DNA from: an uncultured delta proteobacterium | GTDB taxonomy: Bacteria; Myxococcota_A; Polyangia; Fen-1088 | Length of the DNA: 64,000 nt | Assembly: GCA_963796685.1 (NCBI GenBank) | Contig: CAWCMR010000025.1 | Span: 160,001-224,000 of the forward strand | Reading direction: 5' to 3' | Part shown: in pieces, positions 1 through 64,000 of the stretch | Position numbering within the stretch: position 1 is the stretch's first letter | How the letters are laid out: each line of letters starts with the position of its first letter | Translations under genes and position numbers: made by a program | Notes under the pieces: model-generated | Told to the model about the DNA's origin: nothing | Databases searched by the model: none | The model's input: the letters and a program-made list of their open reading frames with translations, nothing else

Positions 1-1016
1 GCTCGGCGACAGGCGGCAGCTCGGCGACGGGTGGCAGCTCCGCGACGGGTGGCAGCTCCGCGATGGGCGGCAGCTCCACCGGTTCGACCGGAGGCGTGGC
101 CGGCACCGGCGGGTCTGGTGGCAAAGGCGGAACCACCAGCGCTGCGGGCGGCGCCGGTGGCACCGCGACCGGGGGAGTAGGCGGAAGCGCGGGCTCGACG
201 GCGACTGGCGGCACAGGACCGGCCTCGGGTGGGGCTTCCGGCGCGGACGCCGGCCGCGACGGGGCGGCGCCTGGCACCGGTGGCCGGGGCAGTGGCGGCT
301 CCGCAGGACAGGGTGGTGGCACTGGCGGACAATCGAACCCCGATGGATCGGTGGGTGGCAGTGGCGGTTCCATCGCCTACAACCCCTGCAAGGCCAGTCC
401 CTGCGTCATCCTGCCGCTCGGGGACTCCATCACCCATGGCTACAATTCGAGCGACGACGCCGGCTACCGCTCGGCGCTTTTCAAGCTGGTCGTCGCGGCG
501 AACCAGAATGTCACGTTCATTGGTTCGCTGAGCAATGGTCCAAGCACCGTGTCGGGCAAGACGTTCCCCAAGAATCACGAGGGGCACGATGGAATTACGG
601 TCACTGGCATCACAGGCTACGTCCCGCCCGCCAAGGCCTTCACCGCGACACCCCACATTGTGTTGTTGCACATCGGAACCAACGACATAACCAACAACGC
701 CGATCCTTCGACCATCGCAAGCCAGCTCGACGTTCTGGTAGGCGATCTCGTCAAGGCTGCACCCGATGCACTCATCGTGGTCGCGAAGATAGTACCGCTC
801 GGCTACACCAGCACGACCTACAACAACTACATCGCCAAAATCCCGGGCGTTGTCAGCGGACATGCTGCCAACAACGAGCATGTCGTCATGGTCGACATGA
901 GCACGCTGCCGACCTCCGATATCCGGGGCAGCGGCAACGTGCACCCGACCGATCAGGGATACGCGGATATGGCGAACCTCTGGTACCAGGCCGTCAAAGG
1001 CTACTTGCCGAACTGA
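1..1016 (+). CDS. SGNH/GDSL hydrolase (CE3-like esterase) with Gly-rich linker, 5'-partial
   Basis: Frame is open from the window start (SATGGS repeats). Motifs LGDSIT, HEGHDG, HIGTND and VHP (SGNH blocks I, II, III, V). Confidence 0.8.
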   Translation, partial: SATGGSSATGGSSATGGSSAMGGSSTGSTGGVAGTGGSGGKGGTTSAAGGAGGTATGGVGGSAGSTATGGTGPASGGASGADAGRDGAAPGTGGRGSGGSAGQGGGTGGQSNPDGSVGGSGGSIAYNPCKASPCVILPLGDSITHGYNSSDDAGYRSALFKLVVAANQNVTFIGSLSNGPSTVSGKTFPKNHEGHDGITVTGITGYVPPAKAFTATPHIVLLHIGTNDITNNADPSTIASQLDVLVGDLVKAAPDALIVVAKIVPLGYTSTTYNNYIAKIPGVVSGHAANNEHVVMVDMSTLPTSDIRGSGNVHPTDQGYADMANLWYQAVKGYLPN

Positions 1017-1102
1017 CCTCCGTCTGGCCTAAACGCCTGAACTGCAGCTGATCACCAATGATCAGGTCAGTAGCGGTCACGGTATCGTGGCACTGCCGGC
1101 CA

Positions 1103-2461
1103 CTATGGCAGAGCATATTTCTTGAGCACCGGCCAAGAGACACTGGCATTGCCGGGATCGTGACCGCCGCCCTGTTTGGTGCACAACGTGACCTGAATGC
1201 CACCTGCGCAGGACGCATAGGTCGAGCAGCCGTTGCTGTCTTCGGCCGAAGGGGATCCCGTGCACTGGTTAATCTCGGCCCACGTCTGGAAGGTCGCCTG
1301 CGCTCCGATGTTGGTCAACGAGCCAATCGAGCCGCCGGCATAGGGCACAGCGGTATCGGCCGTTCCGCGGAAGGTGAACACGGTGATCGGGCGAACGGGC
1401 TTGCAGCCGGCCACGTTGTCCTTGACGAGGTCGGCAGCAGCGGGCGAAGCTGCAGCGAAGACATCGGCCGCCTGGCAGGCCAGGACGTGGACCATGCCGC
1501 CGCCGAGCGAATAGCCGACCGCGTACACCCGCTTCGGGTCGATGCACGCCAGCTTCTCCACGTCTTGCACCAGCGCCTTGGCGAACGCGACGTCGTCGGT
1601 GCTCGTGCAGCATGGCCCCAAGTTCCAGCCTGTTCCGTTGGTGCCGTTCGCGCCATCGGGATAGGCGGAAATGACGCCTTCGGGGTCGATGACCGCCTTG
1701 TAGGGGTTCGACCCCGCTTCACTGGTGCCATTGCCACCGAGACCATGGAAATCGACCACGAGTGGCGCCGGTTTCGTGCCGTCGTATTTGGTTGGAACGT
1801 GCAAGTAGTAGGTACGACTGGTTGAGCCAACCAGGACGGTCTTCTTGCCCTCGCTGGGTTTCGCCGCACCGGCGGGGCAAGTTGCTGATCCGCCGGTTCC
1901 CCCGCTGCCTGTTGTTCCCCCGCTGGCAACGCCGCCCGAGCCCGCAACGCTAGCGTCCCCAATCGTGCCGCCAGTACCTATTCCGCCAGCCATGCCCCCG
2001 CTGGCAACGCCACCCGAGCCCGCAGCGTCCCCGGTGGTACCGCCGCTGCTCCCGGTCGAGCCACCAAGCATCGACGAGCCGCCCGTCGCAGGAGCGCCGC
2101 CCATCCCCGTCCGGCCACCTGTTGCTGATCCTCCCGTGCCATGGGTGCCACCTGTATCGGTGGAGGCAATGCTTCCGCCCAACCCGGCGACGGTCGCGCC
2201 CCCCGAGCCCTGCGCTCCGGCGCTGCCCTTGGCCCCTCCCGAGCTTGCCGCACTACCATCATTTCCGCCGGAGCCGCCGGAAGCGGCTCCGCCAGTGGAT
2301 TGGCCACCTCCAGTGCCAACGTTTGCCACAGTCGTGCCACCACTACCCGAACTGCCACCCGAGCCGCTGATCCCGTTGCCCGATTGGCCGCACGCGACCA
2401 TGCCCCAAGCAGCAAGGCCGACCAGCAAGGCCATCTCGGACAACGTCTGGAGTTTTTTCAT
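1103..2461 (-). CDS. Lipoprotein, CE1/LpqC-like (feruloyl/PHB-depolymerase family) esterase
   Basis: Lipobox MVAC, ~165-aa Gly linker, RTYYLHVP, DFHG, GYSLGG nucleophile elbow, GTAD, GGGH. Confidence 0.8.
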   Translation of the reverse strand: MKKLQTLSEMALLVGLAAWGMVACGQSGNGISGSGGSSGSGGTTVANVGTGGGQSTGGAASGGSGGNDGSAASSGGAKGSAGAQGSGGATVAGLGGSIASTDTGGTHGTGGSATGGRTGMGGAPATGGSSMLGGSTGSSGGTTGDAAGSGGVASGGMAGGIGTGGTIGDASVAGSGGVASGGTTGSGGTGGSATCPAGAAKPSEGKKTVLVGSTSRTYYLHVPTKYDGTKPAPLVVDFHGLGGNGTSEAGSNPYKAVIDPEGVISAYPDGANGTNGTGWNLGPCCTSTDDVAFAKALVQDVEKLACIDPKRVYAVGYSLGGGMVHVLACQAADVFAAASPAAADLVKDNVAGCKPVRPITVFTFRGTADTAVPYAGGSIGSLTNIGAQATFQTWAEINQCTGSPSAEDSNGCSTYASCAGGIQVTLCTKQGGGHDPGNASVSWPVLKKYALP

Positions 2462-2476
2462 GCGCGAACGACAGCC

Positions 2477-3802
2477 CTAGAATGGCGACAGGAAGGACCA
2501 CACTTCCGCTGGCATCCAAGTTTTCGATTGCCCCGAATCGGTTGGCTGAAAGCCGTGGCCGCCATCGTAGGAGCACCAGACCACCGGGTATGCAGTGGGA
2601 CAGCCCTTGTAGTTCGTGCAGATGTGGCCGCCCTTGGGCGCGGTGGGCAGGTTCTCGATGGTGCAGCCATCGGCCGTGGCGAACCGGTCGGTTTGGGTTG
2701 CCTGCGAATTTCCTGCGACATCCGACAGGCCGAGCGAGCCGAGGTAGGCGACCGGCGAGCAACTGGAGGGGATGGGACTTACGCCACCGCCCGAGTGACC
2801 GACCACGGCGCGGTAGACCCCTGGGCGCGAACAGGTGATCACCCAAGCCATGGCCCCGCCCATGCTGAATCCCTCCATCATGACCCGCGAGGTGTCGATG
2901 CACAGCTCGCTCTCGACCTGCTTCAACACCGCGTCGGCGTAGGTCAGGTCCGTGGTGGCATCCCAAGCTCCGCTGACGCCGTGGAGGGTCACGAAAATCG
3001 TGGTGTTGTTCGAAAGGCTCCACAGCCCGAAGTTGTCCTTACCGTTTTCCGAAAGGTCGCCACCGTACCCGTGCAGACCGATGTGAAGCCGGTAGGGTGT
3101 GTCGTTCTTGTAGTCGCTGGGCCAGCGCACGAGGAAATCGCGGCTTGCGCCGCCCACCGAGATGGTGTTGACGGGGGTCGCCGCCCCTACGGTCGCGCTC
3201 TTCAGCGTGGAGGGCGTCTTGCCGCACCCGGCGCTCGGGACTGCGCTCCCACTGCCACCATCGGTCGCGCTGCCACTGCTCCCGCCGGAGCCGTGACCAC
3301 CAGCCCCACCGGCCGCGCTCCCGCCACTGCCAAGACCGCCGTCTCTGAAGCTCGACCCACCTGCTCCGCTCGAACCGCCGTTTCCCGTGGCGCCGCCGGT
3401 CTCGCCGGAGCCGCCGGTCGAGAGGATGCCGCCGCTTCCGCTCTTACCGCCAGTTCCCGTGGTGCCGCCCATGCCCGTAGTGCCTCCCGTGCCCGTGGCG
3501 CCGCCTGTGCCGCTCTTGCCGCCCACGCCGGTAGCGCCGCCCGTGCCAACCATTCCTCCCGAGGCGGCGCTTCCGCCAGACGAAGTCGAAGTTCCCCCGC
3601 TCGCCGTCGTGCCGCCCGAGACCGTCGCCCCTCCCGAACCTGTCGCGTGCGATCCTCCGGTCCCTGTTCCTCCGCCGGAGTTGTTCCCACTGCAGCCGCC
3701 GCCGAGCGCGAAGCAAAAGGCCACCGCGCCAAGGGTCGGCCGCAGCCAACCCAGGCGATGGGGACAAGACCGAGGAATTGGGAAGGAGACTTGTTGTGAC
3801 AT
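2477..3802 (-). CDS. Lipoprotein, CE1-like esterase
   Basis: Lipobox GGGC, Gly linker, GCGK, CIDTSR, GFSMGG, DGGH. Confidence 0.75.
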   Translation of the reverse strand: MSQQVSFPIPRSCPHRLGWLRPTLGAVAFCFALGGGCSGNNSGGGTGTGGSHATGSGGATVSGGTTASGGTSTSSGGSAASGGMVGTGGATGVGGKSGTGGATGTGGTTGMGGTTGTGGKSGSGGILSTGGSGETGGATGNGGSSGAGGSSFRDGGLGSGGSAAGGAGGHGSGGSSGSATDGGSGSAVPSAGCGKTPSTLKSATVGAATPVNTISVGGASRDFLVRWPSDYKNDTPYRLHIGLHGYGGDLSENGKDNFGLWSLSNNTTIFVTLHGVSGAWDATTDLTYADAVLKQVESELCIDTSRVMMEGFSMGGAMAWVITCSRPGVYRAVVGHSGGGVSPIPSSCSPVAYLGSLGLSDVAGNSQATQTDRFATADGCTIENLPTAPKGGHICTNYKGCPTAYPVVWCSYDGGHGFQPTDSGQSKTWMPAEVWSFLSPF

Positions 3803-3840
3803 GATGGCCTTTCCTGTATTCGGCTCCGATCAGCCTCAGA

Positions 3841-5058
3841 CTATGGCAGACCGCTGAAGAACGACCAGATGTTGGCCGTGGCGATCGCATCGACGGTGTG
3901 AGTCCAATTGCCGACGCAGTAAACGACCGGCTCGGCGCAAGCGCCGTAGCTTTGGCAACCGGTGAAGGCCGAGGTGGTCGTTTGATTGCATCCATTCTGC
4001 TTGATCCAGAAGTCCCGCGTCGGCTCGCCGCCGGCGGTTGGGGTGACCGTCGTGTCGGCGGTCCCTTGATGGATCATGATGGCGGGCATGGCGTTCTTGT
4101 CCGCGCAACTGCCAGGGCCCATGCCTTCGACGGGAGCATAGCCACGGAACCAACTGCTGTGTGCGCACGCGATGGCGTTGGTGAACATCCCGCCCATGCT
4201 GAACCCGGTAAAGAACTCCCGGCTGGTGTCGATGCAGAATCGGTTCTCGAGATCCGCCTTCAACGCCTGAATGTAGGCATAGTTCGCGTCGTTGCTTGTC
4301 CAGTTCGAGGTGATTCCGCTGCCCCACTTGGAGGTGGTGCCGGGCGCGTCGCCGTCGCCCTGCGGATACACGGTGATGGCCTTGCCGCCCGATCGCGACG
4401 TGAAGTTGTACATGCTCACCACCGAGACGTTGTTCATGTTATGGCCGTGCAAGGCGAAGACCAGCATGAGCGGCGTCTTGCCGTCGGCGCTGGTTGGAAC
4501 GTCGAGCAGGTAGTAGCGGGTCGTCCCTTGGATGTCCATGGTTTGCTGGGTCTTGGGATCAGGCCGCACGATGGCCTTGCCACATCCAGGGGACCCGACT
4601 CCACCATCCACCGATGGGACGCCGCCGGTTCCGGAGCCTCCGCCTGTGCTTCCGCCAGCAGCCGTGCTTCCACCTCGTCCGCCCGTGAAGCCCGCGTCTT
4701 GCGTGCTGGCATCTTGCGTGTTGGCGTCTTGCGCAGCGGCGTCCTGGCCACCGCCAGAGCCTCCTGCCGGGCTCCCTCCCGAACCAGGGAGCCCGCCGGT
4801 CCCGGGTGCGCCCCCGACAGCCGAGCCACCGCCCGTACCATATCGGCCGCCGCCTGCTGGCATGCCGCCTGTGGCGAAACTGCCGCCTGTGGCTCAGCTC
4901 CCCCCTGCGCCACTCTTCCCGCCGCTCCCCAAGGCGCCGCCCGTGGAAGGAAGTCCGCCCATCCCGCCGCTGCCTCCGGACGGCGCGCTGTTTCCCCCGC
5001 AGGACGGAAGGACGACCGCGAGACCAGACACGATCATCCCGAGCAAGATCCTATTCAT
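3841..5058 (-). CDS. Lipoprotein, CE1-like esterase, interrupted by an in-frame TGA at 4894-4896
   Basis: ORFs 4894..5100 and 3841..4863 are in the same frame. RBS GGAGG precedes ATG 5058, lipobox LPSC. Catalytic domain has GFSMGG, HQGTAD, WTH. Confidence 0.75.
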
Positions 5059-5172
5059 TCGTGAGCCTCCTGGCAGCAGCCGTCGAGAAAGTCCGTTCAT
5101 GACGTGCGATCGAGCCGCTTCGTGGGTACAGTTCCCGCCGGGTGCTGTTTCGGTTCACATCATCGAACAAGG

Positions 5173-6171
5173 CTATCTCACCGACATCATGTCCACGGCC
5201 AGTTGGTCCGGGCCCAGGTCCACAGTCCAAACCACCTGTTTCGAGTTGGCTCGGATCTGGGTTATGGTTTCACGCGGGCCGTGCCACAGAAACCTGGGTT
5301 TGTGGCTGCTTGCCGGGACCTCGAAAAGCCCCTCGACCCGGCCGCAGTAAACGTTCCCGGCTTCGCAGATGGGCGAGCAGACAAAATCCTTGAGCCACAC
5401 GAGCTCGCTCTTGAGATCCGTGCTCAATTGCCGAATCTCGGAGCTCTCCATATCGTAGTAGACGATGTCTTCCGTGCCGGCGAGCTGCGCGGGGGTGGGA
5501 CCGGTCCTCGCGTCGCTATATTCCGGGTTGCCGCGCATCACGTGCACGCGGCCAATGCGCCAGGAATGATCCTTGGCGCGCAGTACGAAGTAGACCCAGT
5601 CGTGGATCATCTTGAGGGCGCTGATCTCGCCCGGTTCGGCCACCAGCACCCGCGGCTTTTGCCCGTCGAGCGATAGAATCCTGTAGGGGCCGTCTTCGAC
5701 CCGCTCGAGCCAGGCGATGCCCGCACCTGATGCGACGAAGTACTCCGGCTGGCTGGATAGCGCCGCCACCCGCCACACCGATGCGCCATCTTTCGAGGCA
5801 TTCCAAATCGCCCCCTTGGACCAGAAGACGATACCCGAGGCCGCCAGCACCGGACTGATTCCAAGATCGAGAGCGATTTTGACCGGAGGCTTGCCGCGCG
5901 ACAGGCGATGGATGGCGTCACGGGTAAGGAGGTACACGAGCTCGCCGTCGAGCCCGAGCCCGACCGAGTAGGCAGAAACGGGCAAGGACAGCAGACGGGT
6001 CGGTGCAACCAGCTTGGCCGGCGCCTCGTCCGAGACGGAATGGGCGGTGCTGGATACCGCCGCCACCGCCGGTGAGGTCGTGGATTCCATGGGCGTTCGA
6101 CGAGCGCTGCGGCTGCAGGCCCAAAGCAGCATGAGCGCACCAACACTGACGAGCCTCTTCGCCCTCGACAT
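5173..6171 (-). CDS. Hypothetical lipoprotein, probable beta-propeller
   Basis: Lipobox LWAC. Repeated short beta segments with W/Y (LVYLLT, IVFWS, IAWLE, VYFV, VYYD, VVWT). Start uncertain. Confidence 0.55.
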   Translation of the reverse strand: MSRAKRLVSVGALMLLWACSRSARRTPMESTTSPAVAAVSSTAHSVSDEAPAKLVAPTRLLSLPVSAYSVGLGLDGELVYLLTRDAIHRLSRGKPPVKIALDLGISPVLAASGIVFWSKGAIWNASKDGASVWRVAALSSQPEYFVASGAGIAWLERVEDGPYRILSLDGQKPRVLVAEPGEISALKMIHDWVYFVLRAKDHSWRIGRVHVMRGNPEYSDARTGPTPAQLAGTEDIVYYDMESSEIRQLSTDLKSELVWLKDFVCSPICEAGNVYCGRVEGLFEVPASSHKPRFLWHGPRETITQIRANSKQVVWTVDLGPDQLAVDMMSVR

Positions 6172-6267
6172 GGAAGCTGCGGGAGTATGCGCCGCCCGCG
6201 CGCCCCGATGCAAGCAAGCGCGAAGGACAAGGACCGCGGTGCACACACATCTTTCGCGAACCAACGA

Positions 6268-6295
6268 GACGGAATTCGATTGCCCATGCCACTGC
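6268..6295 (+). promoter_or_regulatory. Bipartite motif copy 1 (candidate ECF-sigma promoter)
   Basis: GACGGAATT-cgattgcccatg-CCACTGC upstream of the fibro-slime gene. Confidence 0.6.
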
Positions 6296-6454
6296 TAGTT
6301 CTTCCCTGCGATGCTTTGGGACGGATCTGTCGCTGGGCATCACTCGCGTATCGACTCGAAGGACACGAAAGGTGCTATCTTCTACCAAAGCGCAAACCGT
6401 ACGACTCCTGCAGGGTCTTTGTCCAACCACTCGTGGCTATCAAGGCACGTTGAC

Positions 6455-8695
6455 ATGACGAGAGACGATTATCTCCGGGATCCAGTTTTTCGTGACGCAT
6501 CCGCGCGGCCGGCATTCTTTGCAGTTGTCGCGGTGGCGTTGCTGACGGTAGGCGCGTGCGCCAACGCCTCGGTCGTGAACGGCGGCGAGGGCGGGACCGG
6601 CGCAGGAGCGGGCCCCGCCGGCGGGGGCGGCCGGGGCGGCGGCGGTGGCGGGGGCGGCATCATCGTGAACCTCGACTCGCACGCTCGCGAGGATGCGAGC
6701 GTGGACCGGCCGGGGGGCGGGACCTGCGGCGATGGCGTCATCGAGCGCAGCGAGCAATGCGATGACGGCAATACGACGAGTGGCGATGGCTGCAGCCGGA
6801 TTTGCCAAATCGAAGCGAACTGGGATTGTCCCACCGAGGGACAACCCTGCAAGTACGTGGGGAATTGCGGAAGCGGTGTCCTGACCTCGAACAAGGTCTG
6901 CGACGACGGCAATACCGTCAGCGGCGATGGCTGCTCCAGCGACTGCAAGACCGTCGAGACCGGCTACATCTGTCGGGTGCCGGGCAAGCCCTGTTCCACG
7001 CGGTGTGGTGACGGCATCCTCAAGGGTTTCGAGACCTGCGACGACGGCAACACCAACAGCGGCGATGGTTGCTCCGCGACGTGCAAGATCGAGCCTGGCT
7101 TCGACTGCGCCGGTAGCCCGAGCACCTGCAATCCGACCGTCTGTGGCAACGGGAAGAAAGAGGCCGGCGAAACCTGCGACGACGGCAACACCCTGCCCTA
7201 CGATGGTTGTTCCTCGAACTGCCAGAGCGAGCCCAAGTGCGGCACGGACACCAGCGCGGTGGGCGCCTGCAAGAGCACGTGCGGCGATGGCATCCTCTGG
7301 CGCGGCATCGAGGATTGCGACGACGGCAACGTGGCCGATGGCGACGGCTGCTCCCATGACTGCAAGATCGAAGCGGGATGGACGTGCAAGTCCTTCTTCG
7401 ACGATCCACCCGCGAAGTTGCAGATCCCGATGATCGCTCGCGATTTTGAATCCTACTCCAGCGGCCCTCCGGTCACCGGACATCCCGACTTTGGAACCTA
7501 CTGCTGTGACGACAGCCTTCAGAAGGGCAAGGGCGTCCTGCGCTCGACGCTCGACACTAACCACAAGCCGGTCTGGGCGGGACCGGATCCAGTTCCCGAC
7601 CCAAAGCAAATCGGGTTCACAGGTAAGACCTATTTTGACCAGTGGTATCGCGACGTCAGCGGCGTCAACATGACTTACTACGAAACATTGACCTTGCTGC
7701 AAAACGCGACCAGCAAGACCACCTATGCGATGAACAGTGACACCGACCAGCCCTGGTATGACCTCTGCGGATTCTTCCCACTCGACGATCTCACCAAGCC
7801 GCTCGTCGATCAGAACACCGGGCAGCCAGTCACCTACCACTACGACCAAGGACAGCCAGACGACCGCACCTGCCACGCGTACCAAGGGTTGGGATTTGGC
7901 AACAGCTGGGCGAACCACAATTTCTCCTTCACCACCGAGCTGCGCTACTGGTTCCAGTACCAGGGCACCGAGCAACTCAAGTTCACCGGGGACGACGACG
8001 TGTGGGTGTTCATCAACGGCACCATGGCGATCGAGATGCCCGGTGTCCACAACCGGGCGGTCGGAACCGCAATCCTCGATGCATCCAATGGAACCGCTCA
8101 GGTTGGCTATGGCGAGCCCCCTTCAAGCTACACCACCGTCGATTTGAAGATGACCATCGGCAGCGTCTACGAGGTCGTAGTGCTCCAAGCGGAGCGCTGG
8201 TGCTGCGGCTCGAACTACATGCTGACCCTGGCGAACTTCATCGGGGGGAAGACCCAGTGCACTCCCACCTGCGGCGATGGCGTGACCGTCGCCGACGAGG
8301 AGTGCGACTGCGGCGACGGCACGGGTCCCGTGCCCGCGGGCTGCCCCGGTCCCAACAGCGATACGACCTACGGAGGTTGCACCACGCAGTGCAAATGGGG
8401 TGCCTTCTGCGGCGACGGCACGGTGCAAGGCCCGCCGAATGGTCCGGAGGAATGCGATCTGGGCGCGCTGAACGGCGACACCGGAGCGGGCAGCCAGTGC
8501 AGCGTCTCGTGCAAAGCACCGCGCTCTTGCGGCGACGGCAAGGTGGACACCGATCTGGGCGAGGAATGCGACCTCGCCGGCAACAACGGGGTCAAGCTCG
8601 ACAGTCAGTTGCAACCAGTCAGCGATCCCAACGATCCCGGGGCGCAAGTGTTCTGCACGGCCGACTGCTTGATTCCGCCAGGGATCGTCTACTAG
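6455..8695 (+). CDS. Fibro-slime (PA14-like) domain lipoprotein with Myxococcus Cys-rich (DUF4215-type) repeats
   Basis: Lipobox VGAC, many CGDG..E.CDDGN...GDGCS repeats, central IARDF/HPDF/FDQWY/NFSFTTELRYWF/FTGDDDVWVFING. Alternative start 6311. Confidence 0.85.
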   Translation: MTRDDYLRDPVFRDASARPAFFAVVAVALLTVGACANASVVNGGEGGTGAGAGPAGGGGRGGGGGGGGIIVNLDSHAREDASVDRPGGGTCGDGVIERSEQCDDGNTTSGDGCSRICQIEANWDCPTEGQPCKYVGNCGSGVLTSNKVCDDGNTVSGDGCSSDCKTVETGYICRVPGKPCSTRCGDGILKGFETCDDGNTNSGDGCSATCKIEPGFDCAGSPSTCNPTVCGNGKKEAGETCDDGNTLPYDGCSSNCQSEPKCGTDTSAVGACKSTCGDGILWRGIEDCDDGNVADGDGCSHDCKIEAGWTCKSFFDDPPAKLQIPMIARDFESYSSGPPVTGHPDFGTYCCDDSLQKGKGVLRSTLDTNHKPVWAGPDPVPDPKQIGFTGKTYFDQWYRDVSGVNMTYYETLTLLQNATSKTTYAMNSDTDQPWYDLCGFFPLDDLTKPLVDQNTGQPVTYHYDQGQPDDRTCHAYQGLGFGNSWANHNFSFTTELRYWFQYQGTEQLKFTGDDDVWVFINGTMAIEMPGVHNRAVGTAILDASNGTAQVGYGEPPSSYTTVDLKMTIGSVYEVVVLQAERWCCGSNYMLTLANFIGGKTQCTPTCGDGVTVADEECDCGDGTGPVPAGCPGPNSDTTYGGCTTQCKWGAFCGDGTVQGPPNGPEECDLGALNGDTGAGSQCSVSCKAPRSCGDGKVDTDLGEECDLAGNNGVKLDSQLQPVSDPNDPGAQVFCTADCLIPPGIVY

Positions 8696-8722
8696 ACGGC
8701 CACGCGCACGCCGAAGTCACGA

Positions 8723-8750
8723 AACGGAAACGCTGGGCTCGCGCCACTGC
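8723..8750 (+). promoter_or_regulatory. Bipartite motif copy 2
   Basis: AACGGAAAC-gctgggctcgcg-CCACTGC upstream of GH2. Confidence 0.55.
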
Positions 8751-8797
8751 CCAACGATGACGTCATTCCAAAGTCGTGGCTCGCAGGAGATTCTGCT

Positions 8798-11600
8798 GTG
8801 AGAAGCCGTGCATTCCCCGTTGGTTCCATCGCTCTTCTAGTCCTGGCAGCGTGCGGGTCCAAGGGCTCGTCCGAACCCGGACATACAGGTGGAAGCACCG
8901 GCACCCCCGGCTCCGGAGGAGCGTCGAGCAATGGCGGCACGAGCGCTGGCGGCGGAGACACGACACGCGGTGGGGCTGGGGGAGGCGGTGGCGCTGCGAA
9001 TGGGGGAGCGCCCGGGTCGGGCGGTATGACCGGGTCGGGTGGCAAAGGCAGCGGCGGAGCGGGCGGTCAAGCTGGCAACGCAACTGGTGGGGCGGCTTTC
9101 GGCGGCCAAGCCGGCAAGGGAACAGGCGGCGTGGCAACCGGCGGAACGGCCGGCATGGGTGGCGCGGCGACAGGCGGCCAAGGCGGCGCCGGAATGGGGG
9201 GCGCAGCAACCGGCGGGCAAGCCGGCAGCGGAGCGGGAGGAAATGGCTCTGGGGGGGTTGGTTCCGGCGGCCAGGGGGCGGTATCCAGCGCGTTGGTCAA
9301 TACCTACGACGGAGAGCGAACGACCACGGTCAGCTTCGACCTTGCCTGGAAGTTCCATCTCGGCGACGTCAGCGGCGCGCAGAACACGACCTTCGACGAT
9401 TCGTCCTGGACTTCCTTGGACGTGCCCCATGATTGGAGCATCTCGCTGCCATTCAACCAGAGCTCGGCGGGAACCTATGAAGGCGGGTACCTCGACGGTG
9501 GCTTGGGCTGGTACCGAAAGACCTTCGACCTCCCTGCTTCGGCCTCGGGACAGAGGGTCATGGTCCAATTCGATGGCGTGTACATGGACAGCACCGTGTA
9601 CATGAACGGCACGCAAGTATGCGCCCGTCCCTACGGCTATTCCTCGTTCGAATGCGACTTCACCTCGAACGCCAAGGTTGGCGCGTCGAACGTGCTCGCG
9701 GTCAAGGTCAACAACCAATTGCCCAGCAGCCGCTGGTACTCGGGCAGCGGCATCTATCGCCACACTTGGCTCAAGACCGTGAATCCGGTGCGCGTAGCCT
9801 ACACGGGCTCGCAGGTATCGACGCCGACGGTCTCGACCTCGAGCGCCACCGTCAATATTGCCGTCACGGTCCAGAATGACGGAACGACCGACCAATCGGT
9901 GACCGTGGCGAAGCTCGGTTCGCGACGCCTCGGGCACGGAGGTGGGCAAGGGCTCTTCGGCGGCGACCAGCGTCACCGCCGGGAAGACCGCCAACGTGAC
10001 GCACACAGCGACCGTCTCCAATCCCAAGCTCTGGTCACCCTCCTCGCCCACCCTCTACTCCGTGGTGACAACCGTGTCCGTGGGCGGCTCCGTGGTCGAC
10101 ACGTACACCACCCCGTTCGGCATTCGCACCTTCGCCTTCGACGCGAACACGGGGTTCTCCCTGAACGGCACCAAGATGAAGCTCAACGGCACGTGCAATC
10201 ACCACGACCTGGGCGCCTTGGGTGCGGCTACCAACTCTCGCGCCATCGAGAAGCGCCTGCAGATGCTCAAGGACATGGGCGTCAACGCGCTTCGCACGTC
10301 CCACAATCCGCCCGCGCCCGAGCTGCTGGATATTGCCGATCGCCTCGGACTCATGGTCATGGATGAGGCCTTCGACTGCTGGTATGCGGGCAAGCACACC
10401 TACGACTACGGGCGATTCTTCAACCAGTGGTATGATACGGACGTCCAGGGCTACGTGGCCCGCGATCGCAACCACCCGAGCGTCATCATCTGGAGCATCG
10501 GCAACGAGGTCGCACAGGCCGGCGACAAGGCCACGGTGCAGAAGCTGATCACCTCGGTTCACGCCAAGGACACCACCCGCCCCATCACCCAGGCCTATGC
10601 GGCGTGGGTCGACGTCAGCAACATCACGGGTCTCGAAGACCTGGTGGGAATCAACTACGCCCCGGATCGTTACGACTCGGTTCATACATCCAACCCGAGC
10701 TACAAGATGTTCGCCAGCGAGTCGTCGTCGGCCCTGCGCAGCCGAGGCATCTACAATAACAACAACAATCAGGAGTCGTCCTACGACGACTCCTGGGCCG
10801 GCTGGGGGGCGGGCGCGGAAGCGTCGTGGAACAGCGTCAACACGCGCGCGTGGATCGCCGGCGAGTTCATCTGGACCGGCTTCGATTACATCGGCGAGCC
10901 CACGCCCTACCAATGGCCCTCCAAGAGCTCGTACTTCGGGGCCATCGACACCGCCTACTTCCCGAAGGACATCTTCTATTTCTATCAGAGCAAGTGGAAC
11001 GCCGGCGGCCCCACCATGGTCCACATCGTTCCCATGAATTGGACGAATTGGACGAACGGGCAATCGGTGAAGGTCTTGGTCTACACCAATGCCGACAGCG
11101 TCGAGCTCTTCCTCAACGACAAGTCGCAGGGTTCGAAGACCATGAATTCCACCACCGGGCACCTCCAGTGGTCGGTTCCATTCGCCACGGGAACGCTGCA
11201 GGCCAAGGCCACCAAGGGCGGTACGGTCGTTGCGACCGACACGGTGAAGACCGCCGGGGCAGCGGCGGCTCTGTCGCTGACCACAGACCGGGCTTCGATC
11301 ACCGCGGATGGACGCGATCTGTCCTTCGTCGAGGTGGACATCGTCGACGCTCAGGGCGTTGTCGTCCCGCAGGCCAACAACAAGGTCGATTTCACGATCA
11401 GCGGGCCAGGGGCACTGGTGGGCCTCGACGCTGGAGACTCGACAAATCACGACTCCTACAAAGGTACGTCGCATGCCGCCTTCAGCGGCAAGTTGATGGC
11501 CATCATCCAGTCCACGACTACAGCCGGAACGATCACGCTGAAGGCGGCCTCCGGATCGCTTGCCGGCAGCGCGGTGAACATCACGACGACTACACCCTAA
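8798..11600 (+). CDS. GH2 beta-galactosidase-like lipoprotein, frameshift at 9911-9912
   Basis: Lipobox LAAC, PHDWSI, FDGVY, SRWYSGSGIYR in the first frame. RTSHNP, RDRNHPS, WSIGNE, FIWTGFDYIGEP in the second frame. Removing one A (GAAGCTC to GAGCTC) joins them. Confidence 0.85.
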
Positions 11601-11646
11601 GAAGGCACGCAGGCAGCAGCGACACGGTCATCAGAGTCGATAGCTT

Positions 11647-11683
11647 AACCGCCCAGGCCGCTCCGGCTGGGCGGTTTCTTTTC
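11647..11683 (+). terminator. Probable intrinsic terminator after GH2
   Basis: AACCGCCCAG...CTGGGCGGTT stem followed by TCTTTT. Confidence 0.6.
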
Positions 11684-11716
11684 CATGAAATCGCGCGGCT
11701 TCGATGCTCCTCCCAT

Positions 11717-11744
11717 GATGGAATTCGAGCCCTGCCTCCACTGC
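11717..11744 (+). promoter_or_regulatory. Bipartite motif copy 3
   Basis: GATGGAATT-cgagccctgcct-CCACTGC, 5 nt before ATG 11750. Confidence 0.6.
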
Positions 11745-11749
11745 GAGAC

Positions 11750-13483
11750 ATGATGGTTTTACTACGGAAGTCGTGCGCGCATACGAAACCCTCGAGCTTC
11801 GTCGCCCTTGCCCTTCTCTGGGGAATCGTGGGCTGCGGAACGAGTGGTGACGGTGTCCCGTCAGGCGGAACCGGTGGCGGAACAGGTCCGCAGCGCGACA
11901 GCGCGGTCGGCTCAGGAGGCTCCCACGGTACAGGGGGCAGCTCGGGCGCCGGCGGTGCCACGGGTGGACAGAGCGGTAACGCGGGTGCGGGAGGTCGAAC
12001 CGGTGGTGCCGGTGGGCAATCCTCGGGCAGCGGCGGCGGCGCAGGGGCCGGAGGTGCTTCCGGCACAGGTGGCACAGCGGGCAAAGGGGGAGCGGCAGGC
12101 ACCGGCGGTGCCACAGGAGGTACTGGCGGCCTGCCAGGCACAGGTGGCACCGCCGGTTCGGGAGGCTTGGGCGGTGCGACAACGGACGGAGGCGTGACTG
12201 GCACGGGCGGAAGGACAGGAGCCGGCGGCACCCCTGCAACCGGCGGCACCAGCGGCGCGACAGCAACGGGCGGCAAGGCTGCAACGGGTGGCGCAGGCGG
12301 CCTGGGTGGCTCGACCGCAACCGGCGGCGCCGGGGCCGGCGGCACAGCCGGCACGGGGGGGTCTACAGCGCTCGCGGCGACCCCACCCATGGGCTGGAAC
12401 TCGTGGAACACCTTCGGATGCAGCCCCAGCGACACCCTGATCCGCGGCATTGCCGACGCGATGGTCACGAGCGGGATGGCGGCGGTCGGGTACGTGTACG
12501 TCAACATCGATGACTGTTGGATGAATGGCCGCGATGCCAGCGGGAATCTTCGGCCAGACCCCACGAAATTCCCCAATGGCATTTCCGCCGTGGCCGACTA
12601 CGTACACGGCAAGGGTCTCAAGCTCGGAATCTACGAGGTGCCAGCGGCTGTGACTTGCGCCGGCCGCGGCTCGTTCGGCTCAGCCGCTGGCGTGGGAAGC
12701 CTGGGACACGAAACCGCGGACGCCAAGTCTTTCGCCTCCTGGGGTGTCGACTACCTCAAGTATGATTACTGCTGGGGGGACATGAAGGGCTTCAAAGTCA
12801 TGAAGGACGCCCTTGTCGCCACTGGCCGCCCGATCTTCTACAGCATCAACCCGGCCTCTGGCACCGGGGCGTCCTGCGTGCCGCCGACCTGCACGATCGA
12901 TCTGGTGAACATCGCCAACATGTGGCGCATCGGATTCGACATCAATGCCAGTTGGTCGTCGGTCCTGAGCTGCATCGACTTGGACAAACCCCTGTCCAAG
13001 TACGCGGGGCCTGGACACTGGAACGATCCGGACATGCTCGAGGTCGGCAAAGGCATGTCGGCTGACGAGGATCGCTCGCACTTCGGCATGTGGGCGATGC
13101 TGGACGCCCCTCTGTTGACGGGCAACGACCTCCGCTCGATGAACGCAAGCACCAAGGCCGTCCTGACCAACACGGACGTGATCGCCGTGAACCAAGATCC
13201 TCTCGGGGCGCAGGCCACGGTCGTGGCCACACCGGGATCCAATCAGGAAATCTGGTCCAAGTCGCTCACGGGAACCAACACGCGTGCCGTCGCGCTGTTG
13301 AACCGCTCCGAGGCGGCGGTCTCCATGACGGTTCAATGGAGCACGATCGGCATTCCGACCGGGGTCGCCACGGTGCGCGATCTGTGGAACCAGAAGGATC
13401 TCGGCTCGTTCACCGACTCTTACACGGCAACCAGCGTCCCGAAGCACGGCGTCGTGATGCTGAAGGTAACGAGCGGCCCCTAG
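11750..13483 (+). CDS. GH27 alpha-galactosidase / beta-L-arabinopyranosidase-like lipoprotein
   Basis: Lipobox IVGC, Gly linker, TPPMGWNSWN, NIDDCW, YLKYDYC, MWRIGFD, WNDPDMLEVG. Confidence 0.88.
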   Translation: MMVLLRKSCAHTKPSSFVALALLWGIVGCGTSGDGVPSGGTGGGTGPQRDSAVGSGGSHGTGGSSGAGGATGGQSGNAGAGGRTGGAGGQSSGSGGGAGAGGASGTGGTAGKGGAAGTGGATGGTGGLPGTGGTAGSGGLGGATTDGGVTGTGGRTGAGGTPATGGTSGATATGGKAATGGAGGLGGSTATGGAGAGGTAGTGGSTALAATPPMGWNSWNTFGCSPSDTLIRGIADAMVTSGMAAVGYVYVNIDDCWMNGRDASGNLRPDPTKFPNGISAVADYVHGKGLKLGIYEVPAAVTCAGRGSFGSAAGVGSLGHETADAKSFASWGVDYLKYDYCWGDMKGFKVMKDALVATGRPIFYSINPASGTGASCVPPTCTIDLVNIANMWRIGFDINASWSSVLSCIDLDKPLSKYAGPGHWNDPDMLEVGKGMSADEDRSHFGMWAMLDAPLLTGNDLRSMNASTKAVLTNTDVIAVNQDPLGAQATVVATPGSNQEIWSKSLTGTNTRAVALLNRSEAAVSMTVQWSTIGIPTGVATVRDLWNQKDLGSFTDSYTATSVPKHGVVMLKVTSGP

Positions 13484-13499
13484 CTGCAGCGAAGCACGA

Positions 13500-13548
13500 A
13501 CCGGTGCTGCTCCAGCCCTCGACCGTCGAGGGCTGGAGCAGCACCGGT
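13500..13548. repeat. Perfect 24-bp inverted repeat with 1-nt centre
   Basis: ACCGGTGCTGCTCCAGCCCTCGAC-C-GTCGAGGGCTGGAGCAGCACCGGT. Confidence 0.9.
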
Positions 13549-13652
13549 GTGCCTCACCCGAACAGGTCATTCCTCCAAATTTTCTTGAACCGCTCCTTCG
13601 GTCCGCTGCTACTGGGACACGAAGCACTTCAACTTGCCGGAGGAGAGCGTCT

Positions 13653-14780
13653 ATGAAACTCGCAATTCCGAATCTGCTCAAGAGCGGTTTATTGCTCGGT
13701 CTGATGAGCGTTGGCGTCTACGCATGTGGACAATCGAACGGCGGTGGCAACGGCACTGGCGGCAGCTCGGAGGGGGGCTCGGGTGGCACGGGTAGCGGAG
13801 GTCATACTGCCGGCTCGGGAGGCTCCACCAGCGCGGGCGGAACCACGACCTCCGGCGGGACAACGGGCTCGGGTGGCACGCATGAAACGGGCGGCACCGT
13901 TGGCTCAGGTGGCAGCAACTCCGGCGGCACATCGTCGTCGGGCGGCGCAGCGACAGGAGGCTCGTCCTCGGGTGGCGCAGGCGGTTCGTCCAGCAGCACG
14001 GCCATGGGCGGCACTGGAGGCATGCTCTCGGAAGGGACCGGAGGCAAGGTCACGGGTAGCGGCGGCAAGGTCACGGGTAGCGGCGGCATGGCCCCGGGCA
14101 GCGGCGGCAAAGGCGGTACCAGCGGCCCGACCGACGGAGGCCCAGCAGCCGGTGGCACCGGCGGCGGCACATCCTCTGGTTCGTGCCAGAAAGGCCAAGT
14201 GAAGCCCGCCGAGGTCGTCATCATGGGCGAATCCTTCTATGCGATGCCCCCCGAATACAATGAGAAGCGGATAGAGTCGGATGCCCAAGCGGCGGGAGCG
14301 CTGGCTTCTGGCGCCACCTACCGAAACGTAGCCGAAAGCGGACAACCGATGAGCTATATCGTGGGGACGGAGTGGACCAATGCCACCAAGGGCGGCGCAA
14401 CAGTCAAGGTCGTCATCATGGATGGCGGTGGTATCGATTGTCTCACGTCGGGATCGTGTCCCACGTGTGCCTCCCAATTCACAACCCTGCTCGGCAAGAT
14501 GGCTACCGAAGGCGTGCAGGACGTCATCTACACGCGCTATCCGGAACCGGGAGCCCCTCCCGGCTCGAACGCCTCATTGAAAGCGTGCCTCGACTCCGTT
14601 ATGCCGACAATGCAACCTGTGTGTGAAAACGCCACCGGACTGAAATGCCATTGGGTGGACTTGAGACCCGTTTTCGTGGCTGGCGACACCACGGACGGCC
14701 TCCATCCGACCCAAACAGGCGGAGACCACGTCGGAGACGCGATTTGGTCCGAGATGGTCAAGGATTGCATCGCCCAGTGA
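13653..14780 (+). CDS. Divergent SGNH hydrolase lipoprotein
   Basis: RBS GGAGGAG, lipobox VYAC, Gly linker, MGESF, DGGGID, DGLHP. Confidence 0.7.
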   Translation: MKLAIPNLLKSGLLLGLMSVGVYACGQSNGGGNGTGGSSEGGSGGTGSGGHTAGSGGSTSAGGTTTSGGTTGSGGTHETGGTVGSGGSNSGGTSSSGGAATGGSSSGGAGGSSSSTAMGGTGGMLSEGTGGKVTGSGGKVTGSGGMAPGSGGKGGTSGPTDGGPAAGGTGGGTSSGSCQKGQVKPAEVVIMGESFYAMPPEYNEKRIESDAQAAGALASGATYRNVAESGQPMSYIVGTEWTNATKGGATVKVVIMDGGGIDCLTSGSCPTCASQFTTLLGKMATEGVQDVIYTRYPEPGAPPGSNASLKACLDSVMPTMQPVCENATGLKCHWVDLRPVFVAGDTTDGLHPTQTGGDHVGDAIWSEMVKDCIAQ

Positions 14781-15163
14781 CCTAGTTCGGCCCGTCAAAG
14801 CCTCGGGCACGTTCTGGGCCGAAGGTCGTTGTGGGAACCTCTGTTTCCCACAACGGGCTTCGGCTGGCGAAGACAGCCTGCGCCTGACGGGATCCATTCC
14901 GTCCGGCCTGTTTCGCCTCGGTGACAGAGCGTGCCCCTTGCCCGGCACTACCGCCAGCCGCTCCGGCCCAAGAGACAGGTTCGTCGGGTTGGCCCTTCGT
15001 CTCGAGTGACGGCATCCGGCGCCGTGGAGGCTTAGGGGTGTGACCGCGCCGGCGGTGCCAAAAACCTTTAGGTTCATGCGGGACCGTCCGTGCTTTGAGA
15101 ACCACTTTGCGGGATATTCGGACTGGAAATCGAGATACTCTGACCCTAGCGAGGATCACACTG

Positions 15164-15736
15164 ATGAGAACGGCGAATTTGGCAAAAACGTTCGTGCTGG
15201 TGGGAAGCCTGAGTATCGGTGTTTGGAGCTGCAACAACTCAAGCGGAAGCGATGCCGGAAGCGGGGGAACAGCGGGCTACGGGGGGACGGGGGGAGTTGG
15301 CATGGGCACAGGAGGAAACGGCACCGGAATGGGAGGAGCCAGCACCGGAACAGGAGGAGCTACGACGGTGCAGCCCGACCCTCTCGAGATTGACGGAAAA
15401 TGGCTGTATTTGGGTCCCTCGGACGGGCCACACACGCTCACGATCAGCAATGGATCGATGGCGTATGCTGATTTCGATGGGCAGTGGTCATCAAACTGGA
15501 CCATCAAGGAATACGACAACGGACTTCACCATTTTCAAGTTGTCTTTGAGTCTGGCACCGGGACGTATCTTCCGGTCGGACAGAACATGAGCGGAACCTA
15601 CGCCGTGAGTGGCGCGGAACTGACGGTGCAGCTGGCGGACGGTCTAGCATCGTATCCGCCAATGCAGAGCCCAGGTAGCTGCATGGACGTGACCACGCCC
15701 ATACCTGACTGCAGGCTATATGTGAGCCAGAATTAG
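15164..15736 (+). CDS. Hypothetical lipoprotein (small beta domain)
   Basis: RBS GAGGA, lipobox VWSC, short Gly linker, then EIDGKW and beta-rich domain. Confidence 0.65.
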   Translation: MRTANLAKTFVLVGSLSIGVWSCNNSSGSDAGSGGTAGYGGTGGVGMGTGGNGTGMGGASTGTGGATTVQPDPLEIDGKWLYLGPSDGPHTLTISNGSMAYADFDGQWSSNWTIKEYDNGLHHFQVVFESGTGTYLPVGQNMSGTYAVSGAELTVQLADGLASYPPMQSPGSCMDVTTPIPDCRLYVSQN

Positions 15737-17829
15737 AGAAGCCCGAGGGCGGCGCAATCGCCTCACGCTTGTCCTGATGCTCTCCGTGAAATTCTCAGTC
15801 TGGTGGCCCATCGGCACTACCGGCAGTTCTCGCAATTGATGCTGGACGTTCTCACCGATTGCGACACCAACAAGTCGTATCGGTTGATCTTCCCTACATC
15901 GAGATACTCTTCGCACTTGCCACAGACAAGGTACCAGGAGACTACCCATAGCTCTACGGGCCGACAAAAGGCAGTCTCCGGTGATTTGTCAGTAGTAGCC
16001 GGAGGCGTTCAAGTAGACATCGTCAATCCACGTGTCGGCGAGCGAACCCTGCTGCTGGCAGTTGACCATTATGCTGCCGGTGCCACTTGGCGCCGCAAAG
16101 GAGGGAGTGATGCTAGGGCTCGCCCAAGTGGTGGAGGCGGGACCACTCTTGTATTGCATCAAATCGAGGGCGTCTCCCCCGCAACCGCTCCCCGCGTAGG
16201 CGAATACAGTGCACATAACGGCATCGGCGTCGGAGGAAGACAACTCCTTGAAACGATATCCGAAGTGATACCCGCCGGCCCCTGCGCTGACACACTGAGT
16301 GAGCTGGCCGAAAAAGAACCCGTAGTAACTGAGGCGAAGTGAGCCCGAGGTTGGGCAAGAGTCGGCGTCGTTTCCACTGACCCAGTTCTCGAGCGGCGAG
16401 GGACAGACAGAACTGGGACAGCCGTCACCGGACGTCCAACCCGACAAGGACGTTGCGAAACCCGGGTTGGCGAGGAGATTGCCCGAGCTCGGTTGACCGC
16501 ACTGGCAGGTGTGGCTCGAGGTGCAAGTCGCACTAGGCCCGTACGAGGCGGTGCAATCGCTAGGAGATGTGCACGGGACACACGCGTTGTTGTAGCACCT
16601 TGGATTGGGGCTCGAACAATTGCCGTCGCCCGCGCATTGGACGCAGGTAGTGCCTGAACAGACCGGCTTGGAGGGCGACGTGCAGTCGCTGCTCGCTAGG
16701 CACCCGACGCAGGTGTTGCTGCTGGTATTGCACACGGGCGTAGTGCCTGAACAGTTGCTGTTCCCAGCGCATTGGACGCATGCATTGTTGGAGCACACGG
16801 GTTTGGAACCTGAACATCCGCCGCTCGCGGTGCATTGGACGCATGTGTTCGTGGTGGTGTTGCATTTCGGCGTGGAGCCCGAGCAGGTGGTGTCGTCGGT
16901 GCACTGGACGCATGTGTTGGCGGTGGTATTGCATCTCGACGTGGAGCCCGAACATTGGCTATCCCCGGTGCATTGGACGCACGTGGTGCCGCCAGAGCAG
17001 TGCTTGCTGGTGGTCGTACAGTTGTTGGAGCAGTTTCCACAGTGGGCGTCTGTGTTCAAGGCCACGCAAGTGCTTCCCCCGCAGGTATCCTGGCCAGCGG
17101 GACAGCCGGTCGCGCACGTCGTGGTATCCGCGCAGGCGTACGGGGCACAAGTCCGGCTGGCCGGCGCTGGTGTCCCGCAGTGACCAGCGCCATCGCACAT
17201 CCGAGGGTAGGTCTGAGTGCCGCTCGAACAGTTTCCCGCCACGCACTGCGCCACTGGATAGTTGCAAGCTTGCCGGTGCGCGGCGGTTCCGTCGCAAGTT
17301 CCCCCACACATGGCATAACTGGCGTCGGTCGTGCACGCCGTGCGCGGGGTGGTCGTCGGGGAACAGGTACCCTTGGCCGAGGCGGTGTTGCAGGCTTCGC
17401 ACTGCCCGGTGCAGGTGGCGTCGCAGCAAACGCCGTCAGCGCAGATGCCGCTTGCGCATGCTGCCGCAGCGGCGGCAGTGCAACTGGTGCCGTTGGGGTT
17501 CCCGACGCACGTACCGTTGTTGCACGCTGGCGTATTTCCACTGCAGCCTCCACAGCACTCCGTGGAGGCGATGCAAGTGCCGTTGCAAAGTTTTTGCGAA
17601 CCGTTGCAGCTCACCGACGTCCCGCCGCTTCCAGTCCCGCCGCTTCCGATCCCGCCGCTCCCGGTCCCGCCGCTTCCGATCCCGCCGCTCCCGGTCACCC
17701 CGCCCGAGCCGGGAGTCCCGCCGGTCACGATGATTCCACCCGAACCGATGGTTCCAGCAAGCCCTGTCATACCGCCCGAGCCGTTGATTCCGCCGCCGCC
17801 CCCGCCACTTGCCCCACCTAGGGGCGAAT

Positions 17830-19285
17830 CATAGGTAGGTACTTAAGCGGTGGCGGAATGGCGTAATCCCATCGCAAGGCGCCCCATTCCCTGATCGCGT
17901 TTGGGATGCGCACGAGGTGCGTTTTCCGCGAGGAAAGTGAAGGCAGAACGGATATGCGACAGGAGCTGCGCGGCAGATTCGAGGATGGATAGCAGGATCG
18001 CGTCGAGGAAATGCTTGGCAGAGCAGGCTGCGCGCTGGGTGGACAGTGGAATACCGCATGCGTGTTCTGCGGCGTGGGTGAGCGCTCGTTTGATGGTCGC
18101 GGCAAGCAGGCTTGCCCAGATCAGGCCCTCGGCGATGGGTGACTTGGCCGTGTCGAATTTGTGGAGATTTGCGTAGGACTTCCATTCCTTGAAGAGGAGC
18201 TCAATCTGCCATCTGAGTCTGTAGACTCTGCCTACTTCGTGAGCGGTGAAGGTCGCTCTCGACAGATTCGTGTGCAGATAGGTGTAGCCCTTCTTGTTGC
18301 GTTTTCCTTCGATGTAGATGGCAACGAGACGACCACAGTAGGTCCTGCGGGCGTTGATCTTCCACTCGATTTCTAGGTCGACCGTATGACGAGGCAGTAC
18401 ACGCCACTTGAGTCGCTTGCCCTCGAGACGAGGGATACGCCTGCCATTCTTGTCGCGAGCACTTCGGATGATTGGTCGGCTGTTCTTTTTGCCGCGAACG
18501 ATGAAGAATCCTCCGGCGTCGAGAGTGTCTGCAAAGACAACGCGATCCTCGAATCCACGGTCCTCGAGGACCAGGCGATTTTTGAGAGACGCCGCTTTGG
18601 GGGCGAATGGGCGTTCGCTTTCCTTGTCAGGGGCCAGCGTAATGGCGACGGGATTGTCCCTCAAGACGCTCATGGTTACGTGGAGCTCCACTGCCGCTGG
18701 GGTCACCTTCGTGAAGCGGCCGGGCCACTTTCTGGCCAGAGTGTCTTTGAGCGCAAACGAGGTGCCGTCATGGCACAGGATCTCCGAGAACTGAGCCAGC
18801 TTGCCCTTGGGCAAACTCTCAAGCACAGGTGCCGTCAGCTTCGCGAGCGCCTGTTCGAGAATGGCGTGCATGAAGATGGGGAATCGCCGTTTGCTCAGTT
18901 GGTTGTGGAAAGGCTTGTAGCGAACAGCCTTGCCGGTGAACGCGTTGAAGGCGCGCAGGATGTCCGCGAGCCACGCAGCCGTGCCTGCCCCCAATGCCGA
19001 GATGCAGGCTATAAGAAGCGCGGCCGGGGCGATTTCACGGCGCCGTCGAAGAAAGCCACACCGGCGAGCCACCTTCTCCACCTCGGCATCGCTGAGAACC
19101 TGCTGTAGCTTTTGGCTGAGTGTCTCCGCCTCGATTGTGGCAATGTCTCTCTTGGGCACAGGGAACCTCCTCGCGTTTGTCTTCGCAAACGAATGTGTAG
19201 GAGGATTCCTGTGTCTTCTGCAACTACCTTGAACATCCGTTCAGTAAGTGATCGATTTCATTGAGGAATTAAGATCCTACCTATG
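17830..19285 (-). mobile_element. Complete IS4-family insertion sequence (1456 bp)
   Basis: 17-bp imperfect TIRs CATAGGTAGGtaCTTAA (17830-17846) and CATAGGTAGGatCTTAA (19269-19285, reverse complement). 10-bp TSD AGGGGCGAAT at 17820-17829 and 19286-19295. Confidence 0.92.
17843..19159 (-). CDS. IS4-family DDE transposase
   Basis: HDGT, EDRGF and YRLRWQIELLFKEWKS (YREK signature). Confidence 0.92.
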   Translation of the reverse strand: MPKRDIATIEAETLSQKLQQVLSDAEVEKVARRCGFLRRRREIAPAALLIACISALGAGTAAWLADILRAFNAFTGKAVRYKPFHNQLSKRRFPIFMHAILEQALAKLTAPVLESLPKGKLAQFSEILCHDGTSFALKDTLARKWPGRFTKVTPAAVELHVTMSVLRDNPVAITLAPDKESERPFAPKAASLKNRLVLEDRGFEDRVVFADTLDAGGFFIVRGKKNSRPIIRSARDKNGRRIPRLEGKRLKWRVLPRHTVDLEIEWKINARRTYCGRLVAIYIEGKRNKKGYTYLHTNLSRATFTAHEVGRVYRLRWQIELLFKEWKSYANLHKFDTAKSPIAEGLIWASLLAATIKRALTHAAEHACGIPLSTQRAACSAKHFLDAILLSILESAAQLLSHIRSAFTFLAENAPRAHPKRDQGMGRLAMGLRHSATA

Positions 19286-19700
19286 AGGGGCGAATCGAGC
19301 GCGCCGTCGAGGACGCCTCCGGCCCCCCCCGAGCCGGCGACGCCCCCTCCGCCTGCTGCTCCCACTTCCGACGGCCCGGTTGTGCCGCCACCGCCAGTGC
19401 CTGTCTCTCGGTAAGGCGCGTCCGTCGGTGCGTCGCCTGATGAACCGTCAATCTGCGCACCCGCGCCTCCGGTTGACACCGGATTGCTGCACGTCTTCCC
19501 ATCGGAAGATGCACAGCAATATCTGTTCGAGCCACAGACGTATCCCTCCGGGCAGTTCTTTTCCGTCTGGCATTTGCGAGGTTGGGTGACATCGATCTTC
19601 GGATCTTTGAAGCATCCGAGAACGGACCCAGCCAGGAACAGCGCCAGAGCAAGACTCTCGCGGGCACGCCGTACGGACAGAGGAGAGGACGACGAACGCA

Positions 19701-20513
19701 TTAGAAAGCTCCTGTAAGTAGGGCCCCTGCCGTGCCAGGAGCGATAGTCGGTACCAGCGCGACACTGGTCTGCGCTGGGCTGTGACCGGCGTGCCAGCCG
19801 AGGAAGTAGAGCAGCGAGCCACCGGCCAGGCAGGCGGCGCCCACTCCGTAGCTGATCCACCCCAGTGTCTTGTAGCTCTCGCGCGAAGAATTGGTGTCGC
19901 GGTTGAAGTTGTCGGGCTTCTCGAGATCCGTCGCCATGCTGTTGGCCTTGAGATTCAAGGCCACCCCGGTGCCCAAGGCCACCACGCCCAACGATCCTAC
20001 GACGATGCCCGCGATGCGCAGGCGGGAGCCGGCGTTCTCGTCGGGCTGCTGCGCCGCTGTCGCAACGACGACTGCCGGCGGCTCAGGGGTAACCTCGGCC
20101 GGCGGCGGCGTTGGAACGATCGGGACGGCCGAGACCGGTTCCGGCACCAGGGGCGAACGCGGCTCGGTCTTGGGCAGATAGGACTCGCAGGTCTCGATGT
20201 GCTTCTTGGCGGCGGCCTTGTCGTCGTCCGACAGGTGATCCTCACCTTTCGTCAGGTACTCACGAAAACGCCCGACGGCGTCTTCATAACGACGGTTCTG
20301 CTCGAAGCATCGTCCCTGGTTGAAGATATAGGTGATGTCGTTGGTATCCACGTAGAGCTCGGCGAGAATGCGCACGCCCTTCTCCGGCTCTCCCGAGAGA
20401 CACGCCTTTTTGGCAGCGCGCTCGTTGGCTCGTTTGCTGTTCGCCGCGAGAGCCTGCTGGGAGAGCGAGCAGAGGCTCGCCAATGTCACGAAGGCTATTG
20501 TAAGGTTTCGCAT
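19701..20513 (-). CDS. Secreted TPR-like protein with C-terminal hydrophobic hairpin (module 1 partner)
   Basis: Signal peptide, YIFNQGRCFEQNRRYEDAVGRFREYL, Pro-rich linker, two Gly-rich hydrophobic segments, terminal beta-like segment ending in Phe. Confidence 0.75.
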   Translation of the reverse strand: MRNLTIAFVTLASLCSLSQQALAANSKRANERAAKKACLSGEPEKGVRILAELYVDTNDITYIFNQGRCFEQNRRYEDAVGRFREYLTKGEDHLSDDDKAAAKKHIETCESYLPKTEPRSPLVPEPVSAVPIVPTPPPAEVTPEPPAVVVATAAQQPDENAGSRLRIAGIVVGSLGVVALGTGVALNLKANSMATDLEKPDNFNRDTNSSRESYKTLGWISYGVGAACLAGGSLLYFLGWHAGHSPAQTSVALVPTIAPGTAGALLTGAF

Positions 20514-20745
20514 CTCTCATCTCTTTCCAAGCACGGGTGCCACTCTTCGGCAACTGGCCCATCTTGACACATTGAACCGCGAGCAATATACGCGAAAGAA
20601 TAGAGCACCGCTACCACGAGATGCTGCCTGATGCTGTCTGACCGTGTCCTGGGCAAATCGAACCTCGTTCTTGAATCTCGTGGCCCGTTTTTCGAGCCCG
20701 CTGCTACTGAAGGGGGGTGAGTTTTTGCCCGAATGGAGGTGCCTC

Positions 20746-21996
20746 ATGAAATCTACGCATCGCTTGAATACATTCATCGCCGCGCTTGTGATTCTGAGCG
20801 GCGCCTGCTCGTCGAACACCTCGGGGACCATCGCGCAATCGGGCGGGTCCTCTGGCTCGGGATCAGGTGGCACGTCCGCCGCGGGAGGCGCCTCCAGTAA
20901 CGGTGGGGTAGCCGGCTCGGGCGGCGTAACCGGCTCGGGCGGCGTAACCGGCTCGGGCGGCGCGAGCACCGCCAGCGCTACCGGGGGCCACGCCGGCTCG
21001 GGCGGCGCGAGCGCCACCGGGGGCCACGCCGGCTCGGGCGGAACAAGCCTCACGGGAGGCACGACAGGCTCGAGCGGCCAAACGGGCTCGGGAGGGACAA
21101 GTGTCACCGGTGGCACGACCGGGCGGGACGCTGGACGAGACGTCCCGACGGGCAGTGGTGGAGCAGGTACGGGCGGTGTGCCCGGCGTGGGGGGCTCGGG
21201 CGGCATGGCCATCGACGGTGGTACAACCCCGGCAGGTGGCCCTGGCGGCGCATCCGCGGGTTGCGGCTCGGCGAATACCACCTCACCTTGTGGCGTCAAG
21301 GGAACCACGTGCAGCCTCGATGTCAGCGGCACGAGCCGGACGTACTACGTGCAACTGCCTTCGGGCTATAGCTCGTCCAAGCAGTATCCGCTCATCTTCC
21401 AGTTCCACCCTTGGGGTGGCTCGGCCGACCAGGCCCTGACCCTGTACCAGCTCAACTCGAAGATACCGGACGCGATCTACGTGACACCGCAGGGGCTGGA
21501 CGCCGGCTCCAACGGCCCGGGATGGGCAAACACCAACGGCCAAGACATCGCCTTCACCAAGGCCATGCTCGCCGATGTCCAGGGGAAATACTGCGTGGAC
21601 AACGCCCGCATCTTCTCCGTGGGTTTCAGCTATGGCGGTATGATGTCGTTCGCGATCGGCTGCGAGATGAGCGATGTGTTCCGCGCCATTGCGCCGATGT
21701 CGGGATCGCTCTACAGCGACTTCAACTGCAAGGGCACGGGGCCCCACATTGCCATGTGGGGATCGCATGGCACGAGCGATACCGTGGTCCCCATTGCCGA
21801 CGGCCGCGCGGCGCGCGACAAGATTCTGCAGCAGAACCACTGCGGTACCACGACGACGCCCGTGGATCCGAGCCCCTGCGTGAAGTACCAGGGCTGCGAC
21901 CCAGGCTACGACGTGACCTGGTGCGAATGGGACGGCCCTCACGGCATCCCCAGCTTCGGCAGCAGCGCGATCGCGGCGTTCCTCAAGCAGTTCTAG
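20746..21996 (+). CDS. Lipoprotein, CE1-like feruloyl-esterase family
   Basis: RBS GGAGGT, lipobox SGAC, RTYYVQLP, CVDNARIF, GFSYGG, HGTSD, DGPH. Confidence 0.8.
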   Translation: MKSTHRLNTFIAALVILSGACSSNTSGTIAQSGGSSGSGSGGTSAAGGASSNGGVAGSGGVTGSGGVTGSGGASTASATGGHAGSGGASATGGHAGSGGTSLTGGTTGSSGQTGSGGTSVTGGTTGRDAGRDVPTGSGGAGTGGVPGVGGSGGMAIDGGTTPAGGPGGASAGCGSANTTSPCGVKGTTCSLDVSGTSRTYYVQLPSGYSSSKQYPLIFQFHPWGGSADQALTLYQLNSKIPDAIYVTPQGLDAGSNGPGWANTNGQDIAFTKAMLADVQGKYCVDNARIFSVGFSYGGMMSFAIGCEMSDVFRAIAPMSGSLYSDFNCKGTGPHIAMWGSHGTSDTVVPIADGRAARDKILQQNHCGTTTTPVDPSPCVKYQGCDPGYDVTWCEWDGPHGIPSFGSSAIAAFLKQF

Positions 21997-22036
21997 CTAT
22001 TACTGAATGAGCCAGCGTCCAAGGAGGCGTCTATCG

Positions 22037-23536
22037 ATGAGAACGAGAAGCCTGTCCAGGCAGCTTTTACTATGGGGCATCTCGAGTATCGCTGCCGTGG
22101 CCTGTGGCCAGTCGAACAACAGCGGCCCCAGCACCGGAGGAACCACGAGCCCTGCAACGGGTGCGGGCGGCGGTGCCTCGGGCGGCGGTACGAGTGGACA
22201 CGGCGGCTCGGCTGGCACCACCAGCACGGGTGGAAACGCCTCGGGGGGAACGACTGGGGGCGGCGGAGCCTCGAGCTCCGGCGGCGCGAAGGGAACGGGT
22301 GGCGCGGCAGGCTCGGGCGGAGCCATGCTCACGGGAGGTTCGACGGGCGCTGGTGGTGCGCTTGGCACAGGCGGAAGCACTGCCGGCCATTCGGGGGGAA
22401 GCAGCGGAGTGGGAGCGGGAGGTTTGGGGAGTGGCGGTCGTGCTTCCGGTGGCGGTGATGGTGGACTCGGCGGCATCACGGGCACGGGTGGAAACACGAA
22501 TACCGGCGGCACCAGCGGAGGCGCTGCTGGCGGAGGCGCGCCTGGGACCGGCGGAAACGCCGGCAGTGGGGGTGGTTCGGGCACCACGGACGCGACCATC
22601 GTCCCCGATCCCTCGTGGACCTGTGGCATGCCCGACGGCATTCCGTCTCCCACGCTCGGCACGCCCGCGTTCAGCCTGTCGCTTACGGTCAGCGCTATCC
22701 ACGACGTGGGCAACACCCAGTTCGGCAAACGCCGCCAGCTTGACGTATCCGGCGGCACCATCACGGGCGACAAGCTGAAAGGCACCGTCCTCACCGGCGG
22801 CCTCGACTACGAGCTGACGTTGTCGACGGGCGCCACGGAGCTGGAAGAGGTTCTCATCTGGAAAACCAGCGACAACGTCACCATATTCACGCGCGTTTGC
22901 GGTGTCGCGGCCGTGGGAGATTCGGTCGTCCGCATCGTCCCCGACATCGAGGCTCCGACCGCGGGCTCCTACGCTTGGCTGAACACCACCAAGCTCGTGG
23001 GGACGCGCACGGTAGACAGCGCCGGCAGCAAGATCACGCTCGATGTTTACGACGTGTCCAACGTAGCCGTGGGAGATCCCAAGATCCAACTCAAGGATCC
23101 GGCGGGCGTCCCCAACGTTTCGTGGGACTGCGTGACCGCGACCGGCACGGATGGCAATAGCGTGTTCACCGAGAACGTGACGCTCGGCACAACCATCACC
23201 GTCAGCAATGCCAAGCGCGGCAGTCGCAACATCATCCCCATCACCGGCGGCACCACGACTGGCAGCAAGGAATCAGGCAAGATTCTCAACGGTGGCGCGG
23301 ACTACCAGCTTGCGGCCACCGGGGGAAGCACCACCTTGGACGCCCGCTACACGCTGCAGTCGAGCGACGGCTACTTCATCATCGTGCGTAATTGCGGGCC
23401 GATGAACGGGCTGACCCCGGTCTTCGAAACGGCCACGGATGGACCCTACGCATTCCTCACCACCGGCAAGTTCCTGAGCTCCGCACCCGGCTCGGGAAGT
23501 GGAGGTGTGAGTATCACCTTCTACGAGCGCAAGTAG
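22037..23536 (+). CDS. Lipoprotein with tandem DUF3237-like domains
   Basis: Lipobox AVAC, Gly linker, two repeats of G.R..I.I.GG...G...GG.DY...YAWLN/YAFL. Confidence 0.7.
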   Translation: MRTRSLSRQLLLWGISSIAAVACGQSNNSGPSTGGTTSPATGAGGGASGGGTSGHGGSAGTTSTGGNASGGTTGGGGASSSGGAKGTGGAAGSGGAMLTGGSTGAGGALGTGGSTAGHSGGSSGVGAGGLGSGGRASGGGDGGLGGITGTGGNTNTGGTSGGAAGGGAPGTGGNAGSGGGSGTTDATIVPDPSWTCGMPDGIPSPTLGTPAFSLSLTVSAIHDVGNTQFGKRRQLDVSGGTITGDKLKGTVLTGGLDYELTLSTGATELEEVLIWKTSDNVTIFTRVCGVAAVGDSVVRIVPDIEAPTAGSYAWLNTTKLVGTRTVDSAGSKITLDVYDVSNVAVGDPKIQLKDPAGVPNVSWDCVTATGTDGNSVFTENVTLGTTITVSNAKRGSRNIIPITGGTTTGSKESGKILNGGADYQLAATGGSTTLDARYTLQSSDGYFIIVRNCGPMNGLTPVFETATDGPYAFLTTGKFLSSAPGSGSGGVSITFYERK

Positions 23537-23555
23537 CGCACGCCTAGCCCCACGA

Positions 23556-25160
23556 CTAACCCCGCGTCCTCCTGCGCTGTCGCGCCACGAACCCGAGAGC
23601 CGCGATCAGGAATAGTGCGAGACCACTTCCCGCACCGGTGCTGCCACCAAGAGCGCAAGAGCAGCCACTGGAGGTCGTGCCGCCGGTTGTCGTCGAGCTG
23701 GTGCCGCCACTGCCGGAGTTGCCACCGCTGCCTGCCGATCCGCCGGAACCACCGCTGCCGCCTCGGGCCGAGCTGCCGCCGCTGCCAGTCGTTCCCCCGC
23801 TGAGGGTTCCTCCGCTGCCCGCGCTGCCACCACTGCCCGCGCTGCCTCCGCTGCCAGCGCCGCCACTGTTACCGCCGCTGCTTGAAGTGCCACCCGTGCC
23901 GGTCGATCCGCCCTTCCCGCCAGCTCCTCCGCTGCCCGCGACACCGCCGCTTCCTGCCACGCCACCGCTGCCCGCGGCACCGCCACTTTCCACCGCACCG
24001 CCGCTGCCCGGAACGTTGACATTGCCGGCATCCTTATTGCCGGCCGCGCCTCCGGTCGCGCCGCCATCCTTGTTGCCGCTCGCCCCACCCGAGCCAGGGT
24101 TGCCCCCCGTGCCGCTTGCACCACCCGTGCCCCCTACCCCAGCGTCGCCACACGCGGCCACCCCAGGATCGATGGCGCCGGTCTGGTCGAGGCCCAGGAA
24201 TGGGATGACGTACGACGAGTTGAAGAGTGCATCGGATGGGCCGTGATCGCCGCCGATCGACGTGATGGCCTCGAGAACCACGTAACCGCACGAATCCTTC
24301 CATCTCTGTCGCGTCGCTTGGTGGGATCCCAGGGTCAGTCCTGTATCCGTCGATGACGGGTCCGTGCTCAGGCCCAGCACATCGGTCCACTCCTTGATCC
24401 CTTCGCGCAGGTTGGTGTAAGCGACGTACTGATCGTGGTCGCCGTGGAAGAGCTGGACGCGCGGACGATGTCCGGAATATCCCGGGTCCATGGCACGAAC
24501 CTTGTCTCCCCACTGCTGGGCTGTTTCATTCACGGTGGAGGTGGCAGGGTTGCCGGATCCTGCACAGGTGCCACCCCAATTGCTGGCGGCGCTCCAGCCC
24601 AAGGACCAGCATCCGGCGGGAACCCCGGCGAAAGAAGAGCCCGCCTTGAAAATGTCCGGATAGACGGCGAGCAGGGCTTCCGTCATCATGCCGCCGGACG
24701 AATCTCCCGTCGCGTAGACGCGATCGGCGTTCGCCTGGTACTTGGTGATCGTGTACTTCACCATCTCGGCGATGGCCTGCGTATCCCCACCGCCATCGTG
24801 CGTGAGGGATTTCGTCGACCCGACGTCCCAGCAATCTGCAGAAGTCGCGGGGTTCGTCGTCTGCGGAAAAATCATGATGAAGCCGTACTTGTCGGCTGCC
24901 GACACGATGCCCCCCTGTTGCGCCTGACCGAAAACACCGGAGGCACTCCCCCCACAATAATGCGAACAAACCAAGATGGGAGGATTCGTCGCCGGTTTGT
25001 CCGGCACGTAGATGTACATGCTGATGTAGGTAGGTACATCACCGCCGGACCACGCGCTGGTGGTCACCGACTGCAACGACGCCGCCCGCGCTGGCGAGAC
25101 GACGAGCAGTCCAAGGGCAGCAGCCAATAGAACACGAACGCTATTGCGATTTCTGTTCAT
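23556..25160 (-). CDS. CE1 acetylxylan esterase / PHB-depolymerase family with MYXO-CTERM
   Basis: Signal peptide, HYCGG, CWDV, GDSSGG, HGDHD, Gly linker, then SGCSCALG, TM segment and RRRTR. Confidence 0.85.
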   Translation of the reverse strand: MNRNRNSVRVLLAAALGLLVVSPARAASLQSVTTSAWSGGDVPTYISMYIYVPDKPATNPPILVCSHYCGGSASGVFGQAQQGGIVSAADKYGFIMIFPQTTNPATSADCWDVGSTKSLTHDGGGDTQAIAEMVKYTITKYQANADRVYATGDSSGGMMTEALLAVYPDIFKAGSSFAGVPAGCWSLGWSAASNWGGTCAGSGNPATSTVNETAQQWGDKVRAMDPGYSGHRPRVQLFHGDHDQYVAYTNLREGIKEWTDVLGLSTDPSSTDTGLTLGSHQATRQRWKDSCGYVVLEAITSIGGDHGPSDALFNSSYVIPFLGLDQTGAIDPGVAACGDAGVGGTGGASGTGGNPGSGGASGNKDGGATGGAAGNKDAGNVNVPGSGGAVESGGAAGSGGVAGSGGVAGSGGAGGKGGSTGTGGTSSSGGNSGGAGSGGSAGSGGSAGSGGTLSGGTTGSGGSSARGGSGGSGGSAGSGGNSGSGGTSSTTTGGTTSSGCSCALGGSTGAGSGLALFLIAALGFVARQRRRTRG

Positions 25161-25213
25161 GGTGAAATGCCTCCAAACGATGCGCGGAGATTGTCCGCAG
25201 GAACAGAGCGATG

Positions 25214-25912
25214 CTATTTGGGCTGGCCGTAGTAGGCGCCCGGGCCGTGCTTGCGCTCGTAGTGTTTGCGCACCACGTGCTCCGGTAGTGGATCGACGTT
25301 CGGGTTCAGCTGATAGGCGAGTAGGGCCATGCGCGCGACCTCCTCGAGGGCGGCCGCGTGGTGCACGGCCGCCATGGCGCTCTTGCCCCAGGTGAAGGGC
25401 CCGTGGCCGGCGACGATGACCATGGGAACCTCAAGAGGCTTTCTGCCCTTGAAGGTCTCGACGATGAGCTCGCCCGTGCCCAGCTCGTAATCCTTCTCCA
25501 GGGCCCGGGCGCCGATCATTTCGGTGCAGGGAATTTCGCCGGCGGTCTGGTCGGCGTGGGTCGTGCCCAGGCAGGGGATGGCACGCCTCGCCTGGGCCCA
25601 GGCCACCGCGTAGGGCGAATGGCTGTGGCACACGCCGCGTATGCCCGCGAAGGAGCGATACAGGACGAGGTGGGTCTTGGTGTCGGACGATGGCCGCAGG
25701 GATCCCTCGACGACCTTGCCATCGAGATCGACGACCACCATGGTCTCGGGCGTCAGCTCGGAGTACGCGAGGCCCGAGGGTTTGATGGCGAAGACGCCCG
25801 CCGCCGGATCGAACGCCGAGGCGTTACCCCAGGTGAGGATGGCCAGCTTGAGCTCGGCCACCTCGCGGTTCGCCGCGCATGCTTCCTCGCGAAGGGCGTC
25901 GTGCTTGCTCAT
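25214..25912 (-). CDS. araD: L-ribulose-5-phosphate 4-epimerase
   Basis: TWGNAS, IKPSG, PSSDTKTH, HSHS, GTTHAD, HYERKHGPGAYYGQ. Confidence 0.95.
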   Translation of the reverse strand: MSKHDALREEACAANREVAELKLAILTWGNASAFDPAAGVFAIKPSGLAYSELTPETMVVVDLDGKVVEGSLRPSSDTKTHLVLYRSFAGIRGVCHSHSPYAVAWAQARRAIPCLGTTHADQTAGEIPCTEMIGARALEKDYELGTGELIVETFKGRKPLEVPMVIVAGHGPFTWGKSAMAAVHHAAALEEVARMALLAYQLNPNVDPLPEHVVRKHYERKHGPGAYYGQPK

Positions 25913-25918
25913 GACCGC

Positions 25919-27403
25919 TCACAGTCCGAGTCTGTACCCGATCTCGTTCCAGCGGATCTCCTTGCGCAGCTCGTTGGGATCCGTCTTGGCGTCGATGAGA
26001 AGAAACTCGATGCCGGCCATCTCGGCCCAATCGCGCATCCACTCGGTCTTGACGACGCGCGAGTAGGCGGTGTGGTGAGCGCCGCCGGCGATGATCCAGC
26101 ACTCCGCGGCGCGCTCGAGGTCGGGCCTGGGCTTGAGCAGCACGCGTGCCACGGGAAGCTTGGGCATGGCCTTGGGCTCGATGGCGTCGACCTCGTTGAC
26201 AATCAGACGCATGCGGCCGCCCATATCGACCAGCGTGGCGTTGAGGGCGGGGCCTGCGTCGCCCGCGAAGACGAGCCGCGCGGGATCGTCCTTGCCACCG
26301 ATGCCGAGGGGATGGACCTCGAGCCTCGGCTTGCCCTTGGCGATGGAGGGACAGATCTCGAGCATGTGCGAGCCCAGGACCGCGGGGGCGGCCGGGTCGA
26401 AGTTGTAGGTGTAATCTTCGAGGAAGGATGCCCCACCGAGGCCGGTGGCCATCACCTTCAGGGCCCGCACCATGGCTGAGGTCTTCCAGTCGCCCTCGGC
26501 ACCGAAACCGTAGCCGGCAGCCATCATGCGCTGCGAGGCGAGGCCCGGTAGCTGGGACAGGCCGTGCAGATCTTCGAAGGTGTCCGTGTAGGCGCCGAAT
26601 CTTCCGGCTTCGAGGAAGGACTTGAGCCCGAGCTCGATGCGGGCCTGCACCCTGACTCTCTCGAGACCCGCGCCCGCCTTGGCGTCGGCCGCCATCTCGT
26701 ACTCGTCTGCATAGAGCTTGACGAGCTTATCCACCTCGGCATCGGAGACCTCTTTCACGACCTTGACGAGGTCGCCCACGCCGTAGCCGTTGATGGACCA
26801 ACCCAGCTTGATCTGGGCCTCGACCTTGTCGCCCTCGGTGACCGCCACCTCGCGCATGTTGTCGCCGAAGCGGGCGACCTTGAGGCTGCGCCCGTCGGCA
26901 AAGGCAGCCGCCGTGCGCATCCAGCCCGCGAGCTTGTCGAGGACGGCCGCCGTCTCCCAGTGCCCGACCACAACCTTGCGCGGCAGGCGCAGGCGCGCGC
27001 CGATGAAGCCGTGCTCCCGATCGCCGTGGGCCGACTGGTTGAGGTTCATGAAGTCCATGTCGATGGAATCCCAGGGGATGTCGCGGTTGAACTGGGTGTG
27101 CAGGTGGCACAGCGGCTTGTGCAGCTCGGTGAGGCCGGCGATCCACATCTTCGAGGGGCTGAAGGTGTGCATCCACGTGATGATGCCCGCGCAATTCGGA
27201 TTGGCGTTGGCCTCGCGGACCAGGGCGAGGATGGCGTCCGGTCCCTTGACCACGGGTTTCCAGATGAGCTTGCAGGGCATCTTGGGTTCGAGGGCCTGGA
27301 CCATGGCCTTCGAGTGCTCGTCGACTTTCTTGAGAGTCTCGGCGCCATAGAGATCCTGGCTGCCGGTCACGAAATAGAGCTCGAACCTCTTGAGGTCGAT
27401 CAT
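25919..27403 (-). CDS. araA: L-arabinose isomerase
   Basis: GSQDLYG, WMHTFSPSKMW, MNLNQSAHGDRE, FGAEGDWK, EDYTY, HMLE, GGAHH. Confidence 0.96.
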   Translation of the reverse strand: MIDLKRFELYFVTGSQDLYGAETLKKVDEHSKAMVQALEPKMPCKLIWKPVVKGPDAILALVREANANPNCAGIITWMHTFSPSKMWIAGLTELHKPLCHLHTQFNRDIPWDSIDMDFMNLNQSAHGDREHGFIGARLRLPRKVVVGHWETAAVLDKLAGWMRTAAAFADGRSLKVARFGDNMREVAVTEGDKVEAQIKLGWSINGYGVGDLVKVVKEVSDAEVDKLVKLYADEYEMAADAKAGAGLERVRVQARIELGLKSFLEAGRFGAYTDTFEDLHGLSQLPGLASQRMMAAGYGFGAEGDWKTSAMVRALKVMATGLGGASFLEDYTYNFDPAAPAVLGSHMLEICPSIAKGKPRLEVHPLGIGGKDDPARLVFAGDAGPALNATLVDMGGRMRLIVNEVDAIEPKAMPKLPVARVLLKPRPDLERAAECWIIAGGAHHTAYSRVVKTEWMRDWAEMAGIEFLLIDAKTDPNELRKEIRWNEIGYRLGL

Positions 27404-29058
27404 GTGCGCATCTCCTTTTCGGCAAAGACCCCGAGGGCCTTGTATTTCGAGTAGATCTTGTCGTAGGCCGCGCGACGCGCCGGATCGGGCCGGTAGATGT
27501 GCTCGATGGGAGCACGCATCGCCGCTTGGGCCGCGAGGGCGTCGGGATAGAGACCGGCCGCCGTAGCGGCGAACATGGCGCCGCCGAGCGCGACGGACTG
27601 GTCGTTGGCCGAGACCGAGATGTCCATGCCGAGGACGTCGGAACAGATCTGCATCACGAGGGGGCTCTTGCGGGCGACGCCGCCGATGGCGGCCACGCGC
27701 TCGACCTGCACGCCTTCCGAGCGCAGCCGCTCCACGATGGCACGCGACCCGAAGGCGGCCGACTCGATGAGCGCACGGTAGACCGCGGGTGCGTCGGTGC
27801 CGAGGCTGATCCCGGCCAGCGCGCCGGTGAGGGCCTGGTCGGCGTCGGGGGTACGGCGACCGTTGTGCCAGTCGAGGGCCACCAGGCCCGACGCGCTCGG
27901 ATCGATCTTGGCGGCCTCGGCCTCGAGGGCGGGGAGGAGCTTGTCCTCGATGGCCTGCGGGTCGCCGAGCCCCGGCAGGGCGCGGGCCGGCCAGGCGAGG
28001 ATTTTGCGGAACCAGGCGAAGACGTCGCCGAAGGCCGATTGTCCTGCCTCGTAGCCGATCATGCCCTTCACGACCGAGCCGTCGACCTGGCCGCAGATCC
28101 CGCGCACGAGCTTCTCCGCGCCCGCGGGCCTAGGGCCGATCATGATGTCGCAGGTGCTGGTGCCCATGATCTTGAGCAGCGTGCCGGGTGCCACGTCGCC
28201 GCCCACCGCGCCGATGTGCGCGTCGAAGGCGCCGACCGAGACGACGACCTCGGTCGGAAGGCCGAGGCGCTTGCCCCATTCCGGGCTGAGCTTGCCGAAG
28301 ACGGTCTCGGCCGTGTAGGTCTCCGTGCCCAGGGAAGCAGCAAGTTGCGAAAGCCGGGGATCGAGCTTGTCGAGGAAGGCAGCGGGGGGATAGCCGCCCC
28401 ACGAGGCGTGCCACATGGCCTTATGCCCGGCCGCACAGCGGCTGCGCTTGTATCGGGCCAGGGTGTTGGTCCCGGTGAGGAGGGCGGGCATCCAATCGCA
28501 GTGCTCCACCACCGTGCGGGCGGCGGCGATGGCCGGGGTCTTGTTCTCGACGAGCCTCAGCACCTTGGCCCAGAACCACTCGGAGGAATAGATGCCGCCC
28601 TCGTACTTGGTGAAGTCCTCGCCGCCCCAGCCGCGGGCCAGCTCGTTGATGCGCTCGGCCTGGGCAACAGCAGTGTGGTCCTTCCACAGGACGAACATCG
28701 CGTCGGGCTCCGAGCCGAGCTCGGGCTTGAGTGCGAGCGGCGCACCGGTCTCGTCGGCGAGGCAGGGAGTGGAGCCGGTCGTGTCGATCGTGATACCCCG
28801 CACCTTGGTGGCGACCGCAGGGCCCGCCTCGGCGAGAGCGCGCTTGGTGGCGTCCTCGATTCCCTCGACGTAGTCGAGAGGGTGCTGGCGAAAGCGATTG
28901 GACCGGGGGTCGCAGAACTCCCCCTTGGCCCAGCGCTTGTACACGCTCACCGCCGTGCCGGCGCTCGCCCCATCGGCCGCGTCCACGACCAGGGCCCGCA
29001 CCGAGTCGGTGCCGAAATCGATGCCGACGACGAAATCTTGTCCCTTCTTGACGCTCAC
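27400..29058 (-). CDS. araB: Ribulokinase
   Basis: GIDFGTDSVRA, DTTGST, WKDHTA, YSSEWFWAK, CAAGHKA, EAGQSAFGD, LDWHNGRRTP. Confidence 0.95.
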   Translation of the reverse strand: MSVKKGQDFVVGIDFGTDSVRALVVDAADGASAGTAVSVYKRWAKGEFCDPRSNRFRQHPLDYVEGIEDATKRALAEAGPAVATKVRGITIDTTGSTPCLADETGAPLALKPELGSEPDAMFVLWKDHTAVAQAERINELARGWGGEDFTKYEGGIYSSEWFWAKVLRLVENKTPAIAAARTVVEHCDWMPALLTGTNTLARYKRSRCAAGHKAMWHASWGGYPPAAFLDKLDPRLSQLAASLGTETYTAETVFGKLSPEWGKRLGLPTEVVVSVGAFDAHIGAVGGDVAPGTLLKIMGTSTCDIMIGPRPAGAEKLVRGICGQVDGSVVKGMIGYEAGQSAFGDVFAWFRKILAWPARALPGLGDPQAIEDKLLPALEAEAAKIDPSASGLVALDWHNGRRTPDADQALTGALAGISLGTDAPAVYRALIESAAFGSRAIVERLRSEGVQVERVAAIGGVARKSPLVMQICSDVLGMDISVSANDQSVALGGAMFAATAAGLYPDALAAQAAMRAPIEHIYRPDPARRAAYDKIYSKYKALGVFAEKEMRT

Positions 29059-30144
29059 TCGCTCTCCTCGTCTGGGATGTTTTCCTTGAAATACACTTCA
29101 AGGGGGATTGACGCGGGCGACGCGTCCAACTGCGCGCGAACGACCGCCTTGAAAAGCCTCTCGAGCCCCTCGCGCGCCTGCTCGGCGGGTCGCTGGGAAA
29201 CGACGCAATCGATCTTGCCCTCGCGGAGGGCCCGCGCGTTGGCCGGCACCAAGTCCCAAGAGACGACGGCGCAACTTTCCTTGGCGCCTCGCGCGGCCAG
29301 CCATTCGCCCGCGACGTGGCCCGAGGAATTGGCGACCAGGATCCCCGCGATATCGGGATTGGAGCGAAAGCTCTTTCCCAGGGCGCGCTCGCAGTCCTCG
29401 GCGTCTTCGAGCTTCCGGACATTCCTTCACGATGACCGTGCGCGATTCGGTCCCAGGGACTACGTCGCGGAAGAACGTCTCGAAGCCCTCGATGCGCAGC
29501 CTGATGTGCCGATCCCCGGCGTGGGCGCTCACCGCGACGAGAGGGCCCGGTCTCTTCGCGAGCAGGGACATCATGCGTCCGGCGAGGTAGCCTGCGCGAC
29601 GTGCGTCTTGACCGATGGCTGCCACGGGGCTCGCCCCCTCGGCGTCGCAATCGAAGAACACGTAGGGCACGAGGCCGCCCGCGCGACCTGGCGGGGAGGC
29701 GGCGTTCAGCTTCTTCAAGACTGGCACGAGATCGTCCGGCAGCACCGGGGCGATGAGAAGACCGTCGCGGGGCTCGGCAACGACGTCCCTGAGCAGGGCG
29801 CGGTACCCGGCACGGTCGTAGCGATCGAATTCGTCCACCCGGAGGCTCGTCCCGTAAGGTGCAAGGTCACGTTCGGCGCGATGAATGCCCGCGAGGCAGA
29901 GGGACCAGTACCCCGAGTCCTGGTCGGCGCGGGGAAGGATTGCGCGCAGGGTATAGACCCTGTTGCGAGCAAGCTGTCGGGCCAGGATATTGGGCTCGTA
30001 GCCCAGGGCGGCCACGATCGTGAGGATCTTGGCTTTGGTATCGGCCGAGACTTCGCCTCTGTCGTGCAGCACCCGATCGACGGTGCCGATGGAAACGCCC
30101 GCGAGACGGGCTATTTCTTTGACGGTCGCGCGTGTGTTTTCCAT
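29055..30144 (-). CDS. LacI-family regulator (probable arabinose repressor), frameshift near 29413
   Basis: TVKEIARLAGVSIGTVDRVLH HTH. Removing one base (GAAGCTC to GAGCTC on the minus strand) joins it to the WDLVPAN...SQRP C-terminus, which overlaps the araB start. Confidence 0.85.
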
Positions 30145-30147
30145 GGT

Positions 30148-30199
30148 CCGTGTACGTACACGGTCAGCTTTTTGTACCATCGCGGGGATCCTCCGTCAA
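30148..30199 (-). promoter_or_regulatory. Sigma70-like promoter plus palindromic operator for the regulator-araBAD operon
   Basis: TTGACG-17bp-TACAAA on the minus strand; operator CCGTGTACGTACACGG at 30148-30163. Confidence 0.75.
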
Positions 30200-30293
30200 C
30201 CCCAAAGACTTCTCCCATCACGGAACCCCATTCGAGTTCGGAGGCCTGGAATCCACCGCGCCGGGTGTCCCCCCGACGTAGGGCCAATTTTGG

Positions 30294-30346
30294 TTGACGG
30301 GAGGATCTATGCAGTGGTACAAAAGACGGACCGTGTACGTACACGG
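30294..30346 (+). promoter_or_regulatory. Sigma70-like promoter plus palindromic operator for the transporter operon
   Basis: TTGACG (30294)-18bp-TACAAA (30318); operator CCGTGTACGTACACGG at 30331-30346. Confidence 0.75.
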
Positions 30347-30516
30347 AACATGGAAAACACACGCGTGACCGTCAGAAAACGAGTCAACGGGCAGCACACC
30401 CGTTGCCGACCCGGTCCCGACCGCTGGGGGCTGTTTTCGAAACCTGCAGCCCGACCAGGAAACCTGCCTATGATCTTTTCGATTTCCAGAAATCAGATCC
30501 GCATGGGAGTCTCGAC

Positions 30517-32253
30517 ATGAACCTACCGCTCCCAGGGCACCTGAACACGGGCTCGGTGTTCAATGGCCTGGACTGGCTTGTCATCGTGCTGTTCCTTCTC
30601 GGCATGGTGGTGGTGGTCTGGGTCTCCACGCGGACCAAGGCCCAGTCGGGCGCCGACTATTTCCTTTCCGGGCGCCAGGCGGGATGGCTGCAGATCGGCG
30701 CCTCGATCTACTCTTCCAACATCGGCTCCGAGCATCTCGTGGGCTTGGCTGGCGCCGGTTTCGCGTCGGGCATGGCCATGGCACACTGGGAAATGCAGGG
30801 CTGGATCATCCTGATTCTGGGATGGGTCTTCGTGCCCATCTACGACCGCATCCAGGTCTTCACCATGCCGGAATTCCTGGAACGGCGCTTTTCTCCTGGG
30901 TCGCGCTCCATCCTGAGCTTCCTCACCATCGCCAGCTTGGTGCTCACCAAGATCGCCGCGACCCTCTATGCCGCGGACGTGGTCTTCACCGTGTTGCTGG
31001 GCCGAGACAGCGTGCCCATGTTCGGGCACCACATCCCGCTTTTCTGGGTGGTTTCCGTCGGTCTTGCCGTGGCCACCGGGATCTACACGGCACTCGGCGG
31101 CTTGCGCGTGATCATGTACACCGCCGTGCTCCAGACGCCGGTGCTGCTCTTCGGCTCGATCTGCATCCTCTACATCGGTCTGGACAAGCTGGGTGCCGGC
31201 AGCCTGATCGCAGGCTGGCACAAGATGCTCGACTCGGCGGGAAACAACATCCACCTCATCCGTCCCAATTCGGATGCCAAGTTCCCCTGGCTGGCAGTAC
31301 TGCCGGGGTCGGCCATCATCGGGTTCTGGTACTGGTGTACCGACCAGTACATCGTCCAGCGCGTGCTGGCCGGCAAGAACGAGAAAGAAAGCCGGCGCGG
31401 CAGCATTCTGGCCGGCTACCTCAAGCTCACGCCGGTCTTCATCTTCCTGGTTCCCGGCATGATCGCCTTCGCGCTCTTCAGCACGCCAGGAAGTGGTTTC
31501 ACCACCGCGGGGAATGGCGACCAAGCCTACACCAGCCTGGTCGCTCAGATCCTGCCCCATGGCATCCGCGGCATCGTGGCTTGCGGCATGCTCACCGCCC
31601 TGATGGCATCGCTGGCCTCGAAGTACAACGCGTCCGCCACCTTGGTGACCATGGACTTCTTCCAGAAGTGGCGGCCGGACGCCTCGGGCAAGACCCAGGT
31701 CTTGGTGGGGCGTATCGCCACCGCGGTCATCGTCGTGGTCGGCATCCTGTGGGTGCTGGTGATGAAGAGCCTGGGCAAGAACCTCTACGAATACCTGCAG
31801 AGCGTCCAGGGCTACATGTCCCCCGCCATCGCGGTGCTCTTCGTCATGGGTATCTTCTGGAAGCGCGCCACGGCTCCCGCCGCATTCTGGGCCTTCCTGG
31901 TCGGCGCAGTGGCCGGCTTCGGCCGCCTCGGCCTCGATCTGCTCATCGAGCGCCCGCTCAAGGAAGGGCTCGCCACCGCCGACATGCTCCACGCCGAGTA
32001 CGGCGTGCTGTTCAGCCTGCAGCAGATCCACTGGCTGTACTACGCCGAAGCCCTGCTGATCCTTTGCGTGCTCCTGGTGTTCGTCATCAGTGCCTTCACC
32101 AAAGCGCCCGCTTTGAGCACCGTACGCTACACCTACTACGGCGCCACCGCCGAAGAGAAGGCCGCCACCCGCGCAAGTTGGAACCGCTGGGACGTCGTCC
32201 ACAGCGCAGTCATCGTGGGCATCATCGCCGTCTTCTATTACTACTTCTGGTAA
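30517..32253 (+). CDS. Sodium:solute symporter (SSS/SGLT-like), probable arabinose transporter
   Basis: DYFLSGR, SNIGSEHLVGLAG, TMPEFLERRF, WYWCTDQYIVQRVLA, many TM segments. Confidence 0.9.
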   Translation: MNLPLPGHLNTGSVFNGLDWLVIVLFLLGMVVVVWVSTRTKAQSGADYFLSGRQAGWLQIGASIYSSNIGSEHLVGLAGAGFASGMAMAHWEMQGWIILILGWVFVPIYDRIQVFTMPEFLERRFSPGSRSILSFLTIASLVLTKIAATLYAADVVFTVLLGRDSVPMFGHHIPLFWVVSVGLAVATGIYTALGGLRVIMYTAVLQTPVLLFGSICILYIGLDKLGAGSLIAGWHKMLDSAGNNIHLIRPNSDAKFPWLAVLPGSAIIGFWYWCTDQYIVQRVLAGKNEKESRRGSILAGYLKLTPVFIFLVPGMIAFALFSTPGSGFTTAGNGDQAYTSLVAQILPHGIRGIVACGMLTALMASLASKYNASATLVTMDFFQKWRPDASGKTQVLVGRIATAVIVVVGILWVLVMKSLGKNLYEYLQSVQGYMSPAIAVLFVMGIFWKRATAPAAFWAFLVGAVAGFGRLGLDLLIERPLKEGLATADMLHAEYGVLFSLQQIHWLYYAEALLILCVLLVFVISAFTKAPALSTVRYTYYGATAEEKAATRASWNRWDVVHSAVIVGIIAVFYYYFW

Positions 32254-32314
32254 ATGATGACGACCGATACACAGCTATAGCCATTGCGACATACATCAGA
32301 AGAGGGGGCAAATC

Positions 32315-33868
32315 ATGCGACGACGATTACAGCTACTGGGGCTATCGGGAACATTCCTGACCGGCTTCCTGTCGATGCATGCCTTTGCCCAGGAAGCCAC
32401 GGACGCCGACGCGCAACAACCCACCGAAGAGCCAAAAGCCGAGTCGCCGGCATCGGTTGCCCCAGCCGCCGTTGCCCCAGCCGCCGCAGTTGCCCCAGCC
32501 GCCGCAGTTGTGCAAACCGCGGTTGCGCCAGCCGGCAAACCGAAAGTCGGAGATCTGACCACGCACGGATATTTCCGGGGCGGCGCTGGCATGAACTACG
32601 ACCAAAAGGGCCGTATGACGTGCTTCAACCTCGCTCTCATTGGGGGGATACTCTCCAAGTATAGGCTCGGCAACGAGTGCGAGGTGTGGGGCGAGTTGGA
32701 CCTGACATCGGTGGTGTACGCGGGCGAGGATGGCACGGTCGCATCGTTGCACTTCATGCCGGTCGCCTACATACCGACCTCCCATATCGGCTACACCCCG
32801 ACCGGGGTCACCTCTTCGGACCTGGGTTCGCCCGGAACCGGCGCGACGGTGGCCTTCCCCAATCTCTACGCTGACATCAAGGGAATTTCTTGGCTTTTCG
32901 GAGGGACCCCCTGGGTCGGTACCCGCTACTACAAGCGCGAAAGCGTTTACATCAGCGACTTCTATTATTGGAACCCCTCCGGCGTGGGAGCGGGCGTCGA
33001 AGATGTCAACCTTGGATCCGTGTTCGGCAGCAGCAGCGACTTCATGAAAGACCTGCGGCTCAGCTATGCTGTTTTCGCCGTCGATGGGCAACCCAACTCC
33101 AGTACTCAGCCGGCGCTGCCGCTGCAGGTCGACCTTGGCATTCGAAACGATGTGCAACTACGAGGGATCCGGCCGTACAAAGGTGGTGAGCTCCAGATCG
33201 GGTTCCAGTACATCGCGAATTGGACCAACAAGAGTGAGCCGGCCAACGGCAACGGCAACACGAAGGGCGGCTGGGGCGTCACTATCCAACACGTCCAGGA
33301 CTTACTGGGCGGCAACAACAAGCTGGCTCTTCAATACGGCAAGGGCGGTGGATCGGGCTTTGGAACGCTCGGACGCTTCTATTACCCCGACTTCTCGATC
33401 TACTACCTCCCGGGACAGTCCCGGCTGCGCGTCCTCGATGTGCTCACCATTCAGCCCGCCGACTGGCTGGGCACGCAAATCGTCGGGGTGTACCAGCGCG
33501 ACAAGGGCTACCTGCAAGGTGAGTCCTCGTCGACTTGGTACTCCGCCGGCACGCGCGTAAGCATCGCATTGGCCGCGCACGCCAAACTGCTTGGCGAGGT
33601 CGGCTACGACCACGTGCAAAAGAACAACGGCGCAGCCCCGCAATGGCTGGCCAAGTTCACCATTGCCCCCGCGATCGCCGGCGCCAAAGGATTCTGGGGT
33701 CGCCCGGAGCTACGCCTGTTCTACACCTATGCGATGTGGAGCGAGGCTGCTGCCATCGCCACCGTCGATTCGGGCCAGGTCTACACCAGCCCGATCCCCG
33801 ACACGGACCCTCCTGTGTATCGGTTGAGCGGCTCCATTGCCGGCGTGCAAGCCGAAGCCATGTGGTAG
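32315..33868 (+). CDS. LamB/maltoporin-family carbohydrate porin
   Basis: Signal peptide, HGYFRGG, YRLGNECE, RYYKR, RPELRLF, C-terminal AEAMW. Confidence 0.85.
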   Translation: MRRRLQLLGLSGTFLTGFLSMHAFAQEATDADAQQPTEEPKAESPASVAPAAVAPAAAVAPAAAVVQTAVAPAGKPKVGDLTTHGYFRGGAGMNYDQKGRMTCFNLALIGGILSKYRLGNECEVWGELDLTSVVYAGEDGTVASLHFMPVAYIPTSHIGYTPTGVTSSDLGSPGTGATVAFPNLYADIKGISWLFGGTPWVGTRYYKRESVYISDFYYWNPSGVGAGVEDVNLGSVFGSSSDFMKDLRLSYAVFAVDGQPNSSTQPALPLQVDLGIRNDVQLRGIRPYKGGELQIGFQYIANWTNKSEPANGNGNTKGGWGVTIQHVQDLLGGNNKLALQYGKGGGSGFGTLGRFYYPDFSIYYLPGQSRLRVLDVLTIQPADWLGTQIVGVYQRDKGYLQGESSSTWYSAGTRVSIALAAHAKLLGEVGYDHVQKNNGAAPQWLAKFTIAPAIAGAKGFWGRPELRLFYTYAMWSEAAAIATVDSGQVYTSPIPDTDPPVYRLSGSIAGVQAEAMW

Positions 33869-33886
33869 CCGGAGAGGAACGCAGCC

Positions 33887-35047
33887 ATGGCCATGACATC
33901 CACCCTGTCCGTCCTTGTCCTAGCGTCGACGCTGCCCATGCTGACGTCGACGGCGACAGCCTCCGCCGAGCCCAGCAAGAAGGCCGCGCCATCGGTCAGC
34001 GAAACCGCGTTCGGCACCCTCGAAGACGGCGGGAAGGTGACCCTCTACACGCTCACCAACCCGTCCGGCGCCGAGGTCAGGATCATCAACTACGGGGCCA
34101 TTGTCGTCTCGCTGAAGGTCCCCGATCGCCAGGGAAAGCTCCGCGACGTCGTTCTCGGCTATGACGATCTCGCGGGATACGTCAAGGACAAGAATTTCTT
34201 CGGGGCCATCGTCGGTCGGTACGGGAACCGCATCGCGGCGGGCAAATTCACGCTCGATGGGAAGACCTATCAGCTCGACCTCAACGATGGTCCGAACCAC
34301 CTGCACGGTGGCGCACACGGCTTCTACAAGAAGCTGTGGAAGGGGGAGCCGATCAAAGGCAAGCAGGGCCCGGGCGTGAAGCTCACTTATGTGAGCAAGG
34401 ACGGCGAGGAGGGATATCCCGGAACCGTCACGCTGACCGTCACGTACACGCTGACCCGCAACAACGCCCTTCGCATCGAGTACCGCGGGACGACCGACAA
34501 GCCGACCATTCTCAACCCGACCAACCACTCTTACTTCAATCTCAGCGGAGATCCGACGCAGACGATTCTCGGCGAAGAGCTGACCATCGACGCCGACAAG
34601 ACGACACCGGTCGGTGCGGGCCTCATCCCCACGGGAAAGCTGGCGGATGTCGCGGGCACCCCGATGGATTTTCGCAAAGCTACCAAGATCGGCGCCCGCA
34701 TCGACGCCCAAGACGAGCAGCTGGCTCTCGGCAAGGGCTACGACCACAACTGGGTTCTTCGCGGCGCTTCCAAGAAAGTGCGCAAGGCAGCCGAGCTTTA
34801 CGACCCGACCAGTGGCATTGTCATGCAGGTGCTTACCGATCAGCCAGGCCTCCAGTTCTACTCTGGCAACTTCCTCGACGGGACCGTCCATGGCAAGGGT
34901 GGCTTGGCCTATCGGCACCGCACCGCGCTGTGTCTGGAAGCACAACTATTCCCCGATGCGCCCAACCACCCTTCATTCCCCAGCGCCGTGCTCCGGCCCG
35001 GTCAACATTACACGCAGACCACCCTCTACCAGTTCTCAACGCGATAG
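33887..35047 (+). CDS. galM: Aldose 1-epimerase (mutarotase), with signal peptide
   Basis: GRYGNRI, NHLHGG, DGEEGYPG, TNHSYFNL, GYDHN, PGLQFYSGN. Confidence 0.92.
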   Translation: MAMTSTLSVLVLASTLPMLTSTATASAEPSKKAAPSVSETAFGTLEDGGKVTLYTLTNPSGAEVRIINYGAIVVSLKVPDRQGKLRDVVLGYDDLAGYVKDKNFFGAIVGRYGNRIAAGKFTLDGKTYQLDLNDGPNHLHGGAHGFYKKLWKGEPIKGKQGPGVKLTYVSKDGEEGYPGTVTLTVTYTLTRNNALRIEYRGTTDKPTILNPTNHSYFNLSGDPTQTILGEELTIDADKTTPVGAGLIPTGKLADVAGTPMDFRKATKIGARIDAQDEQLALGKGYDHNWVLRGASKKVRKAAELYDPTSGIVMQVLTDQPGLQFYSGNFLDGTVHGKGGLAYRHRTALCLEAQLFPDAPNHPSFPSAVLRPGQHYTQTTLYQFSTR

Positions 35048-35073
35048 ACATGAACCAGCCTGCGAGAAATCGA

Positions 35074-35101
35074 GACGGAATTCGCTCGCTCATCCCACTA
35101 C
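35074..35101 (+). promoter_or_regulatory. Bipartite motif copy 4
   Basis: GACGGAATT-cgctcgctcatc-CCACTAC upstream of GH54. Confidence 0.6.
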
Positions 35102-35274
35102 ATAGATCAATGCATGGGATCGTCCGTTCGGCGATCACCCATGACAATGTCGAGACAGCAGTAACAATAGAAGAAATAGCAACTACGAGACGCTGACCAG
35201 GGAATGTGTGCTGCCATCAGGCGGCAATTCGCACCACCGCGATTCTGGTTCGACCCAAGCCAAGGAGAAGTCAA

Positions 35275-37311
35275 ATGAAGCTCCAGTCTGCAGTTTTTGC
35301 AACAGCAGCGGTATTCGGAATGGTTTCAGGTGCGTGCACCTCTACGAGCACACCATCGGGAACCGGAGGAAACACGGCGGCGAAGACTGGCGGGTCCTCT
35401 GGCAGCGGCGGGGCGAGCAAAGGCGGAAGCTCCGGTAGCGGTGGGCAGGCGGGCGGAAGCTCGGGTGGATCGGGGGGCGCAGGAGGCGGACAGACGGGCG
35501 GAAGCTCCGGCAGCGGAGGCTCGTCGACCTGCAATGCTTCGGCCAGCGTAACTCCATGCGGCGGGGACGTCACCGGAACCTGGACCGTGACCTCGGCGTG
35601 TCTAAGTCTGTCCGGTCCACTGGACATGCAGACCCTGTTTGCCTTGTCATGCCCGACCGGGCAAGTCACGGGGAGCCTTCAGGTGACCGGAACCTGGACC
35701 GCCAAGGCCGATGGGACGTTCGTGGACGGCACGACCACGACAGGCACCGAGCAGCTCTCCCTGCCTTCCGAATGCAAGATCCTCTCGAAGTCCCCTGTGA
35801 CCTGCGACCGAATCGGTTCGGTCATGTCGGGTGGATACTACGACACCGCGACTTGCGTCGACGCTGCCGACGGAGGCTGCACGTGCTCGGGCACTATCAA
35901 ACAGACCGGCTCGATGGGCTTTGTAAGCTCTGACCCACAGACCAGTGGCAATTACACGACCGCGAGCAACACCATCACGAATACCCAGGACAGCACGCAG
36001 CTCTCGTACTGTGTGTCAGGCAACAAGCTGACGTTGACCCCGCAGGGCACCAGCCCGGCCGCGACAGGCACGATCGTGCTGCAAAGTGGGGCTGGTGGCG
36101 GTGGCGGATCTGGAAGCGGAGGAGCAACCGGGAAAGGCGGAGGCTCTGGGTCAGGCGGCGCCAGCGGTGGCGGTGCCAGCGGCTCGGGCGGTGCGGGCGC
36201 AAGTGGCGGAGCCAGCGGCTCGGGCGGCGTCTCTGCGGCGGGCGGCAAGAGCGGTTCCGGCGGTACGGCCGGATCAGGGGGCATCAGCGCGAGCGGAGGT
36301 TCGGCGGGTAGCGGAGGCTCGCCGAACATCGGCAGCGGCCCCTGCGACATCTACGCCGCGGCCAGCATGCCTTGTGGCGCCGCGTACAGCATGGTTCGCG
36401 CGCTGTCGAGCAAGTACAGCGGTCCACTCTACCAGGTCCGCAACGGGAGCTCCGCCACGAACACGGGCACGGGCGGCACGACCAAGGATATCCTGATGCT
36501 CGCCGACGGCTACGCGGATTCGGCATCGCAGGACACCTTCTGTACCAGCACCTGCACGGTCTCGAAGTTGTATGACCAGTCCGGGAACGGGAACGATCTC
36601 ATCAGGGGGTCCGCAGGCCCCTCGGGCAACGGCACACGCTCTGCAAACGACGACTACGAGGCCGTCGCGAACAAGATCTCGATAACGGCCGGCGGTCACA
36701 AAGTCTACGCGCTCTATGTACAGGTCTATGGGGGGTATCGGACTGCGTTGAATGTCACGGGCAAAGGCATCCCGACCGGCAACAAGGACCAGGGCATCTA
36801 CGAGCTCGTAGACGGCACCCACTTCGGTAAGCAATGCTGCTGGGACTTCGGCTCTGTCTCACCCGACCCCAACAAGTACGTGACCATGAACACGTTGTTC
36901 TTTGGAACCGGCTTTTGGGGCTCCGGCGCTGGCAGCGGCCCATGGTTCGGGGGGGACTTCGAGGGCGGCGTGTGGATGGGCGGCTCTTCTGCAACGCCAG
37001 GAGCCAACTCGAGCAACCCGTCCATGGGCGTTGCTTTCGCCCTCGGCGTTCTCCACACGCCGGTCGGGAAGTATTCCCTTAGGATGGCGGACATATCGAC
37101 TGCCAGCGATCTCACGACCGCCTACGACGGTAACATCCCCAGCGGCAAGACGTGGGGCAACGCGGGCGGCATCGTCATGGGTGTTGGCGGTGACAACAGC
37201 AACAATTCGGAGGGAACCTTCTTCGAGGGCGCAGTCACCAACGGAGCGCCGTCAACCGCAACCGACCTCCTCATCATGAAGAATATCCAGGCCGTGGGGT
37301 ACAAGAAGTAG
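35275..37311 (+). CDS. GH54 (AbfB catalytic) lipoprotein with extra N-terminal Cys domain
   Basis: RBS AAGGAG, lipobox SGAC, GPCDIY, YSGPLYQV, YDQSGNGN, CCWDFG, GGDNSN, GTFFEG. Confidence 0.85.
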   Translation: MKLQSAVFATAAVFGMVSGACTSTSTPSGTGGNTAAKTGGSSGSGGASKGGSSGSGGQAGGSSGGSGGAGGGQTGGSSGSGGSSTCNASASVTPCGGDVTGTWTVTSACLSLSGPLDMQTLFALSCPTGQVTGSLQVTGTWTAKADGTFVDGTTTTGTEQLSLPSECKILSKSPVTCDRIGSVMSGGYYDTATCVDAADGGCTCSGTIKQTGSMGFVSSDPQTSGNYTTASNTITNTQDSTQLSYCVSGNKLTLTPQGTSPAATGTIVLQSGAGGGGGSGSGGATGKGGGSGSGGASGGGASGSGGAGASGGASGSGGVSAAGGKSGSGGTAGSGGISASGGSAGSGGSPNIGSGPCDIYAAASMPCGAAYSMVRALSSKYSGPLYQVRNGSSATNTGTGGTTKDILMLADGYADSASQDTFCTSTCTVSKLYDQSGNGNDLIRGSAGPSGNGTRSANDDYEAVANKISITAGGHKVYALYVQVYGGYRTALNVTGKGIPTGNKDQGIYELVDGTHFGKQCCWDFGSVSPDPNKYVTMNTLFFGTGFWGSGAGSGPWFGGDFEGGVWMGGSSATPGANSSNPSMGVAFALGVLHTPVGKYSLRMADISTASDLTTAYDGNIPSGKTWGNAGGIVMGVGGDNSNNSEGTFFEGAVTNGAPSTATDLLIMKNIQAVGYKK

Positions 37312-37454
37312 GGCCCCATCGAGTTGCAAAAAACTCTAATGCCGAACCGTGGTTCGCTGGTCATCCATGACCCACATCAAGCAGTAGGACCTGGCGAAAT
37401 CGCCTGAAGTCCGGTCGCGCGACCACGGCAAGGTGGTAGCCTTCGGGAAGGACG

Positions 37455-39362
37455 ATGCCGCCGGTGACGTTGCATGGAGCGGGCATGCGCGCACATGATG
37501 GGGCGGCGTTGGCGCGGTGTCGGGGTCTCCTTTGGCCGGGGGCGTGCTTGGCGGGGCTGCTCGCGCTCGCGTCGCCCGTGCGGGCCCAGACACCCGCGAC
37601 CGTGGAGATCTCGGTCGACGCCACCGCAGCCGGAACGCCGCTCGAGCGGGTGTGGCCGTTTCACGGCTACGACGAGATCAATGACACGACCACGCCGGAA
37701 GGAACGGCGCTGCTCGGTACCCTCGCCGCCGCGCACACCGCGCCCGTGCACATCCGCAGTCACTTCCTCCTCAACACGGGCGACGGTACCCCGGCGATGA
37801 AGTGGGGATCGACGAACGTCTACACCGAGGACGCCGACGGCAACCCGATCTACAGCTGGACGCTGACGGACGGGATCATGGACACCATCACCGGTGTGGG
37901 CGCGTTTCCGTTCGTGGAGATCGCCTTCATGCCCCAGGCGCTCTCCACCCACCCCAACCCTTACCTCAACAGAAATACCCTGACGCTCGACAGCGGGTGC
38001 TTCTATCCCCCGACCGACCACACCAAGTGGGCGGCTCTCATTCGCACGTGGGCGGCGCACGCCAATGAACGCTATCCGGACGTCGCGACACGCTGGTTGT
38101 GGGAGCTTTGGAACGAGCCCGACAGTGGCTACTGGCACGGAACCTTCGCCGACTACGCGAAGCTTTATGACTACACGGAATCGGCCCTGCATGACGTGCT
38201 ACCCAGCGCGGCGCTCGGGGGCCCGGCGGTGGTGGACCCCGGGGGAACCTTCTTGACCCAATTCCTCCAGCATTGCGCGACGGGCACCAACGCCGTCACC
38301 GGCGGGACCGGCACGCGCCTCGATCTCGTCACCTTTCACGCCAAGGGCGGGACCGCCATCGCCGACGGCCACGTCGAGATGAACCTGGGAAATCAGCTTG
38401 GCCTCCACCGCGCCGGCATGAACGCGGTCGCGGCGGTCGCTGCCTTCCAGGCGACGCCGATCTACATCACCGAGGCCGACCCGGACGGCTGCGCGGCTTG
38501 CTCCGACACCACGACGCCGGCAGATGCATACCGAGAGTCGCCCGCGTACGGCGCGTACGAGGTCGCGATGATGAAACGGACGCTCGAGCTCGAGGAGCGG
38601 CTGGGCGTGAAGCTCGGGGGAATCCTCACCTGGGCTTTTACTTTCCCGGGCACGCCCTACTTCGCCGGATATCGAGTGCTGGCAACGAACGGGATCGACC
38701 TGCCGGTGCTCGGGGCCTTCAAGCTGCTCGGAAGCCTCGCCGGCACACGGCTGCCTGTCGTCAGTAGCGGCGCCTTGACCCTGGACGAGATCCTAGCCGA
38801 CAGCGTGCGCGGGCAGGCCGACACGGACGGGATGGCCACCCTGAACGGCACCCAGGTGCAGGTGCTGGTTTGGAACTACCACGACGATCTGGTGACGGCG
38901 CCAGCGACGCCGATTCAACTGACCGTCAAGGTGCCGAGCACCTTCGGCGCTCGGCTGACGGTGACCCACCTGCGCGTCGACGACACCCACGGCGATGCGT
39001 ACACGCTCTGGACCACGCAGGGAAGTCCGGCGACGCCGTCGGCGGCACAGCTCGCGGCGCTGCAACAGGGAATGGACCCGGCTCCGCTCGGAGCCGTGCA
39101 GACCCTCGACGTCGCGGGCGGATTGGTGAGCCTGGCCTTCGATCTGCCGCGCTTCGGGCTCTCGTTGCTCACGCTGTCTCCGGCCGCCGGGCCGGCCGAC
39201 GCCTCTGCCAACGGTGCTGTCACGCCACTCGGCGCAAAAGGCGGTGGTTGCGCCTGCGCCATCTCGACGGGTGGCGGAGCCCCTGCTCCCCGCGCGCTCA
39301 CCCTCTTCTTCGTCGTTGCCGGTCTCGCAGCTCGGGCTCGAGCCAGACGAGGCATACGCTGA
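37455..39362 (+). CDS. GH39 beta-xylosidase-like protein with MYXO-CTERM
   Basis: GYDE, KWGSTNVYTED, WELWNEPD, YITEADP, LTWAF; tail GCAC, TM segment, RARARR. Confidence 0.85.
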   Translation: MPPVTLHGAGMRAHDGAALARCRGLLWPGACLAGLLALASPVRAQTPATVEISVDATAAGTPLERVWPFHGYDEINDTTTPEGTALLGTLAAAHTAPVHIRSHFLLNTGDGTPAMKWGSTNVYTEDADGNPIYSWTLTDGIMDTITGVGAFPFVEIAFMPQALSTHPNPYLNRNTLTLDSGCFYPPTDHTKWAALIRTWAAHANERYPDVATRWLWELWNEPDSGYWHGTFADYAKLYDYTESALHDVLPSAALGGPAVVDPGGTFLTQFLQHCATGTNAVTGGTGTRLDLVTFHAKGGTAIADGHVEMNLGNQLGLHRAGMNAVAAVAAFQATPIYITEADPDGCAACSDTTTPADAYRESPAYGAYEVAMMKRTLELEERLGVKLGGILTWAFTFPGTPYFAGYRVLATNGIDLPVLGAFKLLGSLAGTRLPVVSSGALTLDEILADSVRGQADTDGMATLNGTQVQVLVWNYHDDLVTAPATPIQLTVKVPSTFGARLTVTHLRVDDTHGDAYTLWTTQGSPATPSAAQLAALQQGMDPAPLGAVQTLDVAGGLVSLAFDLPRFGLSLLTLSPAAGPADASANGAVTPLGAKGGGCACAISTGGGAPAPRALTLFFVVAGLAARARARRGIR

Positions 39363-39504
39363 GCCCGAATCATTTCCGGATTCCAACCACAAGGACACAA
39401 GACGTGTCCATAAATGGACCACCTTTCCCTGACGGCCGCGCCCTTTCGGTGTCCGAGGTCGCCGTGGTAGGGTCTCGTGGGCTAGCCTTCGGGGGCCTCC
39501 GACC

Positions 39505-41217
39505 ATGAACAAGCCAGCCTGGACACCGTCAAGGATTGCTCTCGTCCTGTTGCCCACGGCGCTCTTGACCCTGCTCGCAATCGGAGTCGCTCGGCCCGGC
39601 TACACCGAACCGCTTTTCGTCCACACGGCCTACTACTTCCTGATGGCCACGGTGCTGTGCTGGGTTGGTACCTACCTCTATGCCGCGCGCGAGGTACGCT
39701 GGGCGACGATCGTTACGTGGGTGAAGGAGAATTGGCCGGGGCTCGTCATCTCGCTCGTCGTCACGATCGTCGGGTGGCTCGCCGTCCATCCCGCTCTGCG
39801 CATACTCTCCGACGAAGCGGGCCTGGTCGGGACATCGAAGAACCTCTGGGCCAGCAGAACCGCCACTTTCACCGTTTCGGGCAAATACTACTACGACAGC
39901 TACTGGGACATCGACGTGGCCGTCGACCAGCGGCCGGCGATGTTCCCATTCCTGGTCAGCCTGGTCCATGTCCTGTGCGGCTATTCGTACAAGAACGTCT
40001 TCCTGTTCAACCTGATGGTGCTGCCGGCTTTCGTGCTCGTGGCCTACCGGCTGGCCAGATCCATCGGGAGCAAGACCTTCGCCATCGTTGCCGCCCTGCT
40101 CGTGGTGGCCCATCCCATCACCCTGCTTTCGGTCCGCTCAGGCGGGTTCGATTTCTTGGCCGCCTTCTTCGCTTTGCTGATCATCAAGAGTCTGCACGAC
40201 CACACGCGCGCGCCCTCGCCCGAGAGGCTGGCAATCCTGTGGATGAATCTGTGCATGTTCGCCGAGATCCGCTACGAGAGCGTTCTGTTCCTCCCGCCCG
40301 TGTTGGCGTTGCTGCTTCTCTTCCGGATGGTCACTTGGAGCACCCTGCGTCCTTTCGCCTTCATCTACGCGCTCACGCCTGCCTATCTCATCCCCCGCCT
40401 CTGGCAGGCGGTGTTCCGCGGGAGCATCCCGGAGCAGTCTCCGGGGACTATCGTCTTCAGCTTGAAGAACTTCTTCGACAACGCGCGCGACTACTTCAAG
40501 CCCATCCTGTCGCCCTTCGCTTCCCAGCCCTTGCATTCGGCCATCGTGATCGCCCTGGGCGTCGTCGGGTGCGTTCTCTGGTTGCGCTGGCTTTACCGCC
40601 GGCTCCTCGCGCGCGATTGGAAGAGCCCCCAGGTACGATTCGCCATCTCGGTCGCCGCCTGGATGCTGGTGCAGGCGATTCTCGTCTTCACCTACGTATG
40701 GGGGCGCGCGCAGTACCCATCGGCCGCCCGCCTGGTCCTCGCCATCGACACCTTCTTCGCCTTCCCCGCCGCTTGGGTCTTGACCCTTTGGCTCAGGCGC
40801 TGGAGGCCCTTGGTGGCCATCCTGCTGGCCACTGCGGTCGTCGCCTTCTACCTGCCGGTAGCGTCCCAGCATCGGATGCTGAACCGGCTGACCCAGACCA
40901 GGGAGGTTGCCACCACCTGGCCTTTCTTCGAGGGCCTGCACACCAAACGCATCATCATCGTCGCCGATCGTCCCGGCCTTTACACCATCATGGACTACGG
41001 CGCGATGGACTTCGAGACCGCGAGGCATGACCCCGTCATCTTCGATGCCCTGGCCCACGGCCTGTTCTACGATATCTACCTGGTCCAGCAGATTGACCTG
41101 ACGACGAACGAGCCGTTCCCCGCGTATGCCATCTGGCCCACGCGCAGCCGGCAGACGATGCTGCAGTTTCAAAACGATGCGAACGTGATGGTTCGCATCT
41201 CACGCCTCGCTCATTGA
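39505..41217 (+). CDS. Multi-TM GT-C (ArnT/PMT-like) glycosyltransferase candidate
   Basis: SDE motif after the early TMs, RP..FP.L, IRYE, about 12 TM segments, soluble C-terminus. Confidence 0.6.
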   Translation: MNKPAWTPSRIALVLLPTALLTLLAIGVARPGYTEPLFVHTAYYFLMATVLCWVGTYLYAAREVRWATIVTWVKENWPGLVISLVVTIVGWLAVHPALRILSDEAGLVGTSKNLWASRTATFTVSGKYYYDSYWDIDVAVDQRPAMFPFLVSLVHVLCGYSYKNVFLFNLMVLPAFVLVAYRLARSIGSKTFAIVAALLVVAHPITLLSVRSGGFDFLAAFFALLIIKSLHDHTRAPSPERLAILWMNLCMFAEIRYESVLFLPPVLALLLLFRMVTWSTLRPFAFIYALTPAYLIPRLWQAVFRGSIPEQSPGTIVFSLKNFFDNARDYFKPILSPFASQPLHSAIVIALGVVGCVLWLRWLYRRLLARDWKSPQVRFAISVAAWMLVQAILVFTYVWGRAQYPSAARLVLAIDTFFAFPAAWVLTLWLRRWRPLVAILLATAVVAFYLPVASQHRMLNRLTQTREVATTWPFFEGLHTKRIIIVADRPGLYTIMDYGAMDFETARHDPVIFDALAHGLFYDIYLVQQIDLTTNEPFPAYAIWPTRSRQTMLQFQNDANVMVRISRLAH

Positions 41218-41238
41218 AGGTATTCGCTCGGATAACAA

Positions 41239-43194
41239 TCAGCGCGAAACCACAGTGGCCCATCCCGTCCCCGGCATCGCGAACTGCAGCTTCTTGTTCG
41301 CGATGGACACGGTCATCGTCTTCGCGGCTCCGGAGTTGTACGCAACCGCGACGATGCTGCCGTCGGGGTTCTTGAACGCCACCGCGTCCCCGCCGGTCGT
41401 CCCGACGACCGTTGCCCCCGGCGCGACGAATTGCGAGAAGTGACGGAAGACGTAGTAGGCCGGCGTGATGTTCAGCGTCTTCGTCGACGTGTCCACCGTC
41501 AGAAGGGCATCCTGCGGCCAGACCCGCTTCGAATCAATACCGATGCCCGCCGTGTCCAACACCATGTTCCACACGCTGTACGAGGTGACACCCTTCTTGA
41601 TCCAGTCTCGAACGAGACCCCAGCTCTCGACGGCGTACGCCTGGTCGTTTGGCGCAACGGTACTGTTGAACGGCGTGGCCCAGGGGTAGTTGCCGCACTT
41701 GTGCTCGGTCTGCCAGATGGGAACATTGTACTGTGTGGAGCTGCTGATGTTGCTATCCATGCCCCATTGGTAACCCAAGACCCGGATGAACCCCTTCGCG
41801 GTGGCGTCGCCCATGACGGTGCTGACGATCGATGTATCGCCCGTACCGCCATTGAAGGTGCCAAGCATGATCTTCGTGGAGAGACCGGCGCTGGCAATCC
41901 CGGGGCCGAGATACTTGCCAACGAGAGTGGTGTAGGTTGCTGGCGCCCACCCGCAAGTGGGGTAGGTCCCGCTGTAGCCCGGCTCGTTCTGGGGGGAGAT
42001 CACTTCGATGGAGATCCCTTGCTCGGCATACGCCTGCACGAACTTGATCAGGTACAGGGCGAACGCTTGCAGCGTGGCGTCGTCCTTCTTCATCGTTCCG
42101 CCGTCGAACGGGAAATCGTCATTGAACGGGCCGTCCTTCATCCACGTCGGCGGCGTCCACGGGCTGGACCAGAAGTGGATGTCGCTCTTTACCGCTTGCG
42201 CCGCCTTGACGTAGGGAATCAGCTTCTCCTCGTCCCGGCTGATCGAGAAGTTGGCGAGGGACGTATCGTTGGCCGTCTCGTCGAGCGTGTAGCGGTCCAT
42301 GGCGTAGTCGGTCGCCCCGATCGGGATTCGGCCGATGGCGAAGTGCGCGCCATCGACGCCGAAAAGAAGGTTCATCGCCTTGTCCCTGTCGGCCTGGCTG
42401 AGCATAGAAAGGAAGTTCCAGCCCATCTCGTTGAAGGAGCCGCCGAAACCCTCCCAGTTCTGTGCCTGAGACGCATCGTTGACGGTCACGTCGACGGTTC
42501 CGCTGGTCACCGTGGTAAGTTGACCGTCGGTTTTCCAGTAGGCGGAGGGGCCCGAGGTGACCAGCGTGGGGGAAGTCCCGGTAGCGCCTGCCGTCGCCGT
42601 CGTGCCCCCGCTCCCCGCCATACCCCCGGTTCCCGTTGTGCCCGCGGTCGACGTCGTACCCCCGCTCGCTGTCGAGCCGCCCGCGGCCGTCGTGCCTCCG
42701 CTCCCTGTCGTGCCCCCGCCCCCTGTCGTGCCACCCGCAGCCGTCGCGCCCCCGCTCCCCGTCGCCCCGGACGCTCCCCCCGTCCCTCCGGAGCCGCTCG
42801 CTCCGCCCGTGCCGTTCGCACCGCCGTTGTTCGTCGACCCGCCAGTGCCTGGCGTTGCGTTGCTGACGCAGGCGCTGTTCGCGCAGTGCTGCGTCACTCC
42901 ACACACATGTCCACACGCGCCGCAGTTGGTGTCGCTGGAGCTCGTGTCCACGCAGGCGGTCCCACACGGTGTTTGTGCGGTTGGGCAGCTCGTCCCCCCC
43001 ATGCCGCCTGTCCCGCCTGTCCCGCCTGTTCCACCTGTCCCGCCTGTCCCGCCTGTTCCAGCTTTGGTGCAAGCCGCAGCGAGGAGCACGAGACCGAGTC
43101 GGACAATCGCATCGGTCGAGAGGACGTGCGTCGAATGGGCGCGCCGGGCGCGCTGAGGGATTCTTGAGCTCGGGAGATTGAATCGCGTCTTCAT
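41239..43194 (-). CDS. GH30 glycoside hydrolase lipoprotein with Cys-rich motif
   Basis: Lipobox AAAC, CGTACVD...NCGACG, GFGGSF, RIPIGATD, SPWTPPTWMK, QNEP, WQTE, AFKNPDG. Confidence 0.88.
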   Translation of the reverse strand: MKTRFNLPSSRIPQRARRAHSTHVLSTDAIVRLGLVLLAAACTKAGTGGTGGTGGTGGTGGTGGMGGTSCPTAQTPCGTACVDTSSSDTNCGACGHVCGVTQHCANSACVSNATPGTGGSTNNGGANGTGGASGSGGTGGASGATGSGGATAAGGTTGGGGTTGSGGTTAAGGSTASGGTTSTAGTTGTGGMAGSGGTTATAGATGTSPTLVTSGPSAYWKTDGQLTTVTSGTVDVTVNDASQAQNWEGFGGSFNEMGWNFLSMLSQADRDKAMNLLFGVDGAHFAIGRIPIGATDYAMDRYTLDETANDTSLANFSISRDEEKLIPYVKAAQAVKSDIHFWSSPWTPPTWMKDGPFNDDFPFDGGTMKKDDATLQAFALYLIKFVQAYAEQGISIEVISPQNEPGYSGTYPTCGWAPATYTTLVGKYLGPGIASAGLSTKIMLGTFNGGTGDTSIVSTVMGDATAKGFIRVLGYQWGMDSNISSSTQYNVPIWQTEHKCGNYPWATPFNSTVAPNDQAYAVESWGLVRDWIKKGVTSYSVWNMVLDTAGIGIDSKRVWPQDALLTVDTSTKTLNITPAYYVFRHFSQFVAPGATVVGTTGGDAVAFKNPDGSIVAVAYNSGAAKTMTVSIANKKLQFAMPGTGWATVVSR

Positions 43195-43218
43195 GGGTGC
43201 AAGTCCTTGGAGTACGTC

Positions 43219-45786
43219 CTAACGACGATCCCTTTTTCTGCGAAGGCCGAGCGCGGCCGCGCCAAGCCCGATGATCAGCAGCGTTCCGGACGGCCCGCCG
43301 CTGCTGCCAATGCGGCAAGAGCAGCCTGAGGCCGCGCTGCCGGGGGTGGTGGTTCCGCCGGAACCACCGGAGTTACCGCCTGCGCCGCTGCCCGTGCTGC
43401 CGCCAAGGCCGCTGCCCGTGCTGCCGCCAAGGCCGCCGGTCGCGCTGCCTCCCGCGCCGCCATTCGAATTGCCGCCGGAGCCGCCGGTCGCGCGGGCGCT
43501 GCTCCCGCCCATGCCACCAACCGTGCTGCCGCCCGCGCCACCCTTCGCGCTGCCTGTGGTACCGCCGGTCGCGCTGCCACCCGTACCGCCGGGCGCGCCA
43601 CCGCCACCACTGGCACTGCCACCCGTGCCACCAGGTCCACTCCCGCCTGCGCCACCACCGCCACTACCACTGCCGCCTGTGCCGCCAGGTGCGCCACCGC
43701 CGCTCGTTCCACCGGCACCTGTCCCTCCACTCCCCGCCGGAGTGTCAGACGCTTGAAACTTCAGCCAATCGAGCTCGATCGCGCCGCCAAAGACAACGTA
43801 TAGCTTTGCCACCCCCGTCACCGGCGAGCTCAGCGCGCACGTCTGTGTCGCCCAGGCGTTGGAAGTGGAGCTCACCGTACACTTGCCCAAAAGAGTGCCG
43901 GTCTGAGTATCCGCATGCAGCTCGAGGCTGGTGTCAGCCGCCGTCTTGACGCGCAGCTGAACGGCATTGACGCCGCTGTCGGTGTAGTCGACGTTCTCGA
44001 AGTACACGTAGCTGCCGCTACTGACCGATATCGACTGTCCCAGGGTATCGTCGCCGCTGTCTTTCTTGGTCGCCCCCGACTGACCGTCGTAGTCCTCACC
44101 TTCGATCTCTACAAGGGAGTTGCGGCCGGTCAGCGGGCGTTTCGTTCCGAGGATGATGAGCGTCCCGGCCTGCCGGTCCAGGTCGAAGGTCGCGCTGAAC
44201 GAGGTGGTGACGGCCTGCTGGGCGACAGGCTGCGCCAGTGCCAAGTGCTGCGCATGGCGCAGCTCTTGCCATTGCGCCTCGCTCAGGCTCGTGGGTGAGC
44301 CCTGGCCGGTCCAAACGCTGTAGGGGTTGCTGTGGGTTTCGTCCACGAGGAACTGGGTAACGTAGATTTGCTTCCCCGACAGGGCGGAGGGCAGATTGCT
44401 CACGTTGAGGGTCACACTCTCCGCGGGCGTGCTGGCGGTGTTGAGGGTCTTGTAGAAGTTGTAGACCACGATCTGAATCTCGTCGCCGGCGTCGGACATG
44501 GCAGCCATGGCGTCGACTCCGTCATTGTTGCCCGTGCCGCCAGCGGGCTGCAGCCGTTTGGGTCCAAGGTAGTTCAGCATCTTGAAAGCATTGAAGGCCG
44601 CCTTGCGCACGCCCTGCACGGTCATGAGGCCGAACACCTGCCCGAAGGGTACGTTCTTGCCGATCATGTACGAACCGCTGGTGCCGCTGGACTCGTCGAA
44701 GACGTCGGACAACACCCAATACGAGAACACGTCGAGCGGCGGCGTGTCGCCCGAGTCCTTGTCGGAGAGCAGCTTGACGCTCTTGAGAATGAACCCGACG
44801 TTCCAGTGGTTATCCATGCTCTTGACGACGTCTGCCGTATTCCCTCCCTGGCCGGAATACGACGAATTCCACTCGGTGTTGAACGATTTCACGTCCGTCG
44901 TCGTGTAGCCTCCGCCGGTGATGCCGCTGACCCGCGTGTTGTTGTCATTGACGAGCCCGACGGCATCGGCGCTGGTGGAGCTTGCCTTGGTCCCGTCGCC
45001 GCCTGGATAGTTGTGGGATGATGCAAAGGTTACGCGCGTGCCCGCGCTCTTGCAGTGCTGCATGAATGCCTTGACTGGGCTGGGTCCAGTCGTCACCGGC
45101 CCTCCTACGAGCACGTTGGGTATCACGGAGGTGAGGGCGGCGACCGTGTTGTCGTAAAGGGTGTAGTACGCATTCATGTCCGTGTTCACCCAGAACCCGG
45201 AATAGTCCGGCTCGTTCCACACCTCCCAGTACCAGGTCGCGACCTCGCTCGCGCCGTACTTGTCCACGCAGTGCTGGGCCACGGCCGTGATGAAATTCTT
45301 CCACGCGGTGTAGTCCTTGGGCGGGCTGCGGGTGGCATTGCTGGAGCTGCTCCCTAGAGTGCTGGGCATGAAGTCCAGCTCCATGAAGGGGTGCATTCCT
45401 GCTGACGTGATGGCCGTCAGGTACGTGTCGAATTTCGTGAAGTCGTAGCTGCCCGCCGCCTTGTAGATGCCCATGTCGTCGTTGAGGACGCCATGGCCGC
45501 GCACGCTCTGAAAGCCGGCCTCGCGGTTTCCAATCTTGAAGTGCGTCTGCAGATCCCCCCGCAGAATCAGACTGGCGGTGCCCGTACCGACAGCGGCGGT
45601 CCAAAAACGGGGATTTCCCGTCGTCTTCGAGGCGTCCACGGTGATGGTGGCTGCGCTCGCTACCCCGGCGTGGGCAAGAAGCAATAGCCCCAGTGCGGCA
45701 GCCACCGGAGCGTGCGCTGGAGGGATCGTCCGCGTGTCGCGGGACACTCTCGGTCTCGATGCGGTAAGGCGAAACACCGTGGTCAT
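43219..45786 (-). CDS. GH39 + CBM6-like + Gly linker + MYXO-CTERM
   Basis: RBS GAGGAG, VRGHG, ELDFMP, WEVWNEPD, NTEWN, SYWVLSDVFDE; IEGEDY...ELDWLKF (CBM6-like); tail SGCSC, TM segment, RRKR. Confidence 0.85.
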   Translation of the reverse strand: MTTVFRLTASRPRVSRDTRTIPPAHAPVAAALGLLLLAHAGVASAATITVDASKTTGNPRFWTAAVGTGTASLILRGDLQTHFKIGNREAGFQSVRGHGVLNDDMGIYKAAGSYDFTKFDTYLTAITSAGMHPFMELDFMPSTLGSSSSNATRSPPKDYTAWKNFITAVAQHCVDKYGASEVATWYWEVWNEPDYSGFWVNTDMNAYYTLYDNTVAALTSVIPNVLVGGPVTTGPSPVKAFMQHCKSAGTRVTFASSHNYPGGDGTKASSTSADAVGLVNDNNTRVSGITGGGYTTTDVKSFNTEWNSSYSGQGGNTADVVKSMDNHWNVGFILKSVKLLSDKDSGDTPPLDVFSYWVLSDVFDESSGTSGSYMIGKNVPFGQVFGLMTVQGVRKAAFNAFKMLNYLGPKRLQPAGGTGNNDGVDAMAAMSDAGDEIQIVVYNFYKTLNTASTPAESVTLNVSNLPSALSGKQIYVTQFLVDETHSNPYSVWTGQGSPTSLSEAQWQELRHAQHLALAQPVAQQAVTTSFSATFDLDRQAGTLIILGTKRPLTGRNSLVEIEGEDYDGQSGATKKDSGDDTLGQSISVSSGSYVYFENVDYTDSGVNAVQLRVKTAADTSLELHADTQTGTLLGKCTVSSTSNAWATQTCALSSPVTGVAKLYVVFGGAIELDWLKFQASDTPAGSGGTGAGGTSGGGAPGGTGGSGSGGGGAGGSGPGGTGGSASGGGGAPGGTGGSATGGTTGSAKGGAGGSTVGGMGGSSARATGGSGGNSNGGAGGSATGGLGGSTGSGLGGSTGSGAGGNSGGSGGTTTPGSAASGCSCRIGSSGGPSGTLLIIGLGAAALGLRRKRDRR

Positions 45787-45916
45787 GTATGTCTCCTCGT
45801 TTGTGCTGCCAGGGGCCGACCCCATGCAATCGGGTCTGCCGATTCTATCGAATGGGGTGACGCCGCGTCCATGAGGCGAGGGTACAATCCGTCCAGGGTA
45901 GAATCCATTGTGCTTG

Positions 45917-45944
45917 GCAGTGGCGGGACCACCTGAATTCCGTC
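45917..45944 (-). promoter_or_regulatory. Bipartite motif copy 5
   Basis: Minus strand GACGGAATT-caggtggtcccg-CCACTGC upstream of the GH39-GH30 operon. Confidence 0.6.
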
Positions 45945-46112
45945 TGGCTTCTTGCTCCCTCCACCGTCGCAAACCTGAAGCGGCCCGGCATCTGGGTGCA
46001 GGTGCCACCCCAGCTCCCGTAGGAGCGCGCCGGCATTGACCAAAGGGGACCCGTGGCTTCCTGTCTGGAAACTAGTGCAGAGGGTGCCGTGCTCCAGTAA
46101 GGTAACCGGCAT

Positions 46113-48179
46113 TTGCCACCGGCAAGCTTCCGGAACGTGCTCGGCTTCCTCGCGTTTCGACCGAAGATGGACACCACCTATAACGCGTCTGACCTGGCCG
46201 CCGTGTCCCTCACGGCAGCGGTCGTCGCCGTCTGGGCGGAGGCTGCGGGAGGCTCGTTTTCGTTTCTCGCGCTCGTCGCCTGCGAGGCGGCTTTTCTCGC
46301 GTTCTACCTGGTGGGCTCCCTCTTCGCCGGCTGGCGAGCTTTGGCAGCGGGCGTCCTCTTCGATCTTCCGCTGCGCTTGCTCATGGGCTACGCCGCCGTC
46401 AATACTGCGCTGCTCGTGCTGGCCTGGCTCTCTCCGCTCGGCATCATCGCCAACTTCGGCATCTTGCTCGCGGTCGCGGTCTCCCTGTTCGTCGCCGCAA
46501 GACCGGTCAGGCGGCCGAACCAAGACCATCCAGTCGGGCTGTTGGTCCTCGCCTTGTCCTTGGCCGCTGCCACGCTGTGGTGCCAAGACTCGCTCCGCCC
46601 CACATCGGTGGCAGGCGACGTGGTCGTGTTCAAGCCATGGATCGACGGCTTCTATCACGCGGTTCACATTCGAATCTTCGGCGCCAGCCACGGGGCGTCC
46701 TCCATCGAGGACTTCCGGTTGGCGGGCATGCCTGCCCGCATCTACCACTATGGGGCCTATCTGACGCCGGCCCTTATCAAGCAGGCGTCGGGAATCCATT
46801 CGTACGCCGCCTTCGCCGGGATTTTGGCCCCCATGGGGGTCTTCTTCACCGGGCTCGCGGCCTACGCCCTCGTCGGCTCCTTCTGGGGCCCCTGGCCGGG
46901 GCTTGCCGCATGCGCGGCGCTGCTGCTCTTGCCCGATGGCGCCCAGCAGGGGATGCGGAACACGTTCATGTCGTATCACTGGCTCACCCAGATCTCGCCC
47001 AGCGCAAGCTACGGCCTCGGCCTGCTGGCTGTCGCCTGGCTCTTCGTCCTGCGCGGGTGCACGCAGGGCAATCGCTTGCAGCTCCTCGCGGGCTGGCTGC
47101 TGGCAGGAATTCTCGCCTTCTACAAGCTGCACTTCTTCATCGCGAGCGCGCTCCTGCTCTGGCTCGTGCCTCCGCTGTTCTTCCGTTCCGACCTTCGCCC
47201 GCTCGGGCTTGCCAAGCGGGCCCTGTGGGCACTCTCTGCCGTCGCGGTCTATGTCGTGACCCTCGTCGCCGTACAGAGGGTGCCCGGCGTTCCCATCATC
47301 CGTTTCGACGGATCGAGCGTGGGCGAGATCCTCAAGCTGGTCAAGACTTTCACGCAGCCGGGGCCCTTGCGCAACTTCCTTGCCGATCGCATCGGGAGGG
47401 AAAGCCCCTTGCTTTCGAACCTCCTCTTCGGGGTTCCCTTCATTCTGCTGGCAGCTCTCGGGCTCTTCGCGCCGTTGCTGGTGGTTCTGTCCATCCGCAT
47501 GCGTAAGCGCACTCCTCTCGTGCTCGTGCTCTTCCCGCTCCTGCTCGTGGCCAATTTCCTGGCGATGTTCTTCGGGCTGGCGCTCGACTTCAGGAGCAGC
47601 ACGCCCGACGAGCTGTCGCACCGCCCGGTCATGGTGATGTACTTTGTTGTCGTGGCGTGGGTCGGCGGGGCGGCTGGCCTGTCGTTGCTCGAGTCGCGGC
47701 GCCTTGGGCGTTTTGCCCGACCGGCGATGCTCGGCTTGGCCATCCTGCTCATGGCCGTCCCGGCGTTCCTCGGATCGGGTGTCCAAAGGATGTGGGCCAT
47801 GCGCATGTTCTGTCCCGTCCGAGTCCCCATCGGCCTCTATCGGGCAGCCGAATACATGCGCGACCACGGTGATGCGCAAGACATCTTCCAGGATGCTCAG
47901 TTCGATCGGACCAGCACCTTGGCCGCCCTATCGGAGCGAAGGGCGTACGCCGCACACACGATGACGATCATGCCCTACCACCGAGAACGCGTGGAAGAGC
48001 GAGAGGAGGCCATCGAGAAGCTCATGCAACTTCGCGACCCCGTTGCGGTTGCCGCCACCGCTCACCGGCTCGGTCTTCGTTGGTTTCTGCTCGAACCTAG
48101 CGACAAGGTCGAATGGTCAGAAGAGATTGCCAGGTGGATGGTATTCGAGCTGCGTGGATACAGGCTCTATCGATTCTGA
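46113..48179 (+). CDS. Large multi-TM membrane protein, possible GT-C fold
   Basis: About 16 hydrophobic segments; loop DGFYH...AG...YHY; soluble C-terminus. Start may be ATG 46167. Confidence 0.55.
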   Translation: MPPASFRNVLGFLAFRPKMDTTYNASDLAAVSLTAAVVAVWAEAAGGSFSFLALVACEAAFLAFYLVGSLFAGWRALAAGVLFDLPLRLLMGYAAVNTALLVLAWLSPLGIIANFGILLAVAVSLFVAARPVRRPNQDHPVGLLVLALSLAAATLWCQDSLRPTSVAGDVVVFKPWIDGFYHAVHIRIFGASHGASSIEDFRLAGMPARIYHYGAYLTPALIKQASGIHSYAAFAGILAPMGVFFTGLAAYALVGSFWGPWPGLAACAALLLLPDGAQQGMRNTFMSYHWLTQISPSASYGLGLLAVAWLFVLRGCTQGNRLQLLAGWLLAGILAFYKLHFFIASALLLWLVPPLFFRSDLRPLGLAKRALWALSAVAVYVVTLVAVQRVPGVPIIRFDGSSVGEILKLVKTFTQPGPLRNFLADRIGRESPLLSNLLFGVPFILLAALGLFAPLLVVLSIRMRKRTPLVLVLFPLLLVANFLAMFFGLALDFRSSTPDELSHRPVMVMYFVVVAWVGGAAGLSLLESRRLGRFARPAMLGLAILLMAVPAFLGSGVQRMWAMRMFCPVRVPIGLYRAAEYMRDHGDAQDIFQDAQFDRTSTLAALSERRAYAAHTMTIMPYHRERVEEREEAIEKLMQLRDPVAVAATAHRLGLRWFLLEPSDKVEWSEEIARWMVFELRGYRLYRF

Positions 48180-48410
48180 GGCGTCGTTACGCGGGGCCGA
48201 GCGTATGTTCCGGCAAAGGCGAGAGCAAACGCCACCCTGGCGAGCCACCTGACACCACGACGCTCCCCTTGTGCTGGTATGGCCCTTGGTTCTCGCCCAA
48301 TGAGGCTTCTAGCTGTGGCGCTTCGGTGATCGCCTTTTGCATGGCCCGACCTGGGATGTCAACCAGGAATTCCTTGCAAACCTTTGTCCATGCAGCCAAC
48401 ATATGCTGCC

Positions 48411-49274
48411 ATGAGCCAGTCTACTGGATATCCGGGCAGTCGGTGCCTCATAACGTGCAGCACCTTGATACCTCTCACTCTCTTGACGCTTACAGCCACG
48501 CCCGCACTTGGCGACGGCAAGCACGCCCAGGAGCGCGCCGCCCGAAAGGCATGTCTTGGCGGCGACTACATCAAAGGCGTCAACATTCTGGCGGATCTCT
48601 TCGTCGATACGAAGGACCCTACTTACATCTTCAACCAAGGTCGTTGCTTCGAACAAAATCATCGGTACGAGGACGCCGTCTCCCGGTTCGAGGAGTACTT
48701 GCGCATGCCCGAAGGGGAGCTGGATGCAACGGGACGATCCGCGGCTAAGAAGCACATCGCTGATTGCAAGAATCGGATTCTCCCCGACCAACCGAGCAGG
48801 TCCGAAGCGTCAGCGCCCCGGCCGTTTGTTCCGCCTCCTCCTATTCCCGCCGCGCCTCCAGAGACCACAAGTACATTGACTCCGTCGCCGTCTGCGATGA
48901 CACCAACGTCGTCCACATCGATCACCTCTCAACCCGAGCCCACCGTCAGCGGGTCGGGTCTGCGAGTCGCTGGCATCGTCACAGCATCCGTTGGCGTCGC
49001 TGCCGTGGTCACTGGGATTCTCCTCAACGTCAAGGTCAATGGCATGGTCGACAGCATGGACACAACCATCGGCAACTACGAAGCCAAGAATTCAGACCGC
49101 AAGACCTACGAAACCATAGCATGGATAGGCTACGGTGCGGGCGCAGCATGTCTAGTCACGGGCGCCATTTTGTACCGTTTCGGACTTAGCCGCGCACGCG
49201 CGGCCACCAGCCTTGCCCTCTTGCCCGCGGTTGGCCCTGACCGGGCGGGCGCTCTGTTGAGTGGAGAGTTCTGA
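48411..49274 (+). CDS. Secreted TPR-like protein with C-terminal hydrophobic hairpin (module 2 partner)
   Basis: Close paralogue of 19701..20513: ERAARKACL, YIFNQGRCFEQN.RYEDAV.RF.EYL, LRVAGIV, ends ALLSGEF. Start uncertain (48384-48411). Confidence 0.75.
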   Translation: MSQSTGYPGSRCLITCSTLIPLTLLTLTATPALGDGKHAQERAARKACLGGDYIKGVNILADLFVDTKDPTYIFNQGRCFEQNHRYEDAVSRFEEYLRMPEGELDATGRSAAKKHIADCKNRILPDQPSRSEASAPRPFVPPPPIPAAPPETTSTLTPSPSAMTPTSSTSITSQPEPTVSGSGLRVAGIVTASVGVAAVVTGILLNVKVNGMVDSMDTTIGNYEAKNSDRKTYETIAWIGYGAGAACLVTGAILYRFGLSRARAATSLALLPAVGPDRAGALLSGEF

Positions 49275-51508
49275 TGAATGCGACTACGACCTCGGTTGGG
49301 CAAATGCGTAGTCAATGTGCGACTGTCTGGGTGCCACTACTGCTCTGCCTGAGTGCACCCGCCTGCTTCCGATCCCCGGATACCTCGAAGATCCCATGTG
49401 TCGAAGCAGCCAACTGTCCAAACGGCTACCACTGTGCGAAACCCCAGGGAACGAACCAGGGAACTTGTGCCCCGGGGCCGGCATCCGCCGATGGGAGCAT
49501 CACCGACCTATCCACGTTGGCTGGGCTCGGCGGCAAAGGTGGGGGCTTGGCTGATGCCGCGCTCGGCATAGACACAAGCGACGCAAGGACTGCCAACGCT
49601 GACAGCATGTTGTTCGACGTAAGCCCAGGTGGGACAGGGGGCGTAGGCGGATCGGCCGGTTCCGCGGCATCGGGCGGTTCAACATCATCTGGAGGCACGA
49701 CCTCTGCCCCGGATGCTCCGAGCGGGGCCGGAGGCACGACCTCGCCCCCGGATGCCCCCATAACAAATGACGTATCCGACGCCCCGACGACTCTGCCAAA
49801 CGGTTCAGCCTGCATGGTTCATGACCAGTGCAGCAGTGGTTTTTGTGTCGATGGTCATTGCTGCAATAGCAATTGCGACGGGAATTGCGCGTCCTGCGCA
49901 ACCGGAACCTGCAGCTTCACCTCGACACCCCGAACGCCTTGCGCTGGCTCCGGCAAGTGCGCCGGCATTTGCGACAAGTCGAACACGAAAGCTTGCACCT
50001 TCGACAACACAACGGTCTGTGCTGCTCAGAGCTGCTCGAGTGGTGTGCGCACGAACAAGTCGATATGCGATGGCCAGGGCAACTGTCCAGCTCCGACCAC
50101 GACCACCTGCAACGGCAACCAGTGCGCGGCCGACGGCAATGACTGCGCCACCTGCACCGACGAGCCCACGGCAACGACCTGCGCCGGCGGCCACTGCGGC
50201 CCGACCGCCAACAATTGCGGCCATACGGTACAGTGCTCGACGACGTGCACGGGCAATTACCAAACATGTGGAGGCGGTGGCGTGACTGGCATGTGCGGCT
50301 GCACCTCCGTCAGCACAAGCCAGACGTGCGGAACATCCAACTGCGGCACGCCAACCGACAATTGCGGGAAACAGGTCAGTTGCGGAACCTGCTCCGGTTC
50401 GAACACATGCGGTGGTGGCGGAACGGCCAATGTTTGCGGGTGCACGACCAACAGCAATGGATGCGTCGGACGCGCCTGTGGAAGCGCGTCTGATGGATGC
50501 ACCGGCACGATTACGTGTGGCTCCTACAGTGGCGGCTGTCAGACTGGGTACCAATGCAATACCACCACAGGCCAATGCTCGTGTGTGCCGAATAACAATG
50601 CGTGCGTCGGTCGCGCCTGCGGCACCGCATCCGACGGATGCACCGGTACGATTGCGTGTGGCTCCTACAATGGTGGTTGTCAGACTGGGTACCAGTGCAA
50701 CACCACCACAGGCCAATGCTCGTGCGTGCCGAATAACAATGCGTGCACCGGTCGCCAATGTGGTACCGCATCCGACGGATGCACCGGTACGATTGCGTGT
50801 GGCTCCTACAATGGTGGTTGTCAGACTGGGTACCAGTGCAACACCACCACAGGCCAATGCTCATGTGTGCCGAATCCCTCTCCGTGTGGCACTCGTGTCT
50901 GCGGCTCGGTGTCCAACGGGTGCGGCGGCACCACTTCATGCGGCACCTGTGCGACGGGGCAATCCTGCGACGGAAATGGAAAGTGTCAATGCAATTCGGG
51001 TGCTACGTCCGTCTGCGGCGGTTGCCTTAGCTGGGGCTTCGAATCGGGCACTCAAGGTTGGGGGATTGACACCAGCATGTACGGCGTCAATCCTGGCGCA
51101 ATTATCTTGGGCAGAGTGAGCCAGAGCGCGAGTCAACACCACTCTGGTAGTTACTCCCTGTCATTTTACACTCAGTTCGATGGCCAAGTCACTATCGATG
51201 CCACAGTGGCAGTGAATGTATGCGCCGCGGCCACGAACGTGTATGGACTCCAGGTTTCTGGATACGTCATGGCCGTACCTGACACAGGCTACTCCACGCT
51301 TCCCAACAACATACTGTCGGTATACTCTGACGCCATGGCACCTGTGATTCAGCTCGGCATTCACAGTGTCAACACCTGGATCCCGTTCGTGGGGACTTTT
51401 ACTCTGTCCCCGGGATCTTTGACTTTCTTGGGTTTGGACTTCAAGGTAACCGGTGCCGCATGGAACGGAACGCTCTATGTTGATGACGTAACGATTGCTG
51501 CTCCGTAA
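49274..51508 (+). CDS. Cys-rich repeat lipoprotein with C-terminal CBM-like domain
   Basis: TGATG overlap with the upstream gene, lipobox APAC, Cys repeats, C-terminus WGFESG..GW...LYVDDV. Confidence 0.8.
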   Translation: MNATTTSVGQMRSQCATVWVPLLLCLSAPACFRSPDTSKIPCVEAANCPNGYHCAKPQGTNQGTCAPGPASADGSITDLSTLAGLGGKGGGLADAALGIDTSDARTANADSMLFDVSPGGTGGVGGSAGSAASGGSTSSGGTTSAPDAPSGAGGTTSPPDAPITNDVSDAPTTLPNGSACMVHDQCSSGFCVDGHCCNSNCDGNCASCATGTCSFTSTPRTPCAGSGKCAGICDKSNTKACTFDNTTVCAAQSCSSGVRTNKSICDGQGNCPAPTTTTCNGNQCAADGNDCATCTDEPTATTCAGGHCGPTANNCGHTVQCSTTCTGNYQTCGGGGVTGMCGCTSVSTSQTCGTSNCGTPTDNCGKQVSCGTCSGSNTCGGGGTANVCGCTTNSNGCVGRACGSASDGCTGTITCGSYSGGCQTGYQCNTTTGQCSCVPNNNACVGRACGTASDGCTGTIACGSYNGGCQTGYQCNTTTGQCSCVPNNNACTGRQCGTASDGCTGTIACGSYNGGCQTGYQCNTTTGQCSCVPNPSPCGTRVCGSVSNGCGGTTSCGTCATGQSCDGNGKCQCNSGATSVCGGCLSWGFESGTQGWGIDTSMYGVNPGAIILGRVSQSASQHHSGSYSLSFYTQFDGQVTIDATVAVNVCAAATNVYGLQVSGYVMAVPDTGYSTLPNNILSVYSDAMAPVIQLGIHSVNTWIPFVGTFTLSPGSLTFLGLDFKVTGAAWNGTLYVDDVTIAAP
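50441..50875 (+). repeat. 141-bp tandem repeat x3 plus partial (47-aa Cys-rich unit)
   Basis: Units start at 50441, 50582, 50723 and 50864; unit CVPNNNACVGRACGTASDGCTGTIACGSYNGGCQTGYQCNTTTGQCS. Confidence 0.9.
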
Positions 51509-51714
51509 ACCCGCCTTACGGCGGGATGATTGCGGTGAGACCAGAAGAAGGAGAATGCCGTGGATGGCAGCGCCACGGCGAGACCGGGCAGACCGGTAGC
51601 CCTCATCTTTTGGTGAGGGGGAAGGGCGTGCCCAAGTTTGCTCGGGACGGTTACCGTTGGGCTTGCTCAAGAGCCGGCTTGTAGGGGTGGGCTACTCGGC
51701 CCTGGGCAAAGGCG

Positions 51715-51860
51715 ATGGCGAGCTTGAGCACGGCCTCAAGCAGGCGGTCCAGACGATCACGTTTCTGACCCAGGAGTTGCAGGCGAAAGGCGCAAGCCTG
51801 GAGCGGCTATGGCGAAGGTTGTTGGCTCTCAGACGGAGAAGACCGGTCAGGTGCTGGACA
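51715..51860 (+). pseudogene. Probable IS66 TnpC N-terminal remnant
   Basis: LKQAVQTITFLTQELQAKGASLERLWRRL then, after a frameshift, GSQTEKTGQVL. Resembles the IS66 coiled-coil/(L)FG..SEK motif; no DDE core. Confidence 0.5.
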
Positions 51861-52039
51861 ACGCCACCTCGGTGGGCGGTGATGGATCGAATATCGGCGA
51901 GGGTACCCCAGGGAAAGATGTTGCACGGAAAACCGCCGCCAACTTCACGACCAGAATCCGAGACGACCTCTCGGCCGGACTGCGAGTCGGAACACGCCCT
52001 CACTGATTTCACGCCCGCGGAAGGATGAACACGGTGGAT

Positions 52040-54136
52040 CTACTTGCCGTAGCCCACGCTGACGATATTCGATTGAACGGCATTGTCCGTCGCATCGGAC
52101 GGATAGCCGGCGAGGATGGCCCCTTCGTAGAAGGTTCCCGAGCTCAAGGTCGAGTTGCTGTAGCAGCAGTCCCCACCGCTTCCGAGGACGATGGCTCCTT
52201 CCTTCTTCATCGCGTAGGGAAGCTTGCCCTTGTAGAACGTTGTCAAGTTGCCGGTCGTCGCATCAGCACCACTCAGCGCAAACTCGGAGGTGCCGTTATT
52301 TTTTTCTATGGCGGTAACATATGCCTGCGTCATGCTGGGAGAGCTATTGTTCTTGTTCCCGTCGCCCTGTGCTTTGAGACCGCACTCGAAATCGGCCATG
52401 ACCCACGGACCCGAGCCGGCCCCGGTGCCCCAGTTTGTATTGGTGCTGAAGTTGACGGCATCCATTGCGCCGCATGATGCCACCGTTCGGGAGAGCTCGC
52501 CGTTGCCGTAGTCGAAGCAGCACCCGCTGATGTTCTTGTGCGTGCCGCTCGTCACCATGTAGATGCCTTGGGGAGAGTTGCCCGTTGGCACCGCCGACTT
52601 GGAACCATCCCTCCAATAGGCCTGACCGGTTCCCATCCAAAGCGAGTAGACCTTGTGACCACCGACACTCAGCTGCTCTTTGGTGGCACTCGGGGTTGTT
52701 TGGACCGTGGACTTGCTGCGAACGCTGGCATCCTCTGAATCCGTGGTCTCGGCTTCGACGAAATTTCCATTTCCAGACTGGTCGTAAACCTTGGTGATAA
52801 CGCACGTCGTGCCCTTACAGAACGTGTCCTGCACCGACGAGTCGGCAATTCCACCCGGGCTCAGGAGTGGGATGTCTGTCGTCGTGCTGTCCGAAGCGCG
52901 CTTAACCTGGTAGAGTGGTCCACTGTACGAGCCAAAAAGTGCACGCACCGTGCTATGCGCTGCGACACACTTGTTGTTGGCACTCTGATAGATGTCGCAC
53001 GGCCCGGTACTCGTAGCGGTGGAGCCTCCCGTGGAGGTCGTCCCGCCCGCCCCGGTCGTGCCACCTGAGCCTGTGGTGCCTCCGCCCGCACCGCTCGAAC
53101 CCGCGGTGCCTCCTCCTGCGCCGCTCGAGCCGCCTGCGCCGGTCTTGCCGCCCGAGCCAACCGTGGCGCCGCCCGAGCCAGCTCCACCACCCGAGCCAGT
53201 CGCTCCGCCCGCGCCAGTTCGGCCGCCGGAGCCAGTCGCTCCTCCGCCCGAAGAACCGCCGGTGTTTCCACCCGCGCCCCCGCCGCCCGAACCGCCGCTC
53301 TTCTGGAGTACGACGGTGCCTGTCACCGGAAGGATCGTGGGCGATGGAGTCAAGGTCAACGTGTCTCCCGAGACGCAGTACGAGTAATCCACTGTGTCGT
53401 CGGTGTTGAGCCCGCTGCCCGAGGTCTTGTAGTTGCCGCTATTTGCCGCCCAAGGGGATACCACCCCAATACCACCAGGCTGGTTAGCCGTGGCCGAGCA
53501 GTTGCACTGGCCGCTCGCATTAGTTGAGCAAGTTACAGTGCTCCAGCCAAGGGCTTCGATGGCACCCGCCATCTTGGAGCATTCGACGGAAATCGACGAA
53601 ACCGTAAGACACGAGGCGTCTAACGGAAACGTCATGGAGCCCGTCGTGGTCGTGTTGTCCGAATAGGTCCCGTTGTCGTTGGCGGTCCACGTTCCGTTGA
53701 CCTGAAGGGATCCGGTGACAGGAACGGTCTTGCACCCCAAACTAGCCAACGAAACGTCCATGTCTCCCGACAAAGTCAGGCACGAAGACGTCACGTTCCA
53801 GGTTCCAACCACGTCGCCACCGCAGGGCGCAACATTGGGACAATTCTTGCCAGAGCTTCCACCGCTGCCAGAAGAGCCGCCATTGCCTGACCCTCCGCCG
53901 GACTGACCGCCACCCGAGCCGCCGCTGCTCCCACCCGAGCCACCTGACGGTTTGCCACCCGAGCCGTCGCTATTCCCGCCCGAGCCACCTGAGGTAGAGC
54001 CCGAGCACCCAGAGCCCAGGAGCCAGAGCGCGGCAGCTATGACGCACAGCGAACTGCCGTGCAGCATCCATTGTCCTGGCCGCGAGCTAGAGATGCGCGG
54101 GGGGCGTCGGTTTCCGGATAGTTCGTTGCGAGTCAT
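52040..54136 (-). CDS. GH54 (AbfB catalytic) lipoprotein with extra N-terminal Cys domain
   Basis: Lipobox GSGC, GPCDIY, AAHSTVRAL, YDQSGNGN, CCFDYGN, GPWVMADFE, GGDCC, GTFYEG. Confidence 0.87.
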   Translation of the reverse strand: MTRNELSGNRRPPRISSSRPGQWMLHGSSLCVIAAALWLLGSGCSGSTSGGSGGNSDGSGGKPSGGSGGSSGGSGGGQSGGGSGNGGSSGSGGSSGKNCPNVAPCGGDVVGTWNVTSSCLTLSGDMDVSLASLGCKTVPVTGSLQVNGTWTANDNGTYSDNTTTTGSMTFPLDASCLTVSSISVECSKMAGAIEALGWSTVTCSTNASGQCNCSATANQPGGIGVVSPWAANSGNYKTSGSGLNTDDTVDYSYCVSGDTLTLTPSPTILPVTGTVVLQKSGGSGGGGAGGNTGGSSGGGATGSGGRTGAGGATGSGGGAGSGGATVGSGGKTGAGGSSGAGGGTAGSSGAGGGTTGSGGTTGAGGTTSTGGSTATSTGPCDIYQSANNKCVAAHSTVRALFGSYSGPLYQVKRASDSTTTDIPLLSPGGIADSSVQDTFCKGTTCVITKVYDQSGNGNFVEAETTDSEDASVRSKSTVQTTPSATKEQLSVGGHKVYSLWMGTGQAYWRDGSKSAVPTGNSPQGIYMVTSGTHKNISGCCFDYGNGELSRTVASCGAMDAVNFSTNTNWGTGAGSGPWVMADFECGLKAQGDGNKNNSSPSMTQAYVTAIEKNNGTSEFALSGADATTGNLTTFYKGKLPYAMKKEGAIVLGSGGDCCYSNSTLSSGTFYEGAILAGYPSDATDNAVQSNIVSVGYGK

Positions 54137-54142
54137 ACCCGT

Positions 54143-54170
54143 GCAGTGGAATCAGCTCTCGAATTCCGTC
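54143..54170 (-). promoter_or_regulatory. Bipartite motif copy 6
   Basis: Minus strand GACGGAATT-cgagagctgatt-CCACTGC, 6 nt before ATG 54136. Confidence 0.6.
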
Positions 54171-54216
54171 CTGCAAACGTGCGATTCCTTCGTTGCGCCG
54201 TCGAAGTGGTCGCGGG

Positions 54217-55444
54217 TCACTGCCCATACGTGGCGACGATGTTGGCCTGGACGGCATCGTCGGCCGCGTTCGATGAGAAGTGGTGGGTCATGATCCCCTC
54301 GAAGAAGTTCCCTCGCCCGGAGTTGCTGTTGTCGCCGCCGGTACCTAGGCCGATGGCGCCCTCTTTCCTCATGGGATTGTATAAGTCGCTGGGACGGGGT
54401 CCATCGAAGCCGAGTTGCAGGGTGCCGGACTGCGCGTTCCCGTATTTGATGGCCCAGTGCCCGTTCCCTTGATTGACCGAAGCACTCTTCTTGTCGCCCT
54501 TCACCAGACCCGTGACGTACTTGTAGTCCGACGGTAAGGTCGGGTTGAGATCGTATGGCGTGGTGTTGCCGGCCCACAGACCGTTTTCAAGATCCCCCAT
54601 GACCCATGGACCGTCGCCTCCACCCTTGTTCCAGGCGGTACAATTTCCGAAGTACACCGCTTCCATCGTACCTTCGCCGTTGTCCCTGCTGTTTTTCTCC
54701 ATGTTCCCGTAGTCGAAGCAGCAACCACCGTTGTAGTAGCCGGCCTCGGCGACCATGTACTCCGTCTCCGGGTCGTCGCTGGTTGCGGTGCCCTTGCTCG
54801 CGTTGTTCCGATAGCCAACCCCAGCCACGATGTGGACGCCGTAGAACGTGCGGCCACCGATCGTGATCGGGGCAGAGGTCGCGTTTGCCTCGTAGTCGGG
54901 TGTCGTCTTCAGACCGCCCGCGGGCGCGAAGGTGAGAATCGTTCTTCTGGTCGGATTGGTCATAGATGATCGAGATAGTGCATGCGTCGGTGCCGCAAGC
55001 AGAGTCCTGGGCAGCCGCGTCGGCGAAGCCATCCGCGCCAATCTGGATATCCGTGGTCGTGCCGCCCGTGCCGCTCTTCGAGCCCCCGACCCTGACCTGG
55101 TAGAGGGGGCCGTTGTACGAGCTCAAGAGACGCCGGACCGTGCTGTGGGCCGCGACACAAGGACCGCCGTCCTCTGCGTAGATATCGCAAGGCGGCTTGC
55201 TCGGGTCGAACGTCACGCCACTTCCGCCCGCCGCGCCTCCAGTACCCGAGGCACCACCCGAGTCAGTCGCCCCACCCGAGCCGCCGGAACCGCCGGATTG
55301 GTCGCCGCCGGAGCCGCCGGTCTGCTGGTTGCCACCCGTGCCGCCCGTGCCGCCTGTGCCGCCTGATGTGCGTTGGCACCCCCAAGAGCAAAGGCCGAGC
55401 ATGGTGGCCAGCAAGAGCGCATTCGAAAAACTTCTCATTCTCAT
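54217..55444 (-). CDS. GH54 alpha-L-arabinofuranosidase lipoprotein, frameshift near 54937
   Basis: Lipobox SWGC, PCDIY, AAHSTVR in one frame; CCFDYGN, TMEAVYFG, GDLENG, GGDNSN in the other. Removing one base (GATTC to GATC) joins them. Confidence 0.85.
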
Positions 55445-55755
55445 CGAGACATACCTCCGTACGTGCGGATAGACAGACTCAGCTTAAGACGGATGACGGA
55501 GTCTGCCTACCTACTTTGTTCCGAATACTGAAATCTTGTCACTGCAGTTTCACATGAGGGCCTCGACTTCACATGTGGGGCCTCGACGGTGGCCTACATG
55601 GACGAGCACCGTCTCATCGAGGGCACCAGCCCCGGCCCCAGCTCGCACGGCGCAATGCGCCATCGAGGGTGTGGGTCGCAGCGTCGCCCACACAATCGGC
55701 TACGATCCGTTTCGCGACGACGCCCCCGTTCATGTCTGGGGTGAGCCAAGGGCGC

Positions 55756-57612
55756 TCATCGAATCAGCGATCCTCGTATCTGGGCCTGCAACATGCCCTC
55801 GGCTCGCTTCAGGTCGTCGAGCGCGGCGGGATCGTTGGGTTGCAGGCCAACCGCGGTACGAAACTCGTCTACGGCTTCGGCAAGGCGGTGGGTCTCGGCG
55901 AGCACGATGCCGAGGCCGGTGTGGGCGCCTGCCAGGGTGGGGGCAAGCGCGATGCAACGCCTGAAGGCCGCCTCGGCCTGGTCGAAGTGGCCGACCGCGG
56001 AAAGGGCATTGGCCTCGTTGTAGAGGTACGTCGGAGAGCTCGGATCCGCGGCGACGGCTCTCGACAGCGCCCATAGCGCGCGCTCGACCTGGTGCAATTT
56101 CATCAGCACGATGCCGAGATTGGAGAAGTCGTCCGCGGTCATGCCGTCCGCCACCAGACCCGGGACTGCGGCCACCTGCACAAGCACGCGTTCGGCCTCT
56201 GCCGGCTGGTTGAGCGCGGAGTACACCTCCGCCATGTTGATGTAGGCTTTGAGGCGGGTGGGATCGTGCTCGATGCAGGCCCGGTAGTCGACCATTGCCG
56301 CCGCGTACTCGCCATTGGCCTGTTCTAGGTCACCCAGGTTGTTGTAGGCGAACGCCGCATCCGGGTTGACCGCGATGGCGTGGCGGAGAAGATTCGAGGT
56401 ACCGGCCCAGTGCCGACTCTGATCGAACGAGAGCACGGCCAGCACGACGAGGGCCACGGCAAGCACGCCCACCGCGATCTCCCGGGGTCTGAGGTAATCG
56501 ACGGCATCGGCGACCATGAGCCCGACGCCGATCAGCGCAAGGTAGACATAGCGGTCGGCGACCGTCGAATAGGCCTGGAAGGAGAATGGCACGAGACCCA
56601 ACGTCGGGAGCAGGAAGGTTGCGAACATCAGGGCGCCGAGCCAGGTGAGCGGACGTCGCTGGTGCTTTCGGTAGCAGAGCGCGAGCAGGCCGGCCGGGGC
56701 GGCCCACGTGAGATAGCCCCACGCGTGCGACATCACCAGGCGCGGCGTCCGCCCATAATCGACACACAGGTCGACGGGCACGAAAGTCTTGAAGAGGTAG
56801 AAGGCCAGGGCATCGCCGGCAATGAACGGCCGCTGCCACCAGAGAGAGTCGCCCGAGGCGGCGACCGCCTGGATGGAGCGGGTGAGCCATGCGAAGGGCA
56901 GAACGCATGCGGCCCAGATCGAGGCGGCCGCGATGCTCCTGCGCCAGGAGGTTGCAAGGACAACCCGATCGATGGCGAGCGCGACGAGGGGCAGCGCCGC
57001 GGCGGTCGGCTTGCACAGCATGGCAAGCGTCGCGAACAAGGCCGACGCGACGAAAAGTGCTCGCGACCGGATGGAAGATGCGGTGGACGCTTGTCGAGAG
57101 AGGACGAATGCATTCAAAGCCATCAGCGCAAAGACGCTGCTGCTCGAGCCACGCAGCTCGGAGATCCAGGCTACGCTCTCGAGCTGCAGGGGGTGCAGGG
57201 CGAACACGAGCGACGCGAGCACGGCCATGGTGTTGCGCCGGGTGAGCCGCTGCACGAGCAGGAAGCACAGCAGGGCATTCGCCACGTGAAGGGCTATGCC
57301 GACGGTGTGAAACGCAACGGGATCCAAGCTGAGGGTGTGGCCAAGGGAGGCTTCCGCGTGCGCCGGAACCTGGGCGAAGCGCGCGATGGCGGCAAAGATC
57401 GTGTAGGCGAGAGGGACGTAGAGCCGCTCGTAGGAATGTTGCCAGAGCCTGGCCACGCTCTCGAGCGTCGGCGGATTGAGAAACGGATTCGCGTAGACGT
57501 GAATGTCGTCGTCGAACCCCACGAAGCCGGCCGAAAACACGCGCAGGTAGACGATGGAGATCCCTCCGGCGAGGCCGAGGACGATGAGCATGGGGATCGC
57601 GATCCGTTTCAT
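55756..57612 (-). CDS. TMTC-like GT-C membrane protein with C-terminal TPRs
   Basis: FDD..V..NP, Y.PL, FH...LH..N, FALHPLQLESVAWIS, K, ADRYVYL, then several TPRs. Confidence 0.85.
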   Translation of the reverse strand: MKRIAIPMLIVLGLAGGISIVYLRVFSAGFVGFDDDIHVYANPFLNPPTLESVARLWQHSYERLYVPLAYTIFAAIARFAQVPAHAEASLGHTLSLDPVAFHTVGIALHVANALLCFLLVQRLTRRNTMAVLASLVFALHPLQLESVAWISELRGSSSSVFALMALNAFVLSRQASTASSIRSRALFVASALFATLAMLCKPTAAALPLVALAIDRVVLATSWRRSIAAASIWAACVLPFAWLTRSIQAVAASGDSLWWQRPFIAGDALAFYLFKTFVPVDLCVDYGRTPRLVMSHAWGYLTWAAPAGLLALCYRKHQRRPLTWLGALMFATFLLPTLGLVPFSFQAYSTVADRYVYLALIGVGLMVADAVDYLRPREIAVGVLAVALVVLAVLSFDQSRHWAGTSNLLRHAIAVNPDAAFAYNNLGDLEQANGEYAAAMVDYRACIEHDPTRLKAYINMAEVYSALNQPAEAERVLVQVAAVPGLVADGMTADDFSNLGIVLMKLHQVERALWALSRAVAADPSSPTYLYNEANALSAVGHFDQAEAAFRRCIALAPTLAGAHTGLGIVLAETHRLAEAVDEFRTAVGLQPNDPAALDDLKRAEGMLQAQIRGSLIR

Positions 57613-57717
57613 GACCAGCGGGAAAAGGCGAGGAGGGAGTCGCCGAGCTTCGCCCGGTGCGAGCCATCGCGCAAGGCACGATCCCCCTCCGCGAACACCT
57701 TGCGCCTCGTCGCCGGC

Positions 57718-58434
57718 CTAGTGATAGAAACGACACCCCTCGCGCGTGCATTCGCGGTTGTGCGCGTGGAAGCTGCAGGTGAGATCGTCGGACGCCCCAT
57801 CCAGGCTCACGCCAAGCTCGCGCTTCGCGAAGGCAACGGCCTCGGTGATGGCCAGGAAGCTGCAGCGCTTGCAGCAGCGCGGGCCGCCGGCCTCGGCAAT
57901 GCGAGCCAACGCCGTCGACGTGGCCGCGTTGGCCAGACGCCACTCGCGGCCGGAGAGGGGCGTCGCGCGCGTCACCACGCTGACGAAGATTCCGGTGCCG
58001 ATGCCGGCTCCGCAGGCGCCCCACAGGCCGCAGAAGCCGCCCTTGACGACTTCGGCTCGCTTGCGCGCCTCCCTCAACATGCGCTCCCGTTCGTCGGTCG
58101 CCATGCCCCGGGCAGTGGTGTAGGCCGCAATGAGCACCGCCGGCACGAGAAAGTGGTGCTCGGGGCCGTGCATGTGAACCGTGGGGCTCTTCATGAGCTG
58201 GACTGCCAGGGCCAAGGGATCCGTGGTCTCGGCGCGCAAGCAGGCCGAGAAGACGAGCTCACTCGGCCCGAAGGCATGGCACGCGTCGCACACGTAGTGA
58301 CCGGCCGTGCAGCAAGCATGGCTGGCCTCGCTGGCCCCGCAAATGGCGCAGGCCATGGTCTTCTTGTCGACGGAGTACGCCAGTTGTGCGCCGCAGATCG
58401 CGCAATCCGCTCGCTGTTGCATCTCGAGAGACAT
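57718..58434 (-). CDS. DUF5714-like Cys-rich metal-binding protein
   Basis: CxxC pairs, GHYVCDACH, MHGPEHH, GGFCG.WG.CGA, GPRCCKR. Confidence 0.75.
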   Translation of the reverse strand: MSLEMQQRADCAICGAQLAYSVDKKTMACAICGASEASHACCTAGHYVCDACHAFGPSELVFSACLRAETTDPLALAVQLMKSPTVHMHGPEHHFLVPAVLIAAYTTARGMATDERERMLREARKRAEVVKGGFCGLWGACGAGIGTGIFVSVVTRATPLSGREWRLANAATSTALARIAEAGGPRCCKRCSFLAITEAVAFAKRELGVSLDGASDDLTCSFHAHNRECTREGCRFYH

Positions 58435-58541
58435 GGCTGGTCGATCAGGTGAGGACTAGCAGGTGAGAGCCAGAATTGGATCGGACGATTCAGCCCTACG
58501 GGAAGTCGGCAGATCCTGCGCGTGCCTCGCTGAGCGCCGGG

Positions 58542-59291
58542 TTATCTGTGACCATGTCCGCCCCGGTTGTCGTTGCCCCTGCCGGGTGCGGGCCCCCGGT
58601 TCGGGCCGCCCATCGGTCCACCGCCGCGAGGGCCCTGCGGACCTGGCCGAAAGCCACGGCCGTCTTGTCTCGGCTGGCCAGGCGGCCCTTGAAATTCCCT
58701 GCCTCGCATCCCACGTTGCGGCTGGCCCTGGGGAGCCGGGCCCCGGCCGCGCATCTGCATGGGCGCATCCGGTCTTCGCTCCATGCGCTGGGGATTGCCC
58801 CGGGGCCCGACAGGCCGCGGCTCCATGCCCCGAACGCCCCAACCGTTACGCTGTTGCCAGTGCTTGTCCCTTTCCCAGCCACGCCAGTTGCGCTCCATCT
58901 CGCCGTGCGGGATACGTTCGTGATTCCATTCGTGTCCCCTCCAGCGGTGATCCCGGTAGTCGTTCCTCCATCCGGGCGGCACGTTTCTGTAGAAGGGCGG
59001 CGGCGCCTGGCGATAGAAGGCCCAGCCGCGGTCGTAATGGCGAGAGCGGTACCAGCGCCCTTCCCACGGACGCCACCACCAGCCCTGGCTGAAGTAGACG
59101 TCAGCTTCGACATCGGGCACTGCGTAGACGTTGGTCTCGGGGATGACGACCACCTCCGGGGGAGCGGGGAAGACAATCGGTGGAGGCAGAGGCACCCCGA
59201 CGCTCACGCTCACGCCAACCTGCGCACTGGCCGAAAGCGGAACCAGAACCGCCACGAGCGGAAGCAGCGTTCCTATCATCGCCTTTTTCAT
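58542..59291 (-). CDS. Secreted Pro/Trp/Arg-rich hypothetical protein
   Basis: Signal peptide, VSVGVPLPPP, GWWWRPWEGRWYR, low-complexity tail. Confidence 0.7.
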   Translation of the reverse strand: MKKAMIGTLLPLVAVLVPLSASAQVGVSVSVGVPLPPPIVFPAPPEVVVIPETNVYAVPDVEADVYFSQGWWWRPWEGRWYRSRHYDRGWAFYRQAPPPFYRNVPPGWRNDYRDHRWRGHEWNHERIPHGEMERNWRGWERDKHWQQRNGWGVRGMEPRPVGPRGNPQRMERRPDAPMQMRGRGPAPQGQPQRGMRGREFQGPPGQPRQDGRGFRPGPQGPRGGGPMGGPNRGPAPGRGNDNRGGHGHR

Positions 59292-59634
59292 TCTTGGTCC
59301 TTTCGCGGGTTGTCCGGTGGCGGATCTTACGCCATCTGGCGCTCCACGAGTGATACGAAACGTCGGAGCTCACACAAGTCCGATGGTGAGCAGACCACAT
59401 CCCTGGATGCTTCGCGCGACGCCTTCGCCCTCGCGGATGCCGTCGGACAGGCCACGGCCTGGTCTTGCGATGCGGTCCCCTCCGTCTCCGACGCCTCCTA
59501 CGTGGTTGTCATCGACTGCAACGGCCGGGTAATCAATCGAAACTGCTGAGGCCTGGCTCCAGCGACCCGGATCACAGCCCCGCGTCGCCTTTTCGGATCG
59601 GCCATGCCAAGATATCGGACCAGGAGAGTCTGCA

Positions 59635-60730
59635 ATGAAGATCCCTCGCCTCGTTCCCCGACACCTTGGCAACCCGATCGCCGTTGCGGCAAGCCTCGCG
59701 ACGATCCTGAGCAGTGCTTGCGGTAGCTCGACCTCGAGCGGGCAACAGTCCCTCGACGCCCACGCAAGCGGTGGCGCGACCTCCGGCGGGACGGGCGGCA
59801 CGAGCAGCCTCGGCACCGGTGGCGCGACCAGCGGCGCCGGCGGCAGGCTGGGCATGGGCGGCACGACCAGTGGCGTGGGCGGTGCCCCGGGTACCGGCGG
59901 CATCGTCGCATCCGGGGGCGTGCCCGCAGTCGGCGGAACGCAGGGCTCAGGCGGCATGCCCGGCAGCGGCGGCGCCAAGGGTACGGGGGGGGCGACGGGC
60001 CTCGATGCAGGGGTGGATGCCGCGACCGGCTGCCCGGCGCAACCGCCACTCTCGGGTGGCGCCTGCAGCGGGCCGCTCACCTGCACCTACGGCGCGTCCA
60101 TCTGCTGCGGCATCACCTCGTCGGCCTGGACCTGCACCTGTCTTGGCGGCAACCTTTTGTGCAGCCAGACCGTGGAATGCAACTTCATCTGCCCGAGCAG
60201 CGATGGCGGCTCGGCCGATGCCGCGCTGGACGCCGGCCATGAGGACGCCGCAGCCACGGTCGATGCTGCCGGGGTCGGTGCGGCATGCGGCGGCACTGGC
60301 GATCCGGCCTGCTCGACGGACGCCTACTGCGAATGGCCGGACAACCTGTGCGGCTCGCGCACGCACGGCGCCTGCGCCACTATCCCGCGTGGTGTGGCTT
60401 GCGCCATCTCCGCCGCCCCGGTGTGTGGCTGCGACGGCAAGAACTACCCCAGCACTTGCGACGCCGCCAAGGCCGGCGTCGACGTCAGCAGCGACGCCAG
60501 CCTGCCCTGAGCCCGCGGGCATGTTCCGCTGCGGTTGGAGCTACTGCCAGCACAACACGGACTACTGCCACGCCCAGGTGGGCGGGGCGGTCAGCAATCC
60601 GGGCAGCTACGTCTGCGATCCCTTGCCCGCGGCATGCAATGGGACGCCTGGCTGTGCGTGCATCACGGGCGGCTCGACCTGCACTGCGAACGCCCAGGGC
60701 GACGTCACCGTCACCGTCGCCGTTCCCTAA
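59635..60730 (+). CDS. Cys-rich lipoprotein with Kazal-like motif, frameshift near 60501
   Basis: RBS AGGAG, lipobox SSAC, PVCGCDGKNYPSTC. Removing one C (AGCCT to AGCT) continues into CPEPAGMFRCG...VTVAVP. Confidence 0.75.
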
Positions 60731-60739
60731 TCCGCCGTT

Positions 60740-61402
60740 TCACTTGAGGCGCGGGGGTACCACGGCGGGGCGCGGGCGGGGAGAATGCCCGCGTGCCGGC
60801 GCCTTGCAGCGCTCCAGGGTCGCGGAGTGGCCGGTGAATGCGTAGCGACCTTTTCGAGAACGTCTGGAGTAAAGAGCGGCCTCCAAGATGGCACCCGACT
60901 GTCTGAAGACCACGAGGCTGGTGTGAATTCGGGCCGCGGTGGCGAAGCCGAAGTTGTCCTGCTGGGCATCGTACATGAGGGTCGCCGGGACGGCGGCACG
61001 TCTGGCGTAGTCCGGGAAAGAGGGCTGGCCAGGCCGCTTCTTCGACCCTTTCATCAGGGTGGTCACGACCTGGGCACCGCTGACATCGAGACGCGAGATG
61101 GTCCAGCGCTCCTGCTCGTCGAGCTGCCAGCAACCGAGAAGCGGTCGCAGGAGTCTCCTGGGGATGTTCTTCGTGGCCTTGTAGTCCTCGCTGGGCGCGG
61201 GCATGGCCTTCGCGGCAGCGGGCTCGGCGCCGGCTTCGGGCTCGGCCTTGTTGGCAGCCGCTGGCGCCACCTCCTCTTGCACGGCTGGAGCCGCGTCGTA
61301 CGCCGAAAACGACGATAAGGGAATGAAGAAAACGAAGACGGCGATCCACTGGGGCAGCCCGCGGCCAATCCGACCTTTGCAGGATCGTCTCGTGCTCTTC
61401 AT
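60740..61402 (-). CDS. Hypothetical exported protein
   Basis: Hydrophobic N-terminal segment, Ala/Pro linker, globular C-terminus; fills the gap between neighbours. Confidence 0.5.
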   Translation of the reverse strand: MKSTRRSCKGRIGRGLPQWIAVFVFFIPLSSFSAYDAAPAVQEEVAPAAANKAEPEAGAEPAAAKAMPAPSEDYKATKNIPRRLLRPLLGCWQLDEQERWTISRLDVSGAQVVTTLMKGSKKRPGQPSFPDYARRAAVPATLMYDAQQDNFGFATAARIHTSLVVFRQSGAILEAALYSRRSRKGRYAFTGHSATLERCKAPARGHSPRPRPAVVPPRLK

Positions 61403-61551
61403 GGCGCCGCGACGCTAACATGGGGCGCCGAGTGGGCCAAGATGCTTGACGCCGCCAACCGGCGTGCCGAGCCAACGGAGGAGTCTCAAGTCTTCCGGAG
61501 CCCGGTCGATTCCTGTTGGGTCATGCGACTGGCTTCAACAGGAGGTGCGCA

Positions 61552-62172
61552 GTGAAGGTAACGGACTTCGATTTCACGAAGGATCTCAGCTTCGATCCCA
61601 AGACTGGATACACCACGTTCGGCGGTTCGCGGGTCCTCATCTACGACGCCAACGCCATCGGCTTGCTCAGGCAAAATCTGATCGAACAGCTCGGCTGGGA
61701 AAAGGCGAGGTATTTCTTCCTTCGCCTCGGGTTTCAGAATGGGTACTCGGACTTTCTGCAAATGAAGGTCAACTATACCTTCGACACGGAGATGGATCTC
61801 CTGGCCTCGGGCCCGGTCATCCACACTTGGGAAGGCATCGTGCACGCGGCCCCCAAGGAGATGGCATTCGATCGCGCCAAGGGAACCTTCTTCTTCACCG
61901 GGGTGTGGTCGAATTCCTTCGAGGCCGAACAACACCTCAGCCACAATCAGAACGCGAGCGAGCCGGTCTGCTGGAGCGTCATGGGCTATGCCACGGGATG
62001 GTGCACGGCCTTTTTCGGCAAACCCGTGCTCGCCATCGAACCGGTCTGTCGAGGCAAGGGCGATGCGAGCTGCGAGTGGAAGATTCAACCGCCCGACGCC
62101 TGGGGCAAGGAAGCCAAGGTCTACTTGGACGCCTACGCATCGCTCTTTCAGGAGGTCGCTCGTCATGGCTGA
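61552..62172 (+). CDS. Stand-alone XylR_N + V4R ligand-sensing protein
   Basis: RBS AGGAGG, GTG start, LSFDP..G, LR..LI..LG, GPVIH.WEG, NSFEAE.H, PVCW...GYATG...E..C.GKGD..C. Confidence 0.85.
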   Translation: MKVTDFDFTKDLSFDPKTGYTTFGGSRVLIYDANAIGLLRQNLIEQLGWEKARYFFLRLGFQNGYSDFLQMKVNYTFDTEMDLLASGPVIHTWEGIVHAAPKEMAFDRAKGTFFFTGVWSNSFEAEQHLSHNQNASEPVCWSVMGYATGWCTAFFGKPVLAIEPVCRGKGDASCEWKIQPPDAWGKEAKVYLDAYASLFQEVARHG

Positions 62173-62356
62173 CAAACTGCTCAAGCTCTACAAATTCGCG
62201 CAGGACGAGGGCGGCGCCATCGCCAAGGTCAAGCTGGCCATGGCCACGAAGATGCCATCCAACAAGGCGGCCACCGAGCCCGACTCGAAGGAAAACATCG
62301 AGTTGCTCAGGAAGGCCATCAAGGAGCTCTTGGGCAAGGACGCGCCACTTATCTAG
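62165..62356 (+). CDS. 63-aa hypothetical protein coupled to the V4R gene
   Basis: RBS AGGAGG, start overlaps the V4R 3' end by 8 nt; MADKLLKLYKFAQDEGG...KLAMATKMPS..A..EPDS.ENI. Confidence 0.75.
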   Translation: MADKLLKLYKFAQDEGGAIAKVKLAMATKMPSNKAATEPDSKENIELLRKAIKELLGKDAPLI

Positions 62357-62415
62357 CGCGAGCTCGACTCCTCGGGGCGGGCGGCGCGCTCCCCGCTTCC
62401 TGCTAGATTCCCCAC

Positions 62416-63069
62416 ATGCCGCGCGCAAGCGAAACCGTGCTCATCGATGGCCCCGTCGGCCCCGTGCAAACCCTGGTCGACGAACCCGAAACTTTGCGGG
62501 GGCTGGCGCTCGTGGCCCATCCTCATCCCCTCCTCGGCGGGGCCAACAACAACAAGGTGGTGTACACTCTCGCGCATTGCTTGCGCGATTTCGGCTACCT
62601 GGCGTTGCGACCCAACTTTCGCGGCGTGGGCAAGAGCGCCAGCGTCCACGATCATGGCGTGGGTGAGACCGAGGATCTGCTGGCCGTGATCGACTATGCC
62701 ACGGGACGCTGGGACACCTCGCGCGCGCTGCCGGTGCTCTTGGCCGGGTATTCGTTCGGCGCGTTCGTGCAAACCCGGGTGGCCAAGCGCCTGACCGAAG
62801 GCGAACGGCCAGCCGAGCAATCGATCCTGGTGGCCATGGCCGCGGGACCGCTCGAAGGCAACAGGGAATACCGACCCGAGCCTGTCCCGCGCGGCACTCT
62901 TCTGATCCACGGCGGTCGTGACACCACGGTTCCCTTGGCGAACATCCTCGCCTTCGCCGAGCCACTCGACGTGCCCGTGACCGTGATTCCCGGCGCCGAT
63001 CACTTCTTCCACGGCCGCCTGCACATCCTACGCGAGCTCGTTGAGCGCGATCGACGCGCGGCCCGGTGA
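62416..63069 (+). CDS. Alpha/beta hydrolase (COG2945-like)
   Basis: HPHPLLGG, NFRGVG.S, GYSFG, HGGRD, ADHFF. Confidence 0.88.
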   Translation: MPRASETVLIDGPVGPVQTLVDEPETLRGLALVAHPHPLLGGANNNKVVYTLAHCLRDFGYLALRPNFRGVGKSASVHDHGVGETEDLLAVIDYATGRWDTSRALPVLLAGYSFGAFVQTRVAKRLTEGERPAEQSILVAMAAGPLEGNREYRPEPVPRGTLLIHGGRDTTVPLANILAFAEPLDVPVTVIPGADHFFHGRLHILRELVERDRRAAR

Positions 63070-63142
63070 CCGCGCAATGGCCAAGCATGACGACTGGAAG
63101 TGTGGCACCATCGTAACTCACGTCGAAATCGAACGGAGGGAT

Positions 63143-64000
63143 ATGGATTCAACGTCTCCGGCGGTGGTTGCAAGACTCGCCCTGTTCCTGCTCCTTGGCG
63201 CAGTCGGGTGTGGCGCGGGCTCCAAGGCCCCCCCGAAGATGGATTCCGGCGTCGTCGCGAGTGGCGGAACCACCACCGCAGGCGGCGGCATGCCGGGCAG
63301 CGGCGGCACGATCTCGGCAGGGGCAACCGGTGGGACGACAGGAGCGACGGGCGGCACGCCGTCGAGCCTGGGGGGCGACGCCGGTGCGGCGGGCGCGATC
63401 GGCGGTGGTGGCCGAACCGCGACTGGCGGTTCCACGAGCGGTGGAGGCACCAAGGGCTCTGATGGTGACGTGGGCTCCGGTGGCACGACCACGGCCACCG
63501 GGGGAGTGACCGGCACCGGCGGAAGCCCTACCTCTGGCGGTGGTGGCGGTACGGGCCGCGACGCCAGCGCGCCATCCGACAGCGCACGCGATGCTGGCGA
63601 TGGTCCCCGTGATGACGTCGCCATGGATGTCGGCGGCCTCGACATCGCCGACGCTGGTCCCGGTATCCAGGGGCCGCAGACCTTCCATTGCGTGAACTGG
63701 GCCGACCCGAGGGACAACTTCGTCGACGGCCTGCTCGCGCTCTCGGGCCTGTCTTCCAGCTCGGACACCTATGCGACGGTTCAGACGAAGGCCGGCGACA
63801 TCTTGTCCGAGTTCCAGTCCAAGCTGAAGGCCAACGCCATCCGCATTCCCATCAACGAGCCGACGGTTTCCAGCACGTGGTGGAACGCCTACAAAGCCGT
63901 CATCGATACGGCCGTGGGCAAGGGCATGAAGGTCATTGTCGCGTACTGGGCATACCAAAACGGCAAACCCGACGACGCCGCTGCATTCAAGGCCATGTGG
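63143..64000 (+). CDS. GH5-like lipoprotein, 3'-partial
   Basis: Absent from the ORF track because it runs off the end. RBS GGAGG, ATG 63143, lipobox AVGC, Gly linker, VNWADPRDNF, NAIRIPINEPT, GMKVIVAYW. Confidence 0.7.
   Translation, partial: MDSTSPAVVARLALFLLLGAVGCGAGSKAPPKMDSGVVASGGTTTAGGGMPGSGGTISAGATGGTTGATGGTPSSLGGDAGAAGAIGGGGRTATGGSTSGGGTKGSDGDVGSGGTTTATGGVTGTGGSPTSGGGGGTGRDASAPSDSARDAGDGPRDDVAMDVGGLDIADAGPGIQGPQTFHCVNWADPRDNFVDGLLALSGLSSSSDTYATVQTKAGDILSEFQSKLKANAIRIPINEPTVSSTWWNAYKAVIDTAVGKGMKVIVAYWAYQNGKPDDAAAFKAMW

Follow-up and report, generated by a model that had tools for sequence, protein, structure and literature searches.

The 64-kb window (64,000 nt, the whole stretch of DNA analysed here) contains six copies of a bipartite motif, RAYGGAAWY-N12-CCACTRC. 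Copy 1 (GACGGAATTC-N11-CCACTGC; 6268..6295, + strand) lies 5′ of a gene for a secreted protein with a fibro-slime domain and myxobacterial cysteine-rich repeats (DUF4215/TIGR02232; 6311..8695, +), whose first ATG, at 6311 (+), is 15 nt past the motif. Because the signal peptide sits ~60 residues past that ATG, the true start of the gene may be M49 (about 6455). Copy 2 (AACGGAAACG-N11-CCACTGC; 8723..8750, +), the most divergent of the six, lies 5′ of a GH2 beta-galactosidase-like gene with a lipoprotein-type signal peptide (8798..11600, +). A 14-codon open reading frame (ORF; 8757..8801, +) begins 6 nt past this copy, and its TGA overlaps the GTG start of the GH2 gene (GTGA, 8798-8801), which has an AGGAG Shine-Dalgarno sequence of its own. 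The 3′ side of GH2 is marked by a terminator-like hairpin and then a T-rich tail (11655..11677, +), only about 30-40 nt from copy 3 (GATGGAATTC-N11-CCACTGC; 11717..11744, +). Copy 3 precedes a GH27 gene with Melibiase_2 and Melibiase_C domains (11750..13483, +), which encodes a lipoprotein-type signal peptide from its first residues; its start codons, ATGATG, fall 5 and 8 nt past the motif without a Shine-Dalgarno sequence, and a leaderless mRNA is therefore predicted.

The remaining copies are associated with GH54, GH39 and GH30 genes. Copy 4 (GACGGAATTC-N11-CCACTAC; 35074..35101, +) lies 5′ of GH54a, an alpha-L-arabinofuranosidase B-like gene (35275..37311, +) that starts MKLQ... and has AAGGAG before it. 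A 28-codon ORF (35110..35196, +) begins 8 nt past copy 4 and stops about 80 nt 5′ of the Shine-Dalgarno-led GH54a start, and GH39a (37455-39362, +) follows GH54a on the same strand. On the opposite strand, copy 5 (GACGGAATTC-N11-CCACTGC; 45917..45944, −) precedes GH39b (43219-45786) and then GH30 (41239-43194), a pair spanning 41239..45786 (−). Here a 41-codon ORF (45783..45908, −) begins 8 nt past the motif, and its TGA overlaps the ATG of GH39b (ATGA), which likewise has its own Shine-Dalgarno sequence, GAGGAG. Another protein gene of the window occupies 46113-48176. Copy 6 (GACGGAATTC-N11-CCACTGC; 54143..54170, −) lies 5′ of GH54b (52040..54136, −), and the ATG at 54136 (−), 6 nt past the motif, is in frame with this gene. 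The GH54b signal peptide runs from M24 (about 54067), after AGGA, and aligns by eye with the orthologues at two loci from other genomes, L044 and L052. At the gathering score, known RNA families gave 0 matches in the window.

A pattern search of both strands recovered exactly six matches in the window, at the positions that a sequence-only reading of this DNA had reported, and the mean number of matches over 100 shuffles of the window was 0.00. All six copies are intergenic, in a window of which ~15% is intergenic (9400 of 64,000 nt by a rough gene list), and every copy is aimed at the next gene, in agreement with the co-orientation claimed by that reading; its gene labels (fibro-slime, GH2, GH27, GH54 and GH39-GH30) also proved correct. 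A weight matrix trained on the six copies scored them at 22.7-34.0 bits and the next best sites at 15.9 and 13.8 bits. These two sites, at 22623-22649 (−; 15.9 bits, and with E = 0.003 the next hit after the six copies in the 18-site model described below) and 4946-4973 (+; 13.8 bits), are intracoding and mismatched at invariant positions of the second box, and were taken as chance matches.

The motif is conserved among Myxococcota metagenome-assembled genomes (MAGs) ahead of the same enzyme families. A scan of public genomes that required both boxes gave at least 119 matches at at least 117 loci, 80 of which were examined with 2-kb flanks. Among the matches listed, at least ten loci are myxobacterial (L003, L031, L034, L044, L052, L077, L079, L080, L096 and L097, with L079 and L080 overlapping); their sources are Myxococcota and 'delta proteobacterium' MAGs, or a MAG that shares the promoter family. 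Searching these ten loci more loosely added two copies, one ahead of a GH30 gene in L003 and one ahead of a lipoprotein gene in L031. Each of the 12 sites from other genomes, counted among the matches listed and the looser copies, lies 5′ of and co-oriented with a gene: four GH54 genes, one GH39, one GH30, one ribulokinase-like FGGY kinase and five genes whose signal-peptide proteins belong to no Pfam family or are cut short by the locus end. Proteins of the motif-bearing genes in relatives are orthologues of window proteins at 60-80% identity. For example, GH39b and GH30 of the window are orthologues (60% identity each) of two motif-bearing genes in L003, where the two are divergently transcribed. 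In the alignment, orthologous promoters differ in flanks and spacers and keep just the two boxes; the promoters of L034, L077, L096 and L097 also have spacer and downstream sequence in common.

Other matches were set aside. A match in a Myxococcaceae MAG (L020) falls within a TylF methyltransferase coding region (profile from position 67) and was taken as chance. Among the non-myxobacterial matches, at least 25 of the at least 119 are recurring coding motifs (20 FolD-like DGILVQLPLP and 5 DGILIPPPLRFD), and further ones that recur in another frame were treated as background.

Aligning 18 sites delineated the two boxes, an upstream box with the core ACGGAAT and a downstream box with the core CACTRC, which are unlike each other and show no direct or inverted symmetry. 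Positions G5, G6, A7, A8, C23, A24, C25 and T26 are invariant, CCAC is present in 17 of the 18 sites (the remaining one has ACAC), and GGAAT or GGAAA occurs in 17 of 18 and GGAAC in none, a within-box conservation that is biased by the both-box requirement of the scan except in the two looser copies. The spacing is strict, with 12 nt between the upstream hexamer and CCAC in 18/18 sites; the window copies share this 12-nt spacer with letters that differ from copy to copy, as the earlier reading had described. A sequence-only model built from the 18 sites detected the six window copies, themselves part of its training set, at E = 3.9e-7 to 2.2e-4. The earlier reading had also pointed to a weaker variant, TGAACC-N11-CCGCTGC. 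That sequence is present at 13586-13609; with a spacer 1 nt shorter and no match from the model there even at E up to 10, it was not counted as a copy. By eye, a degenerate + strand look-alike is visible near 55518-55545 and has an ATG 8 nt downstream; the model did not report it, and it was dropped.

The same reading had placed the motif-bearing genes apart from the LacI-controlled ara core. This separation stands within the window, where the LacI-type operator is a perfect 16-bp palindrome, present in two copies and distinct from the motif, and where the 18-site model found no motif copies at the ara core; it does not extend to L031, in which the motif precedes an araB orthologue.

The position of start codons relative to the motif bears on its function. 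The ATGs noted earlier at 8757, 11750 and 54136 do follow CCACTGC closely, at gaps of 6, 5 and 6 nt, and at the remaining three window sites the gap to an ATG is 15, 8 and 8 nt. An ATG thus stands at offset 5-8 in five of the six window sites (binomial P about 2e-6, for a range picked after looking) and exactly 8 nt past the motif in 5 of the 18 sites (binomial P about 1e-6); of the 12 sites in other genomes, 10 lack an ATG adjoining the motif. Three genes, the window GH27, the L079 GH54 and the L003 GH30, start 5-8 nt past the motif without a Shine-Dalgarno sequence and encode a signal peptide from their first residues. Leadered members carry clear GGAG-type Shine-Dalgarno sequences, and across all members the distance from motif to start codon ranges from 5 to about 190 nt. 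As the sequence-only reading had suggested, some motif-driven mRNAs are therefore probably leaderless, judging from these three genes. Because the three genes begin so close to the motif, and an ATG recurs at offset 8 in the alignment, we infer that the motif itself acts as a promoter. Furthermore, no sigma-70-type promoter was predicted between 5900 and 14000, a region with three copies inside; given this and the hairpin that ends about 30-40 nt short of copy 3, no second promoter can fit in at that copy. Transcription probably starts 7-9 nt past CCACTRC. If +1 is the 9th nucleotide past the box, the boxes would occupy −36..−27 and −15..−9, which would place GAA at −32..−30, CC at −15/−14 and CCAC at −15..−12.

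The explanation that we favour, and hold to be fairly probable, is that the six copies are promoters for an alternative factor of the sigma-70 family encoded outside the window, which would control a regulon of secreted hemicellulases. The upstream box would serve as the −35 element and the downstream box as the −10 element. The regulon would comprise secreted enzymes for arabinose-containing hemicellulose (GH54, GH39, GH30, GH27 and GH2) together with the fibro-slime protein, and in one relative it would take in ribulokinase. Some members would be leaderless mRNAs; for the other window genes, the transcript would have its 5′ end on or beside an ATG from which either a short upstream ORF or an in-frame extension is read. 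The literature searched contained no published description of the motif; likewise, this literature, including the main text of PMC7826278, yielded no description of a sigma-controlled regulon of carbohydrate-active enzymes (CAZymes) in myxobacteria.

The earlier claim that the window lacks the sigma-factor gene agrees with the domain search: Sigma70 was absent from the window's 113 ORFs of at least 200 aa and from its 148 open segments of at least 90 aa (regions without a family-assigned gene). Eight 4-kb loci (2-kb flanks) gave the same result for the 72 segments scanned, out of 99 open ones of at least 130 aa, and neither the window nor the scanned flanks yielded an anti-sigma gene. With no sigma gene in the window or the scanned loci, the autoregulation typical of extracytoplasmic function (ECF) factors is therefore not seen. 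The candidate factor could be an ECF sigma, a paralogue of the sigma-32 kind or some other type. Two known classes do not fit. The sites do not match the housekeeping sigma-70 promoter (TTGACA-N16-18-TATAAT); the −10 block reads CACTRC and, together with the lack of such promoters in 5900-14000, supports the earlier view that the motif is not of this type. In sigma-54 promoters, the GG and GC elements are 10 nt apart (TGGCAC-N5-TTGC); we rejected this class, as the columns 12 nt past the invariant GG belong to the variable spacer.

In a narrower form of the favoured explanation, the promoters would belong to an ECF (group 4) sigma, a class with just regions 2 and 4, that reads an unusual consensus; this is a real possibility without being probable. 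Some ECF groups deviate from the AAC hallmark, SigR uses GGAAT, SigW-type promoters read AAC-N16/17-CGT, and typical ECF promoters measure 22-23 bp from centre to centre. The sites resemble canonical ECF promoters in their GGAA-type −35 box (GGAAT is an ECF-type −35 box), their short conserved boxes and strict orientation, and the small dedicated regulon, and AAT-N16-CTR reproduces the SigW-type distance. They differ from the hallmark, AAC at −35 and CGT at −10 (PMC8103513), in carrying AAT or AAA, and CTG or CTA 16 nt past AAT in place of CGT, although the distance itself is compatible. Moreover, canonical ECF factors are described as autoregulated and co-transcribed with an anti-sigma gene (PMC8103513, PMC7826278), whereas no motif-bearing sigma or anti-sigma gene lies in the DNA scanned. 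The core boxes are about 19 bp apart centre to centre, against the about 20 bp that we worked out for sigma-32, a spacing that speaks against an ECF sigma. The earlier claim that an ECF sigma is the inducer is supported as far as an alternative-sigma promoter is concerned; as to the ECF class, it is weakened by the missing AAC/CGT hallmark, by a box distance shorter than that of the hrp box and by the lack of an autoregulated sigma gene in the DNA scanned.

The closest ECF parallel is this hrp box, GGAACC/T-N15/16-C/T/GCACNNA, read by the ECF factor HrpL in Pseudomonas syringae, Erwinia and Dickeya (PMC8809351). Both are oriented two-box promoters that pair a −35 box of the GGAA(C/T) type with a −10 box of the CCACT type, CCACT being the −10 box of HrpL (PMC8809351), and both serve a regulon of exported proteins. 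Here, however, the −35 box reads ACGGAATTC where the hrp box has GGAACC, CCACTGC stands in place of CCACNNA as the last box, and the spacer between hexamer and CCAC is 12 nt instead of 15-16 nt, which brings CCAC 3-4 bp nearer to the −35 box. The two also differ in their targets, glycoside hydrolases here and type III secretion genes under HrpL, and in their hosts, Myxococcota-like here and Gammaproteobacteria there. HrpL-type ECF32 factors are described in PMC7826278 as not autoregulated, and the HrpL gene as not adjoining its targets; the lack of a sigma gene beside the motif is therefore not decisive against an ECF factor. As for the type of regulon, an alternative sigma that co-induces secreted polysaccharide-degrading enzymes has parallels in the SigI/RsgI regulons of cellulolytic clostridia (PMC6056542, PMC4711584) and in ECF240 of Bacteroidetes, an ECF group tied to carbohydrate scavenging (PMC7826278), the latter showing that ECF factors of this purpose exist. 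These systems belong to other phyla, and the likeness lies in the regulon idea, not in the promoter consensus.

The second narrower form, a group 3 paralogue of the sigma-32 kind that was recruited for the use of polysaccharides, appears rather unlikely to us. Myxococcus has several RpoH-like sigma factors (SigB, SigC and SigE). Sigma-32 (RpoH) promoters have CTTGAA at −35..−30 and CCCCAT from −15, separated by 13-14 bp (14 bp in dnaKp1; PMC10216364), and CTTGAAA-[N11/16]-CCCCAT serves as the sigma-32 signal for delta-proteobacteria (PMC545781). The spacing GAA-N14-CC is present in 18/18 of our sites, with a C-rich block 5′ of the −10 element, and with +1 at the 9th nucleotide past the box GAA and CCAC would fall in the dnaKp1 register, a register that hangs on the inferred start point. 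The sequence in common with the sigma-32 consensus amounts to just GAA and CC-C, and the targets are hemicellulase genes and not heat-shock genes for chaperones and proteases.

Dedicated transcription factors usually govern regulons for arabinose and hemicellulose, and the motif could be the site of such a factor, either an activator over a weak housekeeping promoter or a repressor at its operator. The upstream box holds the palindrome GAATTC, and the variable distance between motif and start codon would suit such a site. We nevertheless consider this reading improbable: the boxes are dissimilar and share no symmetry, and the looser copies GGAAACG, GGAAATC and GGAATGG lose the GAATTC palindrome and keep ACGGAA. 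Furthermore, in the three leaderless cases the motif would fill −36..−9, leaving no TANNNT-type −10 element, which agrees with the lack of predicted sigma-70-like promoters in 5900-14000, and an invariant 7-nt block at −15..−9 would occupy positions at which DNA is read by sigma factors and not by activators. A LacI-type or other dimeric operator was rejected, GACGGAATTC and CCACTGC not being related by inversion. It is highly improbable that the copies simply remain from gene duplication, or form a small repeated element, and share no regulatory role: two of the six genes are GH54 paralogues, and the four promoters alike beyond their boxes (L034, L077, L096 and L097) would agree with it, but GH54a and GH54b are only about 41% identical, the other members come from unrelated families (GH2, GH27, GH39, GH30, araB and fibro-slime), the boxes are exact while flanks and spacers diverge, and promoters of orthologues (60-80% protein identity) keep the boxes alone.

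In soil and peat, Polyangia-type myxobacteria are among the major degraders of plant polymers, and to our knowledge almost nothing is known of how their enzymes are regulated. An alternative-sigma promoter with a conserved, searchable signature would allow the whole regulon to be listed in any genome or MAG, and co-occurrence with the motif would offer a handle for finding the responsible sigma factor. The promoters, compact, probably orthogonal and partly leaderless, could serve expression work in high-GC hosts. With such a regulon, the polysaccharide-sensing schemes of clostridial SigI and Bacteroidetes ECF factors would also gain a counterpart in a Gram-negative soil bacterium.

As a more tentative extension of the alternative-sigma explanation, a Polyangiaceae-like clade may possess a dedicated factor, either an ECF sigma reading a compressed hrp box or a recruited RpoH paralogue, whose arabinose-hemicellulose regulon fires at the start codon. 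Every member in the window's genome would then open with a leaderless ATG, with which either a short upstream ORF, an in-frame extension or the gene proper would start. Two of the three upstream ORFs have a stop that overlaps the Shine-Dalgarno-led enzyme start (GTGA and ATGA), an arrangement that would add a layer of translational control coupled to the sigma switch. At the GH2 locus, the gene is read in two overlapping frames, 8798-10366 and 9942-11600, and a frameshift therefore lies near 9911-9960.

The two-box motif RAYGGAAWY-N12-CCACTRC had exactly six matches in the 64-kb window and none in 100 dinucleotide-preserving shuffles, in agreement with the sequence-only reading: 6268-6295 (+), 8723-8750 (+), 11717-11744 (+), 35074-35101 (+), 45917-45944 (-) and 54143-54170 (-). 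The spacer from GGAAWY to CCAC was 12 nt in every copy and its sequence varied among copies, as had also been claimed. Searching the window with GACGGAATTC-N11-CCACTGC and up to three mismatches returned seven matches versus 0.19 expected; five were among these sites, and the remaining two were weak and within coding DNA. With a weight matrix trained on them, the six copies scored 22.7-34.0 bits and the next best places 15.9 and 13.8. Furthermore, a sequence-only model from 18 sites (these six plus 12 in other genomes) gave E = 3.9e-7 to 2.2e-4 for the six copies, themselves in its training set, and its next match (E = 0.003) fell within a coding region of the opposite strand. The "weaker variant" proposed at 13586-13609 exists as a sequence, but its spacer is 1 nt shorter and the 18-site model reports none there at E <= 10; it was not counted as a copy.

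All six copies were intergenic, intergenic DNA making up ~15% of the window by a rough gene list, and each was directed toward a co-oriented gene whose proposed label was confirmed by Pfam and NCBIfam scans: a protein with myxobacterial cysteine-rich-repeat and fibro-slime domains (6311-8695, +), a frameshift-split GH2 (8798-11600, +), GH27 (11750-13483, +), GH54a (35275-37311, +) with GH39 after it, a GH39-GH30 pair (45786-41239, -) and a second GH54, GH54b (54136-52040, -). Signal peptides were recognized by eye at the N-termini of the encoded proteins, with a cysteine lipobox in most. The GalB-like GH2 spans two overlapping frames, 8798-10366 and 9942-11600, with homology changing frame near 9911-9960, and is either a frameshifted pseudogene or the product of a sequencing error; even so, it retains both a Shine-Dalgarno-led start and its motif copy. 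The catalytic domain of a third GH54 (54217-55444, -), broken into ORFs 54587-55444 and 54217-55041, lies directly upstream of the promoter of intact GH54b, and the 18-site model reported no motif ahead of this domain.

A collection of species-representative genomes was scanned with GAYGGAATTC-N11-CCACTRC, so that both boxes were required. The scan gave at least 117 loci and 119 listed matches, with 2-kb flanks for 80 of the listed loci. Among the matches listed, most were singletons in unrelated phyla, and at least 25 of the 119 were coding motifs that recur, the FolD peptide DGILVQLPLP among them; a match in L020 fell within a methyltransferase coding region and was taken as chance. Ten of the loci listed stood out (L003, L031, L034, L044, L052, L077, L079, L080, L096 and L097, of which L079 and L080 overlap). 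They derive from Myxococcales, Polyangiaceae or "delta proteobacterium" metagenome-assembled genomes (MAGs), or from a MAG sharing the promoter family, and all multiply matched contigs among the matches listed are from these genomes. Relaxing the pattern within the ten loci added two copies, GACGGAAATC-N11-ACACTGC in L003 and CACGGAATGG-N11-CCACTGC in L031.

Each of the 12 sites in these loci preceded a gene of the same orientation: divergently transcribed GH39 and GH30 in L003; GH54 in L044, in L052 and as two tandem genes in L079/L080; an FGGY kinase in L031; and, for five further sites, signal-peptide proteins with glycine/serine-rich linkers that lack a Pfam family or are truncated by the locus end. 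Identity to the window orthologues was 60% for each of GH39, GH30 and araB, and 76-80% over the N-terminal domain of GH54b. These relatives, and the myxobacterial repeats encoded by the window's first motif-bearing gene, assign the window to Myxococcota, probably close to Polyangiaceae. When orthologous promoters were anchored on the motif, the boxes were exact and the flanks and spacers unrelated; the invariant columns of the 28-mer were A2, G4, G5, A6 and A7, and C23, A24, C25, T26 and C28. Four promoters from three MAGs (L034, L077, L096 and L097, the last two 2 kb apart on one contig) also have spacer and downstream sequence in common, AGGCGCTCCCG ... TGATCACAACGGC; a lipoprotein starting MTSSRFLRTTVA follows three of them and a different lipoprotein follows that of L034, these loci ending early. 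In L044 (2118-3954, +), the motif-bearing GH54 gene and a transketolase split into N- and C-terminal subunit genes are transcribed divergently, which hints at pentose-phosphate genes beside the regulon.

In three genes from three genomes, a start codon opening a signal peptide lies immediately 3′ of the motif without a Shine-Dalgarno sequence: ATGATG in the window GH27 (5 and 8 nt after CCACTRC) and in the L079 GH54 (8 and 11 nt), and ATG in the L003 GH30 (8 nt). Members with leaders of ~45-190 nt carry a clear GGAG, GAGG or AGGA before their starts. The earlier suggestion of leaderless members appears right in kind. Only ~30-40 nt separate the end of a terminator-like hairpin that follows GH2 from the GH27 copy, and a sigma-70 consensus scan of 5900-14000 found no promoter. 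With neither space for a second promoter nor a ribosome-binding site, the motif is, as judged from sequence, probably the promoter itself, and transcription would begin within the few bases separating CCACTRC from ATG. ATG stood exactly 8 nt after the box at 5 of 18 sites (binomial P ~1e-6, before correction for the offsets examined), and CAA was read at the seventh to ninth bases at six sites. The predicted start is the eighth or ninth base after the box, just downstream of it as anticipated but somewhat beyond the 5-7 nt proposed.

An ATG occurred 5-15 nt after the box in all six window copies and at 5-8 nt in five (P ~2e-6, for a range picked after looking), and near the box in 2 of the 12 sites of other genomes. 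Within the window it is the gene's own start for GH27; it lies in frame upstream of the signal peptide for the fibro-slime protein and GH54b, whose true starts are likely internal; in the other three copies it opens a short ORF, 14, 28 or 41 codons long. Two of these ORFs, 8757-8801 (+) and 45783-45908 (-), begin 6 and 8 nt after the motif copy and overlap the enzyme's Shine-Dalgarno-led start by 4 nt (GTGA at 8798, ATGA at 45786). They may represent a leaderless mode of translation, coupled to that of the main ORF; alternatively, their ATGs may reflect only that the promoter here prefers A as its starting base.

With +1 at the ninth base, the boxes would occupy -36 to -27 and -15 to -9, the positions recognized by sigma regions 4 and 2. 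This placement, together with a -10 block, CACTRC, that the housekeeping sigma cannot use, makes an alternative sigma-70-family factor the most economical reading and supports the proposed alternative-sigma promoter of a CAZyme regulon in kind. The narrower claim of an ECF sigma is unproven: GGAAT resembles an ECF -35 box, and the ECF factor HrpL uses CCACT as its -10 box. However, the spacer of the hrp box measures 15-16 nt, as given in part of PMC8809351, versus 12 nt here, and the AAC and CGT hallmarks described in a portion of PMC8103513 are not literally present in the sites. By geometry, a sigma-32-type factor is a serious competitor, since the inferred register would match exactly the sigma-32 consensus (CTTGAA at -35 to -30, a 14-bp spacer and CCCCAT from -15, according to a passage of PMC10216364). 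A dimeric regulator is argued against by the dissimilar boxes, which lack direct or inverted symmetry, and by looser copies that disrupt the GAATTC palindrome and retain ACGGAA.

As for the gene of the alternative sigma factor, no Sigma70 domain was found among 113 window ORFs of >=200 aa or in 148 open segments of >=90 aa from window regions without a family-assigned gene, consistent with its proposed location outside the window. Nor was a sigma gene found in 72 of 99 open segments from eight 4-kb loci of other genomes, the other 27 overlapping identified GH54/FGGY genes or duplicating the L079/L080 overlap. Absence nearby decides nothing, because ECF32-type factors are not autoregulated, as stated in part of PMC7826278. 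Sigma control of this type is already known from clostridial SigI (abstracts of PMC6056542 and PMC4711584) and Bacteroidetes ECF factors (a section of PMC7826278). The literature searched, including the main text of the ECF reclassification (PMC7826278), describes neither the motif nor a myxobacterial regulon of glycoside hydrolases under sigma control.

The araDAB-lacI and transporter genes mid-window carry no motif copy, so the proposed separation from this ara core holds in the window; it does not in L031, whose araB has the motif upstream. A perfect 16-bp palindrome, CCGTGTACGTACACGG, occurs at 30148-30163, overlapping the lacI start, and at 30331-30346, between lacI and the sodium-solute symporter gene. 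The pair is a classical LacI-type operator arrangement, and the palindrome is likely the operator of the LacI-family regulator at 29098-30180, distinct from the two-box motif. Mismatched copies at 9594 and 12594 are both inside coding DNA.

Five genes of alpha/beta-hydrolase or esterase-like type (1106-4893, -; 20644-21996, +; 23556-25160, -), three of which lie in tandem, and GDSL-type genes at 3-1013 and 13653-14780 may encode acetyl or feruloyl esterases that belong to the same polysaccharide-use island; all of them lack a motif copy. ORFs 46113-48179, which is divergent from the copy at 45917-45944, 49274-51508 and 15989-17770 (688, 744 and 593 aa) matched no Pfam or NCBIfam family. A gene for an IS4-type DDE transposase (17843-19159, -) separates the GH27/GDSL block from the esterase genes. 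Directly after the GH27 stop codon, a long near-perfect inverted repeat (13494-13550, +), absent from the list of a simple terminator scan, is likely a terminator.

Follow-up and report, generated by a model that had tools for sequence, protein, structure and literature searches.

An undescribed two-gene cassette was identified in Polyangia-type soil myxobacteria, in which the gene for an exported TPR protein with a hydrophobic helical hairpin (A) is directly followed by the gene for a lipoprotein with an exchangeable C-terminal head (B). The pair has neither a family model nor a published description in the mostly open-access literature that was searched.

Two copies of the cassette and their pairing

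The window, i.e., the whole stretch of 64,000 nt that was analysed and to which all coordinates refer, holds two copies of the cassette, and neither A nor B occurs there a third time. In module 1, gene A1 (270 aa; 19701-20513, minus strand) is followed by B1, which lies in two fragments on the same strand (19286-19701 and 15989-17819); in module 2, gene A2 (287 aa from its ATG; 48411-49274, plus strand) is followed by an intact B2 (744 aa; 49274-51508, plus strand). A TTG at 48384 is a possible alternative start for A2. These are the two paralogous modules that an earlier, sequence-only reading had proposed; both lie at the coordinates given there and carry the 1-nt stop/start overlap that it had described (TAATG for A1/B1 and TGATG for A2/B2). 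The paralogy of module 1 held up (A1 and A2 share 47% identity over 255 aa, E 2e-69), but the module is not intact, since B1 is split by an insertion sequence that had been missed.

The element that interrupts the Gly-rich linker of B1 (1456 bp; 17830-19285, minus strand) belongs to the IS4 family, as a DDE transposase, terminal inverted repeats, and a target-site duplication are all present. Its transposase ORF (17843-19159) matched the NCBIfam model transpos_IS4_1 with 207.9 bits against a cut-off of 115 (2.1e-61) and Pfam DDE_Tnp_1 at 3e-21, its terminal inverted repeats (CATAGGTAGG) match at 10/10 positions, and the 10-bp direct repeat ATTCGCCCCT flanks it as the target duplication at 19286-19295 and 17820-17829, the former copy being the final 10 bp of the B1 5′ fragment. 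When the element and one repeat copy are ignored, with an X at the junction, the B1 frame stays open over 748 aa. Insertion sequences have disrupted B1 in this window and, in a related MAG, two copies of A, so single cassettes are dispensable.

The pairing, evaluated at homologous loci, is no chance event. A lipoprotein-type gene lies directly downstream of A in 61 of 64 assessable loci, and stop and start overlap in 56 of the 65 loci in which the 3′ end of A is intact (by 1 nt in 53 and by 4 nt in three), which upholds the earlier suggestion that A and B are a dedicated pair. The invariant Cys-knot pattern of B was found in the downstream ORF at 55/65 loci, compared to 20 of 1566 other ORFs of at least 150 aa (eight of these 20 being further B-like genes), and at six more loci an overlapping lipoprotein gene without the knot follows A. 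Distances between A TPR units and between B knots were correlated (r = 0.59, Mantel p 0.001; within-A control 0.77). A complex prediction for A residues 25-270 with the B1 N-terminal peptide 30-80, both supplied as alignments, scored 0.01 and counts neither way. No third gene was conserved family-wide among 2215 clustered locus ORFs, the exceptions being a kinase and a protein of about 650 aa in one distant subfamily only, and promoter and terminator scans around both modules returned no more than in shuffled sequences.

The knot is not needed for pairing, as six hairpin-type A genes and a sister family of A pair with knot-less lipoproteins; the TPR surface may therefore bind a common feature, e.g., the acylated N-terminus or a host machine, and not the knot. 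In the window, at least ten further lipoproteins combine Gly-rich linkers with hydrolase heads and have no A partner, so A is not generally needed for lipoproteins of this kind.

Architecture and membrane anchoring of protein A

The ORF, alignment, AF2 model, TPR fold matches, and hydrophobicity together place in A1 a signal peptide (residues 1-24), a high-confidence TPR unit (residues 25-115; 20169-20441), a Pro-rich linker (residues 116-162), a hydrophobic helical hairpin (residues 163-244; 19782-20027), and a Phe-ending tail (residues 251-270, ending GAF; 19704-19763), all on the minus strand; A2 has the same architecture. A 44-sequence alignment contained the motif KACL...YIFNQGRCFEQN.RYEDA..RF.EYL and agreed with the earlier description of a Pro linker, two hydrophobic Gly-rich segments, and a terminal Phe, the latter kept in 63/65 A proteins. 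The TPR fold is clear from the fold matches, and the unit has 18 columns with a top-residue frequency of at least 0.9 across 73 sequences. The leader is of the signal-peptidase-I type and the end of the signal peptide has no conserved Cys in the alignment; A is not a lipoprotein. The family comprises 2451 clusters at 50% identity (E ≤ 0.001). A PDB sequence search with the A profile gave chance-level matches only (best E 0.045, apolipoprotein E), an Atlas search with the A C-terminal domain returned only unnamed Myxococcota clusters of 143-153 aa, and Pfam and NCBIfam searches with A, B, and both B tips gave only weak TPR and repeat-level TraA matches.

In the AF2 model, the C-terminal ~110 aa of A form a hairpin of two long helices (pLDDT 72-89) plus a disordered tail. 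Helix 1 has a Kyte-Doolittle mean of 2.1, which is typical of an inner-membrane stop-transfer helix, and the hairpin loop has five K/R residues and the tail none; the loop is moderately conserved (mean top-residue frequency 0.45, with zero columns at or above 0.9, in 73 sequences). The sister family (L071-L075) shares the TPR unit and the Pro linker of A; in place of the hairpin it has one classical TM helix, and downstream of its genes lie those of lipoproteins whose heads are GH12, Peptidase_S9, FGE-sulfatase, or DUF5050. By analogy, this single TM helix points to inner-membrane anchoring of A, and with hydrophobicity and charge bias also considered, the membrane of A is most likely the inner one. 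The Phe tail resembles an outer-membrane beta-signal, and an inner-membrane model leaves it unexplained; distant A homologues have amphipathic Phe-ending tails (..LRMSF, ..LRVRF).

Protein B is a lipoprotein by signature, with a stalk and exchangeable heads

B is a bacterial lipoprotein by its lipobox signal peptide with an invariant Cys, at which acylation is predicted. As the sequence-only reading had observed, the signature CF+.P....C....CP.GY.C directly follows the lipobox Cys in both B proteins, and all of 54 B N-termini keep the lipobox Cys together with the CP pair, three Cys of the knot, and a fifth Cys. Each of the 54 has G, A, or S at position -1, a K/R n-region is followed by an uncharged run in 48/54, and position +2 is F in 43/54 and K in none. 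In Myxococcus xanthus, Lys at +2 has been described as the mark of inner-membrane lipoproteins (PMC3222651), a rule that may not apply in Polyangia.

The B1 5′ fragment encodes the signal peptide, lipobox Cys30, the disulfide knot (C44, C50-P51, C56, and C62), and the start of the Gly-rich linker, and the 3′ fragment encodes the remainder of the linker, a Cys block (about 17003-17497), a stalk of 23-aa Cys repeats (tandem repeat 16828-16985), and the C-terminal tip (15992-16513), all on the minus strand. On the plus strand, B2 has lipobox Cys31 and the knot (49364-49471), the Cys block (49787-50263), three 47-aa stalk repeats (50455-50875), and the tip (50966-51505), with a Gly/Ser/Thr-rich linker between knot and Cys block. 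The Cys block is common to B1 and B2 (40% identity over 167 aa, E 2.7e-15), while the stalk repeats differ, as had been reported (141 bp in 3.0 copies at 90% in B2; 69 bp in 2.3 copies in B1), and the tips, which both have DDV at their ends, are divergent (best local E 0.013, not significant). The block also occurs on the MYXO-CTERM protein P0289 (29.3 bits against a cut-off of 20; P0290 scored 18.3), and MYXO-CTERM proteins are described as anchored at the cell surface (PMC11980579).

B is a cargo carrier whose heads, lectin-like ones, Kelch, GH30, and esterases among them, are exchanged between homologues. Pfam heads were found in 17 of 52 scanned B homologues and included Lcl_C (four), alpha/beta-hydrolase (three), Kelch (two), and GH30 (two), along with Sushi, Disintegrin, DUF1554, DUF3237, and NHL. 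A phmmer search with the B1 tip against 64 downstream proteins had L002 as its sole match, and an iterated profile recovered nine further B2-like tips (ten match rows beside the query's own two); one gene may be listed twice among these rows, as P0269 and as the L065 fragment.

The idea that the B2 tip is a CBM-like jelly roll was borne out at the level of fold. An AF2 model of moderate confidence (9-sequence alignment; pLDDT 60.9, pTM 0.64) had 111 Foldseek matches in the PDB at E ≤ 0.001, the best being CBM22 (E 5e-6, TM 0.56-0.62), CBM4-2, CBM61, and CBM27, so that, as modelled, the tip folds like CBM4/22. Pfam gave nothing for the B1 and B2 tips even at E ≤ 10, with no match to a CBM family model, and Atlas neighbours of the tip with CBM_4_9 scored 0.89-0.90, which is a lead only. 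Genes in the window include those for arabinose catabolism, a LacI, a LamB-type porin, three AbfB, two GH39, GH30, GH2, and esterases, and genes for hemicellulose- and arabinan-degrading enzymes surround both A-B copies. B is probably a surface glycan binder, with predicted exposure and a putative glycan ligand.

Possible roles of the pair

We tentatively favour a model in which A serves B as a membrane-anchored partner in the periplasm, dedicated to localising or presenting it. A and B form a co-translated two-gene cassette, and A is exported via its cleavable signal peptide and anchored by its hairpin, most likely in the inner membrane, with both ends in the periplasm and the very conserved TPR unit displayed there on the Pro-rich spacer. 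B consists of a Cys predicted to be lipidated, directly followed by a small EGF-like disulfide knot, then a long disordered Gly-rich tether, a Cys-rich stalk, and an exchangeable head, which in this window resembles a CBM4/22 jelly roll. A may bind its own B at the N-terminus and decide its destination, holding B or passing it on such that stalk and head are shown at the cell surface, where the head may capture plant polysaccharide for the neighbouring hemicellulose- and arabinan-degrading enzymes. The broader proposal, that this is a new, Myxococcota-specific route of lipoprotein localisation and display in which each lipoprotein brings its own non-barrel, inner-membrane TPR receptor, is less likely still; in such a route, the TPR receptor on its Pro-rich stalk would bind the module at the lipidated N-terminus and then deliver the protein or keep it tethered, with the outcome that a stalked head, lectin or enzyme, is displayed on the cell surface.

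An unlikely alternative is that the pair forms a sensory module, in which the B head binds an extracellular or periplasmic ligand and A relays this across the membrane to a Ser/Thr kinase or regulator of polymer-degradation genes. Lipoproteins paired with membrane sensors are known (RcsF-IgaA and LpqB-MtrB), and both window cassettes lie among glycan-utilisation genes. Moreover, in a distant subfamily with a CFDPxFP knot, a membrane Ser/Thr kinase (Pkinase E 1e-42 to 1e-46, with low-complexity sequence only in its periplasmic part) lies directly upstream on the same strand in 10/10 assessable loci; this subfamily is single-copy, and its upstream kinase suits signalling better than the presentation model. 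The expanded cassettes, however, including both window copies, have no adjacent kinase, A has no signalling domain, and the hairpin loop, which would face the cytoplasm, is conserved only moderately, unlike the TPR unit. In addition, enzymes make up many of the B heads (GH30, esterases, GH12, and peptidase S9), which would be odd for sensors.

We consider it quite improbable that A resides in the outer membrane as the Slam-like translocon or anchor envisaged in the sequence-only reading, oligomerising via its Gly-rich hairpins and C-terminal strand and flipping B outward. Slam is described as a DUF560 14-stranded barrel whose substrates carry an 8-stranded barrel (PMC5449769); A has neither DUF560 nor another beta-barrel, its C-terminus being the two-helix hairpin of the AF2 model, and is therefore not a Slam. 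The 8-stranded barrel is likewise lacking in B, since families of the TbpB or fHbp type did not turn up in B1, B2, or 52 homologues and the B2 tip matches CBM jelly rolls. The conserved terminal Phe, the amphipathic strand-like end of distant A homologues, and the lipoprotein adjacency (61/64 for A versus 185/353 for Slam; PMC5449769) would suit an outer-membrane role, and helical outer-membrane hairpins are described for the glycine-zipper lipoproteins SlyB and YfgH (bioRxiv 10.64898/2025.12.22.696046). TPR_Slam (PF24575) is also among the weak matches in 25/44 A members at E ≤ 1 (best E 1.9e-4). Yet A is not a lipoprotein, no glycine-zipper Pfam family is among the best 25 of the 49 matched by 44 A members at E ≤ 1, helix 1 is hydrophobic enough to stop transfer at Sec, and the sister family is anchored by one classical TM helix. 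The TPR_Slam scores fall below the cut-off (13.8 bits for A1 against 35.2), and an unrelated TPR protein of the window scores higher (25.8 bits). The likeness to Slam and its clients (TbpB, HpuA, fHbp) is that a TPR-bearing envelope protein adjoins the gene of the lipoprotein it presumably serves and that the lipoproteins have exchangeable ligand-binding parts; the systems differ in the helical hairpin of A and in the knot, stalk, and jelly-roll head of B, and the sequence relationship with A is at the generic TPR level only.

That B is a polymorphic toxin or adhesin with A as its immunity or neutralising partner is highly improbable and was rejected, since no toxin domains were found in 52 scanned B proteins and A lies upstream and is much better conserved than B, also where its partners differ in kind of head, even though the tips are highly variable, the two genes are tightly linked, and modular lipoprotein toxins have been described in myxobacteria (PMC8546572).

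Comparison with other systems

Inner-membrane proteins of the TonB/TolA type are anchored in the membrane and have, on a long Pro-rich spacer, a terminal binding domain that could reach the outer membrane. A likewise has an anchor, a Pro-rich spacer, and a putative binding domain, which is an analogy only, as its domain order is reversed, genes for ExbBD or TolQR are absent from its neighbourhood, and the proteins are not homologous. In Bacteroidota, lipoprotein export depends on a short N-terminal export signal and not on a partner gene. The SusE/F and SGBP proteins of that phylum are CBM-like beta-sandwich lipoproteins encoded among glycoside hydrolases, as B2 appears to be, and B. thetaiotaomicron SGBP-B (7kwc) was among the Foldseek matches of the B2 tip (rank 43), although the cassette belongs to another phylum and the SusC/D pair of Bacteroidota PULs is absent here. 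SlyB and YfgH share with A a Gly-rich two-helix hairpin, but they are lipoproteins that match Pfam glycine-zipper families, whereas A has a signal-peptidase-I leader; membership of A in this group was rejected, as it has no lipobox and no such family appears among the best 25 of 49 families or among the matches of member 1.

TraA-TraB of M. xanthus likewise joins a lectin-like head, a Cys-rich repeat stalk, a lipid anchor, and a partner envelope protein (PMC3325183; PMC11980579), and the stalk block that B shares with MYXO-CTERM proteins is a further likeness, to MYXO-CTERM/myxosortase anchoring. The polarity of B is inverted, however, with an N-terminal lipobox anchor and a C-terminal head; B1 and B2 have neither PA14 nor MYXO-CTERM, A is a TPR-hairpin protein and not OmpA-like, and of the features of the TraA family (PA14 head, TIGR04201 repeats, and MYXO-CTERM) the sole trace is a match to the TraA model NF033759 at the repeat level (19.1 bits against a cut-off of 750).

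Implications for myxobacterial lipoproteins

The A family is large and nameless, and its link to lipoprotein genes is stricter than that of Slam. To our knowledge, the placement of lipoproteins at the surface of Gram-negative bacteria is understood mainly for Proteobacteria and Bacteroidota. On a modest reading, the pair is a marker for stalked lipoproteins that bind glycans, a class encoded in polysaccharide-degrading loci of uncultured Polyangia from soil. If the display route were true, it would constitute a plug-and-display system with at least ten copies per genome and freely swapped heads. If A controls the destination of B, it would represent a new kind of sorting partner and could serve as a tool to put enzymes or lectins on display on the cells of myxobacteria.

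A two-gene cassette present twice in the window and recurrent across genomes

Each of the two cassettes pairs a gene for a TPR/hydrophobic-hairpin protein (A) with a gene for a Cys-rich lipoprotein (B) directly downstream, and the ORFs of both modules were recovered as the sequence-only reading had drawn them. A1 (270 aa; 19701-20513, minus strand) and A2 (287 aa; 48411-49274, plus strand) share 47% identity across 255 residues (E 2e-69), in keeping with the strong conservation noticed between them, and the stop of A overlaps the start of B by 1 base in both modules (junctions TAATG and TGATG). The N-termini of B1 and B2 also proved to be built as described, with a signal peptide, a Cys and then the motif CF[KR].P....C.....CP.GY.C (the "knot"), and a Cys-rich block is common to the two proteins (40% over 167 aa, E 2.7e-15). 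The stalk repeats are unlike, as had been noticed, with 69-bp units in B1 and three tandem 141-bp units in B2 (3.0 copies, 50455-50875, 47 aa each, 90% DNA identity), and no significant similarity links the C-terminal ~175 residues, i.e., the divergent tips. The near-identity of the B2 stalk repeats suggests recent expansion, with possible length variation.

Of the 7678 candidates in the A1 search, 931 reached E<=0.001, every one annotated as hypothetical or generic TPR, and an exhaustive A2 search of representative clusters gave 2451 at E<=0.001, 798 at E<=1e-10, and 175 at E<=1e-30. Family members come in two lengths, the shorter with one TPR unit and the longer with that unit duplicated. 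Our scan of one genome per species, which used two peptide patterns so that its counts are lower bounds, located at least 79 A loci in at least 30 assemblies (up to 9-10 loci per assembly), all in MAGs of Myxococcales, Polyangia or "delta proteobacterium". For the pairing counts, 65 loci were kept and 14 excluded, namely those at contig ends (L017, L059), with disrupted or aberrant 3' ends (L019, L047, L066), with A split by an insertion sequence (L064, L065), of a sister family or truncated (L070-L075), and with an N run (L078).

The C-terminal residue of A was Phe in 63 of the 65 loci, and the overlap of A with the next gene was 1 nt long in 53 and 4 nt long in three. That A homologues are preferentially followed by a lipoprotein gene was borne out: the knot pattern C..C..CP...C lay near the start of the next ORF in 55 of 65 loci, and an overlapping knot-less lipoprotein followed in six more (L045, L046, L050, L051, L055, L056). 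Among the 1566 other ORFs of at least 150 aa that served as a control, only 20 had the knot pattern: eight were themselves further B-like genes, of which six had an A-like ORF immediately before them, one lay at the edge of a locus and one beside an N run, and the other 12 were mostly antisense or small ORFs. Three loci (L007, L077, L079) had no such lipoprotein gene after A, and L035 ran off its contig. Distances between the A TPR units and between the B knots were correlated (r = 0.59, Mantel p 0.001; 0.77 for the control comparison of two halves of A), which shows, at the level of sequence, that A and B modules are inherited as units; the correlation speaks to co-inheritance and is not proof of contact.

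A distant and apparently single-copy subfamily with the knot CFDPxFP (L041, L053, L058, L060-L063, L067-L069) has a conserved four-gene arrangement in which a membrane Ser/Thr kinase precedes A and then B. The kinase lay upstream of A in all 10 assessable loci (among 12), and its periplasmic sequence is low-complexity only. In eight of the 10 loci, and likewise in L057 and L076, B is followed by a secreted protein of ~650 aa that has a C-terminal TM helix and lacks any Pfam match. This gene order lends itself to a reading of the cassette as a sensory module that signals to a kinase, which we consider unlikely.

Lipoprotein B is a stalked protein with exchangeable heads

B is laid out as the knot, ~100 Gly/Ser/Asp-rich residues, the Cys block and stalk, and a head. 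An alignment of 54 N-termini showed no variation at the lipobox Cys, C44, C50-P51, C56 or C62; the residue at -1 was G, A or S throughout, and that at +2 was F in 43 and Lys in none. Among M. xanthus inner-membrane lipoproteins, Lys was reported at +2 in eight of 12 (PMC3222651); by that rule, which may not be that of Polyangia, B would not be retained in the inner membrane because its +2 residue is never Lys.

Neither the B1 nor the B2 tip was detected by Pfam. The B2 head, aligned with nine homologous tips, was modeled as an all-beta domain (pLDDT 60.9, pTM 0.64) whose best PDB structure matches were CBM22, CBM4-2, CBM61, and CBM27 (from E 5e-6, TM 0.45-0.64), so the suggested CBM-like jelly-roll tip found structural backing for B2; CBM_4_9 clusters are among its neighbours in a language-model comparison (0.89-0.90), which we treat as a lead only. 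Heads are exchanged among B homologues. Of the 61 proteins encoded downstream of A, nine were truncated or short; in the remaining 52, a Pfam scan recognised heads in 17 and none in 35, the former comprising Lcl_C (4), Kelch (2), alpha/beta-hydrolases (3), and GH30 (2) as well as Sushi, Disintegrin, DUF1554, DUF3237, NHL, fn3_3, and Alpha-L-AF_C. Tips homologous to that of B2 also occur on extra proteins just after B (L043, 9898-12276; L026, 8862-10508; L031, 9434-10222), one of them a knot-less lipoprotein, and the B2-type tip is thus a mobile module independent of the knot.

A search with the B2 Cys block matched 27 proteins, 17 with a strict knot, and some end instead in a MYXO-CTERM tag (P0289, 29.3 bits against a cut-off of 20; P0290, 18.3 bits). 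MYXO-CTERM is described as a signal that sends proteins, TraA among them, to the cell surface (PMC11980579), and TraA itself has a Cys-rich stalk that carries a lectin-like head (PMC3325183). Since the Cys block occurs on tagged proteins and TraA shares this plan, B looks, by analogy, like a surface protein of this kind whose anchor is N-terminal.

Protein A is probably an inner-membrane protein rather than a translocon

AlphaFold2 with 44 sequences placed a TPR-like helical domain at residues 30-115 of A (pLDDT above 90), a disordered Pro-rich linker at 119-154, two long helices at 163-197 and 205-244 (pLDDT 72-89), and a disordered tail. Foldseek matched the fold to generic three-repeat TPR domains only (~88 aligned residues, rmsd ~3 A), and profile search found no solved relative. 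Over 73 sequences, conservation was highest in the TPR unit (18 columns at 0.9 or more), followed by the second helix (six such columns), and only moderate in the loop. The hydrophobic segments have median Kyte-Doolittle values of 2.09 and 1.52, with five K/R in the loop between them and none in the tail.

The sequence-only reading had suggested that A may be a Slam-like outer-membrane protein serving its lipoprotein, and this part was not supported. The cassette resembles Slam and its surface lipoprotein in workings, and A does match TPR_Slam weakly, but these matches look generic, since a higher score goes to an unrelated TPR protein at 55759-57612; A has no match to DUF560, glycine-zipper or other membrane families, and its C-terminal part is modeled as two helices. 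A Slam-like translocon is improbable.

The sister family (L071-L075) keeps the TPR unit and Pro linker of A but replaces the hairpin with one classical TM helix (WWFWTG...), followed by a short tail containing Cys. An overlapping knot-less lipoprotein gene follows, with GH12, DUF5050, Peptidase_S9/Big_13 or FGE-sulfatase heads. A protein with such a single-pass helix behind a cleavable signal peptide is anchored in the inner membrane, and by analogy the A hairpin most likely lies in the inner membrane with both ends periplasmic.

Genomic surroundings and insertion elements

Both cassettes lie in a plant-polysaccharide (hemicellulose/arabinan) utilisation region (surrounding genes at 1-15000 and 20600-58000) with arabinose catabolism genes (L-arabinose isomerase, FGGY kinase, and class II aldolase; 25217-29058), a LacI regulator (29101-30180), an SSF symporter, a LamB-type porin, an aldose epimerase, three AbfB arabinofuranosidases, two GH39, GH30, GH2, and GDSL and PHB-type esterases. 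At least 10 proteins of the region are lipoproteins with Gly/Ser/Thr-rich linkers of ~100 aa or more that have neither knot nor A partner. Five DUF4215 Cys-rich repeats (E 3.6e-41) make up part of a lipoprotein-like protein of 794 aa (6311-8692, plus strand), a further myxobacterial repeat protein rich in Cys, which likewise has no A partner. One AbfB-type lipoprotein gene (54217-55444, minus strand) seems frameshifted, its signal peptide, linker, and protein start lying in one ORF (54587-55444, minus strand) and its match to ArabFuran-catal profile positions 82-312 in another frame (54217-55041, minus strand); it is a pseudogene, or else the assembly is wrong here.

B1 is broken within its Gly-rich linker by a complete 1456-bp IS4-family insertion sequence (17830-19285), which had been overlooked. 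The element has perfect 10-bp terminal inverted repeats, a 10-bp target duplication (ATTCGCCCCT), and a transposase of 438 aa that exceeds the IS4-family cut-off (207.9 against 115 bits). The insertion looks recent, as the B1 halves are still in frame and, joined with X at the junction, give a stop-free 748 aa. Two cassettes of a related MAG (L064, 6393-7495, which looks like the counterpart of module 2; L065, 6384-8971) have their A genes split in the Pro-rich linker by insertion sequences encoding a 402-aa transposase, with one full and one partial copy in L065. The low-complexity linkers of the cassettes seem to be repeated targets of insertion sequences.

A possible role for the cassette

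We tentatively favour, as a possibility still short of even odds, a reading in which A is a dedicated, membrane-anchored periplasmic TPR partner that would bind the N-terminal end of its own co-translated B and thereby set the localisation or presentation of B, which would itself be a stalked, probably surface-exposed glycan binder. The analysis establishes the gene pairing, both architectures, the fold of the B2 tip and the exchange of heads; A-B binding, the membrane in which A sits, the surface position of B and its ligand are inferred. Several observations weigh against this reading: knot-less lipoprotein partners exist, many similar lipoproteins do without A, the Phe tail of A is left unexplained, and kinase genes lie upstream of A in the distant subfamily. 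That A and B form a toxin-immunity pair is highly improbable. TraA-TraB, like Slam, is similar in workings, but the cassette lacks the defining features of both.

We found no Pfam or NCBIfam model for the A-B cassette and no description of it in our literature search. A new localisation route is doubtful; we rate the cassette as a further case of a kind already known, in which a lipoprotein has a dedicated envelope partner.
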